From assembly GCA_030648035.1 (NCBI GenBank), contig JAUSII010000122.1, positions 24,537 through 88,536 on the forward strand: a stretch of DNA of 64,000 nucleotides, given 5' to 3'. The notes below the pieces were generated by a model. It was not told where the DNA came from. It made no database searches and saw nothing but the letters and a program-made list of their open reading frames with translations. This stretch comes from Deltaproteobacteria bacterium (GTDB lineage Bacteria > UBA10199 > SPLOWO2-01-44-7). Both the position numbers and the translations under genes were made by a program. Below are positions 1 to 64,000 of this stretch, piece after piece (position 1 is the stretch's first letter; each line of letters starts with the position of its first letter).

Positions 1-204
1 TGGTTCAAAGAGGCACTCCCCAAACAGGGTTGGACCATCAGCGGCGAGGAGCAGGCGACGCCCGAGCTGGGCCAGATCTATTTTGGCAACGACCAATACA
101 GCGGCGCCGTCACCTTCGCCAAAGACAAACAGAGCGGTTTGACCATGATCACCCTCTCCGCCATGACCGCCGAAGAGGCCCAGAAAATTGGGCAGGCCCA
201 GTAA
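1..204 (+). CDS. 3' end of a hypothetical protein (frame 1 is open from the window edge; ...TAEEAQKIGQAQ*)
   Basis: Frame-1 translation is open from nt 1 to TAA at 202-204 with bacterial-like codon usage. The listed 30..242 ORF is in a different frame and looks like a GC-rich shadow. Confidence 0.4.
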   Translation, partial: WFKEALPKQGWTISGEEQATPELGQIYFGNDQYSGAVTFAKDKQSGLTMITLSAMTAEEAQKIGQAQ

Positions 205-567
205 TAACAGCCATCACATTAACCCCGAAGGGGCCCCTTTGAGGCAAAGTGAAGGATCTCGTGAAAATACACAAAAAATTGGGATTCTTCGCTTCACTCA
301 GAATGACACGCCGAAATTTTCATGGATTTTGAGAGGCGCCGCAAAATAAATCTTGACAGCAATTGCATTCATGTACTAGTTCATGAATACACATGAAAAC
401 AGAACCTTTCAAAAATTCTATAAACGCCTTCAGAACCGCTAGATCCGCTGCGCCCTACTCACTTTCTCGTTTTGCCCTAGAAATACAATGGTGGGCTTAA
501 AGCCCATTTCAACCCTGTCTTGATAAATATTTTTTGCCTTTTTTAACCATTTACAACAGGAGGAATT

Positions 568-918
568 ATGTCTCAATACGATTATACATGTTCAAAAAAA
601 ATACACACTTATGGCCCGCCCTGTTTCATGGGTGACAACAATGAACCACAATGCACGTACAAAACAACGGAATGTACAATATTCAAAGTTTTGCCTAGCG
701 ATACGATATTCGATAAATTTTTTTCGATGCACTGTTCTTCATTTTCACTTTTCATTGAAAATGCTCGAACCGCAATCAAAGGAGTTCTTACGGAACATAA
801 AAAATCAACCCTGGCCAATACAGGAGTTGAACGACCCTGTTCTGAAATAAGTCTTTTTGACGGCTGTGGAAGCCGTGATGAAGCACCCATTTGCAAAAAA
901 TGCAGTGGCTCCTTTTAA
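568..918 (+). CDS. small Cys-rich hypothetical protein (116 aa)
   Basis: AGGAGG RBS sits 6 nt upstream of the ATG. The protein has 10 Cys and no recognisable family. Confidence 0.45.
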   Translation: MSQYDYTCSKKIHTYGPPCFMGDNNEPQCTYKTTECTIFKVLPSDTIFDKFFSMHCSSFSLFIENARTAIKGVLTEHKKSTLANTGVERPCSEISLFDGCGSRDEAPICKKCSGSF

Positions 919-991
919 CCAATGGGGGTTGTTTGGTCAAAAGTGGAGAATAGAAAATAGAAAATGGAGGAACCCCGCCTTGCGGCGGGGT

Positions 992-1082
992 TGGTGCCCG
1001 GGGCCGGACTTGAACCGGCAAGGACTGTATTAGAGTCCGAGGGATTTTAAATCCCTTGAGGTTACCATTTCTCCACCCGGGC
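992..1082 (-). tRNA. tRNA-Leu(UAA), CCA encoded
   Basis: Manual cloverleaf: 7-bp acceptor GCCCGGG/CCCGGGC, discriminator A, anticodon stem AGGGA/UCCCU with loop UUUAAAA, long variable arm, CCA encoded. Confidence 0.85.
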
Positions 1083-1725
1083 ATTTTAAATTCTCAAGAC
1101 ACTGTAATGCCTTTAAACGTTTGCGGCCCAATGTTATGCAATTATTTTTATAACATGCAGATAAAACATTAGTTACTGCAGACTTGTTGCTAAATTTTAG
1201 AATATATCCGGTACTGGAATGATATTTTTCAAAATGGATCGTTCCTTTGGCTGCAAGAATCATTTGTGCTCTTTTTTGCAACCAAGTTAAAAAAGTTTTT
1301 GAGCCCGAATTAACCTTACAATACCACATTACTCGTCCTTTGGGCCTCACCCAATTTCTAATGCACCCATCTCCATCCAATACTCCTCTAAAAAAATGGG
1401 TGAATTGTTTTCTTGGGACATTCAAAGCGCCGAGTGTTTTACTTTTATTCGGAGTTAACCCTTGAATTTTCAGAAAATTGTAAAAGGATTTGGAACTGAT
1501 GACAACTCGATGACAAAGTTGTTTATTACCATTCCATTTCCTGCAGACATTACCACTCAACTTCATTTCCACTTTTATCAATTCTAAAAAATCTTTTTCC
1601 TTGGAACTGATATCCACATGCCTTCCATCCGAACTCAAACATCCATCACTTGTAATTAATCCGACTAAATACCAAAGATTCTCCGGAGAAAGGTTTTCCC
1701 AAAAAAATGTCCTTTTTGCTCCCAT
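1030..1725 (-). CDS. LAGLIDADG-family homing endonuclease, double-motif type
   Basis: Two LAGLIDADG-like motifs (LVGLITSDGCLSSDG and FFRGVLDGDGCI). Start taken at the Met just after tRNA-Cys. The 3' 53 nt of the ORF overlap the 5' half of tRNA-Leu. The region is AT-rich relative to its flanks. Confidence 0.75.
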   Translation of the reverse strand: MGAKRTFFWENLSPENLWYLVGLITSDGCLSSDGRHVDISSKEKDFLELIKVEMKLSGNVCRKWNGNKQLCHRVVISSKSFYNFLKIQGLTPNKSKTLGALNVPRKQFTHFFRGVLDGDGCIRNWVRPKGRVMWYCKVNSGSKTFLTWLQKRAQMILAAKGTIHFEKYHSSTGYILKFSNKSAVTNVLSACYKNNCITLGRKRLKALQCLENLKCPGGEMVTSRDLKSLGL

Positions 1726-1727
1726 TG

Positions 1728-1800
1728 AGGCGCGGGGCGGAGTCGAACCGCCGCATGACAGTTTTGCAAACTGCTCCCTTAACCACTTGGGTACCGCGCC
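1728..1800 (-). tRNA. tRNA-Cys(GCA)
   Basis: Manual fold: acceptor GGCGCGG/CCGCGCC, discriminator U, 3-bp D-stem (typical for Cys), anticodon loop UUGCAAA, T-loop UUCGACU. CCA is not encoded. Confidence 0.85.
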
Positions 1801-1930
1801 AAAATTTGTGCAACAAATTTCACGACTTGTTATTCGCAATACGGTTCACACGTCTTAAACAACCCCATCCATGCCGTCAACAAACAAAAAAGGTTTCGCG
1901 AATTACTCCCAACACTGATAGGGTCCGCGC

Positions 1931-2245
1931 ATGAGAAAACTTCTTTTTATACTGGTTTTGATGTCCTTTACCTCTCTTTGCATGGCAGAAGATAATGTGG
2001 AGATCGCCCCACAAACCGGAAGTGGTGGCGGCGGCCAAAAAGCCGTTCGCGGCACTCCCCAGGTAAAGAGCGGAAAACAGATGATGGTGCGGGGTCGGCA
2101 GTGCGTCACCTATTGTCCGGGCGGCGTTCCCACCTGCGCAAAAGAAGAATTGCGTTGCAAAAACCCTCTTCCGGAACAATTTCCGGAGTCGGCAGCAGAC
2201 CGCTTTCCCAATTTGGATGCCACAGATCGGGCGATGCAAAATTAA
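1931..2245 (+). CDS. small secreted Cys-containing hypothetical protein
   Basis: N-terminal signal peptide MRKLLFILVLMSFTSLCMA followed by a Gly-rich linker. Confidence 0.5.
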   Translation: MRKLLFILVLMSFTSLCMAEDNVEIAPQTGSGGGGQKAVRGTPQVKSGKQMMVRGRQCVTYCPGGVPTCAKEELRCKNPLPEQFPESAADRFPNLDATDRAMQN

Positions 2246-2296
2246 TTTACTCTCTTTGCCCTTGCCGACGAAGAACGCCCCTGCTAAGCAGGGCCA

Positions 2297-2965
2297 ATGC
2301 ATCGCCCCTTTTTTTCCATCCCCTGTTTTGCAATATTGTTGTTTGTCTCCCACACCCTTTTTGCCTCTGACACCACCGCTCCCTGGGAACCGCTCAAAAT
2401 AATTGTCATCAAAGCCGATCTTGCTCCAAATAAAAAAGAAAAAGGCCCGCTGGTAAAACAGGCTCTGAAACTCGCAGGGGAATGCGTGGCACAATATCCG
2501 CATGAGGCCGGATGTTATTATTATCGCGGTCAGGCCATCGGCCTCCACACAGAGTCGCTTCTCTTTGGCTGGCAAAAGGAGGTCCGCTTGATGATCGCCG
2601 ACTGGCAAAAGGCCCTCTCACTCGATCCCAAATTTGATCACGGGGGACCTGACCGCATGTTGGGCGAACTTTTCACATCCCTTCCAAAATATTTCGGCAC
2701 CAAAGAAGTGAGACAGGATATTCCCAAAGCGGCATCCCATCTCAAGACATCCATCCAAATCGCCCCCGACTACCCGACCCAGCAACTCGACATGGCGGAG
2801 CTTCTTGTGGACCAAAAAAAATGGGAAGAGGCCAATCTCTATTTGAAAAAAGCAGAACTTCTTTTTCCACAATGTCAAAACGATCCCTATTATCCCGGCT
2901 GGCAGGCGACATTTAAAACTTTAAACAAACAAATCTTGAAAGGAGATTCCCATGGCAAGCGTTAA
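2297..2965 (+). CDS. secreted hypothetical protein (helical, TPR-like)
   Basis: Signal peptide present; no catalytic motifs. Overlaps the ssb start by 14 nt. Confidence 0.5.
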
Positions 2966-3413
2966 CAAAGTAATTCTGATCGGCAACCTTGGCGCCGATC
3001 CGGAAAAGAAAGTGACCGGCGGTGGACTGACCATGTGCAATCTGCGCATCGCCACCACCGACAAGTGGACCGACAAGCAGGGACAAAAGCAGGAAAAAAC
3101 GGAATGGCACCGCGTGGTGGTGTTCGGACCGCAAGCCGACAATTGCGTGAAGTATCTCGCCAAAGGGCGTCAGGCTTATATCGAGGGGAGAATTCAGACC
3201 CGCTCGTGGGACGACCAGCAGGGTGTGAAGAAATATATGACCGAGATTGTTGCAGATCGCGTGCAATTTCTGGGTGGCAGTCCCGGCCAGGGCACCGGCA
3301 CCAGCACCGGCGGCTACAAGAAACCGACCGAAGAGGCCGAACCGTTTCCCGCTGAATTTGGCGGCGGCGCAGACAACCAGGCCAGTGGCGGCGATGACGA
3401 CGTGCCGTTTTAG
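2952..3413 (+). CDS. ssb: single-stranded DNA-binding protein
   Basis: OB-fold N-terminus ([12 protein letters not shown]...WHRVVVFG), Gly-rich tail and the acidic C-terminal tip DDDVPF. Confidence 0.95.
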
Positions 3414-4414
3414 TGTTGTTTGGAGGCGGTGTTGAAGCGGATGCCGACGGAGAAGAGAACCGAAAAATCGACAGAGGGGCCGTCGGCCAGAATATCTTCC
3501 GAGAATCCGACCTGCCAGAAAAAGGGTTTGGCAAATCGGCCAAAACAGTTGTCACCGCGAACACCGATAACGAAATCCATCGGAATTCCATCCCACGTTT
3601 GCAAACCTGTCCCCTTCAGGCGCGGCGTTCCGCCGGTGAGTTGCACAATCGCGGCGGTATGTTCTGAAAAACTATATTCACCCGCCAGGGTATAATCAAA
3701 AAACGGCGTCTCCATCAGATTCAGAAATGCGTTATTGCCGCCGTCGACGAGATAATTGGTGTTGAGATATCCGTGCAGGCGCCGATACGATTTCTCCATC
3801 GCCACGCCAAAACCAAAACCGGCATTCCCCGACCCCAGCCCCCCTTCGGAATCACCGCTCGGAATTTTAAATCCAAACCGCCACGACAATCCCGGCACAA
3901 GTTCCCCTTCATGCAATAATTGATGTTTTGAAAACAGGGTGATGTCACCCAGATTTATTTTTTGGGAACCGGCATTATAGAGCAGACCTCCCCCGCGCGT
4001 GACGCGATAATTATAAACGTCATCGGCCACCTGATCTCTGCCGCCGTTGGGGAATCCGAAAAAATCGTGATAATTCTGGATAAAAGAGTCGAGAAAACCG
4101 CCGTCAAAATGAAGCAGAGGCACTTCGATCCCCACTTCCATATTCGGCAAAACGCCGTAGGTCGCCACCCAGCCGAGGCGCCAGAGTTCCATGTCGAGAT
4201 TTTCTCCAAAGGCGGGGGTCGATTCTTTTTCAAAAATATTGGAATAGGCCGAATCGACGCGCAATTCCAAAACTCCTTTGGGCAACACCTCCGCACGCGC
4301 GGGCAAAAGTGTGATGGTCTGCAGATAAACCGGATTCTGTGTGCGCAACGTGAGCGGACCTTGAGGTGTATAGAAATTGGCGTGGGCCACGGCGGGCAGA
4401 AGCAGTATTGTCAT
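3410..4414 (-). CDS. outer-membrane beta-barrel-like hypothetical protein (DUF3187-like)
   Basis: Signal peptide [12 protein letters not shown], with alternating amphipathic strands rich in G/Y/F. The start codon lies inside the GTCATTGCGAG repeat. Confidence 0.55.
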
Positions 4415-4480
4415 TGCGAGGCCCCAAAGGGGCCGTGGCAATCCCGCTGTTCCACTGGATTGCTTCGTCGCTGACGCTCC
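4410..4480. repeat. GTCATTGCGAGG...CCTCGCAATGAC nested-palindrome element, copy 1 of 5
   Basis: Terminal inverted repeats GTCATTGCGAG with internal GGCAATCCCG/CGGGATTGC palindromes. Confidence 0.8.
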
Positions 4481-4493
4481 TCGCAATGACACT

Positions 4494-5426
4494 TTAAGAT
4501 GCATGGTGTGTGAGAAATCGTTCTGCATCTATTGCGGCGGCGCAACCGGTGCCGGCGGCGGTCACAGCCTGACGATAAATGGAATCTTGCACATCGCCGC
4601 AGGCAAACACGCCGGGGATATCGGTGGCCATGGAGGGTTGCTTCTTTGTGACAATGTAACCTTTGGCATCAAGCTCCAGCTGGCCCTTGAAAAGTGCGGT
4701 GTTCGGTTTGTGGCCGATGGCAATGAACAACCCATCGCAAGCCAGATCGCTTTTTTGGCCGGTCTTCAGATTTTTCAATTTTACACCGGTCACCTTGCCT
4801 TGGGCGAGATCCATCACCTCTTCTATCGCGCTGTCCAAAACGAATTTGATTTTGGGATCATCCATGGCCCGCTTCTGCATGATTTTGGAGGCTCTAAAGG
4901 TGTCGCGCCGGTGAATAATAGTGACCTTGCTTGCAAATTTGGCCAGAAACGTGGCCTCTTCCATGGCGGTGTCGCCACCACCGACCACCACCACATGCTG
5001 ATTCTTGAAAAAGAAAGCGTCACAGGTAGCACAGGCCGAAACCCCTTTGCCCCAGAGTTTTTTCTCCGACTCCAGCCCCAACCACATGGCCGAAGCGCCG
5101 GTAGAAATAATCAGAGTTTCGCCCTCATACACCTGATCGCCCACCCAGATTTTAAAAGGTCTCTTGGAAAGATCGACTTTTGTCACATCACCTTGCAACA
5201 CTTCGGTGCCAAAACGAACCGCCTGCTCTTTCATCAGCACCATCAACTCCGGCCCCAGAATCCCCTTGGGAAAGCCGGGATAATTTTCGACATCAGAAGT
5301 AATCGTAAGCTGACCGCCGGGCTGTGTCCCCTCGATCAAAAGCGGTTGCAAATTCGCGCGCGCCGCATAGACCGCCGCCGTACAACCGGCACAACCCGAA
5401 CCCAAGATTATTACTTTATGAGACAT
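4494..5426 (-). CDS. trxB: thioredoxin-disulfide reductase
   Basis: FAD-binding GSGCAGCTAA, redox-active CATCD and NADPH-binding GGGDTA motifs; 310 aa. Confidence 0.95.
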   Translation of the reverse strand: MSHKVIILGSGCAGCTAAVYAARANLQPLLIEGTQPGGQLTITSDVENYPGFPKGILGPELMVLMKEQAVRFGTEVLQGDVTKVDLSKRPFKIWVGDQVYEGETLIISTGASAMWLGLESEKKLWGKGVSACATCDAFFFKNQHVVVVGGGDTAMEEATFLAKFASKVTIIHRRDTFRASKIMQKRAMDDPKIKFVLDSAIEEVMDLAQGKVTGVKLKNLKTGQKSDLACDGLFIAIGHKPNTALFKGQLELDAKGYIVTKKQPSMATDIPGVFACGDVQDSIYRQAVTAAGTGCAAAIDAERFLTHHAS

Positions 5427-5518
5427 AACGGTTGCGGAAAGTAGCCGCTACCTTTTGCAACGTCAAGAAGGGAATCTGTCATCTCGACTTTTACAAAAAA
5501 ATTGTTTAGAAAAACTTT

Positions 5519-6259
5519 ATGTCCTCTGTTCTCATTGCCGAGAAACTGACCCGTTGCTTCAACAATCTCTGTGCGGTCGATCATATCGATTTTGCGGTGC
5601 AGAAGGGGCATTGCTTCGGTTTTTTGGGACCCAACGGCGCCGGAAAAACGACGACGATCAAAATGATTTATGGCGCACTCACTCCCACATCGGGGAGCAT
5701 CACCCTTTTTGGCCTCCCCACAATGAAAAACTGGCGCGAGGTCAAAAAAAGATTGGGCGTCGTCACGCAAAAAGACATTCTGGAAGAGACGGTCTCCTGT
5801 TGGGACAATCTTCGAATGCAGGGGCGCCATTACGGGTTTGATGAAAAATTTATTCGAGAGCGCGGTGAATATCTTCTGAATCTTTTACAACTCTCCTCCC
5901 GCGCCAACGACCCGGTCTATCAATTTTCCGGCGGCATGAAGCGACGATTGAGCATCGCCAAAGGGTTGCTCAACGAGCCGGAACTTCTGCTTCTGGACGA
6001 ACCGACCACCGGCCTCGACCCGCAGGCGAGATTGCTGATGTGGAAAACATTGGAAGACATAAAATCGAAGGGAACCTCCATCCTGCTCACCACCCATTAC
6101 ATGCACGAAGCCGAAACGCTCTGCGACGATCTGGTCATCATCGACCACGGCAAAATCATCGCGCGCGGGGCGCCAAAATTGCTGATTGAAAAACAGGGGC
6201 GCAAAAATCTGGAAGAAGTTTTTCTGGAACTGACGGGAAGGGATTTGCGAAATGAATAA
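5519..6259 (+). CDS. ABC transporter ATP-binding protein (ABC-2 exporter type)
   Basis: Walker A GPNGAGKTT, signature LSGGMKRRL, Walker B LLLDEPTTGLD. Confidence 0.9.
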   Translation: MSSVLIAEKLTRCFNNLCAVDHIDFAVQKGHCFGFLGPNGAGKTTTIKMIYGALTPTSGSITLFGLPTMKNWREVKKRLGVVTQKDILEETVSCWDNLRMQGRHYGFDEKFIRERGEYLLNLLQLSSRANDPVYQFSGGMKRRLSIAKGLLNEPELLLLDEPTTGLDPQARLLMWKTLEDIKSKGTSILLTTHYMHEAETLCDDLVIIDHGKIIARGAPKLLIEKQGRKNLEEVFLELTGRDLRNE

Positions 6260-7034
6260 AAGAATCTGGTGGAAGGGAGTGTTGAGCGTCTGGTGGCGGA
6301 ATGCGCTGATGTATTCCAAAACCTGGAAACTGAACCTTCTCCCCAATTTTTTCGAGCCGGTTTTTTTTCTGATCGGTTTGGGATTGGGCGTCGGCTTCTA
6401 CATCCAGCAAATCAATGGCGTGCCATATCCTGTTTTTCTCGCACCCGGTCTGATCGCCATCGCCGCAATGAACGGTGCCAGCTTTGAATCAACCTACAAC
6501 GTCTATGTGCGGATGAATTACAATCGCACCTACGACGGCATCCTGGCGACACCGGTCAACGAAAACGAAATTGTGCTGGGAGAAATGTTCTGGTCAATCA
6601 CACGGGCCTGGATTTATGGCGGCGCATTTTATCTGATCACCTGCATGTTCGGATTGATTCCCTCGTGGTGGTCGGTCGGTGTTTTGGGAGTGCTGGTGCT
6701 GACCGGTTATCTTTTTGCCGGTATCGGCATGACCTTTTCGTTTGTCATCCCCGCGATCGATCTTTTCAGCGTCTACTTCACACTCTTTCTCACGCCATTG
6801 TATATTTTCAGCGACACTTTTTTTCCCCTGCAAGAAAGATTGGGAAGCCAATGGATGTGGATTGCAGAGCTCAATCCCCTCTTCCATTGTGTCCGCCTCA
6901 CAAGGGCCTTCACCATGGGGGAGTTTTCGTCGATACTGATTTGGGATCTGATTTATATCATTGCAGTCGGCGGCCTCTTCCATACACTGGCCCTGCGACA
7001 ATTTAAAAAGCGGATTCATCAACCGGCACGATGA
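6252..7034 (+). CDS. ABC-2 family transporter permease
   Basis: Six predicted TM segments; overlaps the ATPase gene by 8 nt, suggesting translational coupling. Confidence 0.85.
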   Translation: MNKRIWWKGVLSVWWRNALMYSKTWKLNLLPNFFEPVFFLIGLGLGVGFYIQQINGVPYPVFLAPGLIAIAAMNGASFESTYNVYVRMNYNRTYDGILATPVNENEIVLGEMFWSITRAWIYGGAFYLITCMFGLIPSWWSVGVLGVLVLTGYLFAGIGMTFSFVIPAIDLFSVYFTLFLTPLYIFSDTFFPLQERLGSQWMWIAELNPLFHCVRLTRAFTMGEFSSILIWDLIYIIAVGGLFHTLALRQFKKRIHQPAR

Positions 7035-8275
7035 CAAATTCAAAAACAGCTCTTGTATTATCGGGTGGGGGCGCACGCGGCGCTTATGAAGCTGGAGTGC
7101 TTTATCATCTTCGCGAGAAGGTCGCCCCCGATCGGCACGGCTTTGCCATTCACTGCGGCACCAGCGCCGGCAGTCTCAACAGCTGTTTTCTGGCCGCTAC
7201 CGCGCACGACCCCACGACGCAGGGAAAAAAATTGCGCCTGCTGTGGGAGAATCTTCGATCCTCCGATGTCTATCGCGGCGATTTTGGCGCCCTGACCCAA
7301 CTTCTCGCCCGTTCAGCCGCCTACACCACCACCCATCTTTTCGGGCTGTCGGGCCTGATAAAAAAATGGGCCGGAGATGTCAAACCATTCCAGGGCATTC
7401 TGGATACCAGCCCCTTCATCCCCTTTCTCAAAAAAGCGGTCCCCTTTTCGCAGATTCGCACCAACATCAAAAAAGGACTCCTCGATGCCATTGCCATCGC
7501 CACCACCAACCTCGGCAACGGAAAGCTGGAGCTCTTCATCGACAAACAAGACTCGGTCGCCTACACCGGCGCCTATCGCATCAAGATCGAACCGATCGAC
7601 TGGGTGCACGCCATGGCCTCCGCCGCGGTGCCCATCATCTTCCCTCCCATTCGCATCGGCCGATATTTTTATGTCGATGGAAGCATCCGCCAGAATACAC
7701 CGATGAGCCCCGCGGTCCAGTTGGGGGCCGACAAAATCATGATTATCGGCGTAAAATATAAACCCAATCTCGAAAACTCGGGGAGTTTTCCGGCGAATGA
7801 AGAGAGCCCCTACCCCAGCTTCACACATATGGCGGGCAAACTGCTCGATGCCCTTTTTCTGGATCACATCGACTATGATCTGGAACAGATGACCCGCATC
7901 AATCGCGTGATCGAATGGAGCGAACAGTTGTATGGGCCCACTTATCTGGAAGACATAAACACCATGTTGCGAAATAAAAAAATCAAAGGCGACATTGCCA
8001 ACCGGGGATTGAAAAAAATAGAGGCCTTCTCGTTTTTTCCGAGCGAAGATATCGGCAAAATTGCCTGTGAGCGGCTGATGAAGTTGAGCCGCAATAAGGC
8101 AAAACTCTCGCAGGTGGAGCGTTTCCTCCTCAAATTTATGGAGGTCGATCCCAAGGCCGACATGGATCTGTTGAGCTATCTTCTATTTGAAAAAGAATAT
8201 ATCGGCTCCCTGATCGACATCGGTATCAAGGATTGCAAGGCGAGAGAGAAAGAGTTGGCCCGGTTCCTGACATAG
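7031..8275 (+). CDS. patatin-like phospholipase
   Basis: Oxyanion-hole GGGARG, nucleophile GTSAG (GxSxG) and the DGS/DGG catalytic Asp motif. Confidence 0.85.
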   Translation: MTNSKTALVLSGGGARGAYEAGVLYHLREKVAPDRHGFAIHCGTSAGSLNSCFLAATAHDPTTQGKKLRLLWENLRSSDVYRGDFGALTQLLARSAAYTTTHLFGLSGLIKKWAGDVKPFQGILDTSPFIPFLKKAVPFSQIRTNIKKGLLDAIAIATTNLGNGKLELFIDKQDSVAYTGAYRIKIEPIDWVHAMASAAVPIIFPPIRIGRYFYVDGSIRQNTPMSPAVQLGADKIMIIGVKYKPNLENSGSFPANEESPYPSFTHMAGKLLDALFLDHIDYDLEQMTRINRVIEWSEQLYGPTYLEDINTMLRNKKIKGDIANRGLKKIEAFSFFPSEDIGKIACERLMKLSRNKAKLSQVERFLLKFMEVDPKADMDLLSYLLFEKEYIGSLIDIGIKDCKAREKELARFLT

Positions 8276-8409
8276 CCCCCATGTTTTAAATCCAAAACAG
8301 CTTGTCTCAAAACAGGACAATAAAAAGTTTCCTGCAAAAATCACGCGGGTCTGGGGTGGCATGTCCTTTGCATTGGTCCTGCACAAACAACCAAGAAAGG
8401 AACCATTTT

Positions 8410-9438
8410 ATGTCTCAAACCATTTCCGCAAGCCAACTCTACAACACGGCAGGAAAGATCTACGGCCAGAGAGCCCAAGCACCTCTGGCGAAAATTTTAA
8501 CCGAATACGGTTTTGGAGAAACCGTGGATGTTTTTCAGGAGAATCCGGGGGATGGAGCCGTCTCCATTCCATACGAAATATTTCAGGACAAGACTCCCAT
8601 TCGGGGGGTTCTCCGTTTTGCATCAGACGGTTCCATTTATGACGGTCTCCAAAAATTAAATACAAGACTGGGAACCGGTGTCGGATCTTTGCTCGTGGCC
8701 TCTGCATTTGGTGAAGCGGAACTTGGAAGAAAACCGGCCGGCCTTGATACGCAACTTTTAAAAAGTGCCTTGAATCTGTATGCGTGTCTCGGTTCTAATG
8801 CTGATTCCCAATCAACCTGTTTGGGCAAAACGGATGGCAAGTTGGCCTCTCTAAAACGCACCCGCACAGAAAAACCGAAAAAACTGGAGGTCCAAAACGG
8901 ACAAAAGGCAAATGAGAATAATAATATAAGAGACGCATTCAACCAAAAAACGGAAACCCTTTTGAACTTTGCAAATCAGGTGAAAGACATTTCCATTCGC
9001 GACCATACCCCCTGGATCATCCCGTGGGGCAAGAACAAGGACAAGGTCACCGAAATATTGGCGGAAGAACTCCCGATGATTTCTGCAACACGCTCGGACA
9101 CTCTCGAAGGTTCGAGAGATCGTATCACACGGACAATGCAAATGATCAACCGCTTGATGGAAATTTCTGAAGGAAAAGAGTCCTGCGAAGACATTTCCGG
9201 TTGTAGCGTTGAGAAGGGTTCGGAGCCCTCTTGCAGTGCCGATTATGACGGCTACCCCCCGGTCACCTATTCCTATCAGGGGATGACACTCCGTTCCACC
9301 TCGGGCGGTTGCTCCAAAAAACAGGAGCCGATAAAACATGACAATCCCTGTGCCGGCGGCATGTGCCGAAATGAATCTCCAAGTGCCAATAACAAGCCAG
9401 ATCCAAGGGACAGACAGCACTTCGGAAAATGGTGGTGA
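8410..9438 (+). CDS. hypothetical protein (342 aa)
   Basis: Internal start with AAGGAA RBS; no recognisable motifs. Confidence 0.45.
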   Translation: MSQTISASQLYNTAGKIYGQRAQAPLAKILTEYGFGETVDVFQENPGDGAVSIPYEIFQDKTPIRGVLRFASDGSIYDGLQKLNTRLGTGVGSLLVASAFGEAELGRKPAGLDTQLLKSALNLYACLGSNADSQSTCLGKTDGKLASLKRTRTEKPKKLEVQNGQKANENNNIRDAFNQKTETLLNFANQVKDISIRDHTPWIIPWGKNKDKVTEILAEELPMISATRSDTLEGSRDRITRTMQMINRLMEISEGKESCEDISGCSVEKGSEPSCSADYDGYPPVTYSYQGMTLRSTSGGCSKKQEPIKHDNPCAGGMCRNESPSANNKPDPRDRQHFGKWW

Positions 9439-9452
9439 CCGAAGATCACTGA

Positions 9453-10980
<1,528 letters not shown>

Positions 10981-11092
10981 TGTCCATTTTTTTACGAATG
11001 ACGAGAATCCCCTCCCGTTTTCTTTTTAAAAATCAATCTCCCCTCTTTGGCACGCGTTTCGCATTCAGCAAACCCAACAAGGGGGTTTAACC

Positions 11093-12358
11093 ATGACACA
11101 TCTTATTTTCATGCGGGACAAAGAGGCTGTTCTCAAACGGCCGATCGAGGGCAACCGAATCACCATCGGGCGCGACACCACCTGCGACATCCAGTTCACC
11201 GAGCCCGAAATTTCCAGACTCCATTGCATTCTTGAAAGACAAAACGGTTTCTACCGGCTGACCGACCAGAGCCGCAACGGAACCTTCGTCAACCAGAAGC
11301 GCTCCAGCGAAGTCTCGCTTCGTCCGGGCGACACCATCGGCATCGGGCCGTGGTCGCTCGAAATTATTTCCGACCCGACTCCCGCGACGGAGGAGACCTT
11401 CGTCCATGAAAAACAGAAAAAGGGGATATCGCTCTGTTCCATGCTGGGGGTTTCCAAGGCGATGCGAAATGCGTTTCAACTCATTCGCAAGGCGGCGGCG
11501 AGCCATGCCACCGTCTGTCTGGTCGGAGAATCTGGAACCGGCAAAGAATTGGCGGCCCGCTCCATTCACGATCTGGGAGAGCGCCGCGACAAACCGTTTG
11601 TCGCCGTCAATTGCGGCGCCATCCCGCAAAATTTGATTGAGAGTTTGCTCTTTGGACATGAGCGGGGCTCTTTCACCGGCGCGACCGATCGACACAGCGG
11701 TGTTTTTGAAGAGGCGAATGGCGGAACACTTTTTCTGGACGAGATTGGAGAGATGCCGGTCGATTTGCAGACGCGTCTCTTGAGAGTTTTGGAGACGCAA
11801 ACCTTGAGACGCGTGGGAGGCAAGAGCGATATCAAGGTGAATGTCCGGCTGATCGCCGCCACCAATCGCAATCTGGACGAGATGGTTGCCGACGGAAGTT
11901 TTCGGCGCGATTTGTTTTATCGTCTCTATATTTTTCCGATCACACTCGCTCCCTTGCGCGAACGACGAGACGATATCCAACTCCTCGCAAAACATTTTTT
12001 GCAGATGCTTTCACCAACGGGGGAACAATGTTCCCTTTCGAATGAGGCCATCACCAAAATGGAAAGCCACGACTGGCGCGGCAATGTGCGCGAACTCAAA
12101 AATGTGATCCAGCGCGCCATACTCCTTTCAAAAAATAAAAACATTTCCGCGAAAGAGATTGAATGTTCCCCGCCAATACAAACCGCCGTTGAAATGGGAG
12201 AGTTGAATCTGGAGGATCAGGAAAAATGGTCGATCATCGATGCGTTGAAAAAAACGAGGGGGAACCAAGCCAAAGCCGCCCGCCATCTGGGGATTGCCCG
12301 CACCACGCTCGCGTCCAAACTAAGACGCCACAAACTGGATACGAAGAATTGGCGCTAG
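11093..12358 (+). CDS. sigma-54-dependent transcriptional activator with N-terminal FHA domain
   Basis: FHA domain ([13 protein letters not shown]...SRLHC...NGTFVN), AAA+ sigma54 module ([14 protein letters not shown]-like), C-terminal Fis-type HTH. Confidence 0.9.
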
Positions 12359-12431
12359 TGTCATTGCGAGGAGCGAAGCGACGTGGCAATCCCGATGATT
12401 ACCGGGATTGCGCAGCAATGCTCGCAATGAC
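12359..12431. repeat. GTCATTGCGAG nested-palindrome element, copy 2
   Basis: Same terminal inverted repeats and internal GGCAATCCCG/CGGGATTGC palindrome. Confidence 0.8.
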
Positions 12432-12432
12432 A

Positions 12433-12864
12433 TCACTTGTGCGCATTGATATAAACTTCCCGCGCCCTGTCGAAGGCGAGCTGTTGAATTTGCTGGGGGG
12501 CCACTTCAAACAGATCAAAAACCTGATCGATCGGAAAAGTCAAGAGCGTCACCTCGGTGATGGGCCCGCCTTGCTGGGCGCGGTTGGAACGACGACCCGC
12601 CAGCGCATTTTCAAAATCTTCCCAGACATGAAAAATTTTCATCAAGACCTGGTCGTTGCGGTTGGCAAGAAAATTTCGAAGGTTGTAGCTCTTTTCCAGA
12701 TAAACAATATCTGCATTGGAGGGTTGCCATTGAATCCGCCCCTCGTCATCGACCTTGTTGGGAATCCCCAACTCGGTCATCCAGGGCAAGTCATCCCCCA
12801 CTTTCAGATCGAAATCGAGAAGGGTTGCCGTTTTCTGCTTTTCAATGGGTGTCTCAATCGCCAT
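12433..12864 (-). CDS. hypothetical protein (143 aa)
   Basis: ORF with no family-level motifs. Confidence 0.45.
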   Translation of the reverse strand: MAIETPIEKQKTATLLDFDLKVGDDLPWMTELGIPNKVDDEGRIQWQPSNADIVYLEKSYNLRNFLANRNDQVLMKIFHVWEDFENALAGRRSNRAQQGGPITEVTLLTFPIDQVFDLFEVAPQQIQQLAFDRAREVYINAHK

Positions 12865-12920
12865 AAAATAGACCTCTCTCTCCTTATTATTATCGGCAGG
12901 CGGGAGGGCAAAAGTTGCGC

Positions 12921-14813
12921 CTAGCTGCCCATTAACTTTAAGAACTCTTTTTCGCTTAAAATTCGTATGGTTACACCTGATTGTTGAAGCTTTTCTACCT
13001 TCTTTAATTTCGACCCCGCCCCGCCTCCATCCCCCACCACCAGAAAGTCGAGTTGCGAAGAGACCCCACTCGCGGCGGTTCCCCCCTTCGATTCCACCAG
13101 CTCTGTCGCTTTGGAGCGCTCCATCGACACCATCGACCCGGTGAAAAGGAACGATTTTCCGGCCATTGGCCCCGTCATTTTTCTGGCCGAGGGTTTTTCG
13201 AGTGTGACGAATTTTAAAAGGCGTTCGATCTGCGGTTTCTTCTCTTTTAACCCCTCCACGACCATCGTCGCAATTTTTTCCGCCAGAGTGTGAATTTCCG
13301 ACAACTCCTCTATTGAAACTTTGAAGAGGGCATCGAGTGTATGATATTTTTCCGCCAGAATTTTGGAGACATGTTTTCCGAGTTCTGAAATTCCAAAAGA
13401 TCGCAAAAAAACTTCGAGCGGCAGTTTTTTTCTCGACTCAATATTGGCGATGAGTTTGGCGGCGAGCTTCTCCCCCATTCTTTCCAGAGCGATAAGGTCT
13501 TCTGTTTTCAATTTATAAAAATCGGCCGGCTCCTGCACCAAGCCCTCTTCATAGAGTTGCTCAAGATGTTTTCTGCCGAAGCCGTCGATGCCGACCACCT
13601 TCACAAAATGATTCAGCTCCCCCACTTTGCTCACCGAACATTTTTGCGGATTGGTGCAATAGAGAAAATCGTCTTTCAGTTCGACCGGAGCGCCGCACGA
13701 GGGACATTTTCTGGGAGCATGCAGACTTTTTCCACCGCCGTGAATCACCTTTTCGATATTGGGGATCACCCCGCCACGCCGGACCATCAAGACTTTGCAC
13801 GGGATCGTGATCAGAAGTTTTTTGGCGAGACCAAAATTATGCAGACTCACGCGCGTGACGGTTGCGCCCGAGAGAATCACCGGATCAACCAACCCCACCG
13901 GCGTAATCGTCCCCGTGCGCGAGACGCTCCACAAAACATCTTTGAGTGTCGTCTCTCCGGAGTCACCCTGAAATTTGTAGGCGATGGCAAAACGGGGATG
14001 ATGCGCGGTGACTCCCAGCTCGTCTTGCTCCGATATTTTATTTACACGAAAGACAACGCCATCGGTTTCATAATCTTTAAGCAGGCGATCTTTAAAAAAA
14101 GTTTCGTAGGCCTCCTGCATCTTCGCTTTTGGAACAAGCTCTCCTTCTGCCACTTTAAATTTATTTTTCTCCAGCAGTCGGCGCTTCTCCACTTCTGTTT
14201 TGCAACCGGCATGGAGAAGATCATACGCGAAAAAAGAGAGCCGATAGCCTCCGGTTTTTTCGGGGTCCTTCTGTTTGATCGCGCCCGCCGCAAGATTGCG
14301 CGGGTTGGCAAAAGTCTCGCTGAATTTTTTGAAAACGGAGAGCGGCATATAGACCTCGCCGCGCACCTCCACATTTTTCAAACCTGTTTTTTGCGGAATC
14401 GAAGAAATAAATTTGACATTGGGCGTGATGACCTCTCCCTCTGTTCCCGAACCGCGCGTCAATGCAACCGACATCGCACCATCCGAACCATAGAGCAGAG
14501 CCACCGCACAGCCGTCAATCTTGGGCATCGCCACCACATCGTCATCAAACTTGTCGGCCCAGCGCAAAAGATCTTCCTCGTTGTAACATTTGTCGAGCGA
14601 GAGCATCGGCGTCTGATGCGGCATTGTCTTGGCGGCGACAGGAACATCGGACCCGATCTCTTCCAGCGCCGGAGAATCGGGCTTGAGCTTTCTTAAACTT
14701 TCAACGAGACGATCAAACTCTTCATCCGAAATGACGGGCTTGTGCGCCACAAAATAGAGCCGGTTATGCTTTCGCACCTCTTTTTCAAGTTGGGGAATCG
14801 ATATTTTTTTCAT
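12921..14813 (-). CDS. ligA: NAD-dependent DNA ligase
   Basis: Adenylation motif KIDG, Zn-finger CPSCG...C, HhH repeats and a C-terminal BRCT domain; 630 aa. Confidence 0.95.
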   Translation of the reverse strand: MKKISIPQLEKEVRKHNRLYFVAHKPVISDEEFDRLVESLRKLKPDSPALEEIGSDVPVAAKTMPHQTPMLSLDKCYNEEDLLRWADKFDDDVVAMPKIDGCAVALLYGSDGAMSVALTRGSGTEGEVITPNVKFISSIPQKTGLKNVEVRGEVYMPLSVFKKFSETFANPRNLAAGAIKQKDPEKTGGYRLSFFAYDLLHAGCKTEVEKRRLLEKNKFKVAEGELVPKAKMQEAYETFFKDRLLKDYETDGVVFRVNKISEQDELGVTAHHPRFAIAYKFQGDSGETTLKDVLWSVSRTGTITPVGLVDPVILSGATVTRVSLHNFGLAKKLLITIPCKVLMVRRGGVIPNIEKVIHGGGKSLHAPRKCPSCGAPVELKDDFLYCTNPQKCSVSKVGELNHFVKVVGIDGFGRKHLEQLYEEGLVQEPADFYKLKTEDLIALERMGEKLAAKLIANIESRKKLPLEVFLRSFGISELGKHVSKILAEKYHTLDALFKVSIEELSEIHTLAEKIATMVVEGLKEKKPQIERLLKFVTLEKPSARKMTGPMAGKSFLFTGSMVSMERSKATELVESKGGTAASGVSSQLDFLVVGDGGGAGSKLKKVEKLQQSGVTIRILSEKEFLKLMGS

Positions 14814-14821
14814 ATTAATTT

Positions 14822-14893
14822 GTCATTGCGAGGCCCGAAGGGCCGTGGCAATCCCGTAGACGCCGGGATTGCTTCGCTTTGCTCGCAATGACA
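14822..14893. repeat. GTCATTGCGAG nested-palindrome element, copy 3
   Basis: Same architecture; sits between ligA and the phosphatase gene. Confidence 0.8.
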
Positions 14894-14906
14894 ATACGGT
14901 AATTTA

Positions 14907-15533
14907 TCACGATAAAATTTTATCCGCTTCCGAAAAATAGTTGAGCGCCACCAGACGATCACCCCACTCTGTGCCGAAACGATAGATGCTTAAAGAACCG
15001 TTATCACAACCGAGCGCCTGAAGATGATCGAGCGGCATGTCGAGATAGTGGAGCAGAATCATCTTGATGACATCGGCGTGCGAAACAACAACCACCCTCT
15101 GACCCTTGTGCGTCGCGCGCATTCGCTCAACCGCATCCACCGCACGCTTCTGCGCCGTCTTCACCGACTCACCACCGGGAATTTGCACGCCGGAGGCATT
15201 GGAATGATAATCGCTAAAAATTTTGCCATGCTGCTTTCGAACTTCCTCAAAAGTGAGCCCAACCCAGTCTCCGTAGTGGACCTCCGCAACCCCGGGCTCT
15301 TCGATAACGGAGAGGCCCTTTCGATCCGCGACCAAAATCTGTGCCGTCTCTTTGGCGCGCAACATGGGGCTCGAATAAACGGCATCGATCTCCATTTTGC
15401 AAAGCCAGTTTTTGAGATCCCCCGCCTGTTTTTTGCCAACATCGTTCAACGCGATCGGATTGTGGCCCATCACACGACGAATGACGTTCCAATCGGTCTG
15501 ACCATGGCGAACAAGAAGAAGATCGAGTGACAT
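14907..15533 (-). CDS. histidine phosphatase family protein (phosphoglycerate-mutase-like)
   Basis: Catalytic RHG motif LLLVRHGQTDWN. The longer ORF would run through tRNA-His, so the internal Met was used as start. Confidence 0.8.
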   Translation of the reverse strand: MSLDLLLVRHGQTDWNVIRRVMGHNPIALNDVGKKQAGDLKNWLCKMEIDAVYSSPMLRAKETAQILVADRKGLSVIEEPGVAEVHYGDWVGLTFEEVRKQHGKIFSDYHSNASGVQIPGGESVKTAQKRAVDAVERMRATHKGQRVVVVSHADVIKMILLHYLDMPLDHLQALGCDNGSLSIYRFGTEWGDRLVALNYFSEADKILS

Positions 15534-15665
15534 AGGGATATTTTTATCGGCAAAAGCGCCAAAAAAGTAAAGAGTTGAAACTTGCCACCATTTTGGTAAA
15601 GGAGGTCGGCTTGAAAATCCCCCGCTCATGCTGAGCTTGTCGAAGCATCGAAGGGTGTAACTAAT

Positions 15666-15741
15666 GGTGGCTATAGTGTAAGGGTTAGCACAAGAGATTG
15701 TGGATCTCTTTGTACGGGTTCGAATCCCGTTAGCCACCCCA
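15666..15741 (+). tRNA. tRNA-His(GUG) with encoded G-1 and CCA
   Basis: Extra 5' G, acceptor GUGGCUA/UAGCCAC, discriminator C, anticodon loop UUGUGGA, T-loop UUCGAAU. Confidence 0.9.
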
Positions 15742-15776
15742 AAAGTGAAAAGTCAAGACTTGGACTTCACCCCTTT
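15742..15776 (+). repeat. 35-bp element AAAAGTGAAAAGTCAAGACTTGGACTTCACCCCTT (left IR of the tRNA-His cassette)
   Basis: Imperfect inverted copy at 18675-18706; related copies at 23608, 56866 and 58978. Confidence 0.7.
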
Positions 15777-16379
15777 ATGTGTGACTCCGATCTAATAAAA
15801 ATAGTTGTGACATCGTCGCTCACACTTTTTGCGACACTTTTTGTTGCATACTGTTCTCAACAATGGACTCTCAATGGTCAGAAGGAGCTAAAAGATAAAG
15901 AGGCGAGACAGCTCGCGTTTAGCGAGTTAATGGGTCTCAAGCTCATACGTCAACAGTTGTTCCTGAGTCGTTTTGAAGCTGTCGCCTATTCTGACTATCA
16001 CGAACAAAGATGGCAACTTCAAGGCGCCCAAAAGGATTCTCTGGATTTTTCAGAAGCAACCCGATGGCAACACAAGGCAGAAGATTTTGTCCAAGACATC
16101 TCAAGTAACACTGAAAAGCTCTTCAACGTTCTCGGCAGAATAACCATTCTCTTTCCAGCAACTCCAGAGATAGATCAATTGATTGAGAAACTCTATAGAT
16201 TTAAGACCCCAAAATTTAATGTAGAGGCAAAATCGATACAGGATTTGAAAAATCTAGAAGGCTGGAAGCTGGCTGTGACACTAGACCTGCAAAAGATAGT
16301 GGAGACCGAATACGGAAAGCCATTTGATGATTTGGTGACATACCTAAAACCCCAACTTCTTCAAAAGAACTGTAGATGA
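15777..16379 (+). CDS. hypothetical protein, N-terminal TM anchor (cassette gene 1)
   Basis: ORF begins immediately after the IR in low-GC DNA. Confidence 0.5.
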   Translation: MCDSDLIKIVVTSSLTLFATLFVAYCSQQWTLNGQKELKDKEARQLAFSELMGLKLIRQQLFLSRFEAVAYSDYHEQRWQLQGAQKDSLDFSEATRWQHKAEDFVQDISSNTEKLFNVLGRITILFPATPEIDQLIEKLYRFKTPKFNVEAKSIQDLKNLEGWKLAVTLDLQKIVETEYGKPFDDLVTYLKPQLLQKNCR

Positions 16380-16558
16380 GCGTTTTCGTAAAAAAACCAC
16401 CTCTAATGATAGAGTTCCAACTTATAACCCTCTTGATTATTCACAAAAGCAAGGCGGAACTTGTCAGTTCTCTACTGATTGCGGTATAGGGCAGAAATGC
16501 CTTAAGGAAAGTGGGCAGATATATGGTACATGCATATGAGGCCAACCATGAACGTGCG

Positions 16559-17926
16559 ATGTTTATCGTTAAGTTGACGATTCTTGTTTTCCTCATTATT
16601 CAATGCGTGCTTGCGTTTGGATGTGCTGGCAAACAGGTAGATTTAGTAACCGCTAAGTATACCAGCAATGACTATCCTCTTGAATATGACATAGGATTGG
16701 GAACGCTAATTTTAGAGAGGCAAAAGATTTTGAGTGGGGATAAAATTGATTCCAAAAGAAACCAGAAAAATTTAGCAGTACTTCAAGAAATAACCCAACG
16801 TCTTGCAAAGGTAAGTCATTATCCACAATTTCCGTATGAAGTTCATTTAGTTGATGCTGATGTTAATAATGCGTTCTGCGCTCCGTGCGGAAAAATTATA
16901 GTTTATGAAGGTCTATGGAATCCTTCGACTGGGTTAGTAGAACAAGGGAATAAGGCCCAACTCGCCGCTGTTTTGGCCCATGAAATTGCACATGCAAATG
17001 CACGACACGGCACAGAAGGTTTGACGCGTCATGATTGGATAAACGTATGGGTTTCTGGTTTGACAGGTGGCATTGCTGGAGCAACTGCTGGTACAAGTTA
17101 CGCAAGCTGGGGGCAATTACTCAACAGTGCTATTTCCGTTACTGGCGAAGCAATAATTCCAACTTATTCACGAAAAGATGAGCTTGAGGCGGATCAAATT
17201 GGCCTGATGTATATGGCACGGGCTGGTTATGACCCAAATGAAGCAGTTAAGTTGTGGGAAAAAGCAACAAGTGCAATGCATAATGATAAAAAAAGTGTTT
17301 TTGCTACGCATCCCACAGATGGCACACGTGCTTCAAAGCTCAAAGAACAAATGCCGTCAGCAATGTTGTACTACAATGATTCCAAAAAAGGAACGACGCC
17401 CGCAACCTATAAACTATTGGCCAACATCAATCCTGATATATACGATGTAAAACATGACTCCTGCAGTTTTAGATATAAGCAAATTGCATTGGTCGATAAC
17501 AAAAGCTACATTGCCACTCTCATGGATCATCTAAAGAGAAAAAAGAGTCAAACAAACGATCCTATTATGAAAAAAGAATTGCAAAATAGAATCGCCAATC
17601 TACAGAAGCACGGCCGCATAACTTTCTACCAAATCAATCCCAATTCCATTGGCGATGGGAAAAATGAATTTTATCAATATCCCGCTGATGACATTGAAAA
17701 TCCAATGTATGTTGAGATTCAGCCATCTGGAGAGGTGTTCTTATCGAGCGCCGCGGTGAGACCTCGCCATGTATGTAGAGGAATGCTGCCTAAACAATTT
17801 AATAGTCAGACAGAAAAGTTTCTTTGCACTTGGGACATTGACGGCAGAACTCCTATAAAATCCTTAAAGAGGTGTGAATTCTCTGTGCTTAGACGAGCAG
17901 CAATTGATAACAATGCAAAAAAATAA
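16559..17926 (+). CDS. M48-family Zn metallopeptidase (BepA/YcaL-like) lipoprotein with C-terminal extension
   Basis: HEIAH zinc site and downstream EADQIG motif; lipobox LAFGC. Start uncertain (16511 or 16559). Confidence 0.7.
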   Translation: MFIVKLTILVFLIIQCVLAFGCAGKQVDLVTAKYTSNDYPLEYDIGLGTLILERQKILSGDKIDSKRNQKNLAVLQEITQRLAKVSHYPQFPYEVHLVDADVNNAFCAPCGKIIVYEGLWNPSTGLVEQGNKAQLAAVLAHEIAHANARHGTEGLTRHDWINVWVSGLTGGIAGATAGTSYASWGQLLNSAISVTGEAIIPTYSRKDELEADQIGLMYMARAGYDPNEAVKLWEKATSAMHNDKKSVFATHPTDGTRASKLKEQMPSAMLYYNDSKKGTTPATYKLLANINPDIYDVKHDSCSFRYKQIALVDNKSYIATLMDHLKRKKSQTNDPIMKKELQNRIANLQKHGRITFYQINPNSIGDGKNEFYQYPADDIENPMYVEIQPSGEVFLSSAAVRPRHVCRGMLPKQFNSQTEKFLCTWDIDGRTPIKSLKRCEFSVLRRAAIDNNAKK

Positions 17927-18096
17927 AGAAAAAAGAGATCCACGGAGAAAGATAGGCCATCATTAAAACGACCATTTCACTACACCTTTCGTCCAAAATC
18001 CGTCGCTCATTTTTATAAAACCCCGTCACCACTCAATATAATCCATTTCACGGTTGGCATGCGGATTGCTTAGTCAACAGGCGGGAGGAAATTATT

Positions 18097-18603
18097 ATGA
18101 CAGATATTATTCCTGTGGAGCGTATTGAACAGACGATTCTTCTTGTTAGGGGACAGAAGGTCATTATGGATGTGGATTTGGCCATTCTCTACGGAGTTTC
18201 TACCAAACGACTTAATGAGCAGGTCAAACGCAATTTGGAACGTTTTCCCCACGATTTTATGTTTCAATTGAATTCGAGAGAAATGGATGAACTGGTCGCA
18301 AAATGCGACCGGTTCAAAAACCTGAAACATTCTACTGTATTGGCACATGTTTTTACCGAACATGGAGCGCTCATGTTGGCAAATCTCTTAAAAAGTCCGA
18401 TAGCGGTTCAAGCCAGCATTCATGTCGTTAGAACTTTCATTAAGCTACGAGAAATATTAGCCACCCACAAAGATCTTGCCCGCAAATTGGCCCAATTAGA
18501 AAAAACATATAATCATCAATTCAAGATGGTTTTTGAAGCGATTCGTCAATTAATGGAAACACCAACACCAAAGCCCAAGAATCCGATCGGATTTAGAAAG
18601 TGA
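18097..18603 (+). CDS. ORF6N-domain protein (phage antirepressor-like)
   Basis: N-terminal ...VRGQKVIMDVDLAILYGVSTKRLNEQVKRNLERFPHDFMFQL matches the ORF6N signature. Confidence 0.7.
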   Translation: MTDIIPVERIEQTILLVRGQKVIMDVDLAILYGVSTKRLNEQVKRNLERFPHDFMFQLNSREMDELVAKCDRFKNLKHSTVLAHVFTEHGALMLANLLKSPIAVQASIHVVRTFIKLREILATHKDLARKLAQLEKTYNHQFKMVFEAIRQLMETPTPKPKNPIGFRK

Positions 18604-18674
18604 ATCGCTATCTCTTCCGGGACAAGACCGGTTCTTGACAAGCCTGATTCGCTTATTTAGATTTCAGATGAAAG

Positions 18675-18706
18675 AAAAAGGGGTCAAGTTGGACTTTTCA
18701 CTTTTG
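18675..18706 (-). repeat. right IR of the tRNA-His cassette (inverted copy of the 35-bp element)
   Basis: Its reverse complement CAAAAGTGAAAAGTCCAACTTGACCCCTTTT matches 15742-15776. Confidence 0.65.
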
Positions 18707-18772
18707 AAATTCATCAGCTATGGACAGGAAAAAATTTAAAATTATTTTACGATGATGCCGGTTTTGTCCCCC

Positions 18773-18818
18773 TAAGGGATGCCCCCAGTCAAAAATCAGC
18801 AATGCCCTGATGGTCTCT
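18773..18818 (+). promoter_or_regulatory. regulon motif copy P8, degenerate (GCCCCCAGTCAAAAATC...TGCCCTGATGGT)
   Basis: Same orientation and spacing as the other copies; about 70 bp upstream of csbD-like 18887. Confidence 0.55.
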
Positions 18819-18886
18819 CGCTCGGTTTGTGTTATTTTTTAAAAATAAGTTCGTGCAAACCATTCAGTATTAACCAGGGAGGCATT

Positions 18887-19051
18887 ATGGCAGGAGAATT
18901 CGATAAAGCCAAAGGGCGCATTAAAAAAGCGGTCGGGGAGTTGATAGGGAATGACAAGTTGAAGCGCGAAGGTTCGATCGACAAGTTGTCGGGCAACATA
19001 AAATCAGGAGTGGATAAGGTCAAAAAAGTTTTGGAAGGAAAGAAAGTCTAA
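18887..19051 (+). CDS. CsbD-family general stress protein (54 aa)
   Basis: KAKGRIKKAVGELIGNDKLKREG...VDKVKKVL is a CsbD-like bipartite helical repeat. GGGAGG RBS present. Confidence 0.75.
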   Translation: MAGEFDKAKGRIKKAVGELIGNDKLKREGSIDKLSGNIKSGVDKVKKVLEGKKV

Positions 19052-19081
19052 TCAAGAGAATTGGTTTTTGTGTCGGCATGC

Positions 19082-19654
19082 TTAATGTTTACAGGTTATG
19101 TCTGGCTTGAAAACGTTTCCGCTCATGTGGATTTTGGTATGCAGGTCTTTGCCGTTTTTTGCCAAGAAATTAGCGAGGCCTTCTTCAAGATTGAGAAATG
19201 TTTTTTTTGCTTTTACCACCTTGCCGTCAAATAGCACTACGTCAACATCAACATCGATCTGGGTCGTCTGCACCCAACCTTTTGCCTGAATATTGGCCAT
19301 TCCCTCTATGGCAGTATACCCGCATATGAGGCTGATTTTCGGATTGAGCTCTGCCGCTGGAACACGGCTGATCTGAATTTTCTGAAAATCAAAGCGCAAT
19401 GGCAACAGCTGAAAAGTCCCTTTTGCCTCAAGAGGAGCACTTTTAGAGGAACCCTCAATGATGAACGAGATTTTTGCGAAGCCTGTGAGTTCTGTCTCCA
19501 CTTTTGTCAAATGAACGGAATAGGGGAAAAGAAAAAAATTCCCTCCCCACTTGATAAAAAAATTCCGAAATAAAAAAATAGAAAACAGGAGCAGACTGAC
19601 AACAGAAAAAACAGCAATGTAGGTTTTCATTTTCATTTTCATTTTCATTTTCAA
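19082..19654 (-). CDS. membrane-anchored hypothetical protein (possible LEA_2/WHy-like)
   Basis: N-terminal TM anchor. The 5' end is built from an (AAAATG)5 hexamer repeat encoding (MK)5. Confidence 0.5.
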   Translation of the reverse strand: MKMKMKMKMKTYIAVFSVVSLLLFSIFLFRNFFIKWGGNFFLFPYSVHLTKVETELTGFAKISFIIEGSSKSAPLEAKGTFQLLPLRFDFQKIQISRVPAAELNPKISLICGYTAIEGMANIQAKGWVQTTQIDVDVDVVLFDGKVVKAKKTFLNLEEGLANFLAKNGKDLHTKIHMSGNVFKPDITCKH

Positions 19655-19706
19655 ATTTTAAAGCTTCCAAAATCAAAGCCCACGTTAACCCCTTTGCCCG
19701 ATCCTG

Positions 19707-21551
19707 TTAAGGCCAAAGAACACTGACCCCTTTGGCTCTCAGGGCATCGATTTGGGAGGAGGGAATTTGGGGGTTACCTTCAAGACCTACAAGATCATCA
19801 CCGTGATCCAATCCACTATTGCTAATAAGAGGATTGATATCTGAAATTTGATTTTCAGTCAGGAGAAGTATGTGTAAATTAATAAGCGACGAGAGGGGAT
19901 TTAAATCTGATATTTGGTTCCCATTAAGAACAAGCGAATACATATTAGTAAGCGCTGAAAGAGGTGCCAAGTCTGATATCAGGTTTTCATGAAGGGTGAC
20001 TCCGGACAAATTAACGAGTGATGCGAGAGGAGACAGGTCTGATATTTGATTATTGTGAAGCACTAGCCCGCCCAAATGTGTGAGCGGCGAAAGAGGGCTG
20101 AGATCTGCAATCTGGTTGTGATCCATATCAATGTTGATCAAATGAATAAGCGATGAAAGGGGGGATATGTCCTGTATCAGATTGTAAGAAAGATAAAGCT
20201 CGGTAAAACTGGCACTGGTAAGCGACGCAAGTGGGCTTAAATCCGATATTTGATTTCTCATAAGACTAAGCCGACGCAAATGAACCAGTGGCAGAAATGA
20301 AAGTGGGGACAAATCTGATATTTGGTTTTCATCAAGGCTCAATTCATAGAGAAGATTAGCAAAACATTCCAAGCCTGACAAATCCTGGATGTGTTTCCCA
20401 TGTAAGCCAATCCACAAGCCTGCGCTTGTTCTGTTTAATGTATCTTGCAATGTGAGATCATCAGTCGGGCCTTTTTCTAAACCTTGTCTTATTGCATTCA
20501 AAAGATTGGAATCTGCAAATGCATCGGTGATAATACCATCTCCATCCGGATCACAGTGTGTTCTGATATTTTGAGGAACAGTACAAACAAACCCCTCGTC
20601 TATTGAGACATTACAGTTATCATCAATATCATTACAATCCTCAACAGCCCCCGGATTTATGTTACCGGCATTATCGTTGCAATCTCCCTCTACGTCGGTC
20701 CAGCCCGACGGATACTTCGAACTCGACAGGCTTGAGCAAACTTCAATGGAATCATTTAAACTTCCATAACCATCATTGTCTACGTCGTGATAAAGGCTCT
20801 TGAAATTGGTGCATTCCGGAGGACCTGCATCTTGATGCCCAGCGTCTGAATGCAAAACCGTTGCGCCAGCATCACGCGCCCCACCGTCCAAATGATCTTT
20901 CCCGCCATGCCATCCATCGACATCCATCTCATTATCGTTTTGACCATTCTGGGAAGGATATCCACAACCAAAAACAGCCATTGCTGAGGCCATTGCAACA
21001 TCACGCACACTCACTCCATTTTGATTCTCTGCCGTATACTTTCCTTTTGGTATCGTCCCTTCACCAAATTTGTAGAAATAGACGCCCGTAACACGGTGAA
21101 TATAATCTCTAAAACCTTCGTCCGATTTCCATCCAATGGATTGCGCAAACCATCCACTTTTTTGTGTTTTGGAATTTGTTATAGCTGGCTCTAAACTGTA
21201 AACATCATTTTTTGAGAATGATGCCAAAGCTCTGTGTTGATTATGGTCTACGGAGGACTTATTTTCCGGAGAACAAACACCTTTAATTGACCAGCCCATA
21301 TTATTAACCTTTCTCTTTCGCCACTCCGTGTAACCCCATACAGTAAGGGTTATCGTCGGTATAGCAAAAAAAGTTGCGTAAAGAGGACCATTAAAGTAGA
21401 GGGGTCCAACTTGGCCCCTTTTTCCGGTGCTTTTCACTCTCGTATCGGTGGCACTCACCGCTATTTTTCTGTATTCGCTATCTTGCTTATTTGGTAGTCT
21501 CCGTCTGATGTTTTTTATTTTCTCCAGGTTGTCTCTTCTTTTTTTGCTCAT
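19707..21551 (-). CDS. leucine-rich-repeat protein (internalin-like LRRs), signal-anchored
   Basis: At least 8 tandem 22-aa LRRs (LxxLxLxxNQISDLSPL) and an Asp-rich middle region. Confidence 0.8.
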   Translation of the reverse strand: MSKKRRDNLEKIKNIRRRLPNKQDSEYRKIAVSATDTRVKSTGKRGQVGPLYFNGPLYATFFAIPTITLTVWGYTEWRKRKVNNMGWSIKGVCSPENKSSVDHNQHRALASFSKNDVYSLEPAITNSKTQKSGWFAQSIGWKSDEGFRDYIHRVTGVYFYKFGEGTIPKGKYTAENQNGVSVRDVAMASAMAVFGCGYPSQNGQNDNEMDVDGWHGGKDHLDGGARDAGATVLHSDAGHQDAGPPECTNFKSLYHDVDNDGYGSLNDSIEVCSSLSSSKYPSGWTDVEGDCNDNAGNINPGAVEDCNDIDDNCNVSIDEGFVCTVPQNIRTHCDPDGDGIITDAFADSNLLNAIRQGLEKGPTDDLTLQDTLNRTSAGLWIGLHGKHIQDLSGLECFANLLYELSLDENQISDLSPLSFLPLVHLRRLSLMRNQISDLSPLASLTSASFTELYLSYNLIQDISPLSSLIHLINIDMDHNQIADLSPLSPLTHLGGLVLHNNQISDLSPLASLVNLSGVTLHENLISDLAPLSALTNMYSLVLNGNQISDLNPLSSLINLHILLLTENQISDINPLISNSGLDHGDDLVGLEGNPQIPSSQIDALRAKGVSVLWP

Positions 21552-23604
21552 CAGCCCGTTTCTTTTTTCGCCCGCCTCTTTAGCCCAAACGGATATGAGT
21601 CATTATTATGACGACACACAGAAACAGATGCAAAAGTCGGCCGAGGTCATCAACAAAATGGCGCAACAGCAGCAGCAAATGATGCAGAAATTGATGAACA
21701 CACCTCAAATGAAAAAAATGTCACAGAAAATGATGAAAGAGGGGGAAAAATATCATAACAATATGTTGGATGAATGGGATGTCGTGGTGCGTATGAACCT
21801 GCGATATTATCTGGAGCGCCACGACAGCGTCCAGTCAGATGGAAAAACGACACGCACCGACAGCCATGTTCTGTTGGAGGCCCAGCGTGACTTTAACGGA
21901 AAATTAATCAAGGCCTACACCCTCAACAAAAAGCATCCCGAAAAATATGAGTATGAGATAAATGGGCTCACCAGCGAAAAAGCCGATGTGAAAAAAGTGG
22001 CGTATGATTTGGCGATGCGCACTTCACCCAATGGGGGCCAGTCTCATTGTCACGGTGAAGCATGGAGCCAAGATCCCGGCTCAATTAGCGCAAAGCCTCT
22101 TGCAACAACAGAAAGCGCGGACAAAAGATATCACATCCATCTGGACGCCGGCATCACCATGGAAAGCCAAGACTGTTTTGCCTATCCGGTCCCTTATTTT
22201 AAAGCGGATCTTCTCCTCTCTAAAGACGATTTAGATGCCTTGATAAAAAAAGGATATTGGGAAAAAACATTTGATCAAAAATATCTTGCCGATGTGAACG
22301 CTGTGATCGGCGGTGCAGGTTGGCCCGGCGCGCCGCTTTACAGTCTGGTTTTGCTCGATCCGCAAAAATCCGGAAATTATCGGGACACACAGGTTCATAT
22401 CGAAATATTATTATCGCCGCGCATCAAGGGCCCGCATTTTGCCGCTTTCCCCAAGCAGACCCTCCACTTGCTCGATAATTATGTGACTCTCAAGGCGGAG
22501 TCGGTGCCGGGTTGGCAGGTGAGCGATATTAAACCAAAGGAAGGTTGGGCGGTCGCTTCAAAATATGTGAGAAAAGTTCCGGGGGCCAGCTCTTCCGGTT
22601 CCACTCTTCAATTAGCGCCATTAGCGCCGGGCAAAATTCATTTCGAAGTTGACTGGACAAGCCCCACCGGAAAAAAGGGAAAGAGTGATCCATTTGAATT
22701 TACGGTCGTGCAGCTCGAATTCAAAAAAGAGGGAAATTGCAACGGCTTTGATGATGTGGAATCGGATCCGGTGCCGACAGCCTCCATTTGCGTGGGTAAA
22801 GACAAAAATGTTTTACTGGAGGCCCTGCCAAGGGGTGTGCAAGTCGAGACCCGATTAGAAGCCGCTGATAGAAACGCCTTTCAGATAACGCCGCAAACGG
22901 TTCCCGGTTTTTCAGCTGAGCCGCAAAAAATCACGCTTCAGGGAATCAGCCCCAAACAAGATTCTACACTGACGGCCAAAATCAAAATCGGTGACGATGA
23001 TGAAGAATATCAGGTGGCTGCACAAATTATCACCGACACCCTCAAAATGCGTGATATCAAAGTGCTCCCATTTTTTCTCGATTCCGACCCACTGTCTTTG
23101 GTGCCACCCAGAATCAACGATATGTTCAATCAGGCTAAAACAGATTTGAAGCAGGCTTGTGTGACGCTCGATGTTCTACCAACCGAAACCCTCAAACCAA
23201 AAGAGGTTCCCAGTTATTTAGGCGGCGCCTCGATCCGTTATGATTTGGAAAACTGGAAACCTCTGGTCGATTATTCCCGCAAACTGGCAAATCACAAAGA
23301 TCAGGAGCTGACTGTTTTTATTGTCCCTCTCATTGTGACGCAAAAAGTGGATGCAAAAGGAAATATGACTCAAGACATAAATCCATTGGGTTTTCAAAAT
23401 GCCGACTATGTTTTTGTTTCGGAAGCGAGTTTTCCCCAACATATTCACGTTCTGGGGCACGAAATCGGCCACTATATTTTTAAAGATATGTATGTCTCAC
23501 TGGAGGGGTCAACCCACACCGATTTTTCCGATATGCTGATGTATCATACCAGCTCTAAAAAGTGTGAAATCCACCATGAGGAATGGCGCAATATTTCCCG
23601 TTAA
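21508..23604 (+). CDS. secreted hypothetical protein with C-terminal HExxH motif (putative Zn-metalloprotease)
   Basis: Signal peptide ...SPASLA|QTD; HVLGHEIGHYIF near the C-terminus. Start uncertain; divergent overlap with the LRR gene. Confidence 0.55.
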   Translation: MFFIFSRLSLLFLLISPFLFSPASLAQTDMSHYYDDTQKQMQKSAEVINKMAQQQQQMMQKLMNTPQMKKMSQKMMKEGEKYHNNMLDEWDVVVRMNLRYYLERHDSVQSDGKTTRTDSHVLLEAQRDFNGKLIKAYTLNKKHPEKYEYEINGLTSEKADVKKVAYDLAMRTSPNGGQSHCHGEAWSQDPGSISAKPLATTESADKRYHIHLDAGITMESQDCFAYPVPYFKADLLLSKDDLDALIKKGYWEKTFDQKYLADVNAVIGGAGWPGAPLYSLVLLDPQKSGNYRDTQVHIEILLSPRIKGPHFAAFPKQTLHLLDNYVTLKAESVPGWQVSDIKPKEGWAVASKYVRKVPGASSSGSTLQLAPLAPGKIHFEVDWTSPTGKKGKSDPFEFTVVQLEFKKEGNCNGFDDVESDPVPTASICVGKDKNVLLEALPRGVQVETRLEAADRNAFQITPQTVPGFSAEPQKITLQGISPKQDSTLTAKIKIGDDDEEYQVAAQIITDTLKMRDIKVLPFFLDSDPLSLVPPRINDMFNQAKTDLKQACVTLDVLPTETLKPKEVPSYLGGASIRYDLENWKPLVDYSRKLANHKDQELTVFIVPLIVTQKVDAKGNMTQDINPLGFQNADYVFVSEASFPQHIHVLGHEIGHYIFKDMYVSLEGSTHTDFSDMLMYHTSSKKCEIHHEEWRNISR

Positions 23605-23607
23605 GAT

Positions 23608-23632
23608 CAGGGGCCAAGTCTTGACTTTTCTT
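23608..23632 (-). repeat. solitary copy of the 35-bp element (CCAAGTCTTGACTTTTC)
   Basis: Exact reverse complement of GAAAAGTCAAGACTTGG from 15749-15765. Confidence 0.6.
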
Positions 23633-24080
23633 ATGGAAGGCGCGACATCATTTTCTGGCCAATCCGGATTATTTTTTCGTCACTGCAGGGTATCAGCATA
23701 CAGCTGACATTCACGCAAACGGGACCTTTAATCAAAAATAGAGACCCTTTGTCAGGCACAAGAAAGGAACCCTTGCCAAGACTGGGAACCATTTTGAAGT
23801 CTTGATAAGGACTCGGCTTACAAGATTCTGCGGGATCAAACAAAATGGTCAAAGCCCCTTTTTTATCGACAGTGCCAAGGGTGTATTCACAACCAATGGT
23901 CTGTATTTCCCATTGGCCGCCAAAATCGGCTACAGCATCTTGTTTCGTATACGGCAGTCCTCCGGAAGCGGTTCTGTATGGAGCGCAAGAATTACTCTCC
24001 GCCCCCCGAGCTTCCTGGAATTGTGAATACATCACACAGCAGACGATGAACAATAACGATACAACAATTTTTTGAACCAT
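23631..24080 (-). CDS. secreted hypothetical protein (149 aa)
   Basis: Signal peptide and 7 Cys. Confidence 0.5.
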   Translation of the reverse strand: MVQKIVVSLLFIVCCVMYSQFQEARGAESNSCAPYRTASGGLPYTKQDAVADFGGQWEIQTIGCEYTLGTVDKKGALTILFDPAESCKPSPYQDFKMVPSLGKGSFLVPDKGSLFLIKGPVCVNVSCMLIPCSDEKIIRIGQKMMSRLP

Positions 24081-24105
24081 GGGACACCTCCTTGGTATTG
24101 GTGAA

Positions 24106-25443
24106 TCACATTTTAAATTTCTTTTTCAAAGCATCCAGATCCTCCTGCCTTGCGCGCACACAGAGACAGGTGCCTTTGTCATCGTAGGATTCAGAGATCA
24201 CGCGCATCCGATTGCGAATCTCTCCGATCACTCCGGGGGTGGTGTACGGGATGAAGAGTTCGCTCTCAATCATGTCTGTTTCAAAAAAACCGATGATGGC
24301 ATCTCTTAAATACCGGATATTCTCTTTGTCAAAAGTCGAAATAAAAAATGCTTTTGGAAATTCTTTTTTTAACTGCAAAATTTCCGGCTCTTTCAGCAGA
24401 TCGCATTTGTTGAGCACCAACCAACTTGGGTTTTCGCCGGCACCGACTTCGCTTAAAACATTTTGCGTCACTTTCAGTTGACTGCGAAACGTCGGATCAG
24501 AGGCATCCACCAGATAGAGCAACAACGACGCATTCAATGCCTCATCCAAAGTTGATTTAAAGGAGGCGATAAGATCGTGGGGCAATTTTTTGATGAACCC
24601 GACGGTATCCGACAAAAGTATTCTGGGATGCGTCTCGGGATAGAGGGGCCTGATCGTGGTGTCGAGAGTTGCAAAAAGTTTGTCGGCCACCAGAACGTCG
24701 ATGCCGGTCATGACTTTCATCAGCGAAGATTTGCCGGCGTTGGTGTAACCGACAAGCGCCACCGCATTTTCCCGGTCTCGCCTTGCCCGCCGCACCTCAT
24801 GTTCATTGGCAATAGAGGCGAGTTCACTTTTTAATTCTTTGATGCGGTCCCGAATCTTGCGGCGATCCAGCTCCAGTTTGGTCTCACCGGCACCGACGCC
24901 ACCACCGCCAACCTGTTTGTCGTTGCCGGTTTCGCGAAGTCGCGGCGCCAGATAAGTGAGCCTTGCAATCTCCACCTGCAGACGGGCCGATCGCGTGCGC
25001 GCATGACGGCCGAAAATTTCGATGATCACACCGGTGCGATCGAGCACCGTCACACCGGTCGCACTTTCCATGTTGCGGAGTTGCGAAGGCGACAGCTCAC
25101 AATCGACCACGACAAGGTCGGCCTTCTCCTTGGGCAATTCAGTGTCGCCACCCTCTTCTTCTTCATCCACTGTTTTTGTTTTTGAAAATTGCAAGGCGGC
25201 TTTATGAATTTTTCGTTTCACAAGAGATTGAACAACACCGGTGCCCCCCGTCCACTGGGCCAGAATTTCCAGTTTGCCCTCCCCAAGAAAGAGGGGCGTT
25301 TTCAAAGAAGATTTTTTTTGGGAAACCTCGCCCACGACTTGGTGACCCAGAGTTTTGACCAGACGGCCAAGCTCTTTCATCGAAGCTTTGTGTTCTTCTG
25401 AAGTCGTTTTGGGAAGTTGAATTCCAACCAGAATAGTTTTCAT
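24106..25443 (-). CDS. hflX: GTPase HflX
   Basis: HflX N-domain plus G-domain (G1 GYTNAGKSS, DTVGF, NKCD). Confidence 0.9.
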   Translation of the reverse strand: MKTILVGIQLPKTTSEEHKASMKELGRLVKTLGHQVVGEVSQKKSSLKTPLFLGEGKLEILAQWTGGTGVVQSLVKRKIHKAALQFSKTKTVDEEEEGGDTELPKEKADLVVVDCELSPSQLRNMESATGVTVLDRTGVIIEIFGRHARTRSARLQVEIARLTYLAPRLRETGNDKQVGGGGVGAGETKLELDRRKIRDRIKELKSELASIANEHEVRRARRDRENAVALVGYTNAGKSSLMKVMTGIDVLVADKLFATLDTTIRPLYPETHPRILLSDTVGFIKKLPHDLIASFKSTLDEALNASLLLYLVDASDPTFRSQLKVTQNVLSEVGAGENPSWLVLNKCDLLKEPEILQLKKEFPKAFFISTFDKENIRYLRDAIIGFFETDMIESELFIPYTTPGVIGEIRNRMRVISESYDDKGTCLCVRARQEDLDALKKKFKM

Positions 25444-26435
25444 AATTTGAATCGCACTTTCAGTTCTGCCAAGGTTAACCGCTCTTCTTTCTGCAGTCGA
25501 CGAATTTCTTCAATCTGCAGAATCGCCTCTGGTGCATACAAATGATAACCCCCCTGGGAAAGTCTGTTTTCACGCAACAATCCTTCTTTGGTCCAATGAC
25601 GAATCGTGGCCGTGGTTTCACCGGTGGCCATGGCCAAGGCTCCGATTTTGAGAAGTTTATCCAGCGCGGGACTGGCAGGTGGCGCTTCTCCCTCCAACAT
25701 CTGTAACATCTCATCCAATGATCGAATGATGGCTGTGTAAATCACATGATAATATTTTTCTGCGCCTCGCCCCAACTGTGCACTCTCAATGCTTTTGATA
25801 TACTCCAACCGGTCTTCTTTGCGAATAAGCGCTGGTGGCAATTTCGTTTGCATCAGCAATAGATCCATCAGCAATCGCCCCGCACGGCCATTACCATCCA
25901 CAAACGGATGAATGCTTACAAAATTGAGATGGGCATCGGCGGCAATGGTGGCAGGATGCAGAGTGAGATTGCCATGCAACCATTGCATCAACTCCTGCAT
26001 AAGCGCAGAAATTTTCAACGGATTCGGCATGACAACGGTTGACCCCGAAATACGCACCGGAACTCTGCGATAGACACCGGCATTGTTATCATCAATGCCG
26101 TGGAGAATGATCGCGTGAATATCGAGCAGGGTTTTTTCGGCAATCTCATTGCGGGAGTGATCACAGAGCGTTGCAATAAAATCAAAAGCGCGGGCATGGT
26201 TGACCGCCTCGAGCTGTTCCACCAGCGTCTTGCCCGCAACAGTCAGGCCCTTCTCCACCACCAACGCAGTTTCCTGGCGCGTGAGAGTGTTACCCTCGAT
26301 GGCGTTAGAGGTGTAGGTCAGCTCAATTCGAAACCAAGCTTCGATATTCTTGAAAAATTCGGGTGTAAATGGCCGATGGTCGTCCAGTGCCTTGCACTTC
26401 TGGTCTATTATAAGGAGAAGGTCTTTCAAGACCAT
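25440..26435 (-). CDS. Fic family protein with C-terminal MerR-like HTH
   Basis: Fic motif HPFVDGNGRAGR; N-terminal inhibitory-type SNAIEGN ([ST]xxxE[GN]). The 4-nt overlap with hflX suggests an operon. Confidence 0.85.
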   Translation of the reverse strand: MVLKDLLLIIDQKCKALDDHRPFTPEFFKNIEAWFRIELTYTSNAIEGNTLTRQETALVVEKGLTVAGKTLVEQLEAVNHARAFDFIATLCDHSRNEIAEKTLLDIHAIILHGIDDNNAGVYRRVPVRISGSTVVMPNPLKISALMQELMQWLHGNLTLHPATIAADAHLNFVSIHPFVDGNGRAGRLLMDLLLMQTKLPPALIRKEDRLEYIKSIESAQLGRGAEKYYHVIYTAIIRSLDEMLQMLEGEAPPASPALDKLLKIGALAMATGETTATIRHWTKEGLLRENRLSQGGYHLYAPEAILQIEEIRRLQKEERLTLAELKVRFKL

Positions 26436-26650
26436 AGAGTATAACGTTACACTTTATGGTTTGTCAACCGTGCAGAAGGAAGCGGCTACCTTCTGCAACG
26501 AGATCGGCGCCAAATGGATTGAGGTGCTTATAATGACATTTCCATGGCACTTCGTTGCAGAAGGTAGCCGCTTCCTTCTGCAGTCAGTCAAAGAAATAGG
26601 CCGACATCTCTTGACACACAGCACTGAAATCGACTAAGTGCTCACAACTT

Positions 26651-28066
26651 ATGAAAAATTTTACCGAACTGGATTTAAACCCTGCATTGAAGCGCGCCAT
26701 TGCGGATCTGAAGTATGAAATACCGACGCCCATTCAGGCCCAGGCCTTGCCAATTTTGCTGGGCAAGCCGACCGACTTTATCGGATTGGCCGCCACGGGC
26801 ACGGGCAAGACAGCCGCATTTTCGATTCCCCTGCTCGAACGCATCGATCCTTCCCTGCGCAAACTTCAGGGTCTGGTGCTCTGCCCCACTCGCGAGTTGG
26901 CGATGCAGGTCTCCGGTCAGATCACTCTTATGGGCAAGCACCTGGGCATTCGGGCCCTTCCCATTTATGGTGGCTCTGAATATGGCAACCAGATCAGCGG
27001 CCTTAAAGCCGGTATCAGCGTGGTGGTTGGCACTCCGGGGCGACTGGTCGATCATATCAACCGGGGCACACTGAAGCTCGGCGATCTCAAAGCCCTTATT
27101 CTGGATGAGGCCGACGAAATGATTTCGATGGGTTTTAAAGACGATCTCGAAGCCATCTTGAAAGCCGCGCCTCACAAAGAAAATAATATCTGGCTTTTTT
27201 CTGCAACGATGAGCCGGGACGTGCGGAGAGTCGCCGATACTTATCTGAAAAATCCGGTGACAGTGCAGGTGAACAAAAAAGAGATGCTCTCAAACACCGT
27301 CGAGCAGATTTATTATTCCACCAACGAATCCAACAAACCGGAAGTGCTCTGCAAGCTGATCGATATTGCCGAAGATTTTTACGGCCTCGTTTTTTGCCAG
27401 ACCAAATCGCTGGTTATCGATCTCACCAGCTTCCTCAACGAGCGCGGTTACAAGGTCGATTGTCTGCACGGCGACAAAGATCAAAAATCGCGCGAGCGCA
27501 CCATGCAATCATATCGTGATCGCCGCGTGAGCATTTTGATTTGCACCGACGTGGCTTCGCGCGGGCTGGATGTGAAAGATGTCACCCACGTCATCAACTA
27601 TTCCCTGCCCCGCGAACTCGACAGCTATGTCCACCGCATCGGCCGCACCGCCCGCAGTGGCAAGCCCGGTTTTGCCATGAGCCTTGTAGCCCCCATGAAT
27701 CGTCATCTCATTCCACGCATTGAAAAGATGACCAACAGCCGCATGCGCGAGGGAAAGATACCTTCCGGCAAAGACATTTTCAAAAAGAAAATCAAAAAAA
27801 TTCTCTCCGAATTTAACAACCAGAAAACTTTCACCCGCGCCATGGAAATGATGGAAGACACCTGGAAAACGGAAACGGAACACATGACCAAAGAAGAGAT
27901 CATCGGCCGATTTCTGGTGATGGGATTTCCGGCCATGTTTGAAGGTGCCAAAGAAGCCCCTCCCCAGCAACGCACTCCCCCTCGCCGTGATTTTAAACAT
28001 GACACCCGCCCAAGCCACAAACATGCTTCAGGCGGCGGTCATCGTCACCACAAACGCAGAGGCTGA
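26651..28066 (+). CDS. DEAD-box ATP-dependent RNA helicase
   Basis: Q-motif, AxTGTGKT, DEAD, SAT and HRIGRTAR motifs, with a basic C-terminal tail. Confidence 0.9.
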   Translation: MKNFTELDLNPALKRAIADLKYEIPTPIQAQALPILLGKPTDFIGLAATGTGKTAAFSIPLLERIDPSLRKLQGLVLCPTRELAMQVSGQITLMGKHLGIRALPIYGGSEYGNQISGLKAGISVVVGTPGRLVDHINRGTLKLGDLKALILDEADEMISMGFKDDLEAILKAAPHKENNIWLFSATMSRDVRRVADTYLKNPVTVQVNKKEMLSNTVEQIYYSTNESNKPEVLCKLIDIAEDFYGLVFCQTKSLVIDLTSFLNERGYKVDCLHGDKDQKSRERTMQSYRDRRVSILICTDVASRGLDVKDVTHVINYSLPRELDSYVHRIGRTARSGKPGFAMSLVAPMNRHLIPRIEKMTNSRMREGKIPSGKDIFKKKIKKILSEFNNQKTFTRAMEMMEDTWKTETEHMTKEEIIGRFLVMGFPAMFEGAKEAPPQQRTPPRRDFKHDTRPSHKHASGGGHRHHKRRG

Positions 28067-28161
28067 AAAACCAAAGCGGGATTCAATTTCACATTGAAAG
28101 CACTCACAAGTCCCTTTTAATTGACGCCCAAATAAATAACTGTTAGGGACGGGAATCTCTT

Positions 28162-31100
28162 ATGGCATATGATTTTAAAAATGATGTTCGCCCGAAACCA
28201 TTTTCAAACGGGCTTTTAAGGTCATATCAAACAGGTGCCGAAAGCCATCCCAACCAAAACCATGATGTCTTGCAAACAGCCGCAAGCGGATATCAACACA
28301 AAACACCTGCTCTTTGGGAACGTATATTATTATCCCAGCCGGGGCTGGTGCTTGGATTCGCACTGTTTGCAGTTCTGACCGGATGCACGAGCGACACATC
28401 ACCCGGAAGTCCGGCATCACCCTCACCCACAACAACGCCCACACCGCAACCGGTAGATGCCGGAGTTTCAGAGGAGCCTTGCACGCCGAGCCAGGAATTT
28501 TGCGACGGACAAGACAACGATTGCGATGGTGAAACCGACGAGGATTATGCGGAGCGAACCCAAACCTGCGGCAAGGGAGCCTGTGCCAATACACAACCAG
28601 TTTGCGCCAACGGAAAAGCCCAACCCTGCTATGCGTTTGACGAAAATAGTTCTCCAGAAATTTGCGATGCCATTGACAATGACTGCGACGGTTACACCGA
28701 TGAACAATTTGATCTGGGGACAAAAATGGTGGGTGAAGGAGAATGCCGCCGACGAGTTGATAATTGCCGGGATGGACAAACCAATAATCCCGACCCGCTT
28801 CAGGGGGCTATATCGGAATCATGCGACCGACTTGACAATGATTGCGACGGCGCAACGGATGAAGAGCTTGGAGAAACCTCCTGCGGTTTGGGTGAATGTG
28901 AACATTCCATTTCAAATTGTCTGCATGGCGCCCTTCAATATTGCGACCCTCTTCAACACCGGCAGGAAGAGCGTTGCGACGGACTCGACAATGATTGCGA
29001 CGGTTCCACAGACGAAGAATTGTATCGCCCCTATTATAGCGGCAGACCAGGGACCATGGGGATCGGGGCCTGTCATTCTGGCATGGCCGTCTGTATCAAC
29101 GGACTGATGGATAATAATTTTCTTGTTGAAAATACAGCTCGGCCGGAAGTTTGCAACGGCGCAGATGACGATTGCAACGGACGTGTGGACGATGTGAATA
29201 TTCCCGAAATTTGCAACAGCTTGGATGATGATTGCGATGGCGATACGGATGAAAATATCCGCAATTGTCTCCGCGGTGAAATCTGCAATCCACAACCGGA
29301 AATTTGTAACGGCCGTGATGATGACTGCGATGACTTTGTTGACGAAAATCTGACCGAAAATTTTTATCCCGAATCCGACTTTCCCCTCACAGCGGGCATC
29401 GGCCCCTGTCTTGCGGGATTGAGAATGTGCATCGGAGAGAGATGGATGCCGGTTTCCTCTCCGATTACCCCCCATGCAGAAATGTGCGACGGCATCGACA
29501 ACGATTGCAATGGAGAGGTCGACAACGATCTGGGAATTTTTCCATGTGGGTTGGGAGATTGCCGACATATGATTGCCGTTTGTGAAAACAGCACACTTCA
29601 ATTTTGCACTCCCGATGAAGCTGTTCTGGGAGCGGCAGAGGAGACCTGTGATAACTCCGACAACGACTGCGATGGAACCATCGATGAAAATATTTTTCGG
29701 GAAGGCCGCTATCCGGGGCCAGAGGAAAGCCGGGATGTGGGACTTTGCCGTCCGGCCTTGGAATCCTGTATTTTTGAAGAGTGGCGTGAGGTGTCGTCCC
29801 CCATTGTGCCTGCTCTGGAATCTTGTGATTTGCAGGACAACGATTGCGATGGTTTGGCGGATGAGACAGCCGATCTCGGAACAACCACCTGCGGCTTGGG
29901 GCCGTGTGAAAACACCGTCGATAATTGTATCGGCGGAGCTTTACAGGTTTGCGCACCTCTCGATGTCGCCTTTCCCGAAGCCTGCGATACACTCGACAAC
30001 GATTGCGATGGAGCCAGCGATGAAACAGCCGATCTCGGAACAACCACCTGCGGCTTGGGGGCTTGCGAACACACGGCGGACAATTGCTTCAAAGGGGCGC
30101 TTCAGTTGTGCAATCCCATGGAAGGGGCTTCGCTGGAAGCATGCAACTCTATCGATGATGATTGCGACGCGGGCACAGATGAAGTCGAAGATCTGGGGAG
30201 ATCCACTTGCGGTGTGACCCCTTGTGAAAATACCGTCGACAACTGTGTCAACGGAGTCATCAATGCCTGCGATCCTTTTTTGGGGTCATCGGGAGAAACA
30301 TGCGACAACATTGACAACGACTGTGACAGCGAAACCGATGAAACAGCCGACTTGGGGCAAACCAGTTGCGGATTTGGGGCCTGCCAAAATACCGAGGACA
30401 ATTGTGTCGATAACCAGCCGCACGGCTGTACTCCGCTGAATAACAGCTCTCTGGAAATTTGCGCTGATGGAGTCGACAACAACTGCAACGGCCAGACCGA
30501 TGAGCTCTCTGTTGCCCCATCCCCCACGCACCCTTTGGCAGCAGGCCCCTATCCGGCCACACGCATCTATTTTTCATGGTCTCCGCTGGTGGCGGTTAAT
30601 CCACCGAGTTATGAACTCTGCTGGACTACCGGCGGTATCGCCGCGATTGATACTACAAATGAATGTCCGAACCGGACGGTGGTTTCCGGAAAGTCTTTTC
30701 ATGTTCTGGAAAATGTCACTCCCAACGCAACCCATATCTGGAAAGTAAGGGCTTTGTGCAAAGCCTCCGGTGTCGAGACAGCCCCTTACAGCGTGCCGCG
30801 AGCTTTCAGCGTCGATGACTCACTCATCGCCTGGTATAAATTCAACGCCAATGGCAACGGAATCGAAACCGATTATAGCGGTCATCTCTACAACGGCAAT
30901 TGGGTCGGCACAAACTTGGCCACACCACCACGGTTGGGCAACGGAAGTTTTTGCAACAGCATGGCGATGGGGCATGTGCTGACGGGGGCACTCTGTCTTG
31001 ATGGCGGCGATGACTATCTGGCTGTTCCCGCCCGAACCGATTTCAATCTGACTTATGAAGTTTCCGCCATGGCGTATCTCCATCCCAATGTGGCCACAAC

Positions 31101-31572
31101 CGGTGGCTCACTGGGCCGTCACATTGTTCTGGCCAAGGGGGGACAACTGGCTACCAATAACGATTCTTCTGATTATTCCATGGCGATTGATCCGCGTTCC
31201 AATCAGAATTTCAAGATGGTTTTTGGAACGCGGGGCGAAGAATGTTCCGTCACCAACAATTCTGTCGGATCGGGTGCGCCCCATTTTATCGCGGGCAGTT
31301 ACGATAACCAAACCATCAGTTGCTATCTTGACGGAGCGGCCGGCAACCCTTTCTCATTTATATTCAGCACCGACATTCCCAACAACACCCCCAGCGTGCG
31401 TATCGGAGCCGATACTTCAGCGGCCTCCACCTCCACTTATTTCAAGGGAGCATTGGACGATGTGATTCTTCGAAACGTTGTTTCTACCGAAGCGGCCATG
31501 GAACTCAACTTCTGCGCCATCAAGGGACTGACATTACAGCAGGGCGAAACCATGCCGACTTTGTGCCAGTAA
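28162..31572 (+). CDS. giant lipoprotein with >15 MopE-like Cys-rich 'CDGxDNDCDGxTDE' repeats, FN3-like region and C-terminal LamG/ConA-like domain
   Basis: Lipobox LTGC. Repeated Cx(2)CDGxDNDCDGxTDE units include two near-identical ~135-bp tandem copies at ~29850-30110. C-terminus is LamG_3-like. Confidence 0.8.
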   Translation: MAYDFKNDVRPKPFSNGLLRSYQTGAESHPNQNHDVLQTAASGYQHKTPALWERILLSQPGLVLGFALFAVLTGCTSDTSPGSPASPSPTTTPTPQPVDAGVSEEPCTPSQEFCDGQDNDCDGETDEDYAERTQTCGKGACANTQPVCANGKAQPCYAFDENSSPEICDAIDNDCDGYTDEQFDLGTKMVGEGECRRRVDNCRDGQTNNPDPLQGAISESCDRLDNDCDGATDEELGETSCGLGECEHSISNCLHGALQYCDPLQHRQEERCDGLDNDCDGSTDEELYRPYYSGRPGTMGIGACHSGMAVCINGLMDNNFLVENTARPEVCNGADDDCNGRVDDVNIPEICNSLDDDCDGDTDENIRNCLRGEICNPQPEICNGRDDDCDDFVDENLTENFYPESDFPLTAGIGPCLAGLRMCIGERWMPVSSPITPHAEMCDGIDNDCNGEVDNDLGIFPCGLGDCRHMIAVCENSTLQFCTPDEAVLGAAEETCDNSDNDCDGTIDENIFREGRYPGPEESRDVGLCRPALESCIFEEWREVSSPIVPALESCDLQDNDCDGLADETADLGTTTCGLGPCENTVDNCIGGALQVCAPLDVAFPEACDTLDNDCDGASDETADLGTTTCGLGACEHTADNCFKGALQLCNPMEGASLEACNSIDDDCDAGTDEVEDLGRSTCGVTPCENTVDNCVNGVINACDPFLGSSGETCDNIDNDCDSETDETADLGQTSCGFGACQNTEDNCVDNQPHGCTPLNNSSLEICADGVDNNCNGQTDELSVAPSPTHPLAAGPYPATRIYFSWSPLVAVNPPSYELCWTTGGIAAIDTTNECPNRTVVSGKSFHVLENVTPNATHIWKVRALCKASGVETAPYSVPRAFSVDDSLIAWYKFNANGNGIETDYSGHLYNGNWVGTNLATPPRLGNGSFCNSMAMGHVLTGALCLDGGDDYLAVPARTDFNLTYEVSAMAYLHPNVATTGGSLGRHIVLAKGGQLATNNDSSDYSMAIDPRSNQNFKMVFGTRGEECSVTNNSVGSGAPHFIAGSYDNQTISCYLDGAAGNPFSFIFSTDIPNNTPSVRIGADTSAASTSTYFKGALDDVILRNVVSTEAAMELNFCAIKGLTLQQGETMPTLCQ

Positions 31573-31573
31573 A

Positions 31574-32428
31574 TTAATTATTTCCGCCCAGAATAATCGG
31601 GAGCCCATCTTTGCCACTGCCAATCACGACCACTTTGCTGTTTTGGCTGTCGGCCAGTTTCGAAGTGGCTTCGATCCCCTTCCAACGCAAAAACAAATCG
31701 GTCAAACCGCTGGTGACGATGCGCTGAAAGTCGGCGATCCCTTGCGCTTCAACCCGTTTGCGATCGGCCTCTTGTGCCTCTTTGTTCAGCACAAACTTCA
31801 TCTGCTCTGATTGTTGTTCCGCTTCCAGTTTCTTTTCAATCGCTGTTGCCAGAATCGGCGGGAGTGTGGCGCTTCTTAACAAAACTTTTTCAACGGTGAC
31901 ACCCCGCTCCAACAACAGGGGTTGCAAATGTTCAAACATTTCGTTGGCGACCATCTCCCGTTCGGAAGTGTAAAGAGCCTTTGCTTCATAACCAGCGGTG
32001 ACACCCCGCACGATGGAACGAAGCTGGGGAATCACCACGACCCGAACATAATCGGGGCCGATGGTTCTGTAAACCTGGGCCGCTTTTTCAGGATTCAGGC
32101 TGGCCAACAGCGAAATATCCAGATGGACGTTCAACCCCTCTTTGGAAGGAACGTTGGCCTCTTCTTTCACCTCTTCCGTCCGAATCGACATTTTATGAAT
32201 TCTGACCAGTGGGTTGACAATATGAATACCGGCGGCCAACGGCTGATCTGAAACCTTTCCGAAAAAATCTTTCAACCCGACATGGCCGGCGGGGATAACG
32301 GTGATCATCTGCGGCAAAACAAAAATCCCCAAAATCACTGCAACGATCAAAATAATTTTTCCTTTTCCACCCGGGAAAAGATTTTTGAGATACCTTTGCA
32401 GATCAGCGATTTCGTTATTGCCATTCAT
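31574..32428 (-). CDS. SPFH/band-7 (prohibitin/stomatin-like) membrane protein
   Basis: N-terminal TM followed by an SPFH domain. AGGGGGG RBS before the chosen start. Confidence 0.8.
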   Translation of the reverse strand: MNGNNEIADLQRYLKNLFPGGKGKIILIVAVILGIFVLPQMITVIPAGHVGLKDFFGKVSDQPLAAGIHIVNPLVRIHKMSIRTEEVKEEANVPSKEGLNVHLDISLLASLNPEKAAQVYRTIGPDYVRVVVIPQLRSIVRGVTAGYEAKALYTSEREMVANEMFEHLQPLLLERGVTVEKVLLRSATLPPILATAIEKKLEAEQQSEQMKFVLNKEAQEADRKRVEAQGIADFQRIVTSGLTDLFLRWKGIEATSKLADSQNSKVVVIGSGKDGLPIILGGNN

Positions 32429-32542
32429 CTGGAACCCCCCTTTGCGTTTGTTTGGAACAAAACGGGGTGACGTTGGCACAAGCCGAAACAAAAGGCGACA
32501 TGGAAAATCGTGAGAAAAAAAGTATCTTTATCCGGATAAAAA

Positions 32543-32992
32543 TTGCAGAGTAGGGAAATGCAAACACTCAAGAAAAAGATATTCATCGTCGATGACCACC
32601 CGATCGTCAGGGGTGGTCTTGCCCAACTCATCAATCAGGAAGAGGATATGATGTCTGTCGGTGAAGCGGGAAATGCCACAGAAGCGATTCAGGGGATTGA
32701 AAAATTAAAACCCGATCTGGTGCTCATGGATATCTCTCTGGAAGGCTCCAACGGAATAGAACTGACCAAAGGCATTCTGGCGGAACACCCCGAAATATGC
32801 GTGTTGATCATTTCGATGTATGACGAATCTCTCTATCTGGAGTCTGCCTTGCGGGCCGGGGCAAAAGGTTATCTGACAAAGCAACTGGCGTCAGATCATG
32901 TAGTCGTCGCCATTCGCACGGTTCTGAAAGGCGATATTTACATCAGCGATAAGTGGAAAGACAAGCTCACTGACAGCAAAAAACCCCTCTAG
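32543..32992 (+). CDS. receiver-domain-only response regulator (NarL/FixJ-type REC without HTH)
   Basis: Aligns to the REC domain of the full-length LuxR regulator at 42394-43068 (IFIVDDHPIVRGGLAQLINQE...), but stops after the REC. The stop codon lies inside motif P1. Confidence 0.8.
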   Translation: MQSREMQTLKKKIFIVDDHPIVRGGLAQLINQEEDMMSVGEAGNATEAIQGIEKLKPDLVLMDISLEGSNGIELTKGILAEHPEICVLIISMYDESLYLESALRAGAKGYLTKQLASDHVVVAIRTVLKGDIYISDKWKDKLTDSKKPL

Positions 32993-33035
32993 GGTAATCC
33001 CCCAGTCAAAAACCGTGTCTCCCCCGATTGTTCAC
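32990..33035 (+). promoter_or_regulatory. regulon motif copy P1 (TAGGGTAATCCCCCAGTCAAAAACCGTGTCTCCCCCGATTGTTCACCC)
   Basis: 70 bp upstream of 33106, in sense orientation. Confidence 0.7.
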
Positions 33036-33105
33036 CCACCCCCACCCCTGTAAGCTCGTCGTATAGATCAGAGTAGCGATCAAAAAAATAAAGGGGGGTA
33101 AATTT

Positions 33106-34923
33106 ATGAGAGTCCGCAAAAAGTTATTCACGAAGTTGCTCACGAAGTTGTTGGTGTCTTTGTCTCTGTCTCTGGCCACTCTGGTAACAGGTTGTGGCGG
33201 GAGTGATGGCGGAGGAGGGGTAGCAGGAACAACCACCGCCCTGGCCAACGTCGTTGTCCCCACTGTAAGTTCCACAAACCCTGCTGATGGTGATGTCGGT
33301 GTATTCATCAACAGAAAGGTGACTGCGGTATTCAGTGAGGATATGGACCCTGCAACCATCGACGACACAGTCTTTGTTTTAAACCAGGGAAGCGTGCCTG
33401 TTTCAGGTGTTGTAACCGCATCGGGTAACGCGGCCACCTTCACGCCCACAGGCAACTTGGGGATAAGCACCGTCTATACGGCAACGATCACGACCGGAGC
33501 CACCAGCTTGGCAGGTAATGGATTGGCCGCCAGTGAAGTATGGAGTTTTACGACAGGGACGACGGCAGATTCCACCGCCCCAACGGTGAGTTCCACAAAC
33601 CCGGTCAACGCGGCCACAGGTGTGGCCATCAACAGTACAGTCGCCGCATCCTTTAGCGAAGAGATGGATCCCCTGACGCTCACGACCTCCACTTTTCAAG
33701 TTTCAGGTCCTGACTCCGTTCTTGTCGCGGGGACGGTCAGCTATGCTTTGGTAGGCAACGTCGCAACCTTTACTCCCACAAGCAGTCTTGCAGTCAACAC
33801 CCTATTTACAGCAACAATCTCTACCGGTGCCAAAGACCTCGCGGGCAATGCGTTGGATTCCAGTAATGTATGGAGCTTTACAACAGGTGCAGTGGCGGAC
33901 AGTGTCGCCCCCACCGTCAGTTCCACCAACCCTGCTGATGCCGATGTGAGTGTGGCTCTTAACAAGACAATCTCCGCCACCTTCAGTGAGTCGATGAACG
34001 CCGCAACAATCACCACGGCAAACTACACATTGGCAGGGCCCGGCGCGGTTCCCGTCACAGGAACAGTCGACTATGTTTTGGCAACCAACATTGTAACCTT
34101 TACTCCCGCAAGCAATCTCGCACCGAGCACCTTATTTACAGCAACGATCAGCACCGGTGCCAAGGATCTCGCGGGGAATGCATTGGCTTCCAATAAAGTG
34201 TGGACCTTTACATCAGGGACAGAAGCGGCTCAGACTGTCGCTCAAACAGTAGTCCCCCTTGGATCGTCTTCCACCTTCGCGATTCTGGCTTCTGCGGCAA
34301 TCACCAGTATCCCGACTTCATCCGTTATCGGAGATATCGGTCTGACCCCGGATGCCGGATCCAATCTCACCGGGTTAACATGTTCAGAAATAACAGGCAC
34401 AGTCTACGTCACCAGTGCGGGTGGCAGTACTCTCGCCTGTCAGACCATCAGCGCGAGCATTCTCGATACCGCCAAAACCGATGCGGCCACTGCGTTCACC
34501 AATGCCAGGGACGCTGTTCGCGGAACACCTGCATCCATATCGGGCAATCTGAATGGTCTCACGCTGTATCCCGGGCTGTATGAATCGGGCACCTCGCTTG
34601 AGATATCCGCTGGCGGCATCCTTTATCTGGATGCTCAAGGCGATGCGGATGCCATCTTCGTCATCCGGAGTGAAACCTCCATCACCACACTGTCCACAAG
34701 CCAGATCGTCTTGACCAAAGGCGCAAAGGCCAACAACGTCTACTGGACAGCGGGAAGTGCGGTGACTCTGGGAGCCAACTCGATCATGAAGGGAACTTTC
34801 ATCGCGGGTACTGCGCTCACACTGCAGACCGGTGCAAACCTGGAAGGAAGAGCGTTGAACCAGGGTGCATCCGCCGCGGCGATTTCACTCGACGCCAGCA
34901 CTATTACCGTGCCTTCACCGTAG
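33106..34923 (+). CDS. secreted protein: 4 bacterial Ig-like (SbsA/Big_5-type) repeats + C-terminal DUF3494 ice-binding-like domain
   Basis: Lipobox/signal VTGCGG. Repeats APTVSSTNP...FTPxxNLAxxTLFTATIxTGAKDLAGNAL. C-terminal FAILASAAIT...GNLNGLTLYPGLYESG...NVYWTAGSAVTLGANS matches the DUF3494/IBP fold signature. Confidence 0.85.
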   Translation: MRVRKKLFTKLLTKLLVSLSLSLATLVTGCGGSDGGGGVAGTTTALANVVVPTVSSTNPADGDVGVFINRKVTAVFSEDMDPATIDDTVFVLNQGSVPVSGVVTASGNAATFTPTGNLGISTVYTATITTGATSLAGNGLAASEVWSFTTGTTADSTAPTVSSTNPVNAATGVAINSTVAASFSEEMDPLTLTTSTFQVSGPDSVLVAGTVSYALVGNVATFTPTSSLAVNTLFTATISTGAKDLAGNALDSSNVWSFTTGAVADSVAPTVSSTNPADADVSVALNKTISATFSESMNAATITTANYTLAGPGAVPVTGTVDYVLATNIVTFTPASNLAPSTLFTATISTGAKDLAGNALASNKVWTFTSGTEAAQTVAQTVVPLGSSSTFAILASAAITSIPTSSVIGDIGLTPDAGSNLTGLTCSEITGTVYVTSAGGSTLACQTISASILDTAKTDAATAFTNARDAVRGTPASISGNLNGLTLYPGLYESGTSLEISAGGILYLDAQGDADAIFVIRSETSITTLSTSQIVLTKGAKANNVYWTAGSAVTLGANSIMKGTFIAGTALTLQTGANLEGRALNQGASAAAISLDASTITVPSP

Positions 34924-34952
34924 GTACCCAGTGAACGCATAAGTTTTATGAA

Positions 34953-34989
34953 AACCCCCTGCACCGAAAGGTGCAGGGGGTTTTTATTT
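34953..34989 (+). terminator. rho-independent terminator (CCCCCTGCACC-GAAA-GGTGCAGGGGG + T-run)
   Basis: 11-bp GC-rich stem, GAAA loop, then TTTTTATTT. Confidence 0.85.
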
Positions 34990-35007
34990 GTGTCTTCGCG
35001 TCATCTT

Positions 35008-35044
35008 ACTCCCCCCCCTTTGAAAAAGGGGGGTTAGGGGGGGA
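35008..35044. repeat. G/C-tract palindrome (C8TTTGAAAAAG6-type), copy R1
   Basis: CCCCCCCCTTTGAAAAAGGGGGG; related to the copies at 35236, 35679 and 37472. Confidence 0.7.
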
Positions 35045-35053
35045 TTTAATCTC

Positions 35054-35305
35054 ATGCTCGAATACGATGCCAATTTGAAAAAATACTCACGACTACTTAG
35101 AAACAAAATGACAGATAGTGAGCGCAAGCTGTGGTCTCGGCTTCGCAAAAAACAGATTTTAACCGTGTTGCGTTTTGACAATTTAAAGGTGTTGCAAGAG
35201 ATGGATGGAGTCATGAGAACGGTTGGCGGGAGAAAATCCCCCCTGCCCCCCCTTTTTCAAAGGGGGGGAATAAAATGCACACACACTACCGGTCTCTTTT
35301 TATAA
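35054..35305 (+). pseudogene. truncated DUF559 (Vsr-like endonuclease domain) gene fragment
   Basis: N-terminus LLRNKMTDSERKLWSRLRKKQ matches the DUF559 N-terminus. The frame then runs into the G/C-tract palindrome (translated PLPPLFQRGG) with no catalytic half. Confidence 0.5.
35236..35290. repeat. G/C-tract palindrome CCCCCCCTTTTTCAAAGGGGGGG + AATGCACACAC tail, copy R2
   Basis: Shares the palindrome and the AATGCACAC(A/G)C tail with R3 and R4. Confidence 0.7.
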
Positions 35306-35567
35306 TCTGAATTTTGCATTCTTCTGCAATTTGAAGCAGACAATCCCAGATTGCTTTGTTGGGTCCTATTACAGTTAGTTGGTTGTCTTGTCTCCCGGCA
35401 ATCACTGGCACTACTTCATCTCCAAAGGAGGAGCCCAGCGAGGTAACTCCTCTAAAATCAAGCTCAACAGGATATTCCAGCGTCAGATTCAACTCTTCGA
35501 TTGTTTGTTTGCCAAACCCTCTTCCTGTAAGAATCGTTCCATATTTGCTCATATCCAATATGTTCAT
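35286..35567 (-). CDS. DUF4325/STAS-like small protein (putative partner-switching component)
   Basis: 93 aa with GRGFGKQTIEEL...LDFRGVTSLGSSFGDEV, resembling the DUF4325 STAS-like family that usually sits next to HATPase proteins. Confidence 0.45.
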   Translation of the reverse strand: MNILDMSKYGTILTGRGFGKQTIEELNLTLEYPVELDFRGVTSLGSSFGDEVVPVIAGRQDNQLTVIGPNKAIWDCLLQIAEECKIQIIKRDR

Positions 35568-35678
35568 AATTCTGAAATCCTCTTTTTACAAAACTTTACA
35601 ATATATTTTATAAGTTAATGTATTTCATGTGTTTTTAAGACTGAATGTCAGGATGACTCCGTAGGGCACATTTTTGAA

Positions 35679-35725
35679 TTCCCCCCCTTTTTCAAAGGGG
35701 GGAGTAAAAAGTAAAATGCACACTC
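35679..35725. repeat. G/C-tract palindrome copy R3, flanked by a 40-bp direct repeat (35627-35672 / 35738-35783)
   Basis: CCCCCCCTTTTTCAAAGGGGGGAGTAAAAAGTAAAATGCACAC; the flanking direct repeat is TTTTTAAGA..GTCAGGATGACTCCGT.GGG.A. Confidence 0.7.
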
Positions 35726-35740
35726 ATTACTCATGCCCGG

Positions 35741-37417
35741 TTAAGGAATGTTTTTAAGAATGCAAGTCAGGATGACTCCGTGGGGTATGTTGGGTTCCAC
35801 TTGAAAAGAGGCGCCTATGATGTGGGCACGGTTTTTCATGATCTTCAAGCCGATGCCTTTTGCATTTTGAGGATCCCCTACAAATCCTGTCCCTGCATCT
35901 TTGATGGTGAGGACAATGTTGCCGTTATTTCGAATGAAGCTGACATCGATCTCTTTGGCCTTCCCATGTTTGATCGCATTGACAATCCCCTCCTGCGCGA
36001 TTTTATAAATATGCGTGGCGACATCATTCTTGCTGATGAGAATGGGCTCGGGACAATAAAACCGGCACGAAACACCCGAAAGAGTCTGGTTGGCAGTCAA
36101 CTCTTCCAGCATATACATCAGGGAATTTCCTTCCAGCTCCCCCGGATAGAGGCCCCTCGCGGTATCCCGCGCCTGACTGGCGGCCCCATTGAGCAGGTCT
36201 GAAACTTTTTTCAAATCCGCCACGTCCAGATGTTTTCCCCTTTCCTTCTTTTGGGTGAGACTTTTCATCACCATCATGATCCCCGCCAGATCCTGGCAAA
36301 GACCGTCGTGAAGTTGTGCCCCAAAACATCTCTGCTCCGTATGGGTAATCTCCAATATTTCTTTGTTACTTTTAAGCAGTTCGGCGGTTCTTTCCTGAAC
36401 GCGCATTTCCATCTCTTCAAAAATAATCTGCAACCGCTCTTCCGCTTCTTTTCTCACAATAAATTGGCCCACCTGACCGCCAATGGTATCAAAGGTCTGC
36501 AACAACTCCTTATCAAAGCTTTTGCTCTCGATGCTGAAAAACTCCATGACCCCCAACATCTTTTTGCCCAGGCAAATCGGGAAAGCGACAGCACTCTTGA
36601 GACCCGCTTTCATCGCATGAGGAATACGTGAAAAATGGGGCGACTGGGCAAGATCGATGATCCAGCGCGGCTTTCCGCTCTCCCAGACTTCACATGGCAA
36701 TTCAACACCCTGCAAAAGTAGCGGCTTCTGATTGATTGCGAAAAACTCGGGGGCTTTTACCGAAGGGGAAAACCACGTCTGGTCGCAACGAATCTGGTGG
36801 GAGTCCGTATCCAGCATCCAGAAATTGCCGACGGCCCAACCCAGATTCTCTCCGATCGACTGGAGCACTTTTGGAAGGGCCTTTGCTGTGCCGGGAGCAA
36901 CGGCCAAAATCTGGCTGATCAGAAATTCGGTTTCGCGTTTGGCACTGGACTGACTCAATTGCTCCAACATGTTGGTGATTGTTTCGAGCTGATTTTCAAG
37001 CTCCCTTTTCTGCCGGTAAATCTCAATAAAAATATTCGCCTTGCTCCGGACCATGTGGGAGTCGAGCGGCTTGAGGAGAAAATCGACCGCGCCACTTTCA
37101 TAACCCTTGAACAAGAAGCCCTGGTCCTGGTCGGTCGCGGTGACAAAGATAATCGGAATGCTCCTGGTTTTTTTCGCCCCTCGCATGAGTTCAGCCAGTT
37201 CAAAGCCACTCATGCCGGGCATTTGCACATCAATGAGCGCCAGGGCAAATTCATCGCGCATCATAAACTCCAACGCCTCGGTTCCAGATTTGGCTTTGAA
37301 AATGGCGAGATCATCGCGCTTGAGCAATCCTTCCAGGGCAAGCAGATTGTCTTGCAGATCATCAACGAGGAGGATCTTGATCTGATTGGCATTTTTTTTC
37401 TTGTTTGGGTTCATCAT
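35741..37417 (-). CDS. hybrid REC-GAF-histidine kinase (HisKA_3/NarX-type HK)
   Basis: N-terminal receiver (ILLVDDLQDN...ALIDVQMPGMSG), GAF domain, an HisKA_3-type phospho-accepting His region, and HATPase (GIGLKIM). Confidence 0.85.
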   Translation of the reverse strand: MMNPNKKKNANQIKILLVDDLQDNLLALEGLLKRDDLAIFKAKSGTEALEFMMRDEFALALIDVQMPGMSGFELAELMRGAKKTRSIPIIFVTATDQDQGFLFKGYESGAVDFLLKPLDSHMVRSKANIFIEIYRQKRELENQLETITNMLEQLSQSSAKRETEFLISQILAVAPGTAKALPKVLQSIGENLGWAVGNFWMLDTDSHQIRCDQTWFSPSVKAPEFFAINQKPLLLQGVELPCEVWESGKPRWIIDLAQSPHFSRIPHAMKAGLKSAVAFPICLGKKMLGVMEFFSIESKSFDKELLQTFDTIGGQVGQFIVRKEAEERLQIIFEEMEMRVQERTAELLKSNKEILEITHTEQRCFGAQLHDGLCQDLAGIMMVMKSLTQKKERGKHLDVADLKKVSDLLNGAASQARDTARGLYPGELEGNSLMYMLEELTANQTLSGVSCRFYCPEPILISKNDVATHIYKIAQEGIVNAIKHGKAKEIDVSFIRNNGNIVLTIKDAGTGFVGDPQNAKGIGLKIMKNRAHIIGASFQVEPNIPHGVILTCILKNIP

Positions 37418-37471
37418 TATTATTTATGGATCATCGTGGAATCGAGTCGGTAAAAATGGTGGCCCTGTGAA

Positions 37472-37522
37472 ATCCCCCCTTACCCCCCTTTTTCAAAGGG
37501 GGGAGTGAAATGCACACGCATT
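37472..37522. repeat. G/C-tract palindrome copy R4
   Basis: CCCCCCTTTTTCAAAGGGGGGAGTGAAATGCACACGC. Confidence 0.7.
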
Positions 37523-37542
37523 CTTGCCCGCTTCTATTCAGC

Positions 37543-38403
37543 TCATTTCTTTTGAAAAATACGGTCCTTTTTTACAAAAGGATCAAAATATTTTGCATAT
37601 TGTGAAAACTGAATCGTCTCCTTGGCGCCCACACCCAAAAAACCTTTCCGGCAAAGCGACTCGTGAAAAAGTCCAAAGGCCCTGTCTTGCAGTTCGCGAT
37701 CAAAATAGATAAGCACATTCCGGCACGAGATCAACTGTGTTTCCATAAACACCGCATCGGTCACGAGACTATGATCTGCGAAGGTGATTTTTTTCTTCAA
37801 AATACTTTTGAATTTCGCCAGATTATCCGTTGCCGTGTAGTAGTCCGAAAGCGACCGCTTTCCACCCGACTTCTGGTAGTTCTCGGCGAAGCTCTGGATC
37901 ATTTTCAATTTAAAAACACCCTTTTCAGCTTTTTCAAGACTTCTGGGGTTGATATCAGTTGCATACAGGGTTGTGCGCGAAAGCAACCCCTCTTCCTGCA
38001 GCAGAATCGCAAGCGAATAGACCTCTTCTCCCGTACTGCATCCGGCGACCCAGACTTTGAGGGAAGGATAGGTTTTGAGCAATGGAAATACTTTTTGCCT
38101 CAACGCCAGAAAATAAGTGGGGTCGCGAAACATCTCGCTCACAGGAATCGTGAGAGATTCAATCAGATCATGGAAAAAATCAGAATCTTGGAGGATTTTT
38201 TTTTGAAGTATCGGGAGGGTGCCGCACCCCATCCGCTCCATCGCATGCACCATCGTTCGTTTCATCGAAGCGGGCGAATAATGCCGAAAATCGTAGTCGT
38301 ATTTAAGATTGATCGCCTCAAGCATGAGCTTCAGTTCGATCTCAAATTGCGGGTTCAGAATCCGTTCCATAAGCCTTAATTGCGCCCCAAGCTTGGCGTC
38401 CAA
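37543..38403 (-). CDS. CheR-type protein-glutamate O-methyltransferase
   Basis: CheR N-terminal helical domain plus SAM-binding core VWVAGCSTGEEVYSLAILL. The 3' end overlaps the start of the giant HK by 28 nt. Confidence 0.85.
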   Translation of the reverse strand: MDAKLGAQLRLMERILNPQFEIELKLMLEAINLKYDYDFRHYSPASMKRTMVHAMERMGCGTLPILQKKILQDSDFFHDLIESLTIPVSEMFRDPTYFLALRQKVFPLLKTYPSLKVWVAGCSTGEEVYSLAILLQEEGLLSRTTLYATDINPRSLEKAEKGVFKLKMIQSFAENYQKSGGKRSLSDYYTATDNLAKFKSILKKKITFADHSLVTDAVFMETQLISCRNVLIYFDRELQDRAFGLFHESLCRKGFLGVGAKETIQFSQYAKYFDPFVKKDRIFQKK

Positions 38404-41400
38404 ACCCGGATGACCGAGAAGAGCTGATGAAGATCGATGGGCTTGGAAAGATAATCATTCGCGCCGGCCTCCATGCAAAGCACCTGATCGTTCTTCGTGG
38501 CTTTGGCTGTCACAGCGATGATGGGAAGTTTTGAAAACCGTTTTTGTTTTCTGATCTCGCGCGTCGCCTGATAGCCATCCATCTCGGGCATCATGATATC
38601 CATGAGGACAAGATCTATGAGAGGATGATCTTTCAGTTTTGCGAGAGCCTCTTTTCCGTTTCTTGCAACCTCGATGTTGGCCCCTTTTTGCTCCAGAGCC
38701 GCGGTCAGCGCAAAGATGTTTCTGACATCGTCATCGACAACGAGAATCATTCTTCCTTTGAAGACATCTTCCCGACTCCGCAAGGTTTTCAGCAATTGCC
38801 GGTTTTCGGGTGAGAGTTTGGACTCCACGCGGTGAAGAAAAAGGCCGACTTCATCGAGCAGTCTCTCCGGAGACCTGGCTCCTTTGATAATGATCGAGCG
38901 GGAATATTTTCGAAGCGTGTCTTCTTCGTCCCGGGAGAGTGAGCGCCCGGTATAAATGATGACGGGGGGAAAGGAGGCCAGCTCTTTTTGTTCCGTCATT
39001 TTCTTCAATAGCTCTTCGCCCGACATATCCGGGAGTTTCAGATCAATCACCATGCAATCATAGACGGTTTTTTTGAGAGCATCGAGTGCCTCTTCCGCCA
39101 GGGCCACAGCCGTGATCTCGATATCGGGATTGGCAATGAGTTTGACCATGCTTTCTCTTTGAAGTTTGTTGTCCTCGACAATCAGAACGCGCTTTAACTT
39201 CTGGGAGAGATTGAATTCAATCTTGGCCAAAGCGGCCTTGAGTGCTTCGCGCTTGGCGGGTTTCAGCGTGTATCCGATGGCCCCCATCTGCATGGCCTTT
39301 TCTGTGTAATCATGCGCCGACGCAATATGGACCGGAATGTGCCGGGTCTTCGGATCTTCTTTGAGCTGGTCGAGCACCGTCAATCCCGAATGATCGGGAA
39401 GCATCATATCGAGCAGAATTGCATCTGGAATAAGACTTTGAGCAAACCCAAGCCCCTCTTCAGCATCTTGCGCGACCACGCACTTGTAGTTCAGCTCATG
39501 GGCCAGATCAAAAAGAATCTGGGCAGACTGCGATTCATCTTCGATCACCAACAACACGCGTCCGGGCTTTGCCCCGCGAGATTTGAGAGTGCCCCGATCA
39601 TCTGCAAAAGGCAGAGGCTGGATTCGCTCTACGCGTGGTTTGACCTGCACTGCGACGGGTAATGACGATGAATAGGCCTTTGGAGATGCCGACACAACGT
39701 GGGACTCGTCATAGGTCTCGGGCAGGAGAAGTGTGAAGCGGCTCCCTTCACCGGGCACACTCTCGACTGCAACAGTGCCACCGAGAAGTCTCGCAAGATC
39801 TCGTGTGATGGAAAGTCCAAGACCTGTGCCACCATATTTTCGATTGGTCGTCCCATCGGCTTGACGAAACGCCTCAAAAATCACTTCTTGTTGGGCTTTT
39901 GGAACCCCGATACCGGTGTCGATCACCGCGAGCGAGAGCTTCCCTTCCGCGCTCCGGGACACATGCAGTATGACCTGTCCTTTTTCCGTGAACTTGAATG
40001 CATTGGAAAGCAGATTCTTCAGAATTTGTTCCAGTCGTTGACGATCTGTGAGCATCGTCTCTGGCACACCCGGATCGATCTTGATTTGAAATTGGAGTTT
40101 CTTTTCGCGGGCCACGGGATCAAAAGTTTTTTCAAGAGTATTAAAAACACTGGGGAGAAACACGTTCTCGGGCCTGATCTCCAGTTTTCCGGCCTCCACT
40201 TTCGAGAGATCGAGAATATCGTTGATGAGATTCAGCAGGTCATTGCCTGCAGACGAGATGGAATGTGCATACTGGACTTGCTCCACGGTCAGGTTTCCAC
40301 CTGCATTGTCCGCGAGAAGCTTCGCCAGAATCAGCGAGCTGTTGAGCGGGGTCCGAAGCTCGTGGGACATATTCGCGAGAAATTCTGACTTATACTGGCT
40401 GGCTCTTTGCACTTCGTCGGACCTCTCTTCAAGCAGTGTCTGCGCTTTGTTGAGGGCCTCATTGTTTTCGTTTAAAATGTCGCGCTGTTGTTCAAGCTTT
40501 TCGTTGGTCTGCTCCAACTCCGATTGCTGATTTTTGAGTTTCGTCTGGGACTCCTGCAATGCGCGCGATTGGTCCTCAAGTTCATCATTGGTCGCTTTCA
40601 ACTCTGCTTGCTGGGTTTGCAGTTCTTCGGTCAAATCCTGCGATCTTTCGAGAAGCTCCTGCTGTTTCTTGCGGCTGATGGAGGTGTTGATCGCAATCCC
40701 GATATTCTCGGACACATGCTCCAGAAATGTTTTTTGATGTTCGGAAAAGGATGCAAAAGAAGCCAGCTCGATCACACCATTGACCTCTCCCTCATAAAAA
40801 ACAGGGGCCAGAAGCAGAGAACTCGGGGTGGAGTCGCCTAAGTCCGAACGGATTTTTCCAAAGTAACGCGAGGGCACTTTTTCGAGAAGGATGGGTCGCT
40901 TTTCCAACGCGGCCTGACCGACCAGCCCCTCTCCAATGGCAATCGTCTTCTCTTTGTCATCCAATTTGGAATAGGCATAACCGCTCACGCGCTTGAGCAT
41001 TTTTTCTTCGGTAACGTAGTAAAAAGCGCCCATCTGGGCATTCAAAAATGGCGCAAGATGACTCAAAACGCTTTGCCCCAGGCGTGAAACATCCTGCTCG
41101 CCGCGCATTTTGTCAGAGAGAGTGATCTGGCCTTCACGAAGAAATTCAAGTTCGCGTGCCTTTTCCCGGAGTGAGGCTTCGGCGTGCTTTCTTTCCGTGA
41201 TATCGCGCTCGGTGGTGGCAATGCCGGTCAGTTTTCCTTTGTCATCTGTGAGTTTGGTATTGATCAGCCAAACATCGATGATCCTGCCGTCTTTATGCTT
41301 TCGCTTGGTCTCAAGATTGGGCAATAATTCTCCGCGTTTCAGCGAGGCAAAAAATCCACGGGCTTCTTCCTGATATTCCGTCGGAACAGTATCAACGATA

Positions 41401-42347
41401 TTTTTGCGCAGTGCTTCCGCTTCTGAATAGCCATACATGGTTTCAGCACCCCGGTTCCATGCCAGGATGTTTCCTTCCAGATCCTGAAAGGTGATGGCAT
41501 CATTCGAATCTTGAATAACCGTCGCCATACGACGAAACTTTTCCAGTGCTCCCATGCGCTCGGAAATATCGCGTTCGGTGGTGGCGATGCCGGTCAGCTT
41601 TCCCTTATCATCCGTGAGTTTGGTGTTGGTCAGCCACACATCGACGATCCGGCCATCTTTGGTTTTTCGTTTTGTTTCCAGATTGGGCACCAGCTCGCCG
41701 CGTTTCAACGAGGCCAAAAATTCACGCGCTTCAGCCTGATATTCGGTGGGCACGGTATCGACGATATTCATGCGCAATGCTTCTGCCTGCGAATAACCAT
41801 AAATTTGTTCAGCGCCATGGTTCCATGCCAGGATGTTGCCTTCCAGATCCTGAAAGGTGATGGCATCATTTGAATCTTGAATAACCGTCGCCATGCGACG
41901 AAACTTTTCCAGTGCGCCCATGCGCTCGGAAATATCGCGTTCGGTGGTGGCGATGCCGGTCAGCTTTCCCTTGTCATCCGTGAGTTTGGTGTTGGTCAGC
42001 CAGACATCAACGATTCTGCCATCTTTGGTTTTTCGTTTTGTCTCCAAGTTGGGCACCAACTCGCCGCGTTTCAGCGAGGCAAGAAATTCACGCGCTTCAG
42101 CCTGATATTCTGTGGGCACGGTATCGACGATATTCATGCGCAAGGCTTCTGCTTCTGAATAGCCATACATGGTTTCAGCACCCTGGTTCCATGCCAAGAT
42201 GTTACCTTCCAAATCCTGAAAGGTGATGGCATCATTCGAATCTTGAATAACAGTCGCCATACGGCGAAATCTTTCCAACGACCCCAATTGCTTGGCAACC
42301 GCTTTGGGGCGTTTCACTTTGCCGTGCTGTTTTAATTTTGGGGCCAT
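38376..42347 (-). CDS. multi-sensor hybrid histidine kinase: 3 tandem PAS, GAF, coiled coil, HisKA-HATPase, 3 receiver domains (1323 aa)
   Basis: Three ~122-aa PAS units (two almost identical), GAF, Q/E-rich coiled coil, H-box MSHELRTPLN, G-box GTGLGLSI, then three D-containing REC domains. Confidence 0.9.
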   Translation of the reverse strand: MAPKLKQHGKVKRPKAVAKQLGSLERFRRMATVIQDSNDAITFQDLEGNILAWNQGAETMYGYSEAEALRMNIVDTVPTEYQAEAREFLASLKRGELVPNLETKRKTKDGRIVDVWLTNTKLTDDKGKLTGIATTERDISERMGALEKFRRMATVIQDSNDAITFQDLEGNILAWNHGAEQIYGYSQAEALRMNIVDTVPTEYQAEAREFLASLKRGELVPNLETKRKTKDGRIVDVWLTNTKLTDDKGKLTGIATTERDISERMGALEKFRRMATVIQDSNDAITFQDLEGNILAWNRGAETMYGYSEAEALRKNIVDTVPTEYQEEARGFFASLKRGELLPNLETKRKHKDGRIIDVWLINTKLTDDKGKLTGIATTERDITERKHAEASLREKARELEFLREGQITLSDKMRGEQDVSRLGQSVLSHLAPFLNAQMGAFYYVTEEKMLKRVSGYAYSKLDDKEKTIAIGEGLVGQAALEKRPILLEKVPSRYFGKIRSDLGDSTPSSLLLAPVFYEGEVNGVIELASFASFSEHQKTFLEHVSENIGIAINTSISRKKQQELLERSQDLTEELQTQQAELKATNDELEDQSRALQESQTKLKNQQSELEQTNEKLEQQRDILNENNEALNKAQTLLEERSDEVQRASQYKSEFLANMSHELRTPLNSSLILAKLLADNAGGNLTVEQVQYAHSISSAGNDLLNLINDILDLSKVEAGKLEIRPENVFLPSVFNTLEKTFDPVAREKKLQFQIKIDPGVPETMLTDRQRLEQILKNLLSNAFKFTEKGQVILHVSRSAEGKLSLAVIDTGIGVPKAQQEVIFEAFRQADGTTNRKYGGTGLGLSITRDLARLLGGTVAVESVPGEGSRFTLLLPETYDESHVVSASPKAYSSSLPVAVQVKPRVERIQPLPFADDRGTLKSRGAKPGRVLLVIEDESQSAQILFDLAHELNYKCVVAQDAEEGLGFAQSLIPDAILLDMMLPDHSGLTVLDQLKEDPKTRHIPVHIASAHDYTEKAMQMGAIGYTLKPAKREALKAALAKIEFNLSQKLKRVLIVEDNKLQRESMVKLIANPDIEITAVALAEEALDALKKTVYDCMVIDLKLPDMSGEELLKKMTEQKELASFPPVIIYTGRSLSRDEEDTLRKYSRSIIIKGARSPERLLDEVGLFLHRVESKLSPENRQLLKTLRSREDVFKGRMILVVDDDVRNIFALTAALEQKGANIEVARNGKEALAKLKDHPLIDLVLMDIMMPEMDGYQATREIRKQKRFSKLPIIAVTAKATKNDQVLCMEAGANDYLSKPIDLHQLFSVIRVWTPSLGRN

Positions 42348-42393
42348 TTTTTATTCCTCGGAAAGTACGCGTGGGAATCTACTTTGTGGAAAT

Positions 42394-43068
42394 CTACTTT
42401 TCAGCGAGACACCATTTAACAGCATATTGGATGAGCTCATGAGAATTTTTCAGGTCCAGCTTGTTTTTAATATTGGCGTAATGCGATTCGATCGTCTTCA
42501 CACTCACAAAAAGTGACTCGGCAATGCGGTTGGTGGCATACCCCTGACCAATGAGTCTCAAGACCTCCAATTCGCGATCGCTTAACTTGCCCGTAGTGGC
42601 CCCGATCAGAGATTTGCCCCCTCCACTGAACTGGTGCATCAGGGTCTCTTTCATACGATCGCTCACATAAATATCACCACTGACCACTTTGCGAATAGCC
42701 GTTGTCACATAATCGGTGGCGGACTGTTTCATGAGATAACCTTTGGCCCCTGCCTTTAAAACACGTTCCACATGAAGAGACTCATCATACATTGAAAGAA
42801 TCAGGACGAGCGTTTTGGGATAATTGGCAACAAGATTTTTGGTGAGTTCGATACCGCTGGTTCCCTGCAGGGAGATATCCACGATCGCCACGTCGGGTTT
42901 GATCTTCGCAATGCTCTTCAGGGCTTCATCAGAAGTTCCGGCCTCTCCAACAGAGATCATATCGCTCTCCTGATTGATGAGCTGGGCCAGGCCCTGTCTG
43001 ACAATCGGATGATCATCAACGATAAAAACCTTCGTTTTTTCCACTTTATTTTTCAACGCGGTATTCAT
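42394..43068 (-). CDS. LuxR/NarL-family response regulator (REC + HTH)
   Basis: REC domain (VFIVDDHPIVRQGL...AIVDISL) plus LuxR-type HTH (LSDRELEVLRLIGQGYATNRIAESLFVSVKTIESH). Confidence 0.9.
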   Translation of the reverse strand: MNTALKNKVEKTKVFIVDDHPIVRQGLAQLINQESDMISVGEAGTSDEALKSIAKIKPDVAIVDISLQGTSGIELTKNLVANYPKTLVLILSMYDESLHVERVLKAGAKGYLMKQSATDYVTTAIRKVVSGDIYVSDRMKETLMHQFSGGGKSLIGATTGKLSDRELEVLRLIGQGYATNRIAESLFVSVKTIESHYANIKNKLDLKNSHELIQYAVKWCLAEK

Positions 43069-43218
43069 CTTCTTGTGTTATGCGCCTTTCATCGGAACAA
43101 TGACAAGTCTTCACTTCAGTCTACACCCTGATGGACTGACCTGTAACCCTTTTATTTTCTTATTTCCATGAGGGAAAACCGTATTTTCAAATGGGGGAAT
43201 CCCCCAGAGTTTGGGCAT

Positions 43219-43292
43219 TGTCATTGCGAGCGCAGCGAAGCAATCCCGTTGATCATCGGGATTGCCACGGCCCCTTCGGGGCCTCGCAATGA
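43219..43292. repeat. GTCATTGCGAG nested-palindrome element, copy 4 (with adjacent half-motif GGAATCCCCCAG at 43193-43215)
   Basis: Full element with terminal inverted repeats. Its 3' flank CTTTGTCAACAAACTCTTAAG + P2 is duplicated at 46770-46858. Confidence 0.8.
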
Positions 43293-43313
43293 CACTTTGT
43301 CAACAAACTCTTA

Positions 43314-43360
43314 AGAAAATCCCCCAGTCAAAAATCGTGGTTCCCCCGATTGTAACCCCT
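43314..43360 (+). promoter_or_regulatory. regulon motif copy P2 (AAAATCCCCCAGTCAAAAATCGTGGTTCCCCCGATTGTAACCCC)
   Basis: About 90 bp upstream of 43451. Confidence 0.7.
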
Positions 43361-43450
43361 CGCCAAAGGCACGTGTGGTGAGGGCTTGACTAAAACACAA
43401 GAAATGGAATACGAACTTTTAAATATTGGGCGGAAGAGAAGAAGGGGAAA

Positions 43451-46400
43451 ATGAGTATGACCGACGGAATATGTTTTAGACCGAATCAAAGCCATTCTGA
43501 AGCAGAAGATGCCAATATGTCCTGTGCGTCTTTTGAATCTTTCAGCTCATCGACCGTTCAGACAGAAGGGGCAGATTCTGGAGGACGAGAACGTTTTTTA
43601 GCGGGCAGAGATTATCTAAGAGATTTGGAAGGGCGTTCTGTTCTGCCAGATGGCTACAAGGGCAAATCCAATGGTATTCCTTTAGGGATATTCGCTGTTG
43701 CCGGCGTTACTGGAACAACAGTGGGACTTATTGCAACGCCTGCAGTTGGACTTGCCGTGGGAGGAGCTATTTTATTGTCCGGATGTTCGGATACAGACAA
43801 CCCAAAGGGAAAAACAGATTCTTCGGCAGAACCGGTATGTAATAAAAATTCTGATTGCAATCCCCCTGTCACAGTTTGTAAAGAGGGAACCTGCCAACCT
43901 CCTAAACCCTGCAATGATGATGAAGATTGCGAGGGAGAAAATGTAAATACTCAATGCGATGATGCTTTGGGAGTATGCAGAGAAAATACCACTTCAATTG
44001 AAATTTGTGACGGCTTAGATAACAACGAGGATGGTAAAATTGATATCGATCCTCAGACAGGTGAAAAAATTTCGAAACCCTGCGGTGGCCGGAGTGTTGG
44101 AATATGCCGTCCAGGGGCACAACACTGCGACGCCGAAAAGAACTCTGCTCAAGAACATTGGAGCGATTGTACAGGAGTTGTTCCGAAAAAGAATGAGCAG
44201 TGTAATGGATTAGATGATGACTGTGATGGCTTAACGGATGAAGACCTGCCCGAATGCGGCCTTCATGTTCCCGTTTTAAATCCGATTGGTGACAAAATTA
44301 TTGATGAGGGACAGCGGTTGAGGTTTGTTTTGTCAGCAGTGGATGCGGATGATAATCCGTTAACCTATTTTGCATCTCACCTTCCGGAGGGAGCTAGATT
44401 TGATCCGGTCGACCGCGTTTTTGATTGGACCCCCAGTTTTGAACAGGCGGATGTCTATTCAGACATTCACTTTGGAGTGAGTGATGGGATAACTACGACT
44501 GGTGAAGATATTACGATCACCGTTCAAAATGTGAATCGTCGGTGTGTCATGTCTCCAATTCCAGATCAGACGGTGGATGAAAATGAATCTTTGGTTGTGA
44601 CCGTAAATGCATCCGACCCGGATGTGGATGACACGTTGATTTTTAGCGGAGATAACTTACCAGCAGGTGCGACAGTAAACTCGAGCACCGGAAAATTAAA
44701 CTGGAGACCCACCCTTACGCAAGCCGGAGCATACCGAGACATCGGGATCACGGCGACAGATGGGGATATGAGCTGTAACCAGCATTTTGATGTTGCGGTT
44801 ATCAATGCCAACCGACCGCCGGTAATGGACGCCATCTCCAATCAGACCATCAATGAAAATCAATTACTCACCGTTACCCCACGGGCCTCCGATCCAGATG
44901 GTCAAACCTTAAATTTCAGTGGCAATAATTTGCCTCGTGGTGCGGTAGTCAATCCAACTACAGGAGTGTTGACTTGGACACCCGGCTTCGATCAGGCCGG
45001 CTCATATCCAAACGTGGGGATCACCGCGAGTGATGGGAGTTTAAGCGTTACACAAAGATTTAGTATAACCGTTAATAATGGAAACAGGCCGCCAGTAATG
45101 GAAGCCATCCCCAATCGGACTATCAATGAGAATCAATTACTTACCATCACCCCACGGGCCTCTGATCCAGACGGTCAAACTTTAAATTTCAGTGGCAATA
45201 ATTTACCCCGCGGTGCGGCAGTTAATTCAACTACAGGGGTGTTGACTTGGACCCCCGGCTTCGATCAAGCGGGCACATACCCAAACGTGGGGATCACCGC
45301 GAGTGATGAAAATTTAAGCGTCACACAAAGATTTAGTATCACCGTTAATAACGTAAACAGTCCTCCAATTTTAAATTCAATCGGCAATAGAACTGTCAAT
45401 GAAGGAGGATTGTTGACGTTTACCGTTTTTGCATCCGATCCAGATGGAGATGCGCTGACCTATTCCGCCTCCAATCTGCCGACGGGATCGAGTTTTAATG
45501 TTTCAACGAGAGTTTTCAGTTGGACACCAAATTGCAGGCAAGCGGGTGCATATCCGGTAAGTTTTTCTGTGACAGATCGTGGGACACCCAATTTATCAGA
45601 TAGTGAAAATGTTATGGTCACAGTTAACGAAGCCTGTTCCAATGTTGCGTGGACTAGAACATATAATGGATCGTTTAATGGTAGGGATATCGGCCATGGC
45701 ATCGCCGTGGATAATAATGGGAATGTGTATGTGACGGGTTCTGAGGAGGCTACTGAACTAAATTATAATATTTGGGTCAGGAAGTATGATGCCAATGGCA
45801 ACACTTTATGGACAAGGACCTATAATGGCTCTGCTAATAGTACTGATGAAGGCCGAGGCATCGCCGTAGATAATAATGGAAATGTGTATGTGACTGGGTC
45901 TGAAATTGTTGCCGGGCAACGTAGTAATGTTTGGGTTAGAAAATATGATACCAATGGCAATGCTTTATGGACCGAAACCTATAATAATCCTGCTAACAGT
46001 TCGGATGAAGGTCACGGCATCGCTGTAGATAATAATGGGAATGTGTATGTAGCGGGAGATGAGAATGTTGCTGTACAATATGCTAATATCTGGGTCAGAA
46101 AATATGATGCCAATGGCAATGCCTTATGGACCAAGACCTATAATAATCCTGCTAATGGTCCTGATATGGGCCAAGGCATTGCCGTAGACAATGTTGGAAA
46201 TGTGTATGTGACGGGTTTTGAGGATGCTGATGAGGAATCTTTTAATATCTGGATCAGGAAGTATGATGCCAATGGCAATACTTTATGGACAAGGACCCAT
46301 AATGCCAATTGGGGAGATTTCGGCAACGGTATTGCCGTAGACGGAAATGGAAATGTGTATGTGACGGGTTCTGAGACTGTTGTTGCGGGAAATGATAATA

Positions 46401-46714
46401 TATGGATCAGGAAATATGATACCAATGGCAATACTTTATGGACGGAAACCCATAATGGATCTGCTAATAATCTGGATAGTGGCAATGGCATTACCATAGA
46501 TAGAAATGGAAATGTGTATGTGACGGGTTTTGAAGCTGTTGCTGGAGGAGGTGGAAATGTCTGGGTCAGAAAATATGATACCGATGGTAACACTCTATGG
46601 ACGGAGACCCATAATGGTGGTGTCGGCCAAGGTATCGCCGTAGATATTAATGGGAATGTGTATGTGACGGGGCAGGAGAACGGAGATATCTGGGTCAGAA
46701 AGTATGTGCCGTAG
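43451..46714 (+). CDS. giant surface protein: Cys-rich MopE-like N-region, >=5 cadherin-like/He_PIG Ig repeats, C-terminal 8-bladed SBBP beta-propeller
   Basis: TM/lipobox around LLSGCSD. ~92-aa repeats PPVMxAIxNxTINENQLL...FSITVNN include two near-identical tandem copies. Eight NIWVRKYDxNGNxLWTxTYNG...GIAVDNNGNVYVTG units match the SBBP repeat. Confidence 0.8.
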   Translation: MSMTDGICFRPNQSHSEAEDANMSCASFESFSSSTVQTEGADSGGRERFLAGRDYLRDLEGRSVLPDGYKGKSNGIPLGIFAVAGVTGTTVGLIATPAVGLAVGGAILLSGCSDTDNPKGKTDSSAEPVCNKNSDCNPPVTVCKEGTCQPPKPCNDDEDCEGENVNTQCDDALGVCRENTTSIEICDGLDNNEDGKIDIDPQTGEKISKPCGGRSVGICRPGAQHCDAEKNSAQEHWSDCTGVVPKKNEQCNGLDDDCDGLTDEDLPECGLHVPVLNPIGDKIIDEGQRLRFVLSAVDADDNPLTYFASHLPEGARFDPVDRVFDWTPSFEQADVYSDIHFGVSDGITTTGEDITITVQNVNRRCVMSPIPDQTVDENESLVVTVNASDPDVDDTLIFSGDNLPAGATVNSSTGKLNWRPTLTQAGAYRDIGITATDGDMSCNQHFDVAVINANRPPVMDAISNQTINENQLLTVTPRASDPDGQTLNFSGNNLPRGAVVNPTTGVLTWTPGFDQAGSYPNVGITASDGSLSVTQRFSITVNNGNRPPVMEAIPNRTINENQLLTITPRASDPDGQTLNFSGNNLPRGAAVNSTTGVLTWTPGFDQAGTYPNVGITASDENLSVTQRFSITVNNVNSPPILNSIGNRTVNEGGLLTFTVFASDPDGDALTYSASNLPTGSSFNVSTRVFSWTPNCRQAGAYPVSFSVTDRGTPNLSDSENVMVTVNEACSNVAWTRTYNGSFNGRDIGHGIAVDNNGNVYVTGSEEATELNYNIWVRKYDANGNTLWTRTYNGSANSTDEGRGIAVDNNGNVYVTGSEIVAGQRSNVWVRKYDTNGNALWTETYNNPANSSDEGHGIAVDNNGNVYVAGDENVAVQYANIWVRKYDANGNALWTKTYNNPANGPDMGQGIAVDNVGNVYVTGFEDADEESFNIWIRKYDANGNTLWTRTHNANWGDFGNGIAVDGNGNVYVTGSETVVAGNDNIWIRKYDTNGNTLWTETHNGSANNLDSGNGITIDRNGNVYVTGFEAVAGGGGNVWVRKYDTDGNTLWTETHNGGVGQGIAVDINGNVYVTGQENGDIWVRKYVP

Positions 46715-46724
46715 AAAAAACCAT

Positions 46725-46782
46725 CCCGGGATTGCCCCCTTCGACAAGCTCAGGGTGAGCGGTGTTGAAGGGCCTCGCAATG
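46725..46782. repeat. GTCATTGCGAG element, partial copy 5 (right half only)
   Basis: CCCGGGATTGC...GGGCCTCGCAATGAC with the left terminus absent; followed by the same spacer + P3 as at copy 4. Confidence 0.7.
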
Positions 46783-46805
46783 ACACTTTGTCAACAAATC
46801 GCTTA

Positions 46806-46850
46806 GGAAAATCCCCCAGTCAAAAATCGTGGTTCCCCCGATTGTGCCAG
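46806..46850 (+). promoter_or_regulatory. regulon motif copy P3
   Basis: AAAATCCCCCAGTCAAAAATCGTGGTTCCCCCGATTGTGCC, 27 bp upstream of the 46877 ATG. Confidence 0.7.
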
Positions 46851-46876
46851 CCCTCCATACTTTGTAAGTTTGTTGC

Positions 46877-47383
46877 ATGATGAAACTAAAAAAAATGATT
46901 GGACTTGGATTGGCCTCGTTGATCTGCATCACCAGTTTATCTGCGCTGGCCAGAGGCAAAGGTTACACTTCCTACGGACCTGAAGAGATGCGTTTCGGCG
47001 CCGGACTTTATCTGGGCGAGCCGACCGGGTTCACCTTTAAAGGATATGTGACCGAAAAACTGGCCATTGATGGTATCGCCGGATGGGGTTTGAACCATAA
47101 GGTCTTTACCATGATTGGAGATGTCACCTACGATTTTCTCGATATTCCGATCGACTCCACTGTTGTGAAACTTCCCTTATACGCCGGTATTGGCACGAAG
47201 CTGGAATTCAAGGTCGGGCCCAACGACGACACCACGGTGGGCCTTCGGGCACCTATCGGTATCGCTGTGCAATGGCTCCACCATCCCTTCGAGGTCTTTG
47301 CCGAAATTGCCCCGGGAATGAAAGTCTCCCCCTCCGCAGGTTTTGACATTATGGGCGGCGTCGGCGTGCGATTCTACTTCTAA
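46877..47383 (+). CDS. small 8-strand-type outer-membrane beta-barrel protein (OmpW/OmpX-like), C-terminal F
   Basis: Signal peptide, alternating aromatic beta-strands, terminal ...GVGVRFYF. Confidence 0.8.
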   Translation: MMKLKKMIGLGLASLICITSLSALARGKGYTSYGPEEMRFGAGLYLGEPTGFTFKGYVTEKLAIDGIAGWGLNHKVFTMIGDVTYDFLDIPIDSTVVKLPLYAGIGTKLEFKVGPNDDTTVGLRAPIGIAVQWLHHPFEVFAEIAPGMKVSPSAGFDIMGGVGVRFYF

Positions 47384-47430
47384 GGTAATCCCCCAGTCAA
47401 AAATCCGGCATCCCCCGATTGTCATCCCAT
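47381..47430 (+). promoter_or_regulatory. regulon motif copy P4
   Basis: TAAGGTAATCCCCCAGTCAAAAATCCGGCATCCCCCGATTGTCATCCC; starts at the stop codon of the OMP gene. Confidence 0.7.
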
Positions 47431-47521
47431 TTCACCTCTTATATATTTCATCCACGATATATCGTGAAGTTATTTTGGGAAGTTAAACAGGAGTCGATCT
47501 ACCAACAAAGGAGAAGCCATT

Positions 47522-47809
47522 ATGTCCAACAACGACGGTACCATGAATCAGCACGCTTCAGATTTTCGCAAGAAGGCATCCACTCTGGGTCGTGATGTTG
47601 AAGACCTCGGTTCCATCACCAAAGAGTTGGCTGGTGCTGCAGTTGACAAGTTGCAGGAGAATGCGGGCGAGTATTATGATCAGGGAATGAAAAAGGCCAA
47701 GCTTTTTGAAAGAGGTCTTGAGAAAAAGATCAGCTCAAATCCGCTGATGTCTCTTCTGATCGCCGCAGGTGTCGGCCTGGTCGCAGGGGCCCTTTTTAAT
47801 CGCCGATAA
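47522..47809 (+). CDS. ElaB/YqjD/DUF883-family stress-induced membrane-anchored protein
   Basis: Helical N-region plus a C-terminal anchor NPLMSLLIAAGVGLVAGALFNRR, typical of DUF883. Confidence 0.7.
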   Translation: MSNNDGTMNQHASDFRKKASTLGRDVEDLGSITKELAGAAVDKLQENAGEYYDQGMKKAKLFERGLEKKISSNPLMSLLIAAGVGLVAGALFNRR

Positions 47810-47810
47810 A

Positions 47811-48233
47811 ATGCGCCAACTTTTATCAAATATGAGTCTGGGAATCCTGGCCGTCGCTGTGGCGGCCGGGATTCTTTTGATTTCTGTTTTCTTTCTGATG
47901 TATGGGGCCGCAACTGGCCTGGGAACAGTCTTTGTGGACAAGCCCTGGTTGGGTTGGGTCATCACAGGCGGGGTCTTTCTTTCAGGCCCGATTCTGTTTT
48001 TCACAATTCATTTTTCAAAACCAAAAAAGAAGCCGGCAGATTTTTCAAAAACAAGCGAGGCCCTTCTGCAACAAATTCTGGATGCCACAAGAAAGCATCC
48101 TTTGCAATCCACCGGTGCCGCGGCGGCCGCAGGCTTCATGGTTGGTGGAAAAGAGCCCTCCGAGATCACGCATGCCTTGAAAGAAGCCCTGATCCCGATT
48201 CTGGTGGAATACATCCAATCCAGACAAAAATAA
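47811..48233 (+). CDS. YqjE-like small inner-membrane protein (2 TM)
   Basis: Starts 1 nt after the ElaB-like stop; two hydrophobic helices. Order mirrors E. coli yqjD-yqjE. Confidence 0.45.
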   Translation: MRQLLSNMSLGILAVAVAAGILLISVFFLMYGAATGLGTVFVDKPWLGWVITGGVFLSGPILFFTIHFSKPKKKPADFSKTSEALLQQILDATRKHPLQSTGAAAAAGFMVGGKEPSEITHALKEALIPILVEYIQSRQK

Positions 48234-48235
48234 GG

Positions 48236-48285
48236 CTAAGGAAATCCCCCAGTCAAAAACCGTGTCTCCCCCGATTGTTCATCCC
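48236..48285 (+). promoter_or_regulatory. regulon motif copy P5
   Basis: GGAAATCCCCCAGTCAAAAACCGTGTCTCCCCCGATTGTTCATCCC, near-identical to P1. Confidence 0.7.
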
Positions 48286-48350
48286 TGCCTTCTTCTGTAG
48301 CCTCCGCGTCAGTCAGAAGTAAACAAACCAGGATTCACAAGGAGGAAAGT

Positions 48351-49913
48351 ATGATGAGAAATTATAAGATGTTGTTCACGGCTTTATTTCTGGCCGCTTT
48401 CATAGCTGGATGCGGAGGTGGTAACGGGGAAGAGGTGGCAGAAACACCCGCCGCCACTACTACTACCACCACGACCACCAGCACGACGACAGACGCCACC
48501 GATACAACGGCGGGCATCACCGGCACGGCGACAGGCACCACCAGTGCAGCGGTCGACACCACTGCACCCACGGTGAGTTCCACAGACCCCGTCAATGCGG
48601 CCACAGATGTGGCGATTGACAAAAAAATCTCTGCAACCTTCGACGAAGAGATGGATTCCCTGACAGTCACAACCACAAATTTTCTGGTCACAGGACCCGG
48701 AACAACTTCCGTCTCCGGAACTCTCGCTTTGGTGGGCAACATCGCAACCTTTACTCCTGGAAGCAATCTCGCGGCCAACACCTTATTTACGGTAACGGTC
48801 ACCACCGGTGCCAAGGATATTGCAGGCAATGCATTGGCCAGTGATAACGTATCGACCTTTACCACCGGTGCAACGGCAGACTTGACCGCCCCCACCGTGA
48901 GTTCCACCAATCCTGCCAACGCTGATGGGAGCGTGGCCATTAACAAAAAAGTCACCGCCACCTTTAGTGAGTCGATGGATTCTGCAACAATCATCACGGC
49001 AAACTATACAGTGACGGGACCTGGAGCAACCCCCGTCGCAGGAACTCTGGCGTTGGTTGGCAACGTTGCAACATTTACCTCTGACAGCAATTTCGCACCC
49101 AGCACACTGTTTACAGCAACGATCACCACCGGGGCCAAAGACGCCGCTGGCAATGCGTTGGCCTCCGATAAAGTGTGGACCTTTACAACAGGAACAGAGG
49201 CGGCTCAAAGCGTCGCTCAAGCAACAGTGCCCCTTGGATCATCCTCAAATTTTGCAATTCTGGCTTCTGCCGCAATCACCAACGTCGCGACTTCCGTGAT
49301 TAATGGAGATGTCGGTTTGACTCCGGATGCCGGATCCAACATCAGCGGGTTCAGCGCTCCAGACACATGCCCGGAAGTGACAGGCAAGATATACGCCGTG
49401 GATGCAACAGGTCCTGCGTGCATTATACCTGCGCAACAAAATCCGACGCTTCTTTCGGATGCCAAAACCGATGCTGGAATTGCATTCACCAATGCCAGAA
49501 ACGCTGTTCGCGGAACGCCTGCATCCATCTCGGGCAATCTGAATGGGCTGACACTGTATCCCGGCTTATATGAATCCGGAACTTCGCTTGAAATATCTGC
49601 AGGTGGCTTTCTTTATCTGGATGCTCAAGGCGATGCGAATGCCGTCTTCGTTATTCGGAGTGAAACCTCTATCACCACGCTGTCCACCAGTGAAGTTGTT
49701 TTGACCAAGGGCGCAAAAGCGGCCAACGTCTACTGGATAGCGGGGAGTTCGGTAACTCTTGGAGCGAACTCGATCATGAAGGGAACCTTTGTAGCAGGAA
49801 CATCCATTGCGCTACAGACCGGTGCAAACCTGGAAGGAAGAGCATTGAATCAGGGTGCGTCGGCTGAAGCGGTTACACTGGATTCCAGCACCATCACCGT
49901 GCCTTCTCTGTAA
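48351..49913 (+). CDS. secreted paralog: Thr-rich linker + 2-3 Ig-like repeats + DUF3494 ice-binding-like domain
   Basis: Lipobox FIAGCGG and poly-Thr linker. Its Ig repeats and C-terminal DUF3494 region are closely similar to 33106-34923 and almost co-linear over the last 250 aa. Confidence 0.85.
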   Translation: MMRNYKMLFTALFLAAFIAGCGGGNGEEVAETPAATTTTTTTTSTTTDATDTTAGITGTATGTTSAAVDTTAPTVSSTDPVNAATDVAIDKKISATFDEEMDSLTVTTTNFLVTGPGTTSVSGTLALVGNIATFTPGSNLAANTLFTVTVTTGAKDIAGNALASDNVSTFTTGATADLTAPTVSSTNPANADGSVAINKKVTATFSESMDSATIITANYTVTGPGATPVAGTLALVGNVATFTSDSNFAPSTLFTATITTGAKDAAGNALASDKVWTFTTGTEAAQSVAQATVPLGSSSNFAILASAAITNVATSVINGDVGLTPDAGSNISGFSAPDTCPEVTGKIYAVDATGPACIIPAQQNPTLLSDAKTDAGIAFTNARNAVRGTPASISGNLNGLTLYPGLYESGTSLEISAGGFLYLDAQGDANAVFVIRSETSITTLSTSEVVLTKGAKAANVYWIAGSSVTLGANSIMKGTFVAGTSIALQTGANLEGRALNQGASAEAVTLDSSTITVPSL

Positions 49914-49938
49914 GGTGCCTTGATGAAGGAAAGTTTGA

Positions 49939-49976
49939 AAGCCCCCTGTGCCGAAAGGTGCAGGGGGTTTTTATTT
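49939..49976 (+). terminator. rho-independent terminator (same hairpin as at 34953)
   Basis: GCCCCCTGTGCC-GAAA-GGTGCAGGGGG followed by TTTTTATTT. Confidence 0.85.
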
Positions 49977-49977
49977 C

Positions 49978-50030
49978 TGTAGGGTAATCCCCCAGTCAAA
50001 AATCAGGCCTCCCCCGATTGTCCTTATTTC
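49978..50030 (+). promoter_or_regulatory. regulon motif copy P6
   Basis: TAGGGTAATCCCCCAGTCAAAAATCAGGCCTCCCCCGATTGTCCTTATTTCACCCCT. Confidence 0.7.
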
Positions 50031-50101
50031 ACCCCTCGAATAGCTTCTCTGCATCAGTAAAACTAAGGAGATGCTGTTTATCTTCACGGGGGGCTTAATT
50101 C

Positions 50102-51154
50102 ATGTCTGACACATCAAGATCTTTGGCGATAGCAGGTGTAGCTTGCGGAGCAGGTGCCGCGATAGGGGCGGGAGCTGGGAGTATTGTCCCGTTAGCGGGA
50201 ACCGCTTCGGGGGCCGCTTTGGGCTGTGCCATAGCTGTTGCGGCCGTTATTTCCAGTGGATGCGAAGGGCGCCCGTGGACGGGCAGTGAATCCGACACCG
50301 ATGTTAATCCCGAAGGTGTTAATCCCGAAAATAATATCTCCGGTACCGTGGACACATCCGATGTATACGCTGCAGGTGATAGAGTTATTCATGCAGGTGC
50401 AGGGAGAGATGGTTATGTTGTTAGTGGCGGTGGTGTTGTCTACGTAGGTGCAGAGGGAGATTTTTATGATGCGGGCAATAGCGTTGCGGATGCCTCTATG
50501 CCGGGATTCGACGCGGGTGATGGTGTTATCGATGCGGGTGATGGCGTCGTCGCCGATGCGGGCGATGGTGTTATTGACGCTGGCGATGGTGACGTTGATG
50601 CAGGGGATCGTTTCGTCGATGCAGGTGTGCGGTATGATGGGGGTTCTGGTGCTGTTGATGCGGGCGTAGTTGATGCAGATGCCGGTACAGTGTTGACATG
50701 TAACGATCTGCAAATTTTGTTGGATGAATCTTCCTGCGTTACAGATCCACAAACGGCTTCCATTTTCAGCAGTGAACTGCCCCGCAGTATTAAAGTGATT
50801 GGATTTACATACGGGGATTCGGATGTTGTTGGCTGTCCCTCCCGCAGTGTCATGTTACACGCGGCTAATCAGTCTCTCTTTATTACTCTTATGGCAGATA
50901 GGGGTTCCATACCGAGACTTCAAACGGATCCCGACGCCACTTTAAGTCCTTTCGCCGAAGATTTTATAAATACAATTAATGGTGAACACACTCTTATTCC
51001 GGCGGACGGTTTTGTCGAGGGGGCCATCGGCGTATGGTGCGATCCAAATCCCGACAACCAATCCTTTATTTTTGACTCGGCGATAGACAGTTTAAATTTG
51101 ATTTACAACGTACCGGGATACTCCTGCAACTATCAGGTGAGTAGCCCGTGGTAG
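50102..51154 (+). CDS. hypothetical protein: Gly/Ala-rich N-terminal hydrophobic region, (DAGDGV)n repeats, Cys-containing C-domain
   Basis: AGVACGAGAAIGAGAGS...; DAGDGVIDAGDGVVADAGDGVIDAGDGDVDAGDR repeats. Confidence 0.5.
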   Translation: MSDTSRSLAIAGVACGAGAAIGAGAGSIVPLAGTASGAALGCAIAVAAVISSGCEGRPWTGSESDTDVNPEGVNPENNISGTVDTSDVYAAGDRVIHAGAGRDGYVVSGGGVVYVGAEGDFYDAGNSVADASMPGFDAGDGVIDAGDGVVADAGDGVIDAGDGDVDAGDRFVDAGVRYDGGSGAVDAGVVDADAGTVLTCNDLQILLDESSCVTDPQTASIFSSELPRSIKVIGFTYGDSDVVGCPSRSVMLHAANQSLFITLMADRGSIPRLQTDPDATLSPFAEDFINTINGEHTLIPADGFVEGAIGVWCDPNPDNQSFIFDSAIDSLNLIYNVPGYSCNYQVSSPW

Positions 51155-51177
51155 TTAAATCCGTGAGAGGAAAAATT

Positions 51178-53352
51178 ATGAATAAAAAAATAGTCAGCAC
51201 CGTGTTGTCCCTCTTCGTAACAGTCCTCACAAGTTTTTTTTCGGGGACAGCCGGGGCACAGACCTGTACCGCGGTGAACGGAGTCTGTACCGTGACACAG
51301 GCGAGCGGCACCGGAAACGAAAGCCTCGAGGCCTGCATCAACACGGCGACCTGTTCAAAGATCATCTTCGGTGTTCCGGAAGTGACCATTGACAAGACGA
51401 TCCCTTTTGGTCGCAGTAATATATTGATCGATGGTGAGGGCATCACGACACTGAACGGCAATCTGCCGATGTTCTTCGAAATCACAAAGTCCAATATTGT
51501 TATTCAGCGCCTTGCCGTCGAAAATGCTGGGGGCATCGCGTTCAGATTGGTCGGCAGTTCCAACACCGTTTCCAATTGTTCCTTTGCGGGCGGCGACTAC
51601 GGTATCGGTGTCTATTCGGGAATAAAAAATCTGCTTTCGATGAATACGTTTTCTGGCGTAGGCAGTGCCGCCATCGCTCTTTTTAATGGAGGGAATGCAA
51701 ACCTCGCTTCTCCAGTGTTGTCTGATGCCTCTCTTGTGAGTGCAGACAAATGGGAGCTTAAAGGGAGAGTCTCTTCGAGAGTGGTGCGGGTGGAGTTGTA
51801 TGAAGCCGATGCGGGGAACGTGCCTCAAGGGATGTCCTATCTGTTTACAATAAGCAATGATCCGGCGAGTGGCATCCGGTCCGACGGCACCTTCGTGGTT
51901 CCGATGGACATCTCGCGATATCATCCGGCCAAGCGCTATGTTGCGTTATCTTTTGACGCGGACAACAATACCTCCGCCTTCTCGAATGTTTTTATCCCGA
52001 CCTCCGACAGCATCGATTTTTTCGGTCCCGATTTTTCCGCCTGCAGTCGCGCTCTGTGGTTTATGAATACGCTTGCGAGCGTGTGGGGTGGCGATTTTGA
52101 CGGTGACAACCTGTCCAATGGTTTTGAAGACAGAAATAAAAATTGTGTGCCTGATTCCGGTGAGACCGATCCCTCTCTTGTGGATACCGATGGCGACGGG
52201 GTTCCGGATGGCGAGGACAATTGCAGTAGTGTTCCCAATCCTCTTCAGGAAGATTTAAATAACAACGGGCGCGGAGATGTATGCGATGGCGATATGGACG
52301 GCGATCGCATACCCGATGCTCAAGACAATTGCCTCACCATTCCCAACGTCGATCAGATGGATACCGATGCGGATGGTCTGGGTGACGCCTGTGATGCCGA
52401 TATCGATGGCGATGGATATAATAATTCGCGCGACAACTGTATTTATATCTCCAATGCGGATCAGAAAGATTTGGATGGTAATGGCGTTGGCGATGTCTGC
52501 GAGAAAGATGATGACCGGGATGGTGTAACAAATTCGAATGACAACTGTCCTTTTGTGCCGAATCCGCTTCAGTCGGACAATGACGGCGATGGTGTCGGGG
52601 ATGTGTGCGATTTTGATATTGATGGAGAAGTAATTTTGAACCCTTCTGACAACTGTCCGCTGGCTCCAAACGCGACTCAAACCGATTCCAATGGCAACAC
52701 GGTTGGTGATGTTTGTGAATTGGATCTCGATGGCGATGGTATCTCTGATTTGAGAGATAATTGCGTGGCCATTCCAAATCCGAATCAAAACGATCTCGAT
52801 TTGGACGGTGTGGGTGATGTCTGTGACATCGATGTGGATGGAGACAAGGTCGACAACAGTGTCGATAATTGTCCCCTGCTCGCCAATGTCGATCAGCTTG
52901 ATACCGACCTCGATGGGAAAGGTGACGTCTGCGATTCGGACGTCGACAATGATGGCGTTCTGAACAATGCAGACAATTGCCCGATCATTGCCAATGCAAA
53001 CCAGAAGGATTCGGTTGGAGACGGTGTTGGAGATGTCTGCGACACAGGTGGCGATAGTGACGGAGATGGCATAGCCGATTTTCAGGACAATTGCCCGTTC
53101 GTTGCCAATGCAGATCAGGCCGATACCGATCATGACGGTGTCGGTGATGCCTGTTTTCAAACGGTCACACTAAAACTAAATGTCGATCAGAATATCGATC
53201 AGCCTCCCCCCACACCGGACCAATACAACATCGGCGGTGGGTCAGGTTGTAGTTTGATCCCCCAAAATACTTTTGATGCAAGTTCCATCGCGGCCCTGGC
53301 TCTGTTGCTGGCGAGCCTTCTTATATTGAGGAGAGAAAAATGCAAAAAATAA
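51178..53352 (+). CDS. secreted right-handed beta-helix-like protein with ~14 thrombospondin type-3 Ca-binding repeats and MYXO-CTERM-like tail
   Basis: Signal peptide ...GTAGA|QT. Repeated DxDxDGxxDxxDNCPxxxNxxQxD units. Ends GGGSGCSLIP...AALALLLASLLILRREKCKK. Confidence 0.8.
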   Translation: MNKKIVSTVLSLFVTVLTSFFSGTAGAQTCTAVNGVCTVTQASGTGNESLEACINTATCSKIIFGVPEVTIDKTIPFGRSNILIDGEGITTLNGNLPMFFEITKSNIVIQRLAVENAGGIAFRLVGSSNTVSNCSFAGGDYGIGVYSGIKNLLSMNTFSGVGSAAIALFNGGNANLASPVLSDASLVSADKWELKGRVSSRVVRVELYEADAGNVPQGMSYLFTISNDPASGIRSDGTFVVPMDISRYHPAKRYVALSFDADNNTSAFSNVFIPTSDSIDFFGPDFSACSRALWFMNTLASVWGGDFDGDNLSNGFEDRNKNCVPDSGETDPSLVDTDGDGVPDGEDNCSSVPNPLQEDLNNNGRGDVCDGDMDGDRIPDAQDNCLTIPNVDQMDTDADGLGDACDADIDGDGYNNSRDNCIYISNADQKDLDGNGVGDVCEKDDDRDGVTNSNDNCPFVPNPLQSDNDGDGVGDVCDFDIDGEVILNPSDNCPLAPNATQTDSNGNTVGDVCELDLDGDGISDLRDNCVAIPNPNQNDLDLDGVGDVCDIDVDGDKVDNSVDNCPLLANVDQLDTDLDGKGDVCDSDVDNDGVLNNADNCPIIANANQKDSVGDGVGDVCDTGGDSDGDGIADFQDNCPFVANADQADTDHDGVGDACFQTVTLKLNVDQNIDQPPPTPDQYNIGGGSGCSLIPQNTFDASSIAALALLLASLLILRREKCKK

Positions 53353-54650
53353 AACGCGTCGCAGTCTTATTCATAACCGTCTTTGTCTGTGTCGCCTCCT
53401 CCGAGGTGCGGGCGTTGAACATACAGTCGTCTCATCCAAACCCGGGGCAGACCGGAACCTTCAATGTCTTCGGCTCCAGAACCGAGCCCGCCCGGGGTTT
53501 TGGTTTTAGCGCGACAACACAATATGAAAAAGATCCCCTTGAGTTTCGCAATTTCACCACAGGCGCACAGGTGCGATACATTATGGACTGGATGGAAACC
53601 ACCGACGTATTGGCCGAGTATGGTTTTACAAATTGGGCGACGGTGGGGGTCGATATTCCGTTCAGTTTTGTTCGCTATGCCCTTCCCACAAACATGAATA
53701 TCCGTGAGAGTCATACCTCTCTTGGCGACATCACGGCCTACGGAAAATTCGCCATTTTACATCCGGACAAATACCCCATCGGGTTTTCGATCATGCCCTT
53801 TGTTGCTGCGCCCACGGGTTCTACCACCCATTTTACCGGAGATCATGGCACAGGCTGGGGTGCGAAACTTCTTGCCGACAAGGAATTTGACGGCGGATAT
53901 TTCGGCGTCAATCTGGGTTACAAGGCCCGCACAAGAAGCGATACCGTTCAGGCTGTGGGGAGCACACAAAGTCTCACGGTAGACGACGAGTTTGTATACG
54001 GAGTGGGCGGTGGGATGGATATTGTAAAAAAGAAATTGAGAGTTTTTACGGAATTGATCGGGTCTACTGCGGCGGCAGATTTTGCAAAGCATTCACAGAC
54101 GAGCCCGATGGAAGTGAACGGAGGGTTTGAGATCGGTGCCATGAAGAACGCCATGAAGGTCACCCTGGGCGCCGGCAGTGGGTTGAATGGCGGCTACAGC
54201 GCACCGAGATTTAGAGTTTTTGGAGGCCTGACATATCACTGGCAAATAAAACCGGCCGCAAAAAGGATCGAACTGGCAAAAGCCGAACCGGCACAAGAAG
54301 AAGTGATTGATACGATCATTCTGGATGGAATCCATTTTTCCTACGACAAATATACAATCCTTCCGGATTCCAAACACATCCTGGATGAAAACTTTTTGAA
54401 GCTTCAAAAATATCCAAAAGAACACTTTCGTGTGATTGGCCACACCGATAGTCGTGGGAGCCATCAATACAATCAAGTGCTCTCGGAAAATCGGGCGAAG
54501 TCGGTCGTGGATTACTTTATTAAAAAAGGAATCGCGCCGAATCGTCTGCAGTGGGAAGGACGCGGCAAGAGAGAGCCCGTTGCGCCCAATAATTCAGAAA
54601 GTAATATGTGGCTCAACAGACGGGCCGTTGAAGTGCAAGTGTTGAGATAA
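53340..54650 (+). CDS. OmpA-domain outer-membrane protein (N-terminal barrel-like domain + C-terminal OmpA_C)
   Basis: Signal peptide; C-terminus ...VIGHTDSRGSHQYNQVLSENRAKSVVDYF...NRRAVEVQV. Confidence 0.8.
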   Translation: MQKIKRVAVLFITVFVCVASSEVRALNIQSSHPNPGQTGTFNVFGSRTEPARGFGFSATTQYEKDPLEFRNFTTGAQVRYIMDWMETTDVLAEYGFTNWATVGVDIPFSFVRYALPTNMNIRESHTSLGDITAYGKFAILHPDKYPIGFSIMPFVAAPTGSTTHFTGDHGTGWGAKLLADKEFDGGYFGVNLGYKARTRSDTVQAVGSTQSLTVDDEFVYGVGGGMDIVKKKLRVFTELIGSTAAADFAKHSQTSPMEVNGGFEIGAMKNAMKVTLGAGSGLNGGYSAPRFRVFGGLTYHWQIKPAAKRIELAKAEPAQEEVIDTIILDGIHFSYDKYTILPDSKHILDENFLKLQKYPKEHFRVIGHTDSRGSHQYNQVLSENRAKSVVDYFIKKGIAPNRLQWEGRGKREPVAPNNSESNMWLNRRAVEVQVLR

Positions 54651-54674
54651 AAAAAAAGAAAAGGAAAAAAATAT

Positions 54675-55778
54675 ATGAGCACAGAAATATTTGGACTTGA
54701 TACTCCGTCATTAGCAGGTTCTCTCGAGTTGCTTGGTATTGATTCCGAGAAGTGGCGTGTCAGGAAATCAGGCGTGAAAGATTCCCCGGCGATGCTGGAA
54801 AGGGACGTTTACTTTAGCGGCGGGAAACCTTTTTCTTGGTCGTGTTCCGACCCGGGTGAGCCTGCCGAAGTGGCGGCGTTGCGCGATAATTATATCCATC
54901 TTTGGAGTCGGGATGCGGTTTACTATCTGGCGGCATTTAATCCGTTGCTTGGCGAACTCAATGATGTCGAAAAGTCTGACAAGTTTTTCACTGAAGCTCA
55001 AAAATATCGTGGCCGCGTTGCCGATTTTTTTAAAGGCCGTTACCAAAAAATGCACAGTTCGGCATCCTATGACAAAAAATATGCCACTCCACTGGAAGAT
55101 GGCGTTGGGGTTCTGCTGGAGGGCTTTGCACTCGGTGGGGAGGCATCAAAAGAAAGTGATGTGACCCGCTCGATCGAAATTTTTGTGAAGAGGCGTCCCG
55201 GACAGAGATCCTTCGCGCGACTCCTCGAAGCCAATAAAAACTACTGGAAGGCAACACGGGCTAATCCCGATAAAGCTCCAACAATTCTTGCGAAGGCCTT
55301 TGAGAATCTGGGTATCAGTGCAGAGGATGCAAACACTTGCGTGGGGTTGAACATGCTGGAGGCGATTGCCGCAAGATCAGATCAGATATGTGCGTCCGGT
55401 GAATATAATACCTCTTTTGATATTGCCATGATCCATATGTTCAAAGAATTGGATGATCGTCAGGATGTGCTTTTGAAATGGTTGGTGCCGCATATGTTTG
55501 CATTGCAGAAGGAAACGTATCAGCCAACCGCCGCACCAGAGGTTGTTGCCTTCGTTCCCAAAGAATCCAAACCACCCAAAGCACGCAGAGTTATCAAAGT
55601 TATCAAACAAGAGTTTGAAGCAAAGCCGGCAGAGGAGCCGCCGGTTATTTCATCACCTGTGTATGAGGCGCCACCTCCACCTCCGCCTCCACCGTCACCT
55701 CCACTCGCGTTTCAAAAACCGGAACAAAAATGGAAACGGCCGAAGGCTTATGGCGGTGAAGAAGTTGAAGTTAAATAA
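54675..55778 (+). CDS. hypothetical protein with Pro-rich C-terminus (PPPPPPPPSPP)
   Basis: ORF with RBS; no conserved motif. Confidence 0.5.
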   Translation: MSTEIFGLDTPSLAGSLELLGIDSEKWRVRKSGVKDSPAMLERDVYFSGGKPFSWSCSDPGEPAEVAALRDNYIHLWSRDAVYYLAAFNPLLGELNDVEKSDKFFTEAQKYRGRVADFFKGRYQKMHSSASYDKKYATPLEDGVGVLLEGFALGGEASKESDVTRSIEIFVKRRPGQRSFARLLEANKNYWKATRANPDKAPTILAKAFENLGISAEDANTCVGLNMLEAIAARSDQICASGEYNTSFDIAMIHMFKELDDRQDVLLKWLVPHMFALQKETYQPTAAPEVVAFVPKESKPPKARRVIKVIKQEFEAKPAEEPPVISSPVYEAPPPPPPPPSPPLAFQKPEQKWKRPKAYGGEEVEVK

Positions 55779-55806
55779 CATAAACAAATAACACAAGGAG
55801 ACGAAT

Positions 55807-56724
55807 ATGATAAGCGGCGGAAACGAAGAGGGCATTAAACGAGCAGCGGTACAAGTCTGGTGCAGTGGATTTCTTGCGGATTACAACAGCGACAAAGATG
55901 AGACGGGTTGTCCGGCGTCTGTTGAGAGAGAACTCACATGGGCCTACACACAAATCAAAGACCCTCTGCAACGGGACAAACTCGATGCATTTCTCAAAAT
56001 CTGGATAGGACAGCCGATGGAAAATTGCGGAAGTGAATCGGGCGCGGAGGAGAGCGGCTACAATGACACGACAGCTCCTGCCGCCACCAAATGTATGGAT
56101 GAATACAGATTGGGCACGCGGAGGAGAATTCAACTCAAAAATTTAAGTTTGCCAGGGATGCCCACCAAAGTGAAAGCCTTTGGGGAGAATGGATATGTAC
56201 CGTGGGCGGTGAAGATGGTGCAGATGGGATATATTCCGAAAGAGCCATGTCCTCTTGTGGAGCTTGCCGATAATCGGGTGAAGCGCGCCATGGCCCGACT
56301 GGGAGCGGCCGCCAGCATGAAGTTCAATGGACCACACATCCCCGCAGTTATTTACGGGCTTCAGGTAGAGGCGCCACAACTTTTCTGGCAGTCTAGTGAT
56401 GCCGGATGGGCGGCGGGGGGTCGTTTGATGGCAGGAGGTATAAGTCGATTGCAGGATCACGCCGAAAATGACCAGACAACCGGGTTTGTCAAAGCCGGAG
56501 TGGGTCCTGAATATGCAATTTTCAGGGACGACAATGTGAGCATCAGCACAGCCCTTGCAAGCGTCATGACCTTCAATGGGAGTGAAGACCTGGGAGGCGG
56601 TGGAGAATTGGGTTTGCGAGTCGACACCAATAAGCGGGCGGGCGTAGGCTTGGACTTCATCCTCGAATATATACAGGGAGAGTTGCTTCCCATGGGTGGC
56701 GCCTATCTTTATTGGGGGTTTTAA
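55807..56724 (+). CDS. hypothetical protein ending ...GGAYLYWGF (possible outer-membrane-targeting C-terminus)
   Basis: ORF with GGAG RBS; terminal aromatic-F. The last 75 bp are duplicated at 58998-59072. Confidence 0.5.
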   Translation: MISGGNEEGIKRAAVQVWCSGFLADYNSDKDETGCPASVERELTWAYTQIKDPLQRDKLDAFLKIWIGQPMENCGSESGAEESGYNDTTAPAATKCMDEYRLGTRRRIQLKNLSLPGMPTKVKAFGENGYVPWAVKMVQMGYIPKEPCPLVELADNRVKRAMARLGAAASMKFNGPHIPAVIYGLQVEAPQLFWQSSDAGWAAGGRLMAGGISRLQDHAENDQTTGFVKAGVGPEYAIFRDDNVSISTALASVMTFNGSEDLGGGGELGLRVDTNKRAGVGLDFILEYIQGELLPMGGAYLYWGF

Positions 56725-56744
56725 CATAAGAAAAAGGGGGCATT

Positions 56745-56852
56745 ATGAATCTAAAATCAGAAGAAGGAAAAATAGGGTATGTTCTTGCATGGCTTATCGG
56801 TATTCCTATTCCGATATTGATTATCGTCTTCCTCTTGCGCGGATGTAGTTAA
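56745..56852 (+). CDS. possible 35-aa small hydrophobic membrane peptide (MNLKSEEGKIGYVLAWLIGIPIPILIIVFLLRGCS)
   Basis: GGGGG RBS 7 nt upstream and a single TM. Below the ORF-track length cut-off, so speculative. Confidence 0.3.
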   Translation: MNLKSEEGKIGYVLAWLIGIPIPILIIVFLLRGCS

Positions 56853-56865
56853 TTTTTTTTAGAGT

Positions 56866-56893
56866 CTTCAAAAGTGAAAAATCAAGACTTGAG
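56866..56893 (+). repeat. 35-bp element copy D (AAAAGTGAAAAATCAAGACTTGAGC), left boundary of the second cassette
   Basis: Same family as the copy at 15742; inverted partner at 58978-59006. Confidence 0.6.
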
Positions 56894-57084
56894 CAAATTA
56901 ATTATTTTATGGGGATGCGGGATAGTGGTTTTACCGGGTTCATCTGTATGGGCTTGCCCGTTATGTTATTCGGATACAGGCAAACAAGTGCGCGCGGGAA
57001 TCTTTAATGGCGATTTTTTATTTAACCTTGCCATGACGCTTTTTCCCTTTATCGTTTTCACGTTCATAGGCTTGGTGCTTTATT

Positions 57085-57579
57085 ATGATGAATCTAAAAA
57101 CAAAAAATAATTTTAAACCTTTAATCACGGCTGGTACGATCTTAGGCTTGGGGATGGGTGGTTTTGTCGATGGCATTCTTTTTCATCAGATTCTTCAGCT
57201 TCATAGCATGCTTTCCAATCGTCTTTTTCCAGATACGCTGATTAATGTTGAGATCAACATGTTTTGGGATGGGCTTTTTCATGCCTTTACTTGGATCATG
57301 ACATTGATCGGACTTGCTTTGCTCTGGAAAGCAGTCAGACGTGTTGACGTGCCTAAATCAACAAAAATTCTCGTCGGTTCCATGCTTTTTGGATGGGGCC
57401 TGTTCAATTTAGTCGAAGGCATTATTGATCATCAGCTTCTCCAAGTGCACCATGTGGTGCAACGGGCCGCTCAGCCCGCGCAACTGTATTGGGATTTATT
57501 ATTCTTGGCCGCAGGCATTGTGCTGATCGTACTAGGGCGTGTGTTAATTCAATCTGGCAGAAAAGCGGCGCCTCTGTAG
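57085..57579 (+). CDS. DUF2243-family integral membrane protein
   Basis: GGFVDGILFHQILQLH motif and 4 TM helices. Confidence 0.65.
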   Translation: MMNLKTKNNFKPLITAGTILGLGMGGFVDGILFHQILQLHSMLSNRLFPDTLINVEINMFWDGLFHAFTWIMTLIGLALLWKAVRRVDVPKSTKILVGSMLFGWGLFNLVEGIIDHQLLQVHHVVQRAAQPAQLYWDLLFLAAGIVLIVLGRVLIQSGRKAAPL

Positions 57580-57597
57580 CCTTCTAAAGGGGTCATC

Positions 57598-58962
57598 ATG
57601 TCTATTTGGTTTCGAATCCGTTGGTTGCTTGTTGTATTGCTCGCCGTAGCGCTTGTTGGTTTTGCGCTGACGGTGAAAAGTGCCAATGAAGATTTTCCTG
57701 CGCTGACAAAACGCCTGCAAGCGGAGAAACCGAAGTTCGCCAAGCGCCAACAGACTTTGCTCACAGAGCGCTACGATCTTACTGACCGGCCAGCTAAGGA
57801 AATGGTCATGTCGCGCGGTAAACCGGTGCAAGAGGGAGTGCGCGTTAAGTTGCCCGAGGGGATGACGTGGGAGAAACTAGCCGCGTTGTCACCGGAACTA
57901 ATCAAAGAAAAACAACTCTGGCCGGCTGGCTTTCTTCCGTTGCCGCATCCCCACCACGAAGTGGGCGGAATGATCTTTCCTAAATTTCTCATCGAAGTAA
58001 CGAAGCAACAAACCGATCGGGATCTGACTCGTTTCGATCTCGACTTCGATTTGCCGGATTATTTATTGCCCGAGTTTCCGGCACCGATCTATCTGACGAC
58101 GCGGCTCGATCTGGGTGACGTCTCGCAAGGGAAATTGGTGACGCTCAACAACTTCAATGAATTATTCAAAGACATCCTCAATCCTAAGCAACTCGAAGGC
58201 CTGCGGTTGCTGGTCACGCCGTTTCCCCAGCAACAGTTCAATGCCACAGAAGATCGTCGCAGTTTGAAAGCCCATCAGGGTGTTGCTTGTTTCGATTGTC
58301 ACGCCAATGGCCATACGAACGCCTCTACCCACACAGTCGGAGATATTCGGCCAAACGAACTTCGTCATCGGATTGATACGCCATCACTACGGGGTGTGAA
58401 CATTCAACGCTTGTTTGGTTCGCAACGGGCACTCAAGTCGGTGGAGGACTTCACCGAGTTCGAACAACGAGGTGCCTATTTCGATGGCATCCCGGCCGAT
58501 GCAACGCGCAAAGGGACCAATGTCCTTGAACGCGGCAGTCAGGTGCATTTTATGGCAGAGTTTCAGGCTTTGCTCGATTTTCCGCCTGCGCCGAAGCTCA
58601 ACGTCTTGGGCAAACTCAATCCCAGCAAAGCCAGCGTGATCGAGTTGCGCGGCCAGGACATTTTTTTTGGAAAGGGTCAGTGCGCGGCCTGTCACACTCC
58701 GCCGTACTACACCGACAATTTGATGCACAACTTGCAGGTGGAGCGATTCTTCCCGGAGGTCACGATGAATGGTCGTAAGGCTTCGGTCGACGGCCCGATC
58801 AAGACTTTCCCATTGCGTGGCATCAAAGATTCGCCGCCATATTTGCACGACGACCGTTTGCTGACGCTGGAGGATACGGTGGAGTTTTTCAACCTCATTC
58901 TAGAATTAAAATTGAGTGTTCAAGAGAAGAAAGATTTGCTCGTCTTTCTCTGGGCACTTTAG
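57598..58962 (+). CDS. di-haem cytochrome c peroxidase/MauG-like protein
   Basis: Signal-anchor N-terminus and two CxxCH haem sites (CFDCH, CAACH) about 140 aa apart. Confidence 0.55.
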   Translation: MSIWFRIRWLLVVLLAVALVGFALTVKSANEDFPALTKRLQAEKPKFAKRQQTLLTERYDLTDRPAKEMVMSRGKPVQEGVRVKLPEGMTWEKLAALSPELIKEKQLWPAGFLPLPHPHHEVGGMIFPKFLIEVTKQQTDRDLTRFDLDFDLPDYLLPEFPAPIYLTTRLDLGDVSQGKLVTLNNFNELFKDILNPKQLEGLRLLVTPFPQQQFNATEDRRSLKAHQGVACFDCHANGHTNASTHTVGDIRPNELRHRIDTPSLRGVNIQRLFGSQRALKSVEDFTEFEQRGAYFDGIPADATRKGTNVLERGSQVHFMAEFQALLDFPPAPKLNVLGKLNPSKASVIELRGQDIFFGKGQCAACHTPPYYTDNLMHNLQVERFFPEVTMNGRKASVDGPIKTFPLRGIKDSPPYLHDDRLLTLEDTVEFFNLILELKLSVQEKKDLLVFLWAL

Positions 58963-58977
58963 TGCATTAGTGAAAAT

Positions 58978-59006
58978 TAAAAAGAAAAGGGGTCAAGTTG
59001 GACTTC
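58978..59006 (-). repeat. 35-bp element copy E (inverted), right boundary of the second cassette, fused to a 75-bp duplicate of 56650-56724
   Basis: AAAAGGGGTCAAGTTGGACTTCATCC; the downstream 58998-59072 is 74/75 identical to the 3' end of gene 55807-56724. Confidence 0.65.
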
Positions 59007-59093
59007 ATCCTCGAATATATACAGGGAGAGATGCTTCCCATGGGTGGCGCCTATCTTTATTGGGGGTTTTAAAACATTTTGTTCACCTGCTCT

Positions 59094-59477
59094 TTATTTT
59101 TTCTTACCTTCCAGAAGTGCTTTTATTTTAGAGAGAAGAGAATAAATTTCGTAGGGCTTGGTAATATACTCATCTGCCCCGCATTCTTTTCCCCAGGTTT
59201 TGTCGCTCTCCTGTGTTTTTGCGGTCAATAGAATCACCGGGATCGATTTTGTTTTGGGATCATTTTTCAAGTCGTGGCAAACTTGGTAGCCATTCATTTT
59301 GGGCATGATGACATCGAGCAAAATAAGATCGGGTTTTTCCTGCATGGCCCTTTCTATTCCTTTTGGGCCGTTATAAGCGACCAGAACGGAATATCCGGAG
59401 GCTTTCAATCGGATGCCCAATTCTTCCGACAGATCTTTTTCATCATCAACCAATAATATTGTTTTTTTCTGATTCAT
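59094..59477 (-). CDS. single-domain CheY-like response regulator
   Basis: ILLVDDEKD...LILLDVIMPKMNG...LLTAK; 127 aa. Its start overlaps the HK stop by 32 nt. Confidence 0.8.
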   Translation of the reverse strand: MNQKKTILLVDDEKDLSEELGIRLKASGYSVLVAYNGPKGIERAMQEKPDLILLDVIMPKMNGYQVCHDLKNDPKTKSIPVILLTAKTQESDKTWGKECGADEYITKPYEIYSLLSKIKALLEGKKK

Positions 59478-60660
59478 TTTTTCTCCTTTTCCCCGCAATG
59501 GGGAGTGTAAAACGAAATGTAACACCTGTTTTTTCAGGACTCTCCACCCATATTTTCCCCCGGTGGCGTTCAATAATTTCTTTGCAGATGGCCAACCCCA
59601 ATCCTGTTCCTTTGTAGGGCCCCGTCCGTTTTTCCCGATCGAGCTGGATAAATTTTTTGAACAGGTCATCCATTTTTTGACGGGGAATGCCGGGACCGTC
59701 ATTGGCAATGCTGATTTCAATGAATTGGGGAGAGCCACTCTCCGGCTTGGCGATAGTTGTTGCAACCACGATTTCTTTTTTGGCATAGAGAATGGCGTTG
59801 CTGAACAGGTTTGTCAAAGCCTGCGCCACCATATCCGAATCAGCTTCAACGGTAGGCAGGTCTTTTTTGTGTTTTTCTTTTATTTTGAGGTTCCTTCCCC
59901 TTTTCCCGCCCTGATAGCTTTGAACGATTTCATGAATAAGCGGGGTAAGATGAATCTCCTTTTGCTGAATTTTTGTCCTTCCTGATTCCAGACGGGAGAG
60001 ATCGAGCAAATTTTCAATCAGTTTGGACAATCGTCTGACATTTCTCTGCCCCCGGTCCAAAGCCTCGGCCTGTGCTTCAGAAATGGGGCCCAGGATTCCC
60101 GATTTAAGATTGTCTATTCCAAGTGCAATCACCGTGAGCGGCGTGCGCAGTTCATGGGAAACCATGCTCAAGAATTCATCTTTCATCTTTTCGAGCTTTT
60201 TTCGCTCGGTGATATCTTCAATGGCCAGGAGGATTGTCTTCTTCTTGTCCGTTTTTCTGTAAATGCGTCTGGCGTTCAAAAGCATTGTTTTCAACCCAAT
60301 GGTTTTGAAGTTGTGCTCCACTTCGTAATCCTCAAAAGTGGTATGCTTGGGAAGAATTTCTTCCAGGAGCTGTCGCAGTTTGGGGATATTCCACTGCCGG
60401 TTGCCCAGATGATAAAGAAACTTTCCCTCGGTCTCATGTGGCTTGACTTTAAAAGTCTTATAGAAGGAGCGATTGGCGGAGATGATCTTCAGGTTGGTAT
60501 TGAGCACGATCAAGGGTTCCCGCACCGTCTCCACAATATTTTCGGCATATTCACGGGCGGCCCTGATAATTTCCTGAACTTTTTTTTGCTTGGTTATTTC
60601 CCGTTTGGTCGACTTTGCTGAATGACTCATAAGGTGATTCTCCCATATAGAAATTCTCAC
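59446..60660 (-). CDS. PAS-domain sensor histidine kinase
   Basis: PAS domain, H-box MVSHELRTPL, N-box and G-box GTGLGLAICK. Confidence 0.85.
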   Translation of the reverse strand: MRISIWENHLMSHSAKSTKREITKQKKVQEIIRAAREYAENIVETVREPLIVLNTNLKIISANRSFYKTFKVKPHETEGKFLYHLGNRQWNIPKLRQLLEEILPKHTTFEDYEVEHNFKTIGLKTMLLNARRIYRKTDKKKTILLAIEDITERKKLEKMKDEFLSMVSHELRTPLTVIALGIDNLKSGILGPISEAQAEALDRGQRNVRRLSKLIENLLDLSRLESGRTKIQQKEIHLTPLIHEIVQSYQGGKRGRNLKIKEKHKKDLPTVEADSDMVAQALTNLFSNAILYAKKEIVVATTIAKPESGSPQFIEISIANDGPGIPRQKMDDLFKKFIQLDREKRTGPYKGTGLGLAICKEIIERHRGKIWVESPEKTGVTFRFTLPIAGKRRKNESEKNNIIG

Positions 60661-60678
60661 ACATTAGCGTTGAATACT

Positions 60679-60725
60679 ATAGGGGAATCCCCCATTCAAA
60701 ATTCATGCCTTCCCTGATTGTTCTC
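60679..60725 (+). promoter_or_regulatory. regulon motif copy P7, degenerate (GGAATCCCCCATTCAAAATTCATGCCTTCCCTGATTGT)
   Basis: 85 bp upstream of csbD-like 60810. Confidence 0.55.
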
Positions 60726-60809
60726 TCCCCCGCCCCATCGTAAACTTTACTTAATCAATAACTGAAAAATCGAAGGGAGCAACCCTTCGAACCACAACGG
60801 GAGGATCAT

Positions 60810-61037
60810 ATGAATTGGGAACAGATAGAAGGGAACTGGAAACAGTTTAAAGGTGATGTAAGAGAAAAGTGGGGCAAGCTGACAAATGATGAGCTGGATG
60901 TCATCGCAGGCAGAAAAGACAGACTCGCCGGAAAACTTCAGGAAAAATACGGCATTGCAAAGGAAGAAGTGGAAAAGCAACTTCATGATTTTTTAAAATC
61001 TTCCCAGGAAATGAAAAAGAAGGGGGCAAACGTATGA
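60810..61037 (+). CDS. CsbD-family general stress protein (75 aa)
   Basis: KQFKGDVREKWGKLTNDELDVIAGRKDRLAGKLQEKYG matches the CsbD signature. Confidence 0.8.
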   Translation: MNWEQIEGNWKQFKGDVREKWGKLTNDELDVIAGRKDRLAGKLQEKYGIAKEEVEKQLHDFLKSSQEMKKKGANV

Positions 61038-61483
61038 ACAAGCGCTCCATTATTTCAAAAACGATCTTGCTCGCCAGTTTTGCCGTTTTTTTTCTCGGCA
61101 GTGCTGCGGCAAGGGCGTCCGAAACGCAATGCAAAATGAATTTCACGATGAAAAGCTGGTCGGTCTTTTATAAATCGGGCAAAGGCCAGGGGAACATTAC
61201 CTGCGATAACGGTCAGAAGGCCAAAGTGCGTCTGCGGGCACACGGTGGGGGCCTGACTTTTGGAAAAGACAAGATTCTGGATGGTCACGGAACCTTTTCC
61301 AAAACTGCGGATATCAAAGATTTGTTTGGATCTTATGCGACAGCTGAAACCCATGGCGGCGCTGGAGACTCTGGAGCCTCCCAGGCTATGACAAAAGGAG
61401 ATGTATCTCTTGCCTTAACAGGTTCTGGAAAAGGTGTTAGTGTGGGTATCGATTTTGGAAGTTTCAAAATCTCAAAGATTTAA
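61034..61483 (+). CDS. secreted hypothetical protein (149 aa)
   Basis: Signal peptide; ATGA overlap with csbD-like, suggesting an operon. Confidence 0.5.
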   Translation: MNKRSIISKTILLASFAVFFLGSAAARASETQCKMNFTMKSWSVFYKSGKGQGNITCDNGQKAKVRLRAHGGGLTFGKDKILDGHGTFSKTADIKDLFGSYATAETHGGAGDSGASQAMTKGDVSLALTGSGKGVSVGIDFGSFKISKI

Positions 61484-61527
61484 ATATCATGGTGATATTT
61501 AAGTATAACCAAAGGGAGGGATATTTT

Positions 61528-62148
61528 ATGTTAAGCAAAAAAATTAGTTGTCTATTTTTAGCCACCCTGTTTTGTCTGGGTGTGAGCGGCAAAGTCAATG
61601 CCGACGAAGTTCCGCAAGCGCAGAACCCGGATGCCTGCCACGGCGGCTTTCAGGGAACCACGCCTTGCAGTCGCTGGTATGAACTGACCGAGCTGTCAAA
61701 TCCGGACGCCTGGCAATATGCCGAGAGAAACCGGGAATCCAAGTTCCGCTGGTATGGCGTGCAAAAGCAGGCCAAAGCAATCGTCTATAAAAAAATTATT
61801 TATCGCGGCATCAAGTTTGATTTCGACAAATCAAACATCAAGGCCGAATCGCTTCCGATTCTGGAAAAAGACGTCGATAACCTGAAAAAGGAATCGCAAA
61901 TGAACAAAACAATTCGTATTGTCGGTCATACCGATTCGAAGGGCAGCGATGAATATAATCAAAAACTCTCTGAAAGACGCGCCAATGCGGTCAGAGAATA
62001 TTTCATCAGCCAGGGAATCAATGGCGATCGCCTCGTTGCCGAAGGCAAAGGGGAATCGGAACCGGTGGCTCCAAACACTGTTGACGGCAAAGATAATCCC
62101 GAGGGGAGAGCCGAGAACAGACGCATCGAACTTCTGATTCCGCAGTAA
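61528..62148 (+). CDS. OmpA-family lipoprotein/peptidoglycan-associated protein
   Basis: Signal peptide and OmpA_C domain (IVGHTDSKGSDEYNQKLSERRANAVREYF...NRRIEL). Confidence 0.8.
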   Translation: MLSKKISCLFLATLFCLGVSGKVNADEVPQAQNPDACHGGFQGTTPCSRWYELTELSNPDAWQYAERNRESKFRWYGVQKQAKAIVYKKIIYRGIKFDFDKSNIKAESLPILEKDVDNLKKESQMNKTIRIVGHTDSKGSDEYNQKLSERRANAVREYFISQGINGDRLVAEGKGESEPVAPNTVDGKDNPEGRAENRRIELLIPQ

Positions 62149-62175
62149 ACAAAGGAATCAAAGTGACTTAAAAAA

Positions 62176-62206
62176 AGAGGGGGCCGAAAAGGCCCTCTTT
62201 TTTTTT
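62176..62206 (+). terminator. rho-independent terminator GAGGGGGCC-GAAAA-GGCCCTC + T9
   Basis: Perfect hairpin followed by TTTTTTTTT. Confidence 0.85.
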
Positions 62207-62244
62207 GGTTGTTTATAAGTTTCAAAAAGGGCAAAGATTTTTTT

Positions 62245-63384
62245 ATGCATTTCACAAAACCGATATTACTCTATGACGGCGCGTGCGGGATGTGTCGCGG
62301 GGGTGTGGGTTGGTTGCAGAAAAAAGTCCCCTCTGGTGCGGTCGATTTTCTCTCGACTGCAGAGGAGCAAGTTTCTACCCGTTTTCCCGATCTCACGACA
62401 GGCAACAATTCCAGGCAGATGTATTTTATAAATCCCGACGGCCAGATATTCGGCGGCGCCAGAGCCATTGCGCAGATGCTTCTCTTGAGCCCCACATTTA
62501 AAGTCTTCGGATTATTTCTCGACTTTCCGCTGGTGCGTCCCTTTGCCGCCGTCGGTTATCGCATTCTCGCTTTTGTGCGACAGAGAAAATCCAGGTCTTG
62601 CAACCTCCATTCTCTTTTTCTGCTTTGTTTTATTTTTCTTTTCAGCTCTCCCCTTTTTGCACAGGAAGATTCCGTCACCGTGGCAGAGGAACAGCACAAG
62701 GTTGCTCCCGTCTCCTTCCAACTCGAATCCGATATTTTTTCGCGCTATGTCTGGTATGGGCTGGCCTCCAGCGACGGTCCGGTCTGGCAACCCTCCGCCA
62801 GTCTCTCTGGCTACAACTTTAACTTTACGGCGTGGGGAAATTTTGTTCTGGATAACGAACCGAACCAGGGAACCTTCAACGAAGTTGATCTCATTCTGGG
62901 ATATCAAAACCATTTTCAAAAATGGGGTTACGCGCTTTCCGTCGAAGGTGATTTATTTCCCAATGGCACTCCCAAATCGCTCGACTTCAGCACAGCCACA
63001 CTCAAAACCAATATTCGTGTGACTCACCCGGCGGGTCCAGTGCTTCTCTTCGCCGATTTTGTCGGATTGTTCGTCTCGGTGGCGGGAGGTTTTTATGGTG
63101 ATGTTGGTGTGGAGTGGCAACCGAAACTCGTCAAAAATCTCTCTTTGGACACCTATCTTCTCTTCGGCGGGGGAGATGAAAAATTCAACCGGACTCATCT
63201 GGCAGACGAAGGGACGCGTCCAAACCTGATTGAATATGCCCTCTCACTCCCCTGGACCCCCAATGAAAAATGGACCTTCACCCCCACCTTTCATCTGACC
63301 CATCTTTTGCTGGAGCCAGTACAAGCGGCAAGACCAAGACAGACACAAGTTTGGGGCGGACTCAAAACAATCTACATTTTTTGA
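62245..63384 (+). CDS. DCC1-like thiol-disulfide oxidoreductase (DUF393) fused in-frame to a ~250-aa domain preceded by a signal-peptide-like segment
   Basis: N-terminus ILLYDGACGMCRGGV matches the DUF393 CxxC motif. An internal hydrophobic LFLLCFIFLFSSPLFAQED has no in-frame ATG/GTG. The C-terminal part is Trp/Tyr-rich and beta-like. Confidence 0.55.
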   Translation: MHFTKPILLYDGACGMCRGGVGWLQKKVPSGAVDFLSTAEEQVSTRFPDLTTGNNSRQMYFINPDGQIFGGARAIAQMLLLSPTFKVFGLFLDFPLVRPFAAVGYRILAFVRQRKSRSCNLHSLFLLCFIFLFSSPLFAQEDSVTVAEEQHKVAPVSFQLESDIFSRYVWYGLASSDGPVWQPSASLSGYNFNFTAWGNFVLDNEPNQGTFNEVDLILGYQNHFQKWGYALSVEGDLFPNGTPKSLDFSTATLKTNIRVTHPAGPVLLFADFVGLFVSVAGGFYGDVGVEWQPKLVKNLSLDTYLLFGGGDEKFNRTHLADEGTRPNLIEYALSLPWTPNEKWTFTPTFHLTHLLLEPVQAARPRQTQVWGGLKTIYIF

Positions 63385-63401
63385 CAGAGCCGTGTAGAAT
63401 A

Positions 63402-64000
63402 AATCGATGTACAAAACATTTTTAATAATGCTCCCCCTTGGACTGGGAGTTTTTTTGAGCCCGGAAATATGGATGCCGGGACTTCTTCTGGCCGCCTCAA
63501 AAGAAAAGGCGGGGTGGAAAGCCTGGTTTTTCTGTCTGGGGGGTGCGGGGGGCATTGGTCTGCTGATCACGATCGGATTTTTTTTAAATGCGACAACGCC
63601 GGAAGGACCTTCATGGACCCGATTTTTCATCCGCGCCGGCTTGGGAACGCTCCTTTTCTTTGCAGGAATACACATCCTCTTTAAGGGAGAAAAAGGCCCT
63701 TCCAAAAAAAATCTCTCCCATCTTGCAGAAAAAGCCGGATTAAAAACAGCGGTCCTGTTGGGTTTTGCGGTCACCGGACTTAATTTGAAAGTGGCTTCCC
63801 TGACAATCGCGGCAGGACATCAACTCTCTCTTTTTTCAAATGCAATGACACCCCGTCTTGAAGGCTTGCTCCTCTTTCTTGGGTTGAGCCTCCTGCCGGT
63901 GACCCTTCCGGCCATCGTGGAAACAGTGAAACCGGGGTTGGTGCGCACCCTTATAGAACCGTGCAACCGTTTCATGGCGCTTTATGGTCGGTGGATTGTG
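63402..64000 (+). CDS. integral membrane protein, 5' partial (open to window end)
   Basis: Open frame from the ATG at 63402 with no stop to the window edge; several TM helices. Not in the ORF track because it lacks a stop. Confidence 0.45.

What the first reader, a model, noticed from the sequence alone, without database searches (positions are those of the whole stretch)
992..1800. Double-motif LAGLIDADG homing endonuclease wedged between tRNA-Cys and tRNA-Leu(UAA), overlapping tRNA-Leu by 53 nt
On the minus strand the order is tRNA-Cys(GCA), then 2 nt, then the LAGLIDADG ORF (232 aa), whose last 17 codons read through the D-arm and anticodon arm of an apparently intact tRNA-Leu(UAA). The ~650-bp spacer is conspicuously AT-rich relative to its flanks. 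Bacterial LAGLIDADG enzymes are normally encoded in introns or inteins. tRNA-Leu(UAA) is the classic host of a group I intron, but here the anticodon loop is uninterrupted. This therefore looks like a free-standing endonuclease that invaded a tRNA spacer, possibly targeting the tRNA gene itself, or a remnant of an intron that relocated.
Basis: partly seen in the sequence, partly recalled or inferred. Interest (0 to 1): 0.65.

Follow-up and report, generated by a model that had tools for sequence, protein, structure and literature searches.

The report
Homing endonuclease targeting a tRNA-Leu gene
A selfish DNA-cutting enzyme gene sits inside a tRNA operon directly in front of the tRNA-Leu(UAA) gene; it belongs to a large family, not described in the papers I could search, that always occupies this spot and appears to spread by breaking and replacing the tRNA-Leu gene.

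Summary
On the minus strand lie tRNA-Cys(GCA), 1-2 nt, an intact two-motif LAGLIDADG ORF (231 aa) and tRNA-Leu(UAA); the ORF runs 53 nt into the tRNA. No group I intron core is present.

It is not a one-off. At least 470 protein clusters and 292 species genomes (Omnitrophota, Patescibacteria, 'Deltaproteobacteria' MAGs, Armatimonadota, one phage contig) carry relatives. In the 80 loci examined the gene always sits immediately 5' of a tRNA-Leu gene.

Empty alleles, with tRNA-Cys followed 6-27 nt later by tRNA-Leu, are common (60 metagenome loci). One is a syntenic relative of this window.

Nine loci keep a 5' stump of tRNA-Leu (position 1 to about 20-27) in front of the endonuclease gene. Five of the seven Omnitrophota stumps are exact prefixes of empty-site alleles.

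tRNA-Leu genes linked to the endonuclease are abnormally divergent: 74% identity to empty-site alleles, against 96% among empty sites. Neighbouring tRNA-Cys and tRNA-Val stay at 90% or more.

Best reading: a free-standing homing endonuclease that cuts endonuclease-free tRNA-Leu(UAA) genes near positions 24-27 and travels with a variant tRNA-Leu. Cleavage is inferred, not shown. The read-through into the tRNA is incidental. This is a new variant of intronless homing.

The parts
1852..1880 (-). Promoter-like element of the tRNA operon (TTGACG, 17 nt, TAAGAC), upstream of tRNA-Cys
   Evidence: Read directly from the sequence. The same TTGACR-N17-TA... arrangement lies upstream of tRNA-Cys in the syntenic relatives L084 and L085. 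The consensus scanner did not flag it because the -10 hexamer ends in C. Inferred, not shown.
1727..1800 (-). tRNA-Cys(GCA), no encoded CCA
   Evidence: ARAGORN; Rfam tRNA 62.4 bits. It is 97% identical to the tRNA-Cys of the HEG-free syntenic relative L084.
1030..1725 (-). Free-standing single-chain LAGLIDADG homing endonuclease gene (231 aa). The conserved protein ends near residue 214 (about position 1084); the last 17 codons are tRNA-Leu sequence.
   Evidence: AlphaFold2 pLDDT 94.2. Foldseek top hits are I-Tsp061I, I-DmoI, I-OnuI and I-AniI. The N-terminus MGAKRTFFWE is shared with homologues, so ATG 1725 is the real start.
1636..1677 (-). LAGLIDADG motif 1 (LWYLVGLITSDGCL; catalytic Asp27 at 1645-1647)
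   Evidence: D27-G28 are invariant in alignment A1 of 35 family members.
1360..1395 (-). LAGLIDADG motif 2 (FFRGVLDGDGCI; catalytic Asp119)
   Evidence: D119-G120 are invariant in alignment A1.
992..1082 (-). tRNA-Leu(UAA), intact, CCA encoded: the HEG-linked variant allele
   Evidence: ARAGORN; Rfam 55.1 bits. It is only 84% identical to the L084 allele, whereas tRNA-Cys is 97% identical. The differences lie in the D-loop, base pairs 27:43 and 28:42 (both compensatory), position 32 and the variable arm.
1030..1082 (-). ORF/tRNA-Leu overlap (read-through for lack of a stop codon before the tRNA)
   Evidence: The closest homologue, P0001, stops 1 nt before its tRNA-Leu. 22 of 80 relatives also read into the tRNA, by 15-140 nt.
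1046..1069 (-). Inferred position of the endonuclease recognition site in HEG-free alleles (tRNA-Leu positions about 14-37; inferred break about 24-27 = 1056-1059)
   Evidence: Inference from the end points of the stumps in nine other loci and from the HEG+ versus HEG- differences at positions 10, 13, 25 and 26. Not shown for this enzyme.
961..992 (-). Terminator-like hairpin (9 bp, 7 G-C) plus T-rich tail directly after tRNA-Leu

Best explanation
The ORF is a free-standing, single-chain LAGLIDADG homing endonuclease gene (HEG). It lives inside the tRNA-Cys/tRNA-Leu(UAA) operon and has the tRNA-Leu(UAA) gene itself as its homing target.

Shown by computation:
- The protein is intact and keeps both catalytic aspartates.
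- It has no room for a promoter of its own: 1-2 nt after tRNA-Cys, and running into tRNA-Leu.
- The family always sits immediately 5' of a tRNA-Leu gene.
- HEG-free alleles of the same locus are common.
- Some occupied loci retain a 5' stump of a HEG-free-type tRNA-Leu that ends at about position 20-27.
- The intact tRNA-Leu linked to a HEG is a divergent allele.

Inferred:
- The enzyme cuts HEG-free tRNA-Leu(UAA) genes near the boundary of the D stem and the anticodon stem (about positions 24-27).
- Repair from a HEG-bearing genome copies the HEG together with its linked tRNA-Leu allele. Left-hand homology is in tRNA-Cys; right-hand homology is in tRNA-Leu, tRNA-Val or beyond.
- The linked allele escapes cutting because of compensatory changes around the cut site: G10:C25 to U10:A25 and position 26 in Omnitrophota; pairs 27:43 and 28:42 and the D-loop in this window.
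- Where the left end is joined imprecisely, a 5' stump of the old tRNA-Leu is left behind.
- Expression is by co-transcription with the tRNAs. Processing of the tRNA-Cys 3' end would leave a nearly leaderless mRNA. RNase P cleavage at tRNA-Leu would make this particular mRNA a non-stop message.
- The read-through into the tRNA is an incidental loss of the stop codon.
For: (1) Enzyme. Two motifs, D27 and D119 invariant. Pfam PF14528. The alignment profile hits I-Tsp061I (2dch) at E = 3e-12. AlphaFold2 pLDDT 94.2 with a two-domain alpha-beta-beta-alpha-beta-beta-alpha fold; Foldseek top hits are all LAGLIDADG enzymes. dN/dS is 0.07-0.22 for the six closest pairs, and none of 84 loci has an internal stop.

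(2) Position. In the 80 species genomes examined, 76 have tRNA-Leu(UAA) starting between 139 nt inside the ORF and 16 nt after the stop. Two more have an intron-containing tRNA-Leu(UAA), one has tRNA-Leu(GAG), and one contig ends there. The upstream neighbour varies (Cys in 68; otherwise Val, Thr, Gly or none).

(3) Empty sites. The syntenic relative L084 (TPR-SSB-DUF3187 context) has tRNA-Cys, 189 nt, then tRNA-Leu, with no HEG. Sixty of 64 metagenome loci have tRNA-Cys, 6-27 nt, then tRNA-Leu with no HEG. In the filled/empty pair L047/L178, homology stops at the 3' end of tRNA-Cys and resumes at tRNA-Val.

(4) Stumps. L005, L009, L014, L025, L033, L054, L059, L083 and phage contig L099 carry tRNA-Leu nucleotides 1 to about 20-27 directly upstream of, or fused to, the HEG start codon. 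Five of the seven Omnitrophota stumps (L005, L009, L025, L033, L054) are exact prefixes of common HEG-free alleles; those of L014 and L059 carry 1-3 differences. The 20-mer GGGCAAGTGGTGGAATGGCA is the 5' end of tRNA-Leu in 19 of 22 HEG-free loci that contain it; in the other three the contig ends just after it. In the three HEG+ loci that contain it, it occurs only as the stump. For L014, L025, L033 and L059 the syntenic HEG-free relatives carry the stump's allele type, not the type of the linked tRNA-Leu.

(5) Divergent linked allele, measured on syntenic locus pairs. HEG-/HEG- (n = 56): tRNA-Cys 97.3%, Leu 95.9%, Val 92.9%. HEG+/HEG- (n = 82): Cys 92.1%, Leu 74.3%, Val 90.0%. G10:C25 occurs in 56 of 60 HEG- alleles against 23 of 62 HEG+ alleles, always replaced by another Watson-Crick pair (Fisher p = 2e-11, not corrected for phylogeny). 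Window against L084: Cys 97%, Leu 84%.

(6) Spread across phyla, plus one phage copy.

(7) Among HEG+ loci, tRNA-Leu similarity tracks HEG similarity after controlling for tRNA-Cys (partial r = 0.24, Mantel p = 0.001).
Against: - No cleavage or homing has been demonstrated. The cut site is inferred from nine stumps whose ends scatter from position 20 to 27.
- The window itself has no stump, and its only empty-site relative is distant (51% identity in the flanking TPR protein).
- The window's tRNA-Leu keeps G10:C25 and A26, so the Omnitrophota signature does not apply to it directly.
- All copies are intact and under purifying selection, and HEG GC tracks host GC (r = 0.83). A useful resident gene would show the same pattern.
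- In L005 and L054 the stump is not of the type carried by syntenic HEG-free relatives, so some stumps must travel with the HEG.
- The HEG+ and HEG- samples were collected by different criteria, and pairs of loci are not independent.
- tRNA-Leu alleles of the HEG+ type occur in 4 of 60 empty sites.
Confidence: 0.68

Rival explanations
1. Domesticated LAGLIDADG protein. It is a vertically inherited host gene of the tRNA operon, for example a DNA- or RNA-binding regulator or maturase in the manner of WhiA or intron maturases. It is no longer mobile, and the divergence of tRNA-Leu is lineage history.
For: Strong purifying selection and no degenerate copies in 84 loci. HEG GC correlates with host GC, r = 0.83. 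Constant position in several phyla. WhiA and maturases appear among the fold matches.
Against: Both catalytic Asp residues are invariant. There is abundant presence/absence at syntenic loci, including pairs with identical tRNA-Cys. tRNA-Leu stumps lie at the ORF start. There is a phage-borne copy with a stump. The excess divergence is confined to tRNA-Leu and spares the neighbouring tRNAs. GC is lower than the flanks in 81 of 82 loci.
Confidence: 0.12
2. A free-standing homing endonuclease whose target is the tRNA-Cys/tRNA-Leu spacer, or the spacer/tRNA-Leu 5' junction, rather than the interior of tRNA-Leu. The site is destroyed simply by the insertion, and the divergence of tRNA-Leu is co-conversion only.
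For: The ORF lies between the two tRNAs with very tight junctions: 5-12 nt after tRNA-Cys-CCA in many Omnitrophota and 0-16 nt before tRNA-Leu. Classical insertion splits the target. Co-conversion alone could replace the neighbouring tRNA-Leu.
Against: Spacers of empty sites are short and not conserved. The HEG stays with tRNA-Leu when the upstream neighbour is Val, Thr, Gly or nothing. Stumps end inside tRNA-Leu at about position 20-27, not at its 5' edge. Differences between HEG+ and HEG- alleles are compensatory pair swaps at 10:25 and 26 rather than wholesale replacement in many alleles.
Confidence: 0.14
3. Remnant of a group I intron ORF that moved out of tRNA-Leu(UAA), or a mis-delimited intron-containing tRNA.
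For: tRNA-Leu(UAA) is the classical host of a bacterial group I intron. Two relatives (L007 = CP064976 and L013) have a group I intron in the tRNA-Leu directly downstream of the HEG.
Against: There is no group I match in window 600-2300 even at E <= 10. The tRNA-Leu is intact. In L007 and L013 the ORF lies outside the intron, upstream of the 5' exon. In the other 76 loci with tRNA-Leu(UAA), ARAGORN finds the tRNA uninterrupted.
Confidence: 0.03

Closest known systems
Phage T4 SegB (GIY-YIG free-standing homing endonuclease in the T4 tRNA gene cluster; PMC2330249)
   Same: It is a free-standing endonuclease gene embedded among tRNA genes. Its recognition site includes conserved tRNA-gene sequence. 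It drives preferential inheritance of itself together with the neighbouring tRNA genes (intronless homing).
   Different: SegB is GIY-YIG, phage-borne, and recognises the T-psi-C stem-loop motif shared by several tRNA genes. The present family is LAGLIDADG, mostly chromosomal in uncultivated bacteria of several phyla, tied to one tRNA (Leu-UAA), and has an inferred break at the boundary of the D stem and the anticodon stem. Activity is proven for SegB and only inferred here.
Collaborative (trans) homing: F-CphI with the psbA intron in cyanophage, and mobE with I-TevIII in T4 (PMC6083498, PMC2790892; review PMC3984707)
   Same: A free-standing endonuclease sits next to a gene whose ORF-less group I intron lies at or near the endonuclease target. 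L007 and L013 show this layout: HEG followed by an intron-containing tRNA-Leu(UAA).
   Different: In the window and in 76 of the 80 relatives examined there is no intron, so immunity, if any, must come from sequence variation in the tRNA gene. The nuclease family is also different.
Archaeal intron-encoded single-chain LAGLIDADG enzymes I-Tsp061I and I-DmoI (PDB 2dch, 2vs7)
   Same: Closest solved relatives by sequence profile (E = 3e-12) and by fold. Same size (about 200-220 aa), two motifs, one chain.
   Different: Those are encoded inside rRNA introns of archaea and cut rRNA genes. Sequence identity is only about 18%.
LAGLIDADG genes inserted in the mitochondrial rps3 gene with duplication of the displaced gene end (Ophiostoma I-OnuI/I-LtrI; recalled from the literature, not checked here)
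   Same: The endonuclease gene inserts into an essential host gene, and host function is preserved because part of the host gene is duplicated or regenerated next to the insert.
   Different: That case involves a protein-coding host gene and a 3'-end duplication in fungal mitochondria. Here the host is a tRNA gene in bacteria, a 5' stump is left upstream, and a complete variant tRNA lies downstream.

Membership tests
LAGLIDADG homing endonuclease, single-chain (two-motif) type | Two LAGLIDADG motifs in one polypeptide | tested here: met
   LVGLITSDG (residues 20-28) and FRGVLDGDG (residues 112-120).
LAGLIDADG homing endonuclease, single-chain (two-motif) type | Acidic catalytic residue at the end of each motif | tested here: met
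   D27 and D119 are invariant in the 35 aligned family members.
LAGLIDADG homing endonuclease, single-chain (two-motif) type | Two pseudo-symmetric alpha-beta-beta-alpha-beta-beta-alpha domains | tested here: met
   AlphaFold2 pLDDT 94.2, pTM 0.90, with the expected order of secondary-structure elements. Foldseek PDB hits are I-Tsp061I, I-DmoI, I-OnuI and I-AniI, all at probability 1.00.
LAGLIDADG homing endonuclease, single-chain (two-motif) type | Profile membership (Pfam LAGLIDADG_3) above the curated cut-off | tested here: met
   PF14528: 34.3 bits against a cut-off of 22.5.
LAGLIDADG homing endonuclease, single-chain (two-motif) type | Site-specific cleavage of a site of about 20 bp leaving 4-nt 3' overhangs | not testable with these tools
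   Needs purified protein and substrate DNA.
Free-standing HEG / intronless homing | The ORF is not inside an intron or an intein | tested here: met
   No group I or group II intron match in 600-2300. The ORF lies between two intact tRNA genes.
Free-standing HEG / intronless homing | Presence/absence polymorphism at the same locus in related genomes | tested here: met
   L084 is an empty site in the window's syntenic context. There are 60 empty Omnitrophota-type loci and 82 syntenic HEG+/HEG- pairs.
Free-standing HEG / intronless homing | The target lies in the HEG-free allele close to the insertion point, and the HEG's own allele is not cut | tested here: inconclusive
   Indirect only: stumps ending at tRNA-Leu position about 20-27, and variant D-arm / anticodon stem in linked alleles.
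Free-standing HEG / intronless homing | Co-conversion of flanking markers | tested here: inconclusive
   Linked tRNA-Leu is 74% identical to empty-site alleles, whereas empty-site alleles are 96% identical to one another; tRNA-Cys and tRNA-Val stay at 90% or more in HEG+/HEG- pairs. L042 and L186 have roughly 85-90% identical flanks but tRNA-Leu of a different acceptor type. This fits co-conversion but no cross was done.
Intron-encoded HEG (group I intron of tRNA-Leu) | A group I ribozyme core surrounds the ORF and interrupts the host gene | tested here: not met
   No Intron_gpI match in the window. The tRNA-Leu anticodon loop is intact.
Collaborative homing pair (free-standing HEG plus ORF-less intron) | [quoted passage not shown] | tested here: not met
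   Not in the window. It is met in layout only in L007 and L013. Whether the intron lies within the recognition site cannot be tested here.
Domesticated LAGLIDADG (WhiA-like or maturase) | Loss of catalytic residues and/or uniform vertical presence in a clade | tested here: not met
   Catalytic Asp residues are invariant. The distribution is patchy, with many empty sites.

The most novel reading that the evidence does not exclude
The family and the tRNA-Leu(UAA) gene are locked in a drive-and-resistance cycle across bacterial phyla. The endonuclease forces repeated compensatory rewriting, or wholesale replacement, of the D stem and anticodon stem of an essential tRNA. The ORF-less group I intron in the tRNA-Leu(UAA) anticodon loop acts, and may persist or have spread, as an immunity device against this endonuclease. 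It lies 6-9 nt from the inferred cut, and in L007 and L013 it accompanies a D-arm of the HEG-free type. That would tie one of the oldest known introns to a free-standing LAGLIDADG partner. It would also supply hundreds of natural enzyme/target pairs for reading LAGLIDADG specificity.
Probability: 0.2. Interest if true: 0.85.

Novelty: new variant of a known kind. Interest (0 to 1): 0.66.

Why it matters
Free-standing homing endonucleases and intronless homing are known mainly from T-even phages. LAGLIDADG enzymes in bacteria are known mainly from rRNA introns and inteins.

Here a chromosomal LAGLIDADG family is tied to one essential tRNA gene in at least 292 species of mostly uncultivated bacteria. 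Filled sites, empty sites, stumps and variant alleles are all visible in public data.

If the inferred mechanism holds, three things follow.
(i) A selfish element is a major driver of tRNA-Leu(UAA) sequence turnover. This affects the use of tRNA genes as markers and annotation: the ORF is often miscalled with tRNA-derived extensions, and it did not surface for this MAG in the protein search.
(ii) It is a natural case of a gene drive carrying a resistant copy of its essential target.
(iii) It gives a testable route from a free-standing endonuclease to the tRNA-Leu group I intron (collaborative homing).
(iv) It provides a large set of compact (about 215 aa) meganucleases with co-varying natural targets.

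A 2026 survey concluded that most bacterial tRNA introns lack endonuclease genes and are therefore poorly mobile (PMC13011429). Endonuclease genes lying just outside the tRNA would have been missed by that approach.

Tried and rejected
- Group I intron search. The window 600-2300 at E <= 10 gave only the two tRNAs and noise. The intron reading is rejected for the window.
- Search for a tRNA-Leu stump in the window (22-mer, up to 3 mismatches): only the gene itself.
- The 189-nt spacer of L084: no tblastn similarity to the HEG. L084 is absent from the hit lists, so it is not a decayed copy.
- Viral contigs: 42 loci with only distant LAGLIDADG relatives (35% identity or less). Only L099 has the tRNA-Leu module, so phages are not the main reservoir in that collection.
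- AT-richness as a sign of recent arrival: it is a family-wide property that tracks host GC, so it does not date the insertion.
- Whether stumps are always the recipient's old allele: true for L014, L025, L033 and L059, but not for L005 and L054. Some stumps must travel with the HEG.
- L042/L186 as a clean filled/empty pair: rejected, because about 1.4-2 kb downstream of tRNA-Val also differs. L047/L178 is the clean pair.
- Tight co-inheritance of HEG and tRNA-Leu: the correlation is only weak (partial r = 0.24).
- L186 ORF 3239-3874 looked LAGLIDADG-like by eye, but Pfam finds nothing.
- Literature searches for a description of this module found none. The library is incomplete, so this is not proof of novelty.
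- The consensus promoter scanner did not flag the conserved TTGACG-N17-TAAGAC element.
Full report
OBSERVATION

On the minus strand ARAGORN finds tRNA-Cys(GCA) at 1800-1727 and tRNA-Leu(UAA) at 1082-992. Rfam confirms both, at 62.4 and 55.1 bits. Between them an ORF starts at ATG 1725, which is 1-2 nt after tRNA-Cys. It ends at the stop codon 1032-1030, 53 nt inside tRNA-Leu. It encodes 231 aa with two LAGLIDADG motifs, LVGLITSDG and FRGVLDGDG. Pfam LAGLIDADG_3 scores 34.3 bits against a cut-off of 22.5.

The ORF has 35.5% GC against about 51% in the flanks. An E-value-threshold Rfam scan of 600-2300 shows no group I intron.

The unit looks like one operon. A promoter-like TTGACG-N17-TAAGAC (1880-1852) is conserved in two syntenic relatives. 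A 9-bp G+C-rich hairpin with a T tail follows tRNA-Leu at 992-961.

The window comes from an NCBI MAG labelled 'Deltaproteobacteria bacterium'. The neighbouring TPR protein is 100% identical to Q7T03_10115.

THE PROTEIN

At least 470 clusters at 90% identity match the protein with E <= 1e-3, the best at 56% identity. Most are 219-222 aa long and most of the named ones are from Candidatus Omnitrophota. A profile search of 1.84 billion representatives gives 186 clusters at 50% identity with E <= 1e-30, inside a superfamily of 22,275.

In an alignment of 35 members both catalytic aspartates (D27-G28, D119-G120) are invariant. The profile hits the archaeal intron enzyme I-Tsp061I (2dch) at E = 3e-12. 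AlphaFold2 gives pLDDT 94.2 and a two-domain LAGLIDADG fold. Foldseek returns I-Tsp061I, intein endonuclease domains, I-DmoI, I-OnuI and I-AniI.

The six closest gene pairs have dN/dS of 0.07-0.22, and none of 84 loci has an internal stop.

The window's subclade (with P0001, P0004 and P0006) lacks the C-terminal GWSKSKT motif found in most members. P0001 stops 1 nt before its tRNA-Leu, whereas the window copy has no stop there and reads on for 17 codons. In total 22 of 80 relatives read into the tRNA, by 15-140 nt, while most stop 0-16 nt before it. The overlap is therefore incidental.

A CONSERVED MODULE, NOT A LOCAL ACCIDENT

A scan of one genome per GTDB species found 292 genomes encoding a relative. 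The best 80 are mostly Omnitrophota, with two 'Deltaproteobacteria' MAGs, one Pseudomonadota MAG, one Armatimonadota MAG and many Patescibacteria.

In these 80 loci tRNA-Leu(UAA) lies on the same strand directly after the ORF in 76. Two more (L007 = CP064976 and L013) have a tRNA-Leu(UAA) interrupted by a group I intron. One contig ends there, and one locus has tRNA-Leu(GAG).

tRNA-Cys(GCA) is the upstream neighbour in 68 loci. When the neighbour is Val, Thr, Gly or nothing, the ORF still sits against tRNA-Leu. In many Omnitrophota only 5-12 A/T-rich nt separate tRNA-Cys-CCA from the ATG, and 6-10 nt separate the stop from tRNA-Leu. There is no room for a promoter of the gene's own.

The adjacency of tRNA-Cys and tRNA-Leu(UAA) is old. 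E. coli K-12 has cysT, 12 nt, then leuZ.

EMPTY SITES

The closest syntenic relative available (L084; TPR-SSB-DUF3187 context; TPR protein 51% identical) has tRNA-Cys, an unrelated 189-nt spacer, then tRNA-Leu(UAA), with no endonuclease gene.

A metagenome scan used the pattern of an Omnitrophota-type tRNA-Cys 3' end, 1-30 nt, then a tRNA-Leu 5' end. It returned 64 loci. Sixty are tRNA-Cys, 6-27 nt, tRNA-Leu(UAA), often followed by tRNA-Val, with no endonuclease gene. The other four are cut by contig ends.

Many of these share flanking genes with occupied loci. In L047 (occupied) against L178 (empty), homology at about 80% identity stops at the 3' end of tRNA-Cys and resumes at tRNA-Val.

STUMPS OF tRNA-Leu

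In L005, L009, L014, L025, L033, L054, L059 and L083, the first 20-27 nt of a tRNA-Leu gene (5' acceptor strand plus D-arm) lie directly upstream of the ORF. The same is true in a 196-kb phage contig (L099) whose enzyme is only 33% identical. In L009, L025 and L033 the start codon is the AATGG of the D-loop.

Relative to full alleles the stumps end at positions 20, 22, 24, 25/26, 26, 26, 27, 27 and 27 (my reading).

Five of the seven Omnitrophota stumps are exact prefixes of the commonest empty-site alleles: GGGCAAGTGGTGGAATGGCATACA... and GCCGGGATGGCGGAATTGGCAGACGCA. The stumps of L014 and L059 differ from them at 1-3 positions. The exact 20-mer GGGCAAGTGGTGGAATGGCA begins the intact tRNA-Leu in 19 of 22 endonuclease-free loci that contain it; in the other three (L138, L167, L187) the contig ends within or just after it. 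In the three occupied loci that contain it, it occurs only as the stump.

In every case the intact tRNA-Leu after the ORF differs from the stump. For L014, L025, L033 and L059 the syntenic empty relatives carry the stump's allele type. For L005 and L054 they do not, so stumps can also travel with the ORF.

THE LINKED tRNA-Leu IS ABNORMAL

The comparison used locus pairs that share at least 1.5 kb of flanks.

| Pair type | n | Flanks | tRNA-Cys | tRNA-Leu | tRNA-Val |
|---|---|---|---|---|---|
| empty / empty | 56 | 80% | 97.3% | 95.9% | 92.9% |
| occupied / empty | 82 | 76% | 92.1% | 74.3% | 90.0% |
| occupied / occupied | 52 | 77% | 88.5% | 79.1% | 87.1% |

Examples: L010/L141 have tRNA-Cys 100%, Val 93% and Leu 79% identical. 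L042/L186 have roughly 85-90% identical flanks but tRNA-Leu genes with different acceptor stems.

Only one allele is shared between the 62 occupied and 60 empty loci. The largest column differences are at positions 6, 10, 13, 25 and 26. G10:C25 occurs in 56 of 60 empty alleles against 23 of 62 occupied ones. In the occupied ones it is replaced by U:A, A:U or C:G, always a Watson-Crick pair, usually with U26 (Fisher p = 2e-11, not corrected for relatedness). Occupied alleles that keep G10:C25 carry D-loop substitutions instead.

The window fits the general pattern. Its tRNA-Cys is 97% identical to that of L084, but its tRNA-Leu only 84%. The acceptor stem, D stem and T arm are nearly unchanged. 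The D-loop, pairs 27:43 and 28:42 (both compensatory), position 32 and the variable arm differ.

Among occupied loci, tRNA-Leu similarity follows endonuclease similarity weakly but significantly after controlling for tRNA-Cys (partial r = 0.24, Mantel p = 0.001).

INTERPRETATION

The simplest account is intronless homing aimed at the tRNA-Leu(UAA) gene. The enzyme cuts endonuclease-free alleles near the boundary of the D stem and the anticodon stem. Repair from an occupied genome copies the ORF and its linked tRNA-Leu. That linked allele carries structure-preserving changes around the cut and is presumably resistant. Imprecise joining on the left leaves a stump of the old gene, which later decays.

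The four empty loci with an 'occupied-type' allele would then be sites from which the endonuclease gene was lost. That is expected in the gain, fixation and loss cycle of homing endonuclease genes (established knowledge, after Goddard and Burt).

Cleavage, resistance and homing are all inferences. So is expression by co-transcription, with a near-leaderless mRNA after tRNA-Cys 3' processing.

RIVALS

A domesticated host protein would explain the purifying selection and the GC tracking (r = 0.83). It would not explain the empty sites, the stumps, the phage copy or the divergence confined to tRNA-Leu.

A spacer-targeting endonuclease does not explain stumps that end inside the tRNA, or the fidelity to tRNA-Leu when the upstream gene changes.

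A relocated intron ORF is excluded for the window. [quoted passage not shown] This is the layout of collaborative homing (PMC3984707, PMC6083498). Both of those tRNAs keep a D-arm of the empty-site type (G10:C25, A26). That is what one would expect if the intron, 6-9 nt from the inferred cut, gives the protection. It rests on two loci only.

COMPARISON WITH WHAT IS KNOWN

The protein is a member of the LAGLIDADG family. All sequence and fold criteria are met; activity is untested.

Functionally the nearest case is T4 SegB, a GIY-YIG endonuclease in the phage tRNA cluster. SegB recognises tRNA-gene sequence and drives inheritance of itself and neighbouring tRNA genes (PMC2330249).

I found no paper describing a LAGLIDADG family tied to tRNA-Leu(UAA). 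A 2026 survey of bacterial tRNA introns reports that most lack endonuclease genes and does not mention free-standing ones beside the tRNA (PMC13011429). The library is incomplete, so novelty is provisional.

I class this as a new variant of a known kind.

VERDICT

The free-standing, tRNA-targeting reading is supported and sharpened, and the intron-remnant reading is rejected. Interest is 0.66. The anatomy and comparative signal are strong and, in the papers I could search, undescribed. The mechanism belongs to a known class and is not yet demonstrated.

Noticed in passing
L039:1773-2489 (+); L051:2210-2635 (+); L081:3876-4460 (-); L083:3001-3621: Other, more distant LAGLIDADG ORFs also sit immediately 5' of tRNA genes. 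L039 has a 238-aa LAGLIDADG_3 protein ending 10 nt before tRNA-Cys(GCA). L051 has a second hit upstream of tRNA-Cys. L081 and L083 have copies directly 5' of tRNA-Leu(GAG). Placing a LAGLIDADG gene 5' of a tRNA gene may be a wider strategy than tRNA-Leu(UAA) alone.
   Followed up: partly
L007 (= L002:3664-3995) and L013:1081-1436: The group I introns in the endonuclease-linked tRNA-Leu(UAA) genes lie between U33 and U34 as read from the sequence: the 5' exon ends ...GGACT and the 3' exon begins TAAAATCC. The classical tRNA-Leu position is 34/35. Both tRNAs keep a D-arm of the empty-site type.
   Followed up: partly
L099:2890-3725 (IMGVR_UViG_3300048997_000130, 196,676 bp): A large phage contig carries the same module with a distant enzyme (33% identity): a tRNA-Leu 5' stump (GCCCTTGGTGGAATCGGCAGACACGA), the LAGLIDADG ORF (ATG 2926 to 3633), then an intact tRNA-Leu(UAA) at 3640-3725.
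   Followed up: partly
L132, L136, L188, L192 (metagenome loci): Four of 60 endonuclease-free loci carry the U10:A25/U26 tRNA-Leu allele class that is typical of occupied loci. They may be sites left behind after loss of the endonuclease gene.
   Followed up: partly
L186:3239-3874 (+): In an endonuclease-free locus, a 211-aa ORF overlaps the 3' end of tRNA-Val by 12 nt. It contains 'LLLYWAEGNKG', which looks LAGLIDADG-like by eye, but Pfam finds nothing.
   Followed up: partly
L042:3822-5207 versus L186:3262-5302: Between roughly 85-90% identical flanks, the 1.4-2 kb downstream of tRNA-Val holds unrelated genes in the two genomes: an HD-GYP/HAMP-like protein in one, three small ORFs in the other. 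The tRNA cluster is a recombination hot spot beyond the endonuclease gene.
   Followed up: no
window 200-900: The stretch downstream of the tRNA-Leu terminator is AT-rich (37-41% GC against about 52%). Its ORFs (568-918 on the plus strand, 609-896 on the minus strand) have no Pfam match. Its origin is unknown; it could be part of a co-converted or foreign tract.
   Followed up: partly
L085 (contig end at the tRNA-Cys 3' end); ENA contig of P0130 (no DNA available): In another relative of the window's lineage, the Logan contig breaks exactly at the 3' end of tRNA-Cys. The longer ENA contig has a 165-aa ORF cut by the contig end, on the strand and side where the endonuclease gene would lie. It may be a second occupied site in this lineage.
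   Followed up: no
window 7031-8275 (+); 19707-21551 (-); 51148-53352 (+): Other genes in the window: a protein with a weak, sub-threshold N-terminal match to a CBASS-type phospholipase, an internalin-like LRR protein, and a protein resembling the myxobacterial MYXO-CTERM protein MtsC (just below that model's cut-off).
   Followed up: no

Follow-up and report, generated by a model that had tools for sequence, protein, structure and literature searches.

What are the short palindromes that stand between genes in the 64,000-nucleotide stretch analysed here (the window, part of a deltaproteobacterial contig), and how have they been copied? A preliminary description of the window had likened them to REP or MITE elements that may act as terminators, mRNA stabilisers or recombination sites. 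The explanation that we favour, with a probability of roughly three in four, is that they are inverted dimers of a REP-type hairpin unit that belongs to the CGTC-tagged REP superfamily, seemingly uncatalogued, with a mode of copying and a fate as set out in the model below.

Copies of the element in the window

The window contains four complete palindromic elements of 73-83 bp and one single arm (Table 1), which confirms the repeat family proposed earlier. All nine termini of these copies read exactly TGTCATTGCGAG. The string GTCATTGCGAG occurs nine times without mismatch, counting both strands, and the nine matches group into the four complete elements and one right-hand arm; with up to one mismatch allowed, 1.65 matches are expected by chance, and nine were reached in 0 of 100 shuffles. 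The start coordinates first given were correct to within one base, but the lengths, put at about 75 bp, are 83, 74, 73 and 76 bp. Likewise, the structural formula first proposed applies to the copies at 4410, 14822 and 43219 (the latter on the opposite strand), but not to the one at 12360, where GAGCGAAGCGAC replaces the GC hairpin. The coordinates of the complete elements include an extra T...A terminal pair, and their inverted termini are perfect over 12 bp. A mismatch-tolerant scan of the window found no additional copy of the ATTGC...GCAAT family. It did find an arm of a sister family, in which the stem ATTCT/AGAAT replaces ATTGC/GCAAT, a compensated change, and which has a decayed partner upstream, at about 219-262.

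Table 1. Repeat copies and their parts in the window
Feature	Position	Strand	Description
E1, complete REP dimer	4409..4491	+	83 bp
E1 left arm		+	TGTC tag, ATTGC stem, GGCCCC-AAA-GGGGCC slot hairpin (4420-4434), GTGGCAAT, CCC tail
E1 spacer	4447-4456	+	
E1 right arm	4457-4491	+	GGATTGC...CTCGCAATGACA
E2, complete REP dimer	12359..12432	+	74 bp; long arm with GA-GCGAAGC-GAC = GCGNAGC mini-hairpin motif
E3, complete REP dimer	14821..14893	+	73 bp; long arm with GGCCC-GAA-GGGCC slot hairpin
E3 short arm		-	GTCATTGCGAG-CAAAGCGAA-GCAATCC
E4, complete REP dimer	43219..43294	-	76 bp; orientation opposite; long arm with GGCCCC-GAA-GGGGCC on minus strand
E4 short arm	left side	+	GTCATTGCGAG-CGCAGCGAA-GCAATCC
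E5, single (long) arm	46725..46785	-	CCCGGGATTGCC, 36-nt nested hairpin CCCTTCGACAAGCTCAGGGTGAGCGGTGTTGAAGGG in slot, then CCTCGCAATGACA; partner arm missing
Sister-family arm	281..308	-	TGTC-ATTCT-GAG-TGAAGC-GA-AGAAT-CCC; from mismatch scan

Architecture of the hairpin unit

Each arm is built as a hairpin of five Watson-Crick pairs, a G.A or bulge region, two G-C pairs and a 3-nt GNA loop, so that it carries a GCGNAGC cap in which N is the sole variable base. Among 201 short arms, N is A in 81, C in 67, G in 22 and T in 31, and its six neighbors are 94-100% invariant. With any N, GCGNAGC forms an extraordinarily stable DNA mini-hairpin (PMC13037366). Mini-hairpins of the type d(GCGNAGC) or d(GCGAAAGC) occur at single-strand origins and promoters, namely, the phage G4 origin, RSF1010 ssiA and the phage N4 early promoters (PMC13037366). 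Here, this heptamer caps each arm, its middle base being free, and C-GNA-G triloops cap the slot hairpins. Those mini-hairpins are single functional sites in single-stranded replicons, whereas the unit described here is a dispersed chromosomal repeat known from its sequence.

No change in the stem ATTGC...GCAAT occurs among 201 short and 100 long arms. Stem variants covary within the arm in 9 of 11 cases for ATTCT/AGAAT and in 3 of 4 for ATCGC/GCGAT, and these compensated forms retain the AT start. After GCAAT, the tail reads C (197 of 201, 98%), C (163 of 201, 81%) and A (153 of 201, 76%); in the window copies it is CCC or CCA. One arm of the dimer has a hairpin slot of variable length, where C-GNA-G triloops outnumber TNC (other strand) by 24 to 1 and which nested insertions also enter. 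In the long arm, YG is preferred ahead of GCAAT (45 versus 14). Among 195 oriented copies, base -1 is C in 132 (68%), T in 52 (27%), A in 7 and G in 4, and G (65%) or A (32%) stands at base +1. The two are complementary in 82% of these copies, compared with about 53% expected, and no conservation extends beyond position 2.

Inverted dimers are the commonest arrangement of the family: we counted 258 distinct complete dimers and 133 termini outside them, some of which come from longer or imperfect dimers. The long imperfect hairpin suggested for the complete copies is well supported by folding. As RNA, all four fold far better than shuffled sequences on both strands (z of -5.3 to -6.7; 0 of 200 shuffles as good), and E3 and E4 do so as DNA (z of -5.9 and -6.7), giving a stable predicted structure; the fold of the half copy E5 is nonsignificant (z of -0.9 to -2.0). 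Nearest-neighbor DNA energies give the single-arm hairpin the expected shape but a z of about 0 against shuffles, and the case for this hairpin is purely comparative. Changes in the 11-nt termini are compensated between arms in 0 of 25 cases, a pattern that fits copying from conserved masters and is uninformative on the long hairpin. The conservation follows the pattern of a hairpin read as a single strand from the tag inwards.

Distribution and insertion history

The family is very widespread and far from restricted to the window. The same termini together with the inner box CGAAGCAATCC are present in more than 118 genome loci from at least nine phylum-level groups, Pseudomonadota and Bacteroidota isolates among them, and in more than 120 viral or gene transfer agent (GTA) contigs. 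The family is thus common to many phyla, phages and GTA clusters. Several of these groups lie beyond those listed in the 2013 survey of CGTC-tagged REPs (PMC3733652), namely, Chloroflexota, Planctomycetota, Cyanobacteria, Patescibacteria, Desulfobacterota, Zixibacteria, phages and GTAs.

A syntenic locus from the closest metagenome relative (L239; ligA 69% identical) retains the order HisPhos-ligA-orf-sigma54 activator. At the sites of E3 and E2, its genes overlap and leave no spacer; therefore, the window copies there are insertions. Both filled and empty orthologous junctions are also observed in GTA clusters. These comparisons show that the copies were inserted in this lineage into very short or absent intergenic spacers, mostly just past stop codons. 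In locus pairs above 94% identity, the indels were repeats of other kinds and gave no exact junction of this family, and no filled/empty pair above 95% identity was found.

Placement within the CGTC-tagged REP superfamily

The CGTC-tagged REP superfamily was described by Di Nocera, De Gregorio and Rocco in 2013 and includes Neisseria dRS3 and Rickettsia RPE-4 and RPE-6 (PMC3733652). According to that survey, its units have an unpaired CGTC tag (often TGTC or CCTC), a stem that opens with A-T and T-A pairs, and a CCA-like tail; they occur mostly as inverted dimers that lie between ORFs which converge or point the same way, no more than about 20 nt from 3' ends; and no transposase is linked to them (PMC3733652). 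Each of these features recurs here. TGTC precedes ATTGC at nine of nine window termini, the stems of the family begin with A-T and T-A, the tail is CCA-like, the window holds four dimers and one solo arm near 3' ends, and the loci searched contain no linked transposase. Dimers with variable spacers and a distribution over mainly Alphaproteobacteria plus other phyla are further likenesses to the superfamily. On these sequence features, the ATTGC...GCAAT family fits the superfamily, and the reading of the copies as REP-type intergenic palindromes is supported.

The described families CGTC-1 to CGTC-4 have stems of 8-9 bp and loops of 4-5 nt (PMC3733652), as opposed to the five Watson-Crick pairs, G.A region and GC-GNA-GC cap found here, and they differ from our family also in that one arm here has a hairpin slot of any length. 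Because of this mismatch in stem and loop, the ATTGC family, though fitting the superfamily, probably stands outside the four families of the paper; it may overlap with "Bradyrhizobium CGTC-1 with other loops." The typical translations ..ARND.. and ..AKQS.. are absent from the lists of intragenic copies in the survey, and literature searches by nucleotide string or by typical translated peptides returned only primer matches or nothing. The ATTGC family seems to be new within a superfamily known since 2013 and not a new kind of element. What the present analysis adds is the GCGNAGC cap, the within-arm compensation, the slot with its strand-specific triloops and nested insertions, and the insertions relative to a syntenic relative.

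Search for a copying enzyme

We know of no copying enzyme for CGTC-tagged REPs, which makes them a standing puzzle. The GTAG REPs and REPINs, which are associated with RAYT transposases, resemble our unit in several ways (PMC3116915, PMC3479197, PMC5581495): they are imperfect hairpins of 25-35 nt whose middle is mismatched and whose unpaired 5' tetranucleotide is conserved, they form inverted doublets able to fold as one long hairpin, and they are extragenic and follow stop codons. Their recognition as single-stranded DNA is a working model (PMC3116915, PMC3479197, PMC5581495). However, the tag here is GTC(A) instead of GTAG, and no RAYT in the sequences searched is flanked by these arms. REPIN sequences are lineage specific and vertically inherited, whereas the sequence here is almost identical across phyla. 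We rejected an identity with GTAG/RAYT REPs, given that the tag is (C/T)GTC followed by A and that GTAG is absent at all window copies.

The preliminary description had proposed a search for a cognate RAYT or IS200/IS605-type TnpA, and none was found in the window and 2.1 Mb of element-carrying loci: a phmmer search with Escherichia coli RayT (a Y1, IS200/IS605-type transposase) against their 13,381 ORFs gave no homolog. In tblastn searches against plasmids, RAYTs appeared only in records without the element, and in each of five distant taxa (Neisseria, Chloroflexota, Kovacikia, Gloeocapsa and Methylomonas) it is GTAG REPs that flank the RAYT gene. Recurrent neighbors in the loci are limited to GTA or phage structural genes and a generic ABC transporter, the latter being the one protein cluster near the element that many bacterial loci (16) have in common. 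In phage contigs, the ORFs that lie between closely spaced elements encode structural proteins, with no nuclease or transposase among them. Taken together, these searches show that no transposase gene travels with the element in the sequences covered.

Genomic context and alternative readings

As first described, the copies sit at gene ends: four of the five window copies lie 0-14 nt after a stop codon. E1 has the DUF3187 gene on one side and, on the other, the minus-strand stop codon (4494-4496) of a thioredoxin-reductase-like gene. E2 fills the entire gap between two convergent stops, the TAG of a sigma-54 activator (12356-12358) and the TCA at 12433-12435, which is the TGA stop of a minus-strand 143-amino-acid ORF. 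E3 is located between the histidine-phosphatase stop (14907-14909, minus strand) and the ligA ATG (14813-14811, minus strand), and E5 starts 10 nt past a TAG stop (46712-46714). E4 occupies a divergent region between genes for a LuxR-type response regulator (start at 43068) and a 1,087-amino-acid SBBP/He_PIG repeat protein (start at 43451), 11 nt upstream of a promoter-like motif (43305-43353). The element had been said to travel with this motif. Indeed, about 80 nt to the right of the copy at 43219, the motif among them, recur to the right of the one at 46725, the flank of E5 and its motif (at 46797-46845) being a duplicate of those of E4. Yet only two of the eight copies of the motif carry an element; the shared flank therefore reflects one segmental duplication and not linked transposition. 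Across the family, contexts are convergent in 36 cases, divergent in 17 and tandem in 94, with a median of 22 nt to the stop codon.

This location raises an alternative that we consider unlikely, namely, that the elements are retained mainly as RNA, with mobility being secondary. As co-transcribed intercistronic hairpins, they could set mRNA 3' ends, stability or translational coupling, their two 10-11 bp stems and asymmetric internal loop being like phage T7 RNase III sites or Correia/ERIC hairpins. The strong RNA folding of both strands agrees with such a role, as do the copies 0-14 nt past stops between co-directional genes and the asymmetry of the commonest dimer class, whose 15- and 9-nt modules (65 copies) yield an internal loop. 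In phage contigs proper, solo arms stand at most gene junctions, directly before the ribosome-binding site or start codon and mostly in one orientation relative to the genes, and the superfamily survey argues that many REPs act as RNA (PMC3733652). On the other hand, Rfam matched only three tRNAs in the window at gathering thresholds and nothing at any element at E values up to 5. A need for structure alone would leave the invariant 11-mer and the box unexplained, the terminal changes are uncompensated, and C-GNA-G triloops and GCGNAGC are hallmarks of DNA, not RNA, stability. In addition, orientation relative to transcription is only weakly biased in bacterial tandem contexts (43 versus 28), at E1 and E3 the GNA slot hairpin is carried by the strand antisense to the neighboring genes, and one window copy lies in a divergent promoter region.

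The suggested role as terminator does not hold: no T-run or U-tract follows any copy (flanks ACACTTTAAG, ACATCACTTG, ACAATACGG and ACACTTTGTC), and the 18 terminator-like sites in 4000-16000 include no element. We rejected an intrinsic terminator because the hairpin lacks a U-tract, and attC and dif/Xer sites because their core motifs are absent from the sequence. Pfam and NCBIfam searches with the translated elements returned no family.

It is quite improbable that the conserved 11-mer and inner box are instead nonmobile duplex sites, iteron- or operator-like, to which a widespread protein binds, for instance a phage regulator or a factor of the nucleoid, replication or recombination. Such sites would account for the extreme cross-phylum conservation, for the alternating orientation of the four ATTGC/GCAAT boxes and for the tandem arrays of the terminal 11-mer, at a spacing of 16-41 nt, in phage and Coxiellaceae contigs (L222, L231, L237, L066 and L055). 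They would not account for a hairpin slot with any stem but strand-specific GNA loops, for the compensatory changes within arms or for the free N at the center of GCGNAGC. Moreover, the copies are scattered at unrelated gene ends, some of them in frame inside genes, and no gene for a DNA-binding protein is linked to the elements in the loci examined.

Correia (CREE), ERIC and other bacterial MITEs are palindromic, about 70-150 bp long and co-transcribed with their neighbors, whose mRNA processing and stability they can alter; sometimes they supply start codons or promoters. Target-site duplications (TA in Correia) accompany them, and each kind is confined to one genus or family. The elements described here resemble them as short palindromes but show neither target-site duplication nor such a restriction. 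An origin as ordinary MITEs, in which an insertion sequence ending in the terminal inverted repeats YGTCATTGCGAG gave rise to deletion derivatives that its DDE transposase moves in a cut-and-paste manner, is extremely unlikely. Inverted termini perfect over 12 bp, a short length, many copies at unrelated sites and insertions evident relative to empty sites would suit this origin. However, with a pyrimidine at base -1 (94%) and a purine at base +1 (97%), the flanks complement each other instead of forming direct repeats; in 2.1 Mb, no transposase lies between two distant arms; solo arms and the hairpins inside arms have the behavior of REP units; and the published survey found only fortuitous association with transposases (PMC3733652).

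A model for copying and fate

We propose that the REP-type unit consists of an unpaired (C/T)GTC tag, an ATTGC/GCAAT stem, a purine-rich G.A region, a GC-GNA-GC cap and a CC(A/C) tail, and that a trans-acting factor would recognize it and copy it in the form of folded single-stranded DNA. Candidates are an HUH-type or other structure-specific enzyme or the host replication and repair machinery. Hairpin loops and gene ends would be tolerated or preferred targets. Once inserted, a dimer would be co-transcribed with its neighbors, placing a stable hairpin 0-14 nt past the stop codon; it may shield the end of the upstream mRNA or interfere with termination and translational coupling, and it would not act as a classical terminator.

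A much bolder proposal, to which we give little credence at present, is that the ATTGC family and the whole CGTC-tagged superfamily are pan-bacterial replicators structured as single-stranded DNA. A tag and a GNA- or GNNA-capped hairpin would spread without a dedicated transposase via a universal host process and would favor insertion into hairpin loops and into gaps between stop codons and ribosome-binding sites. If so, the process could be lagging-strand replication, hairpin processing, priming, or phage or GTA DNA metabolism, and the proposal would account for the near-identity across phyla, the nesting of elements and their high density in phage genomes.

Four leads bear on the question of copying: a near-invariant unit in distant phyla, phages and GTAs, a cap that matches the most stable DNA mini-hairpin known and varies only at its extruded base, the compensation within arms, and the slot with its strand-specific loops and nested insertions. 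They point to the recognition of folded single-stranded DNA and provide defined oligonucleotide substrates for pull-down and cleavage assays.

The family also bears on annotation. It accounts for five short intergenic stretches in the window and, in other genomes, for numerous spurious small ORFs whose peptides read, for example, ..LLRFARND.. or ..VIASEAKQS... Gene-start calls are affected as well, since the DUF3187 gene may begin inside E1. That E1 supplies this start codon, as had been proposed, is plausible because an ATG in the terminal CAATGAC (4414-4412) is in frame and located where the Pfam profile of DUF3187 begins. However, the upstream ATG at 4504 is an alternative, and only a start there would make all of E1 coding. 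Rickettsia-type palindromic elements (RPE) are in-frame coding inserts, and the superfamily survey describes occasional in-frame copies of CGTC-tagged REPs in DNA-repair genes (PMC3733652). Here, there is one clear case: at a related locus (L240, 5133-5168), an in-frame copy encodes VIARGDRPEAIQ within an HhH-GPD (endonuclease III-like) ORF.

Five copies of a palindromic element

The terminal 11-mer GTCATTGCGAG matches the window exactly nine times, counting both strands; chance predicts 1.65 matches even when one mismatch is allowed, and nine were reached in 0 of 100 shuffles. After pairing, these matches resolve into four complete palindromic elements (E1 to E4) and one right-hand arm (E5). 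The five-copy family claimed in a preliminary description of this DNA is therefore real, and its coordinates were right within one base. In a common orientation, the first half of a complete element consists of TGTCATTGCGAG, a variable module, CGTGGCAATCCCG, and a spacer of 7 to 10 nt; the second half consists of C(G/T)GGATTGC, a shorter second module, and CTCGCAATGACA. The first module of three complete copies is a GC hairpin whose triloop reads AAA or GAA; in E2 (the 12360 copy), GAGCGAAGCGAC takes its place. The folding expected of these elements was borne out: as RNA, on either strand, the four complete copies are much more stable than shuffled sequence (z of -5.3 to -6.7; 0 of 200 shuffles as good), and two complete copies folded as single-stranded DNA gave z values of -5.9 and -6.7. 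The fold of the half copy E5 was not significant against shuffles.

E1 is flanked on one side by a thioredoxin-reductase-like gene, whose stop occupies 4494-4496 on the minus strand, and on the other by a DUF3187 gene. An ATG at 4414-4412, inside the terminal CAATGAC of E1, is in frame with the latter. The Pfam match of the DUF3187 gene begins where this ATG lies, with 12 protein letters following; if translation began instead at a second ATG, at 4504, which overlaps the stop codon upstream, all of E1 would code for 30 N-terminal residues. E2 occupies exactly the space that separates two convergent stop codons, at 12356-12358 and 12433-12435. E3 lies 14 nt past the histidine-phosphatase stop and 8 nt ahead of the ligA start. 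E4 is located in a divergent promoter region, and E5 begins 10 nt past a stop codon. The elements may influence these neighboring genes.

About 80 bases to the right of E4 recur almost unchanged to the right of E5, a promoter-like motif among them; most simply, this would reflect a single segmental duplication, after which E5 lost its left arm. This motif (AATCCCCCAGTCAAAAAyCnnGnnTCCCCCGATTGT, with two TCCCCC boxes about 21 nt apart) had been described as a regulon promoter motif. Several of its copies lie upstream of open reading frames (ORFs), some of which are large genes for repeat proteins, such as the SBBP/He_PIG gene at 43451, and the element is present beside only two of the eight.

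Coordinates of the elements and of other repeats (window positions unless a locus, L, is named; limits of E1 to E4 take in an extra T...A pair)
Feature	Position	Remark
E1	4409-4491	complete element
E2	12359-12432	complete element
E3	14821-14893	complete element
E4	43219-43294	complete element, inverted relative to E1-E3
E5	46725-46785	single right-hand arm
Promoter-like motif	18766, 32983, 43305, 46797, 47374, 48230, 49973, 60673	eight copies, ~49 nt each
Second repeat module	15620-15655, 46739-46762	CTTCGACAAGCTCAGGGTGAGCGG and its reverse complement with 2 mismatches; latter copy nested in E5 slot
Sister-family dimer, decayed	219-308	right arm GGGATTCTTCGCTTCACTCAGAATGACA at 281-308, TGTC tag on minus strand, stem ATTCT/AGAAT
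CCCCCC(C)TTTGAAAAAGGGGGG hairpins	35006-35047, 35233-35271, 35678-35707, 37474-37510	separate family, both orientations within 2.5 kb
Tandem arrays	L222 692-815; L231 470-545; L237 6571-6670; L066 635-705; L055 2729-2790
Solo arm GTCATTGCGAGGGGTGATCGCCCCGAAGCAATCCAG	L240 5133-5168	in frame, translation VIARGDRPEAIQ
Other GTCAT...ATGAC repeats	L151 2696-2902; L173 2226-2362; L135 2261-2445

Distribution and evidence for insertion

The family is not specific to the source genome and is very widespread. We scanned one genome per species for the two termini placed 35 to 65 nt apart and obtained at least 118 loci. According to record titles, these include Bradyrhizobium, other Alphaproteobacteria, Gamma- and Betaproteobacteria, Pedobacter, Mucilaginibacter, Flavobacterium, Chloroflexota, Planctomycetota, Cyanobacteria, Patescibacteria, Desulfobacterales, Zixibacteria, and Moduliflexus. 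The identical scan of viral contigs returned at least 120 matches; about 30 of those listed are alphaproteobacterial clusters of the gene transfer agent (GTA) type, and others are true phage contigs, in which SPP1-type portal genes occur; these have as many as three dimers each, and most of their gene junctions bear solo arms. Plasmid records carry no annotation of the element, and at least 40 copies lie on a single 1.76-Mb Novosphingobium replicon. Subfamilies track taxonomy, which argues against contamination; those of Bacteroidota, for example, have 7-nt modules and long AT-rich spacers.

Sequence comparison indicates that the copies are insertions. In the nearest metagenome relative (locus L239), whose ligA is 69% identical to that of the window, the gene order is the same (histidine phosphatase, ligA, a small ORF, and a convergent sigma-54 activator), and genes overlap at the positions matching the E3 and E2 sites. 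Related GTA clusters likewise have junctions of the same genes both with and without the element, at 75 to 80% identity, which is too low to place the exact junction. Locus pairs above 94% identity held no informative filled/empty case.

The arm as the conserved unit

We derived the anatomy of the element from 258 distinct copies. The short arm reads GTCATTGCGAG-CGNAGCGAA-GCAATCC, and the long arm reads GTCATTGCGAG-GA-GCGNAGC-GAC-GAA-GCAATCC or has GCGNAGC swapped for a hairpin of any length, leaving the frame unchanged. Asymmetric dimers are commonest (module lengths of 15+9 nt, n = 65; 16-19+9 nt, n = 35), and 9+9 nt occurs in 37. Across 201 short arms, position N of GCGNAGC is filled by A in 81, C in 67, G in 22, and T in 31, and the six surrounding positions are 94 to 100% invariant. 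Whatever its N, this heptamer is the "mini-hairpin" described by Hirao and co-workers, formed by two G-C pairs and a sheared G.A pair; it melts at 70 to 76 C, resists exonucleases, and is missed by standard energy parameters (PMC13037366). Among distinct hairpins in the long-arm slot that have triloops, 24 show C-GNA-G on the strand read from the tag inwards, and one has GNA on the other strand. The dinucleotide ahead of GCAAT is preferentially YG on the long arm (45 versus 14).

Both halves of the five-pair stem ATTGC/GCAAT belong to one arm, and the covariation is likewise within the arm. A sister family has the stem ATTCT/AGAAT, complementary in 9 of 11 occurrences; of four ATCGC arms, three carry the matching GCGAT, and in at least two of these three the partner arm is still ATTGC. 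None of 25 changes in the 11-nt termini is compensated in the other arm. Standard nearest-neighbor DNA energies give the arm fold, yet it is no better than that of shuffles (z about 0); support for it is therefore comparative. Taken together, the sequence patterns indicate that selection acts on one arm folded on itself. The dimer is also able to form a single long hairpin.

Relation to known repeats

Di Nocera, De Gregorio, and Rocco (2013) split REPs into GTAG-tagged and CGTC-tagged superfamilies (PMC3733652). In their description, CGTC REPs often have TGTC as the tag, a tail near CCA, and complementary A-T residues opening the stem; they usually occur as dimers within about 20 bp of ORF 3' ends, some lie within DNA-repair genes, and they include Neisseria dRS3 and Rickettsia RPE-4 and RPE-6 (PMC3733652). 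The ATTGC element has every superfamily feature listed there, and it is probably a new, very widespread member of the CGTC-tagged superfamily. Its stem and loop dimensions fall outside those of CGTC-1 to -4 as described there, and its typical translations are absent from the intragenic-copy lists of the same paper. This separation follows text descriptions, so that some overlap may exist; the same authors state that bulged units may have been missed by their survey (PMC3733652).

The preliminary REP-like reading was right in kind; the other proposed identities fared less well. GTAG REPs are associated with Y1-type transposases (RAYTs); the element is not a GTAG REP, and no cognate RAYT was found. 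Neither the window nor 2.1 Mb of loci with the element contains a RayT-like ORF, and the five RAYT genes of Neisseria, Chloroflexota, two cyanobacteria, and Methylomonas have GTAG REPs on their flanks in every case. Across bacterial loci, a generic ABC transporter is the only neighboring protein cluster common to many (16). The proposed MITE class is not supported. The flanking base is C or T at -1 in 94% and G or A at +1 in 97% of copies, and the two are complementary in 82%; the flanks thus form Y/R pairs rather than direct repeats, with no target duplication and no conservation past position 2. Rfam, permissive thresholds included, has no family at the elements. A terminator role is not supported either: no T-run follows any copy and none is among the terminator-like sites.

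New here are the mini-hairpin cap, the within-arm covariation, the hairpin slot with its strand-specific loops, and the wide range of hosts. Together they point to recognition of the element as folded single-stranded DNA, which we infer from sequence patterns.

Nested, arrayed, and other repeats

The long-arm slot is often occupied by other small palindromic repeats (L007, L114, L048, and L044). The E5 slot contains a 36-nt hairpin, the core of which recurs reverse-complemented at 15622-15645 beside a tRNA gene (15667-15738); the copy of the second repeat module found there (15620-15655) lies 12 nt upstream of that gene. A shorter related stretch, GAGCTTGTCGAGGGG, occupies the slot of an element from Patescibacteria (locus L045). 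In contigs of phages, Coxiellaceae, and Sphingobacterium, arms or terminal 11-mers are repeated in tandem at a spacing of 16 to 41 nt; repeated insertion may have left these arrays, or they may be sets of binding sites. Array units are whole REP arms (41 nt) or the 11-mer with a G-rich flank (16 to 35 nt). The solo arm of L240 lies within a 228-aa HhH-GPD/endonuclease III-like ORF (4596-5282), between the HhH-GPD domain and a C-terminal cysteine cluster.

The sister-family dimer includes a CCCC-GAA-GGGG hairpin at 223-233. Intergenic gaps of GTA clusters are also filled by other GTCAT...ATGAC palindromic repeats (GTCACCCTGAACTTGTTTCAGGGTCCA, GTCATCCCGACGAAAGTCGGGACCCA, and GTCATGGCCGGGCCTGACCCGGCCATCCC), the last of which appears to match CGTC-3, judging by the peptide lists of PMC3733652. 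Just upstream of the CCCCCC(C)TTTGAAAAAGGGGGG hairpins, weak Thr-leader-like Rfam matches, far below threshold, cover 34905-35063. Two long paralogous segments 15 kb apart (33534-34770 and 48537-49760; about 66 to 84% identical) are duplicated repeat-protein genes, each with internal repeats of about 325 nt. The window also contains a perfect 31-nt inverted repeat (26471-26501 and 26552-26582, with a 50-nt spacer) and, at 19889-20336, five copies of a 40-nt unit that includes TCTGATATTTGGTT, at spacings of 66 to 72 and 204 nt.

Follow-up and report, generated by a model that had tools for sequence, protein, structure and literature searches.

The stretch of DNA analysed here, referred to as the window, comprises 64,000 nucleotides from the MAG of an uncultured 'Deltaproteobacteria' bacterium and carries a tRNA-His gene followed on its 3' side by a series of genes, mostly for exported or envelope proteins, that reaches to the core gene hflX. 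The interval from the first base past the tRNA gene to hflX (15742-24105, ~8.4 kb) is referred to below as the islet, and the genes and frames annotated in it and at its two ends are as follows.

15667..15741, plus strand: tRNA-His (anticodon GTG) with the CCA encoded, left anchor of the islet (ARAGORN; Rfam tRNA, 65.7 bits)
15777..16379, plus strand: TM200, a hypothetical protein of 200 aa with a single hydrophobic helix at the N-terminus (ORF; GC3 0.41)
16348..16539, plus strand: a 63-codon open frame without an ATG, GTG or TTG start, +1 relative to TM200 and overlapping the TM200 stop
16559..17926, plus strand: M48 zinc metallopeptidase lipoprotein, 455 aa (Pfam PF01435, E 2e-33, 116 bits against a cut-off of 20.3)
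18097..18603, plus strand: ORF6N-domain protein, 168 aa, of the PADLOC candidate anti-phage family PDC-S05 (Pfam PF10543, E 2e-28)
18887..19051, plus strand: CsbD-like small stress protein, 54 aa (Pfam PF05532)
19082..19654, minus strand: 190-aa hypothetical protein, exported or membrane (no family match in Pfam or NCBIfam)
19707..21551, minus strand: internalin-like leucine-rich-repeat (LRR) protein carrying a MopE-like cysteine motif (Pfam LRR_4 and LRR_8; internalin models of NCBIfam)
21508..23604, plus strand: exported protein of ~698 aa with a signal-peptide-like N-terminus (listed ORF 21427-23604, 725 aa)
23631..24080, minus strand: hypothetical exported protein of 149 aa, last of the islet and next to hflX (no family match in Pfam or NCBIfam)
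24106..25443, minus strand: hflX GTPase (NCBIfam TIGR03156, E 5e-110; GC 0.50, GC3 0.55)

An earlier note on this DNA had described the first 3 kb as a cassette of three plus-strand genes for a TM-anchored protein, an M48 lipoprotein with a C-terminal extension and an ORF6N protein, and all three genes were found as described (200 aa for the first, an extension of ~180 aa for the second). TM200, with a Kyte-Doolittle maximum (19-residue) of 2.02 at residue 6, has no family match in Pfam, NCBIfam, PADLOC or PHROGs. The 63-codon frame that overlaps its stop terminates in a four-cysteine motif, GGTCQFSTDCGIGQKCLKESGQIYGTCI, is identical in sequence in the independent Logan contig L088, and may represent either a pseudogene or the C-terminal end of TM200 displaced by a frameshift.

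The M48 protein has a signal peptide, a lipobox-like LAFGC, a HEIAH motif that is invariant in the alignment made, and an orphan, cysteine-containing C-terminal extension of ~180 aa. Its core as predicted by AF2 matches 3c37 (Foldseek E 6e-8) and BepA (6ait), and its scores against the NCBIfam equivalogs are far below the cut-offs, with 40 bits against 365 for LoiP and 67 against 570 for BepA. Apart from the entry of the MAG itself, no homologue among 5.8 billion clusters exceeds 51% identity, and the alignments cover the first 60% of the protein (the peptidase domain) only; the sole full-length homologue is distant (34% identical) and has unrelated neighbours, and a search of 1.84 billion representatives with the C-terminal extension alone recovers nothing but the query itself. 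No sign was therefore seen in these homologues of the non-autonomous element mobilized in trans that had been proposed. The proposal that TM200 and the peptidase form an effector/immunity or other module is likewise not borne out, as TM200 has no family match and no homologue of it adjoins the only other full-length M48 homologue.

Regarding the ORF6N protein, the PADLOC match is full-length (PDLC04856, E 6.7e-55, residues 3-166 against profile positions 5-175 of 177) and PHROG anti-repressor families are matched as well. Homologues at 60-73% identity were found in Planctomycetota, Nitrospirota and WOR-3 and also on Segatella and Legionella plasmids. One family-level relative carries a homologue at 70% identity. 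One PDC-S05 member has been tested experimentally, with phage protection reported and a Virulence_RhuM domain described (bioRxiv 10.1101/2024.09.26.614923).

Among the remaining genes, the exact CsbD-like protein is present on Logan contig L215. The LRRs of the internalin-like protein are encoded by eight DNA repeats of 66/72 nt, and the true start of this gene (GC3 0.38) is probably near 21299. The ~698-aa exported protein has a HEIGH zinc-protease-like motif close to its C-terminus, no significant family in Pfam or NCBIfam and an intermediate composition (GC 46%). Overall, the cargo consists mostly of exported or envelope proteins (the TM200 orphan, the LoiP/YcaL-like M48 lipoprotein, the LRR protein, the HEIGH-motif protein and two small exported proteins) with the CsbD-like protein and a stand-alone ORF6N protein, and nearly all islet proteins have an N-terminal signal or transmembrane segment.

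The DNA called visibly AT-rich in the earlier note is so by both GC and codon-usage profiling: GC is 40.9% in 15742-18706, as opposed to 49.6 +/- 2.1% in 3-kb windows outside the islet (minimum 44.6%), and GC3 is 0.35-0.41 for its genes and 0.35-0.50 over the islet genes, as opposed to 0.52-0.68 elsewhere. The foreign composition begins at base 1 past the tRNA-His CCA, but the proposed end of a 3-kb cassette at 18706 has to be given up as an element boundary, since the next 2.7 kb have 42.1% GC and the following 2.2 kb 46.4%, with flanks at 50-51%; the low-GC tract passes through the CsbD-like gene and extends to ~21.4 kb (41-42%), then more weakly up to hflX at 24106, where host-like composition resumes and where the right limit of the islet was therefore placed. 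A large surface-protein gene at 43451-46714, distant from any tRNA, has a GC3 of 0.39 too.

Low GC of this kind could also be native, arising from fast-evolving, weakly expressed genes for exported and surface proteins, with the adjacency to tRNA-His coincidental and the repeats described below being ordinary intergenic regulatory or 3'-end elements. The signal or transmembrane N-terminus of nearly every islet protein, the low GC3 of the tRNA-distant surface-protein gene and the ORF6N homologue of the family-level relative all agree with such an origin, but the compositional step lies exactly at the tRNA 3' end, the ORF6N and CsbD genes, whose products are cytoplasmic, are as AT-rich as the genes of exported proteins, and ORF6N is distributed across phyla and plasmids.

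The comparison with relatives bears on the same question. Seven relatives have a syntenic left flank, with genes for an ABC transporter, patatin, Ldh, M23, a sigma-54 activator, LigA and a phosphatase. Beyond the phosphatase, on the tRNA side, each of them is different, and tRNA-His beside hflX occurs in none; protein identity to these closest relatives is only 58-66%, and for the core phosphatase next to the islet no relative exceeds 66%. Because no relative is close enough (above ~66% protein identity) to reveal an empty site, the case for acquisition is built on composition together with the lineage-wide variability of the locus. Islet genes other than ORF6N have no detectable homologue in the corresponding loci of the seven relatives, and the ORF6N copy there lies at a different locus, which again argues against a native region. 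In one relative, L087, whose tRNA-His is identical over the last 33 nt, a large serine recombinase gene (Recombinase and Zn_ribbon_recom domains) abuts the same tRNA-His, a further point against native origin. In the window itself, no integrase, transposase, recombinase or RAYT domain was detected in ORFs of at least 80 aa, in agreement with the earlier note as far as integrases and transposases are concerned, and no second match to the tRNA-His 3' end was found that could represent attL/attR copies (last 15 nt with up to two mismatches, last 24 nt with up to three); these absences are what a native region would also show. No cassette-level DNA match was found in the plasmids or phages searched. 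Taken together, a native origin appears unlikely.

The region next to the tRNA is probably, in our view, the tRNA-proximal third of the ~8.4-kb accessory islet between tRNA-His and hflX, a decayed and horizontally acquired islet at a tRNA-His hotspot, with mostly exported-protein cargo plus ORF6N and with a REP-like repeat throughout. A decayed integrative islet fits foreign composition directly 3' of a tRNA gene without a recombinase of its own. The idea of a decayed integrative element put forward earlier thus finds general support in the foreign composition at the tRNA, the missing recombinase and the recombinase in L087, but not for the 3-kb stretch to which it was applied. Under such a scenario, foreign DNA of ~41% GC would have come in at the tRNA-His 3' end by the action of a site-specific recombinase, probably more than once, and the recombinase and att repeats would have been lost afterwards, which would leave the islet fixed and non-autonomous.

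Regarding the repeats, six related copies were located in the window.

15741..15777, plus strand: repeat c1, CAAAAGTGAAAAGTCAAGACTTGGACTTCACCCCTTT, from the last base of the CCA to the ATG of the next gene (nhmmer E 7.5e-5)
18668..18707, minus strand: repeat c2, inverted relative to c1, plus-strand reading GAAAGAAAAAGGGGTCAAGTTGGACTTTTCACTTTTG (E 7.5e-7)
21390..21430, plus strand: repeat c3, GGGGTCCAACTTGGCCCCTTTTTCC, in the intergenic region that separates the divergent LRR and 725-aa genes (E 8.6e-6)
23600..23638, minus strand: repeat c4, GAAAAGTCAAGACTTGGCCCC on the minus strand, between two convergent gene ends, with a 17/17 match to c1 (E 1.3e-4)
56864..56898, plus strand: repeat c5, CAAAAGTGAAAAATCAAGACTTGAGC, outside the islet, matching c1 at 22 of 23 positions
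58979..59016, minus strand: repeat c6, outside the islet, with AAAGAAAAGGGGTCAAGTTGGACTT common to c2 at 25 of 26 positions (E 1.2e-7)

The 35-bp inverted repeats from which the cassette had been proposed correspond to c1 and c2. The quoted sequence does lie directly 3' of the tRNA-His CCA, its string starting one base early with the final A of the CCA, and the imperfect inverted copy given at 18675-18706 was found as a gapped repeat (~15741-15777 / 18668-18707). The two are identical over a 15-nt block, CAAAAGTGAAAAGTC, and then match in ACTTG and CCCCTTT across a 6-nt gap; without gaps, only 29 nt align, at 76%. On its own, this pair is within chance for a 64-kb window (local score 35; the 99.9% quantile of the background is 40), but the repeat family is statistically real, with pattern counts of 3 where 0.02 were expected and 3 where 0.29 were expected and with exact 17- to 21-mers common to different copies. 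The repeat is a near-palindrome of 30-40 nt, roughly AAAGAAAAGGGGTCAAG(n)TTGGACTTTTCACTTTTG, present in at least six copies in the window, all of them intergenic (6/6), and c6 is 90% identical over 42 nt to an unrelated metagenome contig, L212, which provides a seventh copy. The sequences are thus not confined to the cassette, and rather than being demonstrable element termini they belong to a dispersed family, two members of which lie ~40 kb away. The outer flanks of c1/c2, c3/c4 and c5/c6 have no common direct repeat that would represent a target-site duplication. A TIR-bounded transposon or MITE-like element is not supported, as the motif recurs at 21.4, 23.6, 56.9 and 59.0 kb and neither a target-site duplication nor a copy of the cargo was found.

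Two independent Logan contigs from the same sample break inside c2, L001 ending at 18706 and L215 starting at 18680, with a 27-nt core in common; a break on both sides of c2 is what a sequence with further copies in that sample would produce. Together with the copy on L212, this break hints indirectly at a higher copy number genome-wide. Since the source is a MAG and contigs break at c2 and also at ~16860-16883, the low-GC stretch might have been misjoined to the tRNA-His contig at short metagenome repeats by assembly or binning. We consider such an artefact extremely unlikely: contig L088 runs unbroken over the phosphatase, tRNA-His, c1, TM200 and the M48 N-terminus, L001 and L215, which agree with the window, are joined across c2 by a 27-nt overlap, and the repeat copies of the window have fewer than 31 nt in common, which alone is too little to mislead an assembly with k=31.

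Regarding the arrangement of the repeats, consecutive copies alternate in orientation in pairwise alignments (c1, c3 and c5 against c2, c4 and c6), so that c1-c2, c3-c4 and c5-c6 form inward-facing pairs, each bracketing a plus-strand unit, a pattern with a chance probability of ~1/16. Four of the six copies lie inside the islet, which makes up 13% of the window, and such clustering together with the orientation pairs fits a role at cassette boundaries better than a random REP distribution. The repeats may accordingly be viewed as recombination sites for a recombinase encoded elsewhere, the 2-3-kb blocks c1-c2, c3-c4 and c5-c6 being exchangeable like pdif/Xer modules or integron cassettes and c1-c2 being one such module. 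Besides the inward-facing pairs around plus-strand gene blocks and the concentration of copies in the variable low-GC islet, this array reading is favoured by the serine recombinase at the same tRNA in one relative and by the Logan contigs that end at the two edges of c2 with a common 27-nt core, as alternative junctions would look likewise. It is opposed by the lack of a recombinase in the window and by the orientation pattern, which at ~1/16 could be due to chance. None of the modules was seen in a second context, given M48 relatives of at most 51% identity among the 5.8 billion clusters and the unrelated neighbours of the full-length homologue. The repeat centres differ by indels between copies, unlike fixed-spacer sites, and no dif-like XerD arm is present at any copy, TTATGTTAAAT (up to one mismatch) occurring only at 56719, off-repeat. 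There is likewise no IntI and no attC-like structure of 60-140 bp, and the c5-c6 block, which encloses DUF2243 and a 454-aa gene, is near-host in composition (48% GC). On balance, an array of this kind is rather improbable. A variant in which an undescribed module-shuffling system with a trans-acting recombinase inserts, excises or inverts the 2-3-kb blocks in a chromosomal array at tRNA-His, pdif-like apart from sites that are related to neither dif nor attC, strikes us as very improbable.

We read the repeat instead as a REP-like dispersed element or as a candidate protein-binding palindrome marking the edges of transcription units. None of the six copies forms a stable RNA hairpin on either strand, with folding z-scores from -1.0 to +1.5.

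Thus, the decayed, probably acquired islet is on the whole routine, one more small accessory islet without a recombinase, located at a tRNA hotspot of a sparsely sampled lineage. The tRNA-His beside the LigA-phosphatase block appears to be a recurrent point of integration and rearrangement in this 'Deltaproteobacteria' group, and both an M48 lipoprotein whose C-terminal domain is almost unique and an ORF6N gene of PDC-S05 type are now placed in a tRNA-linked islet. Furthermore, a lineage-specific, near-palindromic intergenic repeat is documented whose inverted pairs bracket transcription units; if this bracketing were true genome-wide it would merit a closer look, as a recombination site or as a pairing element of 5'/3' UTRs.

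In comparison with known systems, the blocks resemble the pdif modules of Acinetobacter plasmids and integron cassettes in being bracketed by short alternating sites with no recombinase inside the block, but differ from both in that the sites have no similarity to XerC/XerD arms, no fixed 6-bp spacer and no IntI or attC, and in that the blocks consist of one to three genes with their own signals, none of them seen in a second context. The repeat is similar to REP/BIME sequences in being short (30-40 nt), imperfectly palindromic, strictly intergenic, present in both orientations and genome-specific; unlike these, its hairpins are no more stable than those of shuffled sequence, which is atypical of terminators too, and its six copies in the 64-kb window lie kilobases apart instead of being tightly clustered. 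The M48 lipoprotein has in common with LoiP, YcaL and BepA the HExxH catalytic domain, the lipoprotein signal and, by its similarity to 3c37 and BepA, the predicted fold, but it is far below the LoiP and BepA equivalog cut-offs, is without the TPR domain of BepA, and differs from all three in its cysteine-containing C-terminal domain of ~180 aa, found in one other protein in the databases searched. The ORF6N protein, like PDC-S05 (ORF6N/RhuM-like) proteins, matches the model over its full length and is encoded by a stand-alone gene in a variable region; unlike the tested member with its Virulence_RhuM domain, it is a candidate defence gene by profile match. The islet as a whole has neither the integrase nor the tRNA 3'-end direct repeat of tRNA-linked islands and is at the small end of their range with 8.4 kb, but it resembles them in its position directly 3' of a tRNA gene, its deviant GC and GC3, its accessory cargo including a candidate defence gene, the variability of the locus in the lineage and the recombinase-bearing element at the same tRNA in a relative.

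In the account we consider probable, the DNA between tRNA-His and hflX (15742-24105) is an accessory islet, about 8 kb long and decayed, that occupies a tRNA-His hotspot. The proteins it encodes are mostly exported, one of its genes is a candidate defence gene that has been widely transferred, and interspersed among them are copies of a REP-like near-palindrome, specific to the lineage, which the genome also carries outside the islet. An earlier note had proposed a 3-kb cassette (15742-18706) at the tRNA, bounded by 35-bp inverted repeats and either decayed or mobilised in trans; its observations were largely accurate, but the cassette interpretation did not stand. The features concerned are as follows.

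Genes of the tRNA-His region and copies (c1 to c6) of the repeat family
15667-15741 (+), tRNA-His(GTG), ARAGORN and Rfam in agreement, CCA encoded
15777-16379 (+), TM200, 200 aa, single N-terminal hydrophobic helix, no family match
16348-16539 (+), 63-codon open frame without ATG, GTG or TTG start, +1 to TM200 and overlapping the TM200 stop
16559-17926 (+), M48 peptidase, 455 aa, signal peptide to LAFGC, HEIAH motif, Pfam M48 at residues 74-263
18097-18603 (+), ORF6N protein, 168 aa, between c1 and c2
islet after 18706, CsbD-like protein
islet after 18706, 190-aa exported protein
19707-21551 (-), internalin-like LRR protein with a MopE-like cysteine motif
21508-23604 (+), HEIGH protein, exported, about 700 aa, no family match, HEIGH zinc-protease-like motif near the C-terminus
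islet after 18706, 149-aa exported protein
25440-26435 (-), Fic-MerR fusion gene, beyond hflX
15741-15777, c1
18668-18707, c2
21390-21430, c3
23600-23638, c4
56864-56898, c5
58979-59016, c6

GC content along the islet and into hflX
15742-18706, 40.9%
18707-21398, 42.1%
21399-23630, 46.4%
23631-24105, 45.9%
24106-25443 (hflX onward), about 50%

Regarding composition, the 40.9% GC of 15742-18706 compares with a mean of 49.6 +/- 2.1% and a lowest value of 44.6% in 3-kb windows outside the islet, and GC3 is 0.35-0.50 in the eight genes that span 15777-24080 versus 0.52-0.68 in most other genes. The cassette is AT-rich, as had been claimed, but 18706 is not the limit; because GC and GC3 stay low past this position, the compositional unit comprises about 8.4 kb, with a strongly AT-rich part of 5.7 kb, and not 3 kb. 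Beyond 18706, the leucine-rich repeats of the LRR protein are encoded by eight DNA repeats of 66/72 nt (19817-20343), and its listed start reads through c3, the true start probably lying near 21299; the HEIGH protein is bracketed by c3 and c4. A native surface-protein region of atypical composition would be an alternative reading of this low-GC tract and its exported proteins, one that we regard as unlikely. Misassembly of a low-GC stretch is far less credible still, the tRNA-His junction being spanned by an independent contig.

Directly 3' of the tRNA-His CCA the sequence reads AAAGTGAAAAGTCAAGACTTGGACTTCACCCCTTT, followed by ATG; the string had been quoted correctly, except that its first base is the terminal A of the CCA itself. 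The imperfect inverted copy reported for the far end is present, in gapped form, as c2: on alignment c1 and c2 are identical over CAAAAGTGAAAAGTC (15 nt) and then share ACTTG and CCCCTTT over a 6-nt gap, while without gaps they agree at 76% over 29 nt. The three plus-strand genes described between them were likewise found (TM200, M48 peptidase and ORF6N protein), together with the start-less 63-codon frame, which has a C-terminal four-cysteine motif (GGTCQFSTDCGIGQKCLKESGQIYGTCI), occurs with the same sequence in an independent Logan contig, and may be either a frameshifted C-terminal domain or tail of TM200 or a dead gene.

The proteins of the window match an NCBI MAG named "Deltaproteobacteria bacterium". 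For the core phosphatase adjoining tRNA-His, the nearest relatives in the protein database have 58-66% identity, and a scan of GTDB representative contigs gave none above 45%. In seven relatives the far side of the phosphatase (LigA, sigma-54 activator, M23, Ldh, patatin) is syntenic with the window, and the side towards tRNA-His differs in each; the contigs of the relatives at 58-66% identity either have no tRNA-His here or end just past it. In one of them (L087, GCA_023265595.1) tRNA-His is in the equivalent place, 1179-1252 (-), and a large serine recombinase gene with Recombinase and Zn_ribbon_recom domains, 3-1190 (+), terminates inside the tRNA-His 3' end, the contig stopping just past this gene. 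A second relative (L085) has a 516-aa gene between tRNA-His and phosphatase and a 23S-rRNA-IVP gene beyond the tRNA, and the others have no tRNA at the phosphatase junction. Because the relatives differ and one carries this recombinase, the junction is regarded as a lineage-wide breakpoint that has served as an integration site at least once, and the L087 recombinase is sequence evidence pointing to tRNA-His as an integration hotspot. A duplication of tRNA-His as an attachment site was rejected, there being no distal copy of the tRNA 3' end in the window.

The repeat has six copies in the window, all of them intergenic, as found by pattern search, by alignment and with an nhmmer profile, so that c1 and c2 are two members of a family and not demonstrably the bounds of a cassette. 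The family is statistically real: two patterns were each counted three times, against 0.02 and 0.29 expected, and shared nucleotides reach 25/26 between c2 and c6, 22/23 between c1 and c5 and 17/17 between c1 and c4. The c1/c2 pair alone scores 35, below the 99.9% background quantile of 40, and is thus unremarkable in 64 kb. The copies have a near-palindromic core, YCAAG(n)CTTGR, which AAAAG/GGGG flanks to one side and CCCCTTTT to the other, and small indels at the centre distinguish them. No stable hairpin was found in c1 to c6 (folding z-scores -1.0 to +1.5, both strands). A role as intrinsic terminators was rejected, since on both strands all six copies are no more stable than shuffled sequence, a consensus terminator scan calls none, and c3 sits amid two divergent gene starts; a known RNA family was also rejected, the Rfam matches in the window being three tRNAs only.

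Regarding occurrence beyond the window, two independent Logan contigs from a sample that also yielded islet proteins break inside c2, one ending at 18706 and the other beginning at 18680 with a 27-nt core in common, and because of these breaks the c2 sequence is taken to have further occurrences in the same metagenome. In viral contigs a loose pattern produced 113 matches, all single and read as background, and a strict 19-mer gave 12 single matches in metagenomes, about the estimated chance number, with four of the 12 sharing one conserved coding context. Only one of the 12, at about 780-900 of Ga0182022_1188747 (42% GC), has extended similarity, 90% over 42 nt to c6, with a half-copy, GGAGACTTGACCCTTCTTTTC, about 60 nt downstream. 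No copies were found in relatives at about 60% protein identity.

By pairwise scores c1, c3 and c5 are oriented one way and c2, c4 and c6 the opposite way, and because orientations alternate they form three inward-facing pairs, around plus-strand blocks comprising TM200, M48 and ORF6N (c1-c2), the HEIGH protein (c3-c4), and DUF2243 with a 454-aa protein (c5-c6). This arrangement, with four of the six copies in the islet, weakly keeps alive the idea of a repeat-delimited array in which gene blocks are shuffled as modules; however, such an orientation pattern arises by chance about once in 16, the c5-c6 block is near-host in composition (48.3% GC), neither target-site duplications nor dif-like arms occur at c1 to c6, a second copy of any block was not found, and no window ORF of at least 80 aa encodes an integrase, a transposase or a RAYT. 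With the orientation pattern weak and the mobility evidence negative, module shuffling is kept as a minority rival and considered quite improbable, and the same absences of duplications, recombinase and second copy tell against a mobile 3-kb cassette. In plasmid and phage collections no whole-cassette match was found, similarity being limited to two fragments of ORF6N, each about 160 nt long and located on a plasmid.

Within the islet, the candidate defence gene is that of the ORF6N protein, which has a full-length match to the PADLOC candidate family PDC-S05 (E 6.7e-55) and has further matches among the PHROG anti-repressor families. It belongs to a very large family, whose members in Deltaproteobacteria, Planctomycetota, Nitrospirota and WOR-3 share 60-73% identity with it, and which occurs also on plasmids. 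Another PDC-S05 member, described in a preprint (10.1101/2024.09.26.614923) as a RhuM-domain protein, is reported there to lower T7 and T5 plating about 1000-fold in E. coli. The ORF6N protein of the islet may act in defence. The Fic-MerR fusion gene matches PADLOC PDC-S04 (E about 1e-32) and SoFic (5e-29) and is host-like in composition.

Elsewhere in the window, an ORF of 39% GC with a LAGLIDADG_3 domain (E 5e-8), 1030-1839 (-), sits between tRNA-Leu (992-1082) and tRNA-Cys (1727-1800), and from its sequence looks like a homing-endonuclease-like gene lodged within a tRNA cluster. The gene of a 1087-aa He_PIG/SBBP/Big_9 surface protein, 43451-46714 (+), with GC3 of 0.39 and far from any tRNA, looks like a second foreign gene. 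The genes at 33106-34923 and 48351-49913 (+) are a paralogue pair, each encoding Big_5 Ig-like domains and an Ice_binding domain.

Regarding the M48 peptidase, the suggestion that it forms a functional module with the upstream membrane protein was not borne out, no functional link of TM200 to the peptidase being found. Apart from the entry of its own MAG, relatives among 5.8 billion clusters reach at most 51% identity and cover the peptidase domain only. The roughly 180-aa extension at the C-terminus of the peptidase appears essentially orphan: searched alone against 1.84 billion representatives it matched only itself and low-complexity noise, and its predicted fold is of moderate to low pLDDT with no credible structural match. 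The sole full-length homologue found (P0201, 443 aa) has 34% identity over the full length with the cysteines kept, and lies in a variable region (L202, 1924-8439) with AbiEi/AbiEii, a DDE transposase and SLFN_AlbA_2, none of its neighbours being common to the window; three tRNA genes are found about 8 kb from this locus. A conserved TM200-M48-ORF6N module was rejected on these unrelated neighbours and on the different, non-syntenic context of an ORF6N homologue in a relative. The catalytic domain is assigned by sequence as that of a LoiP/YcaL-like lipoprotein peptidase, with scores far under the NCBIfam equivalog cut-offs. In structural comparison, the AlphaFold model of the protein (pLDDT 71.8) gave matches to 3c37, a Geobacter peptidase, and to BepA.
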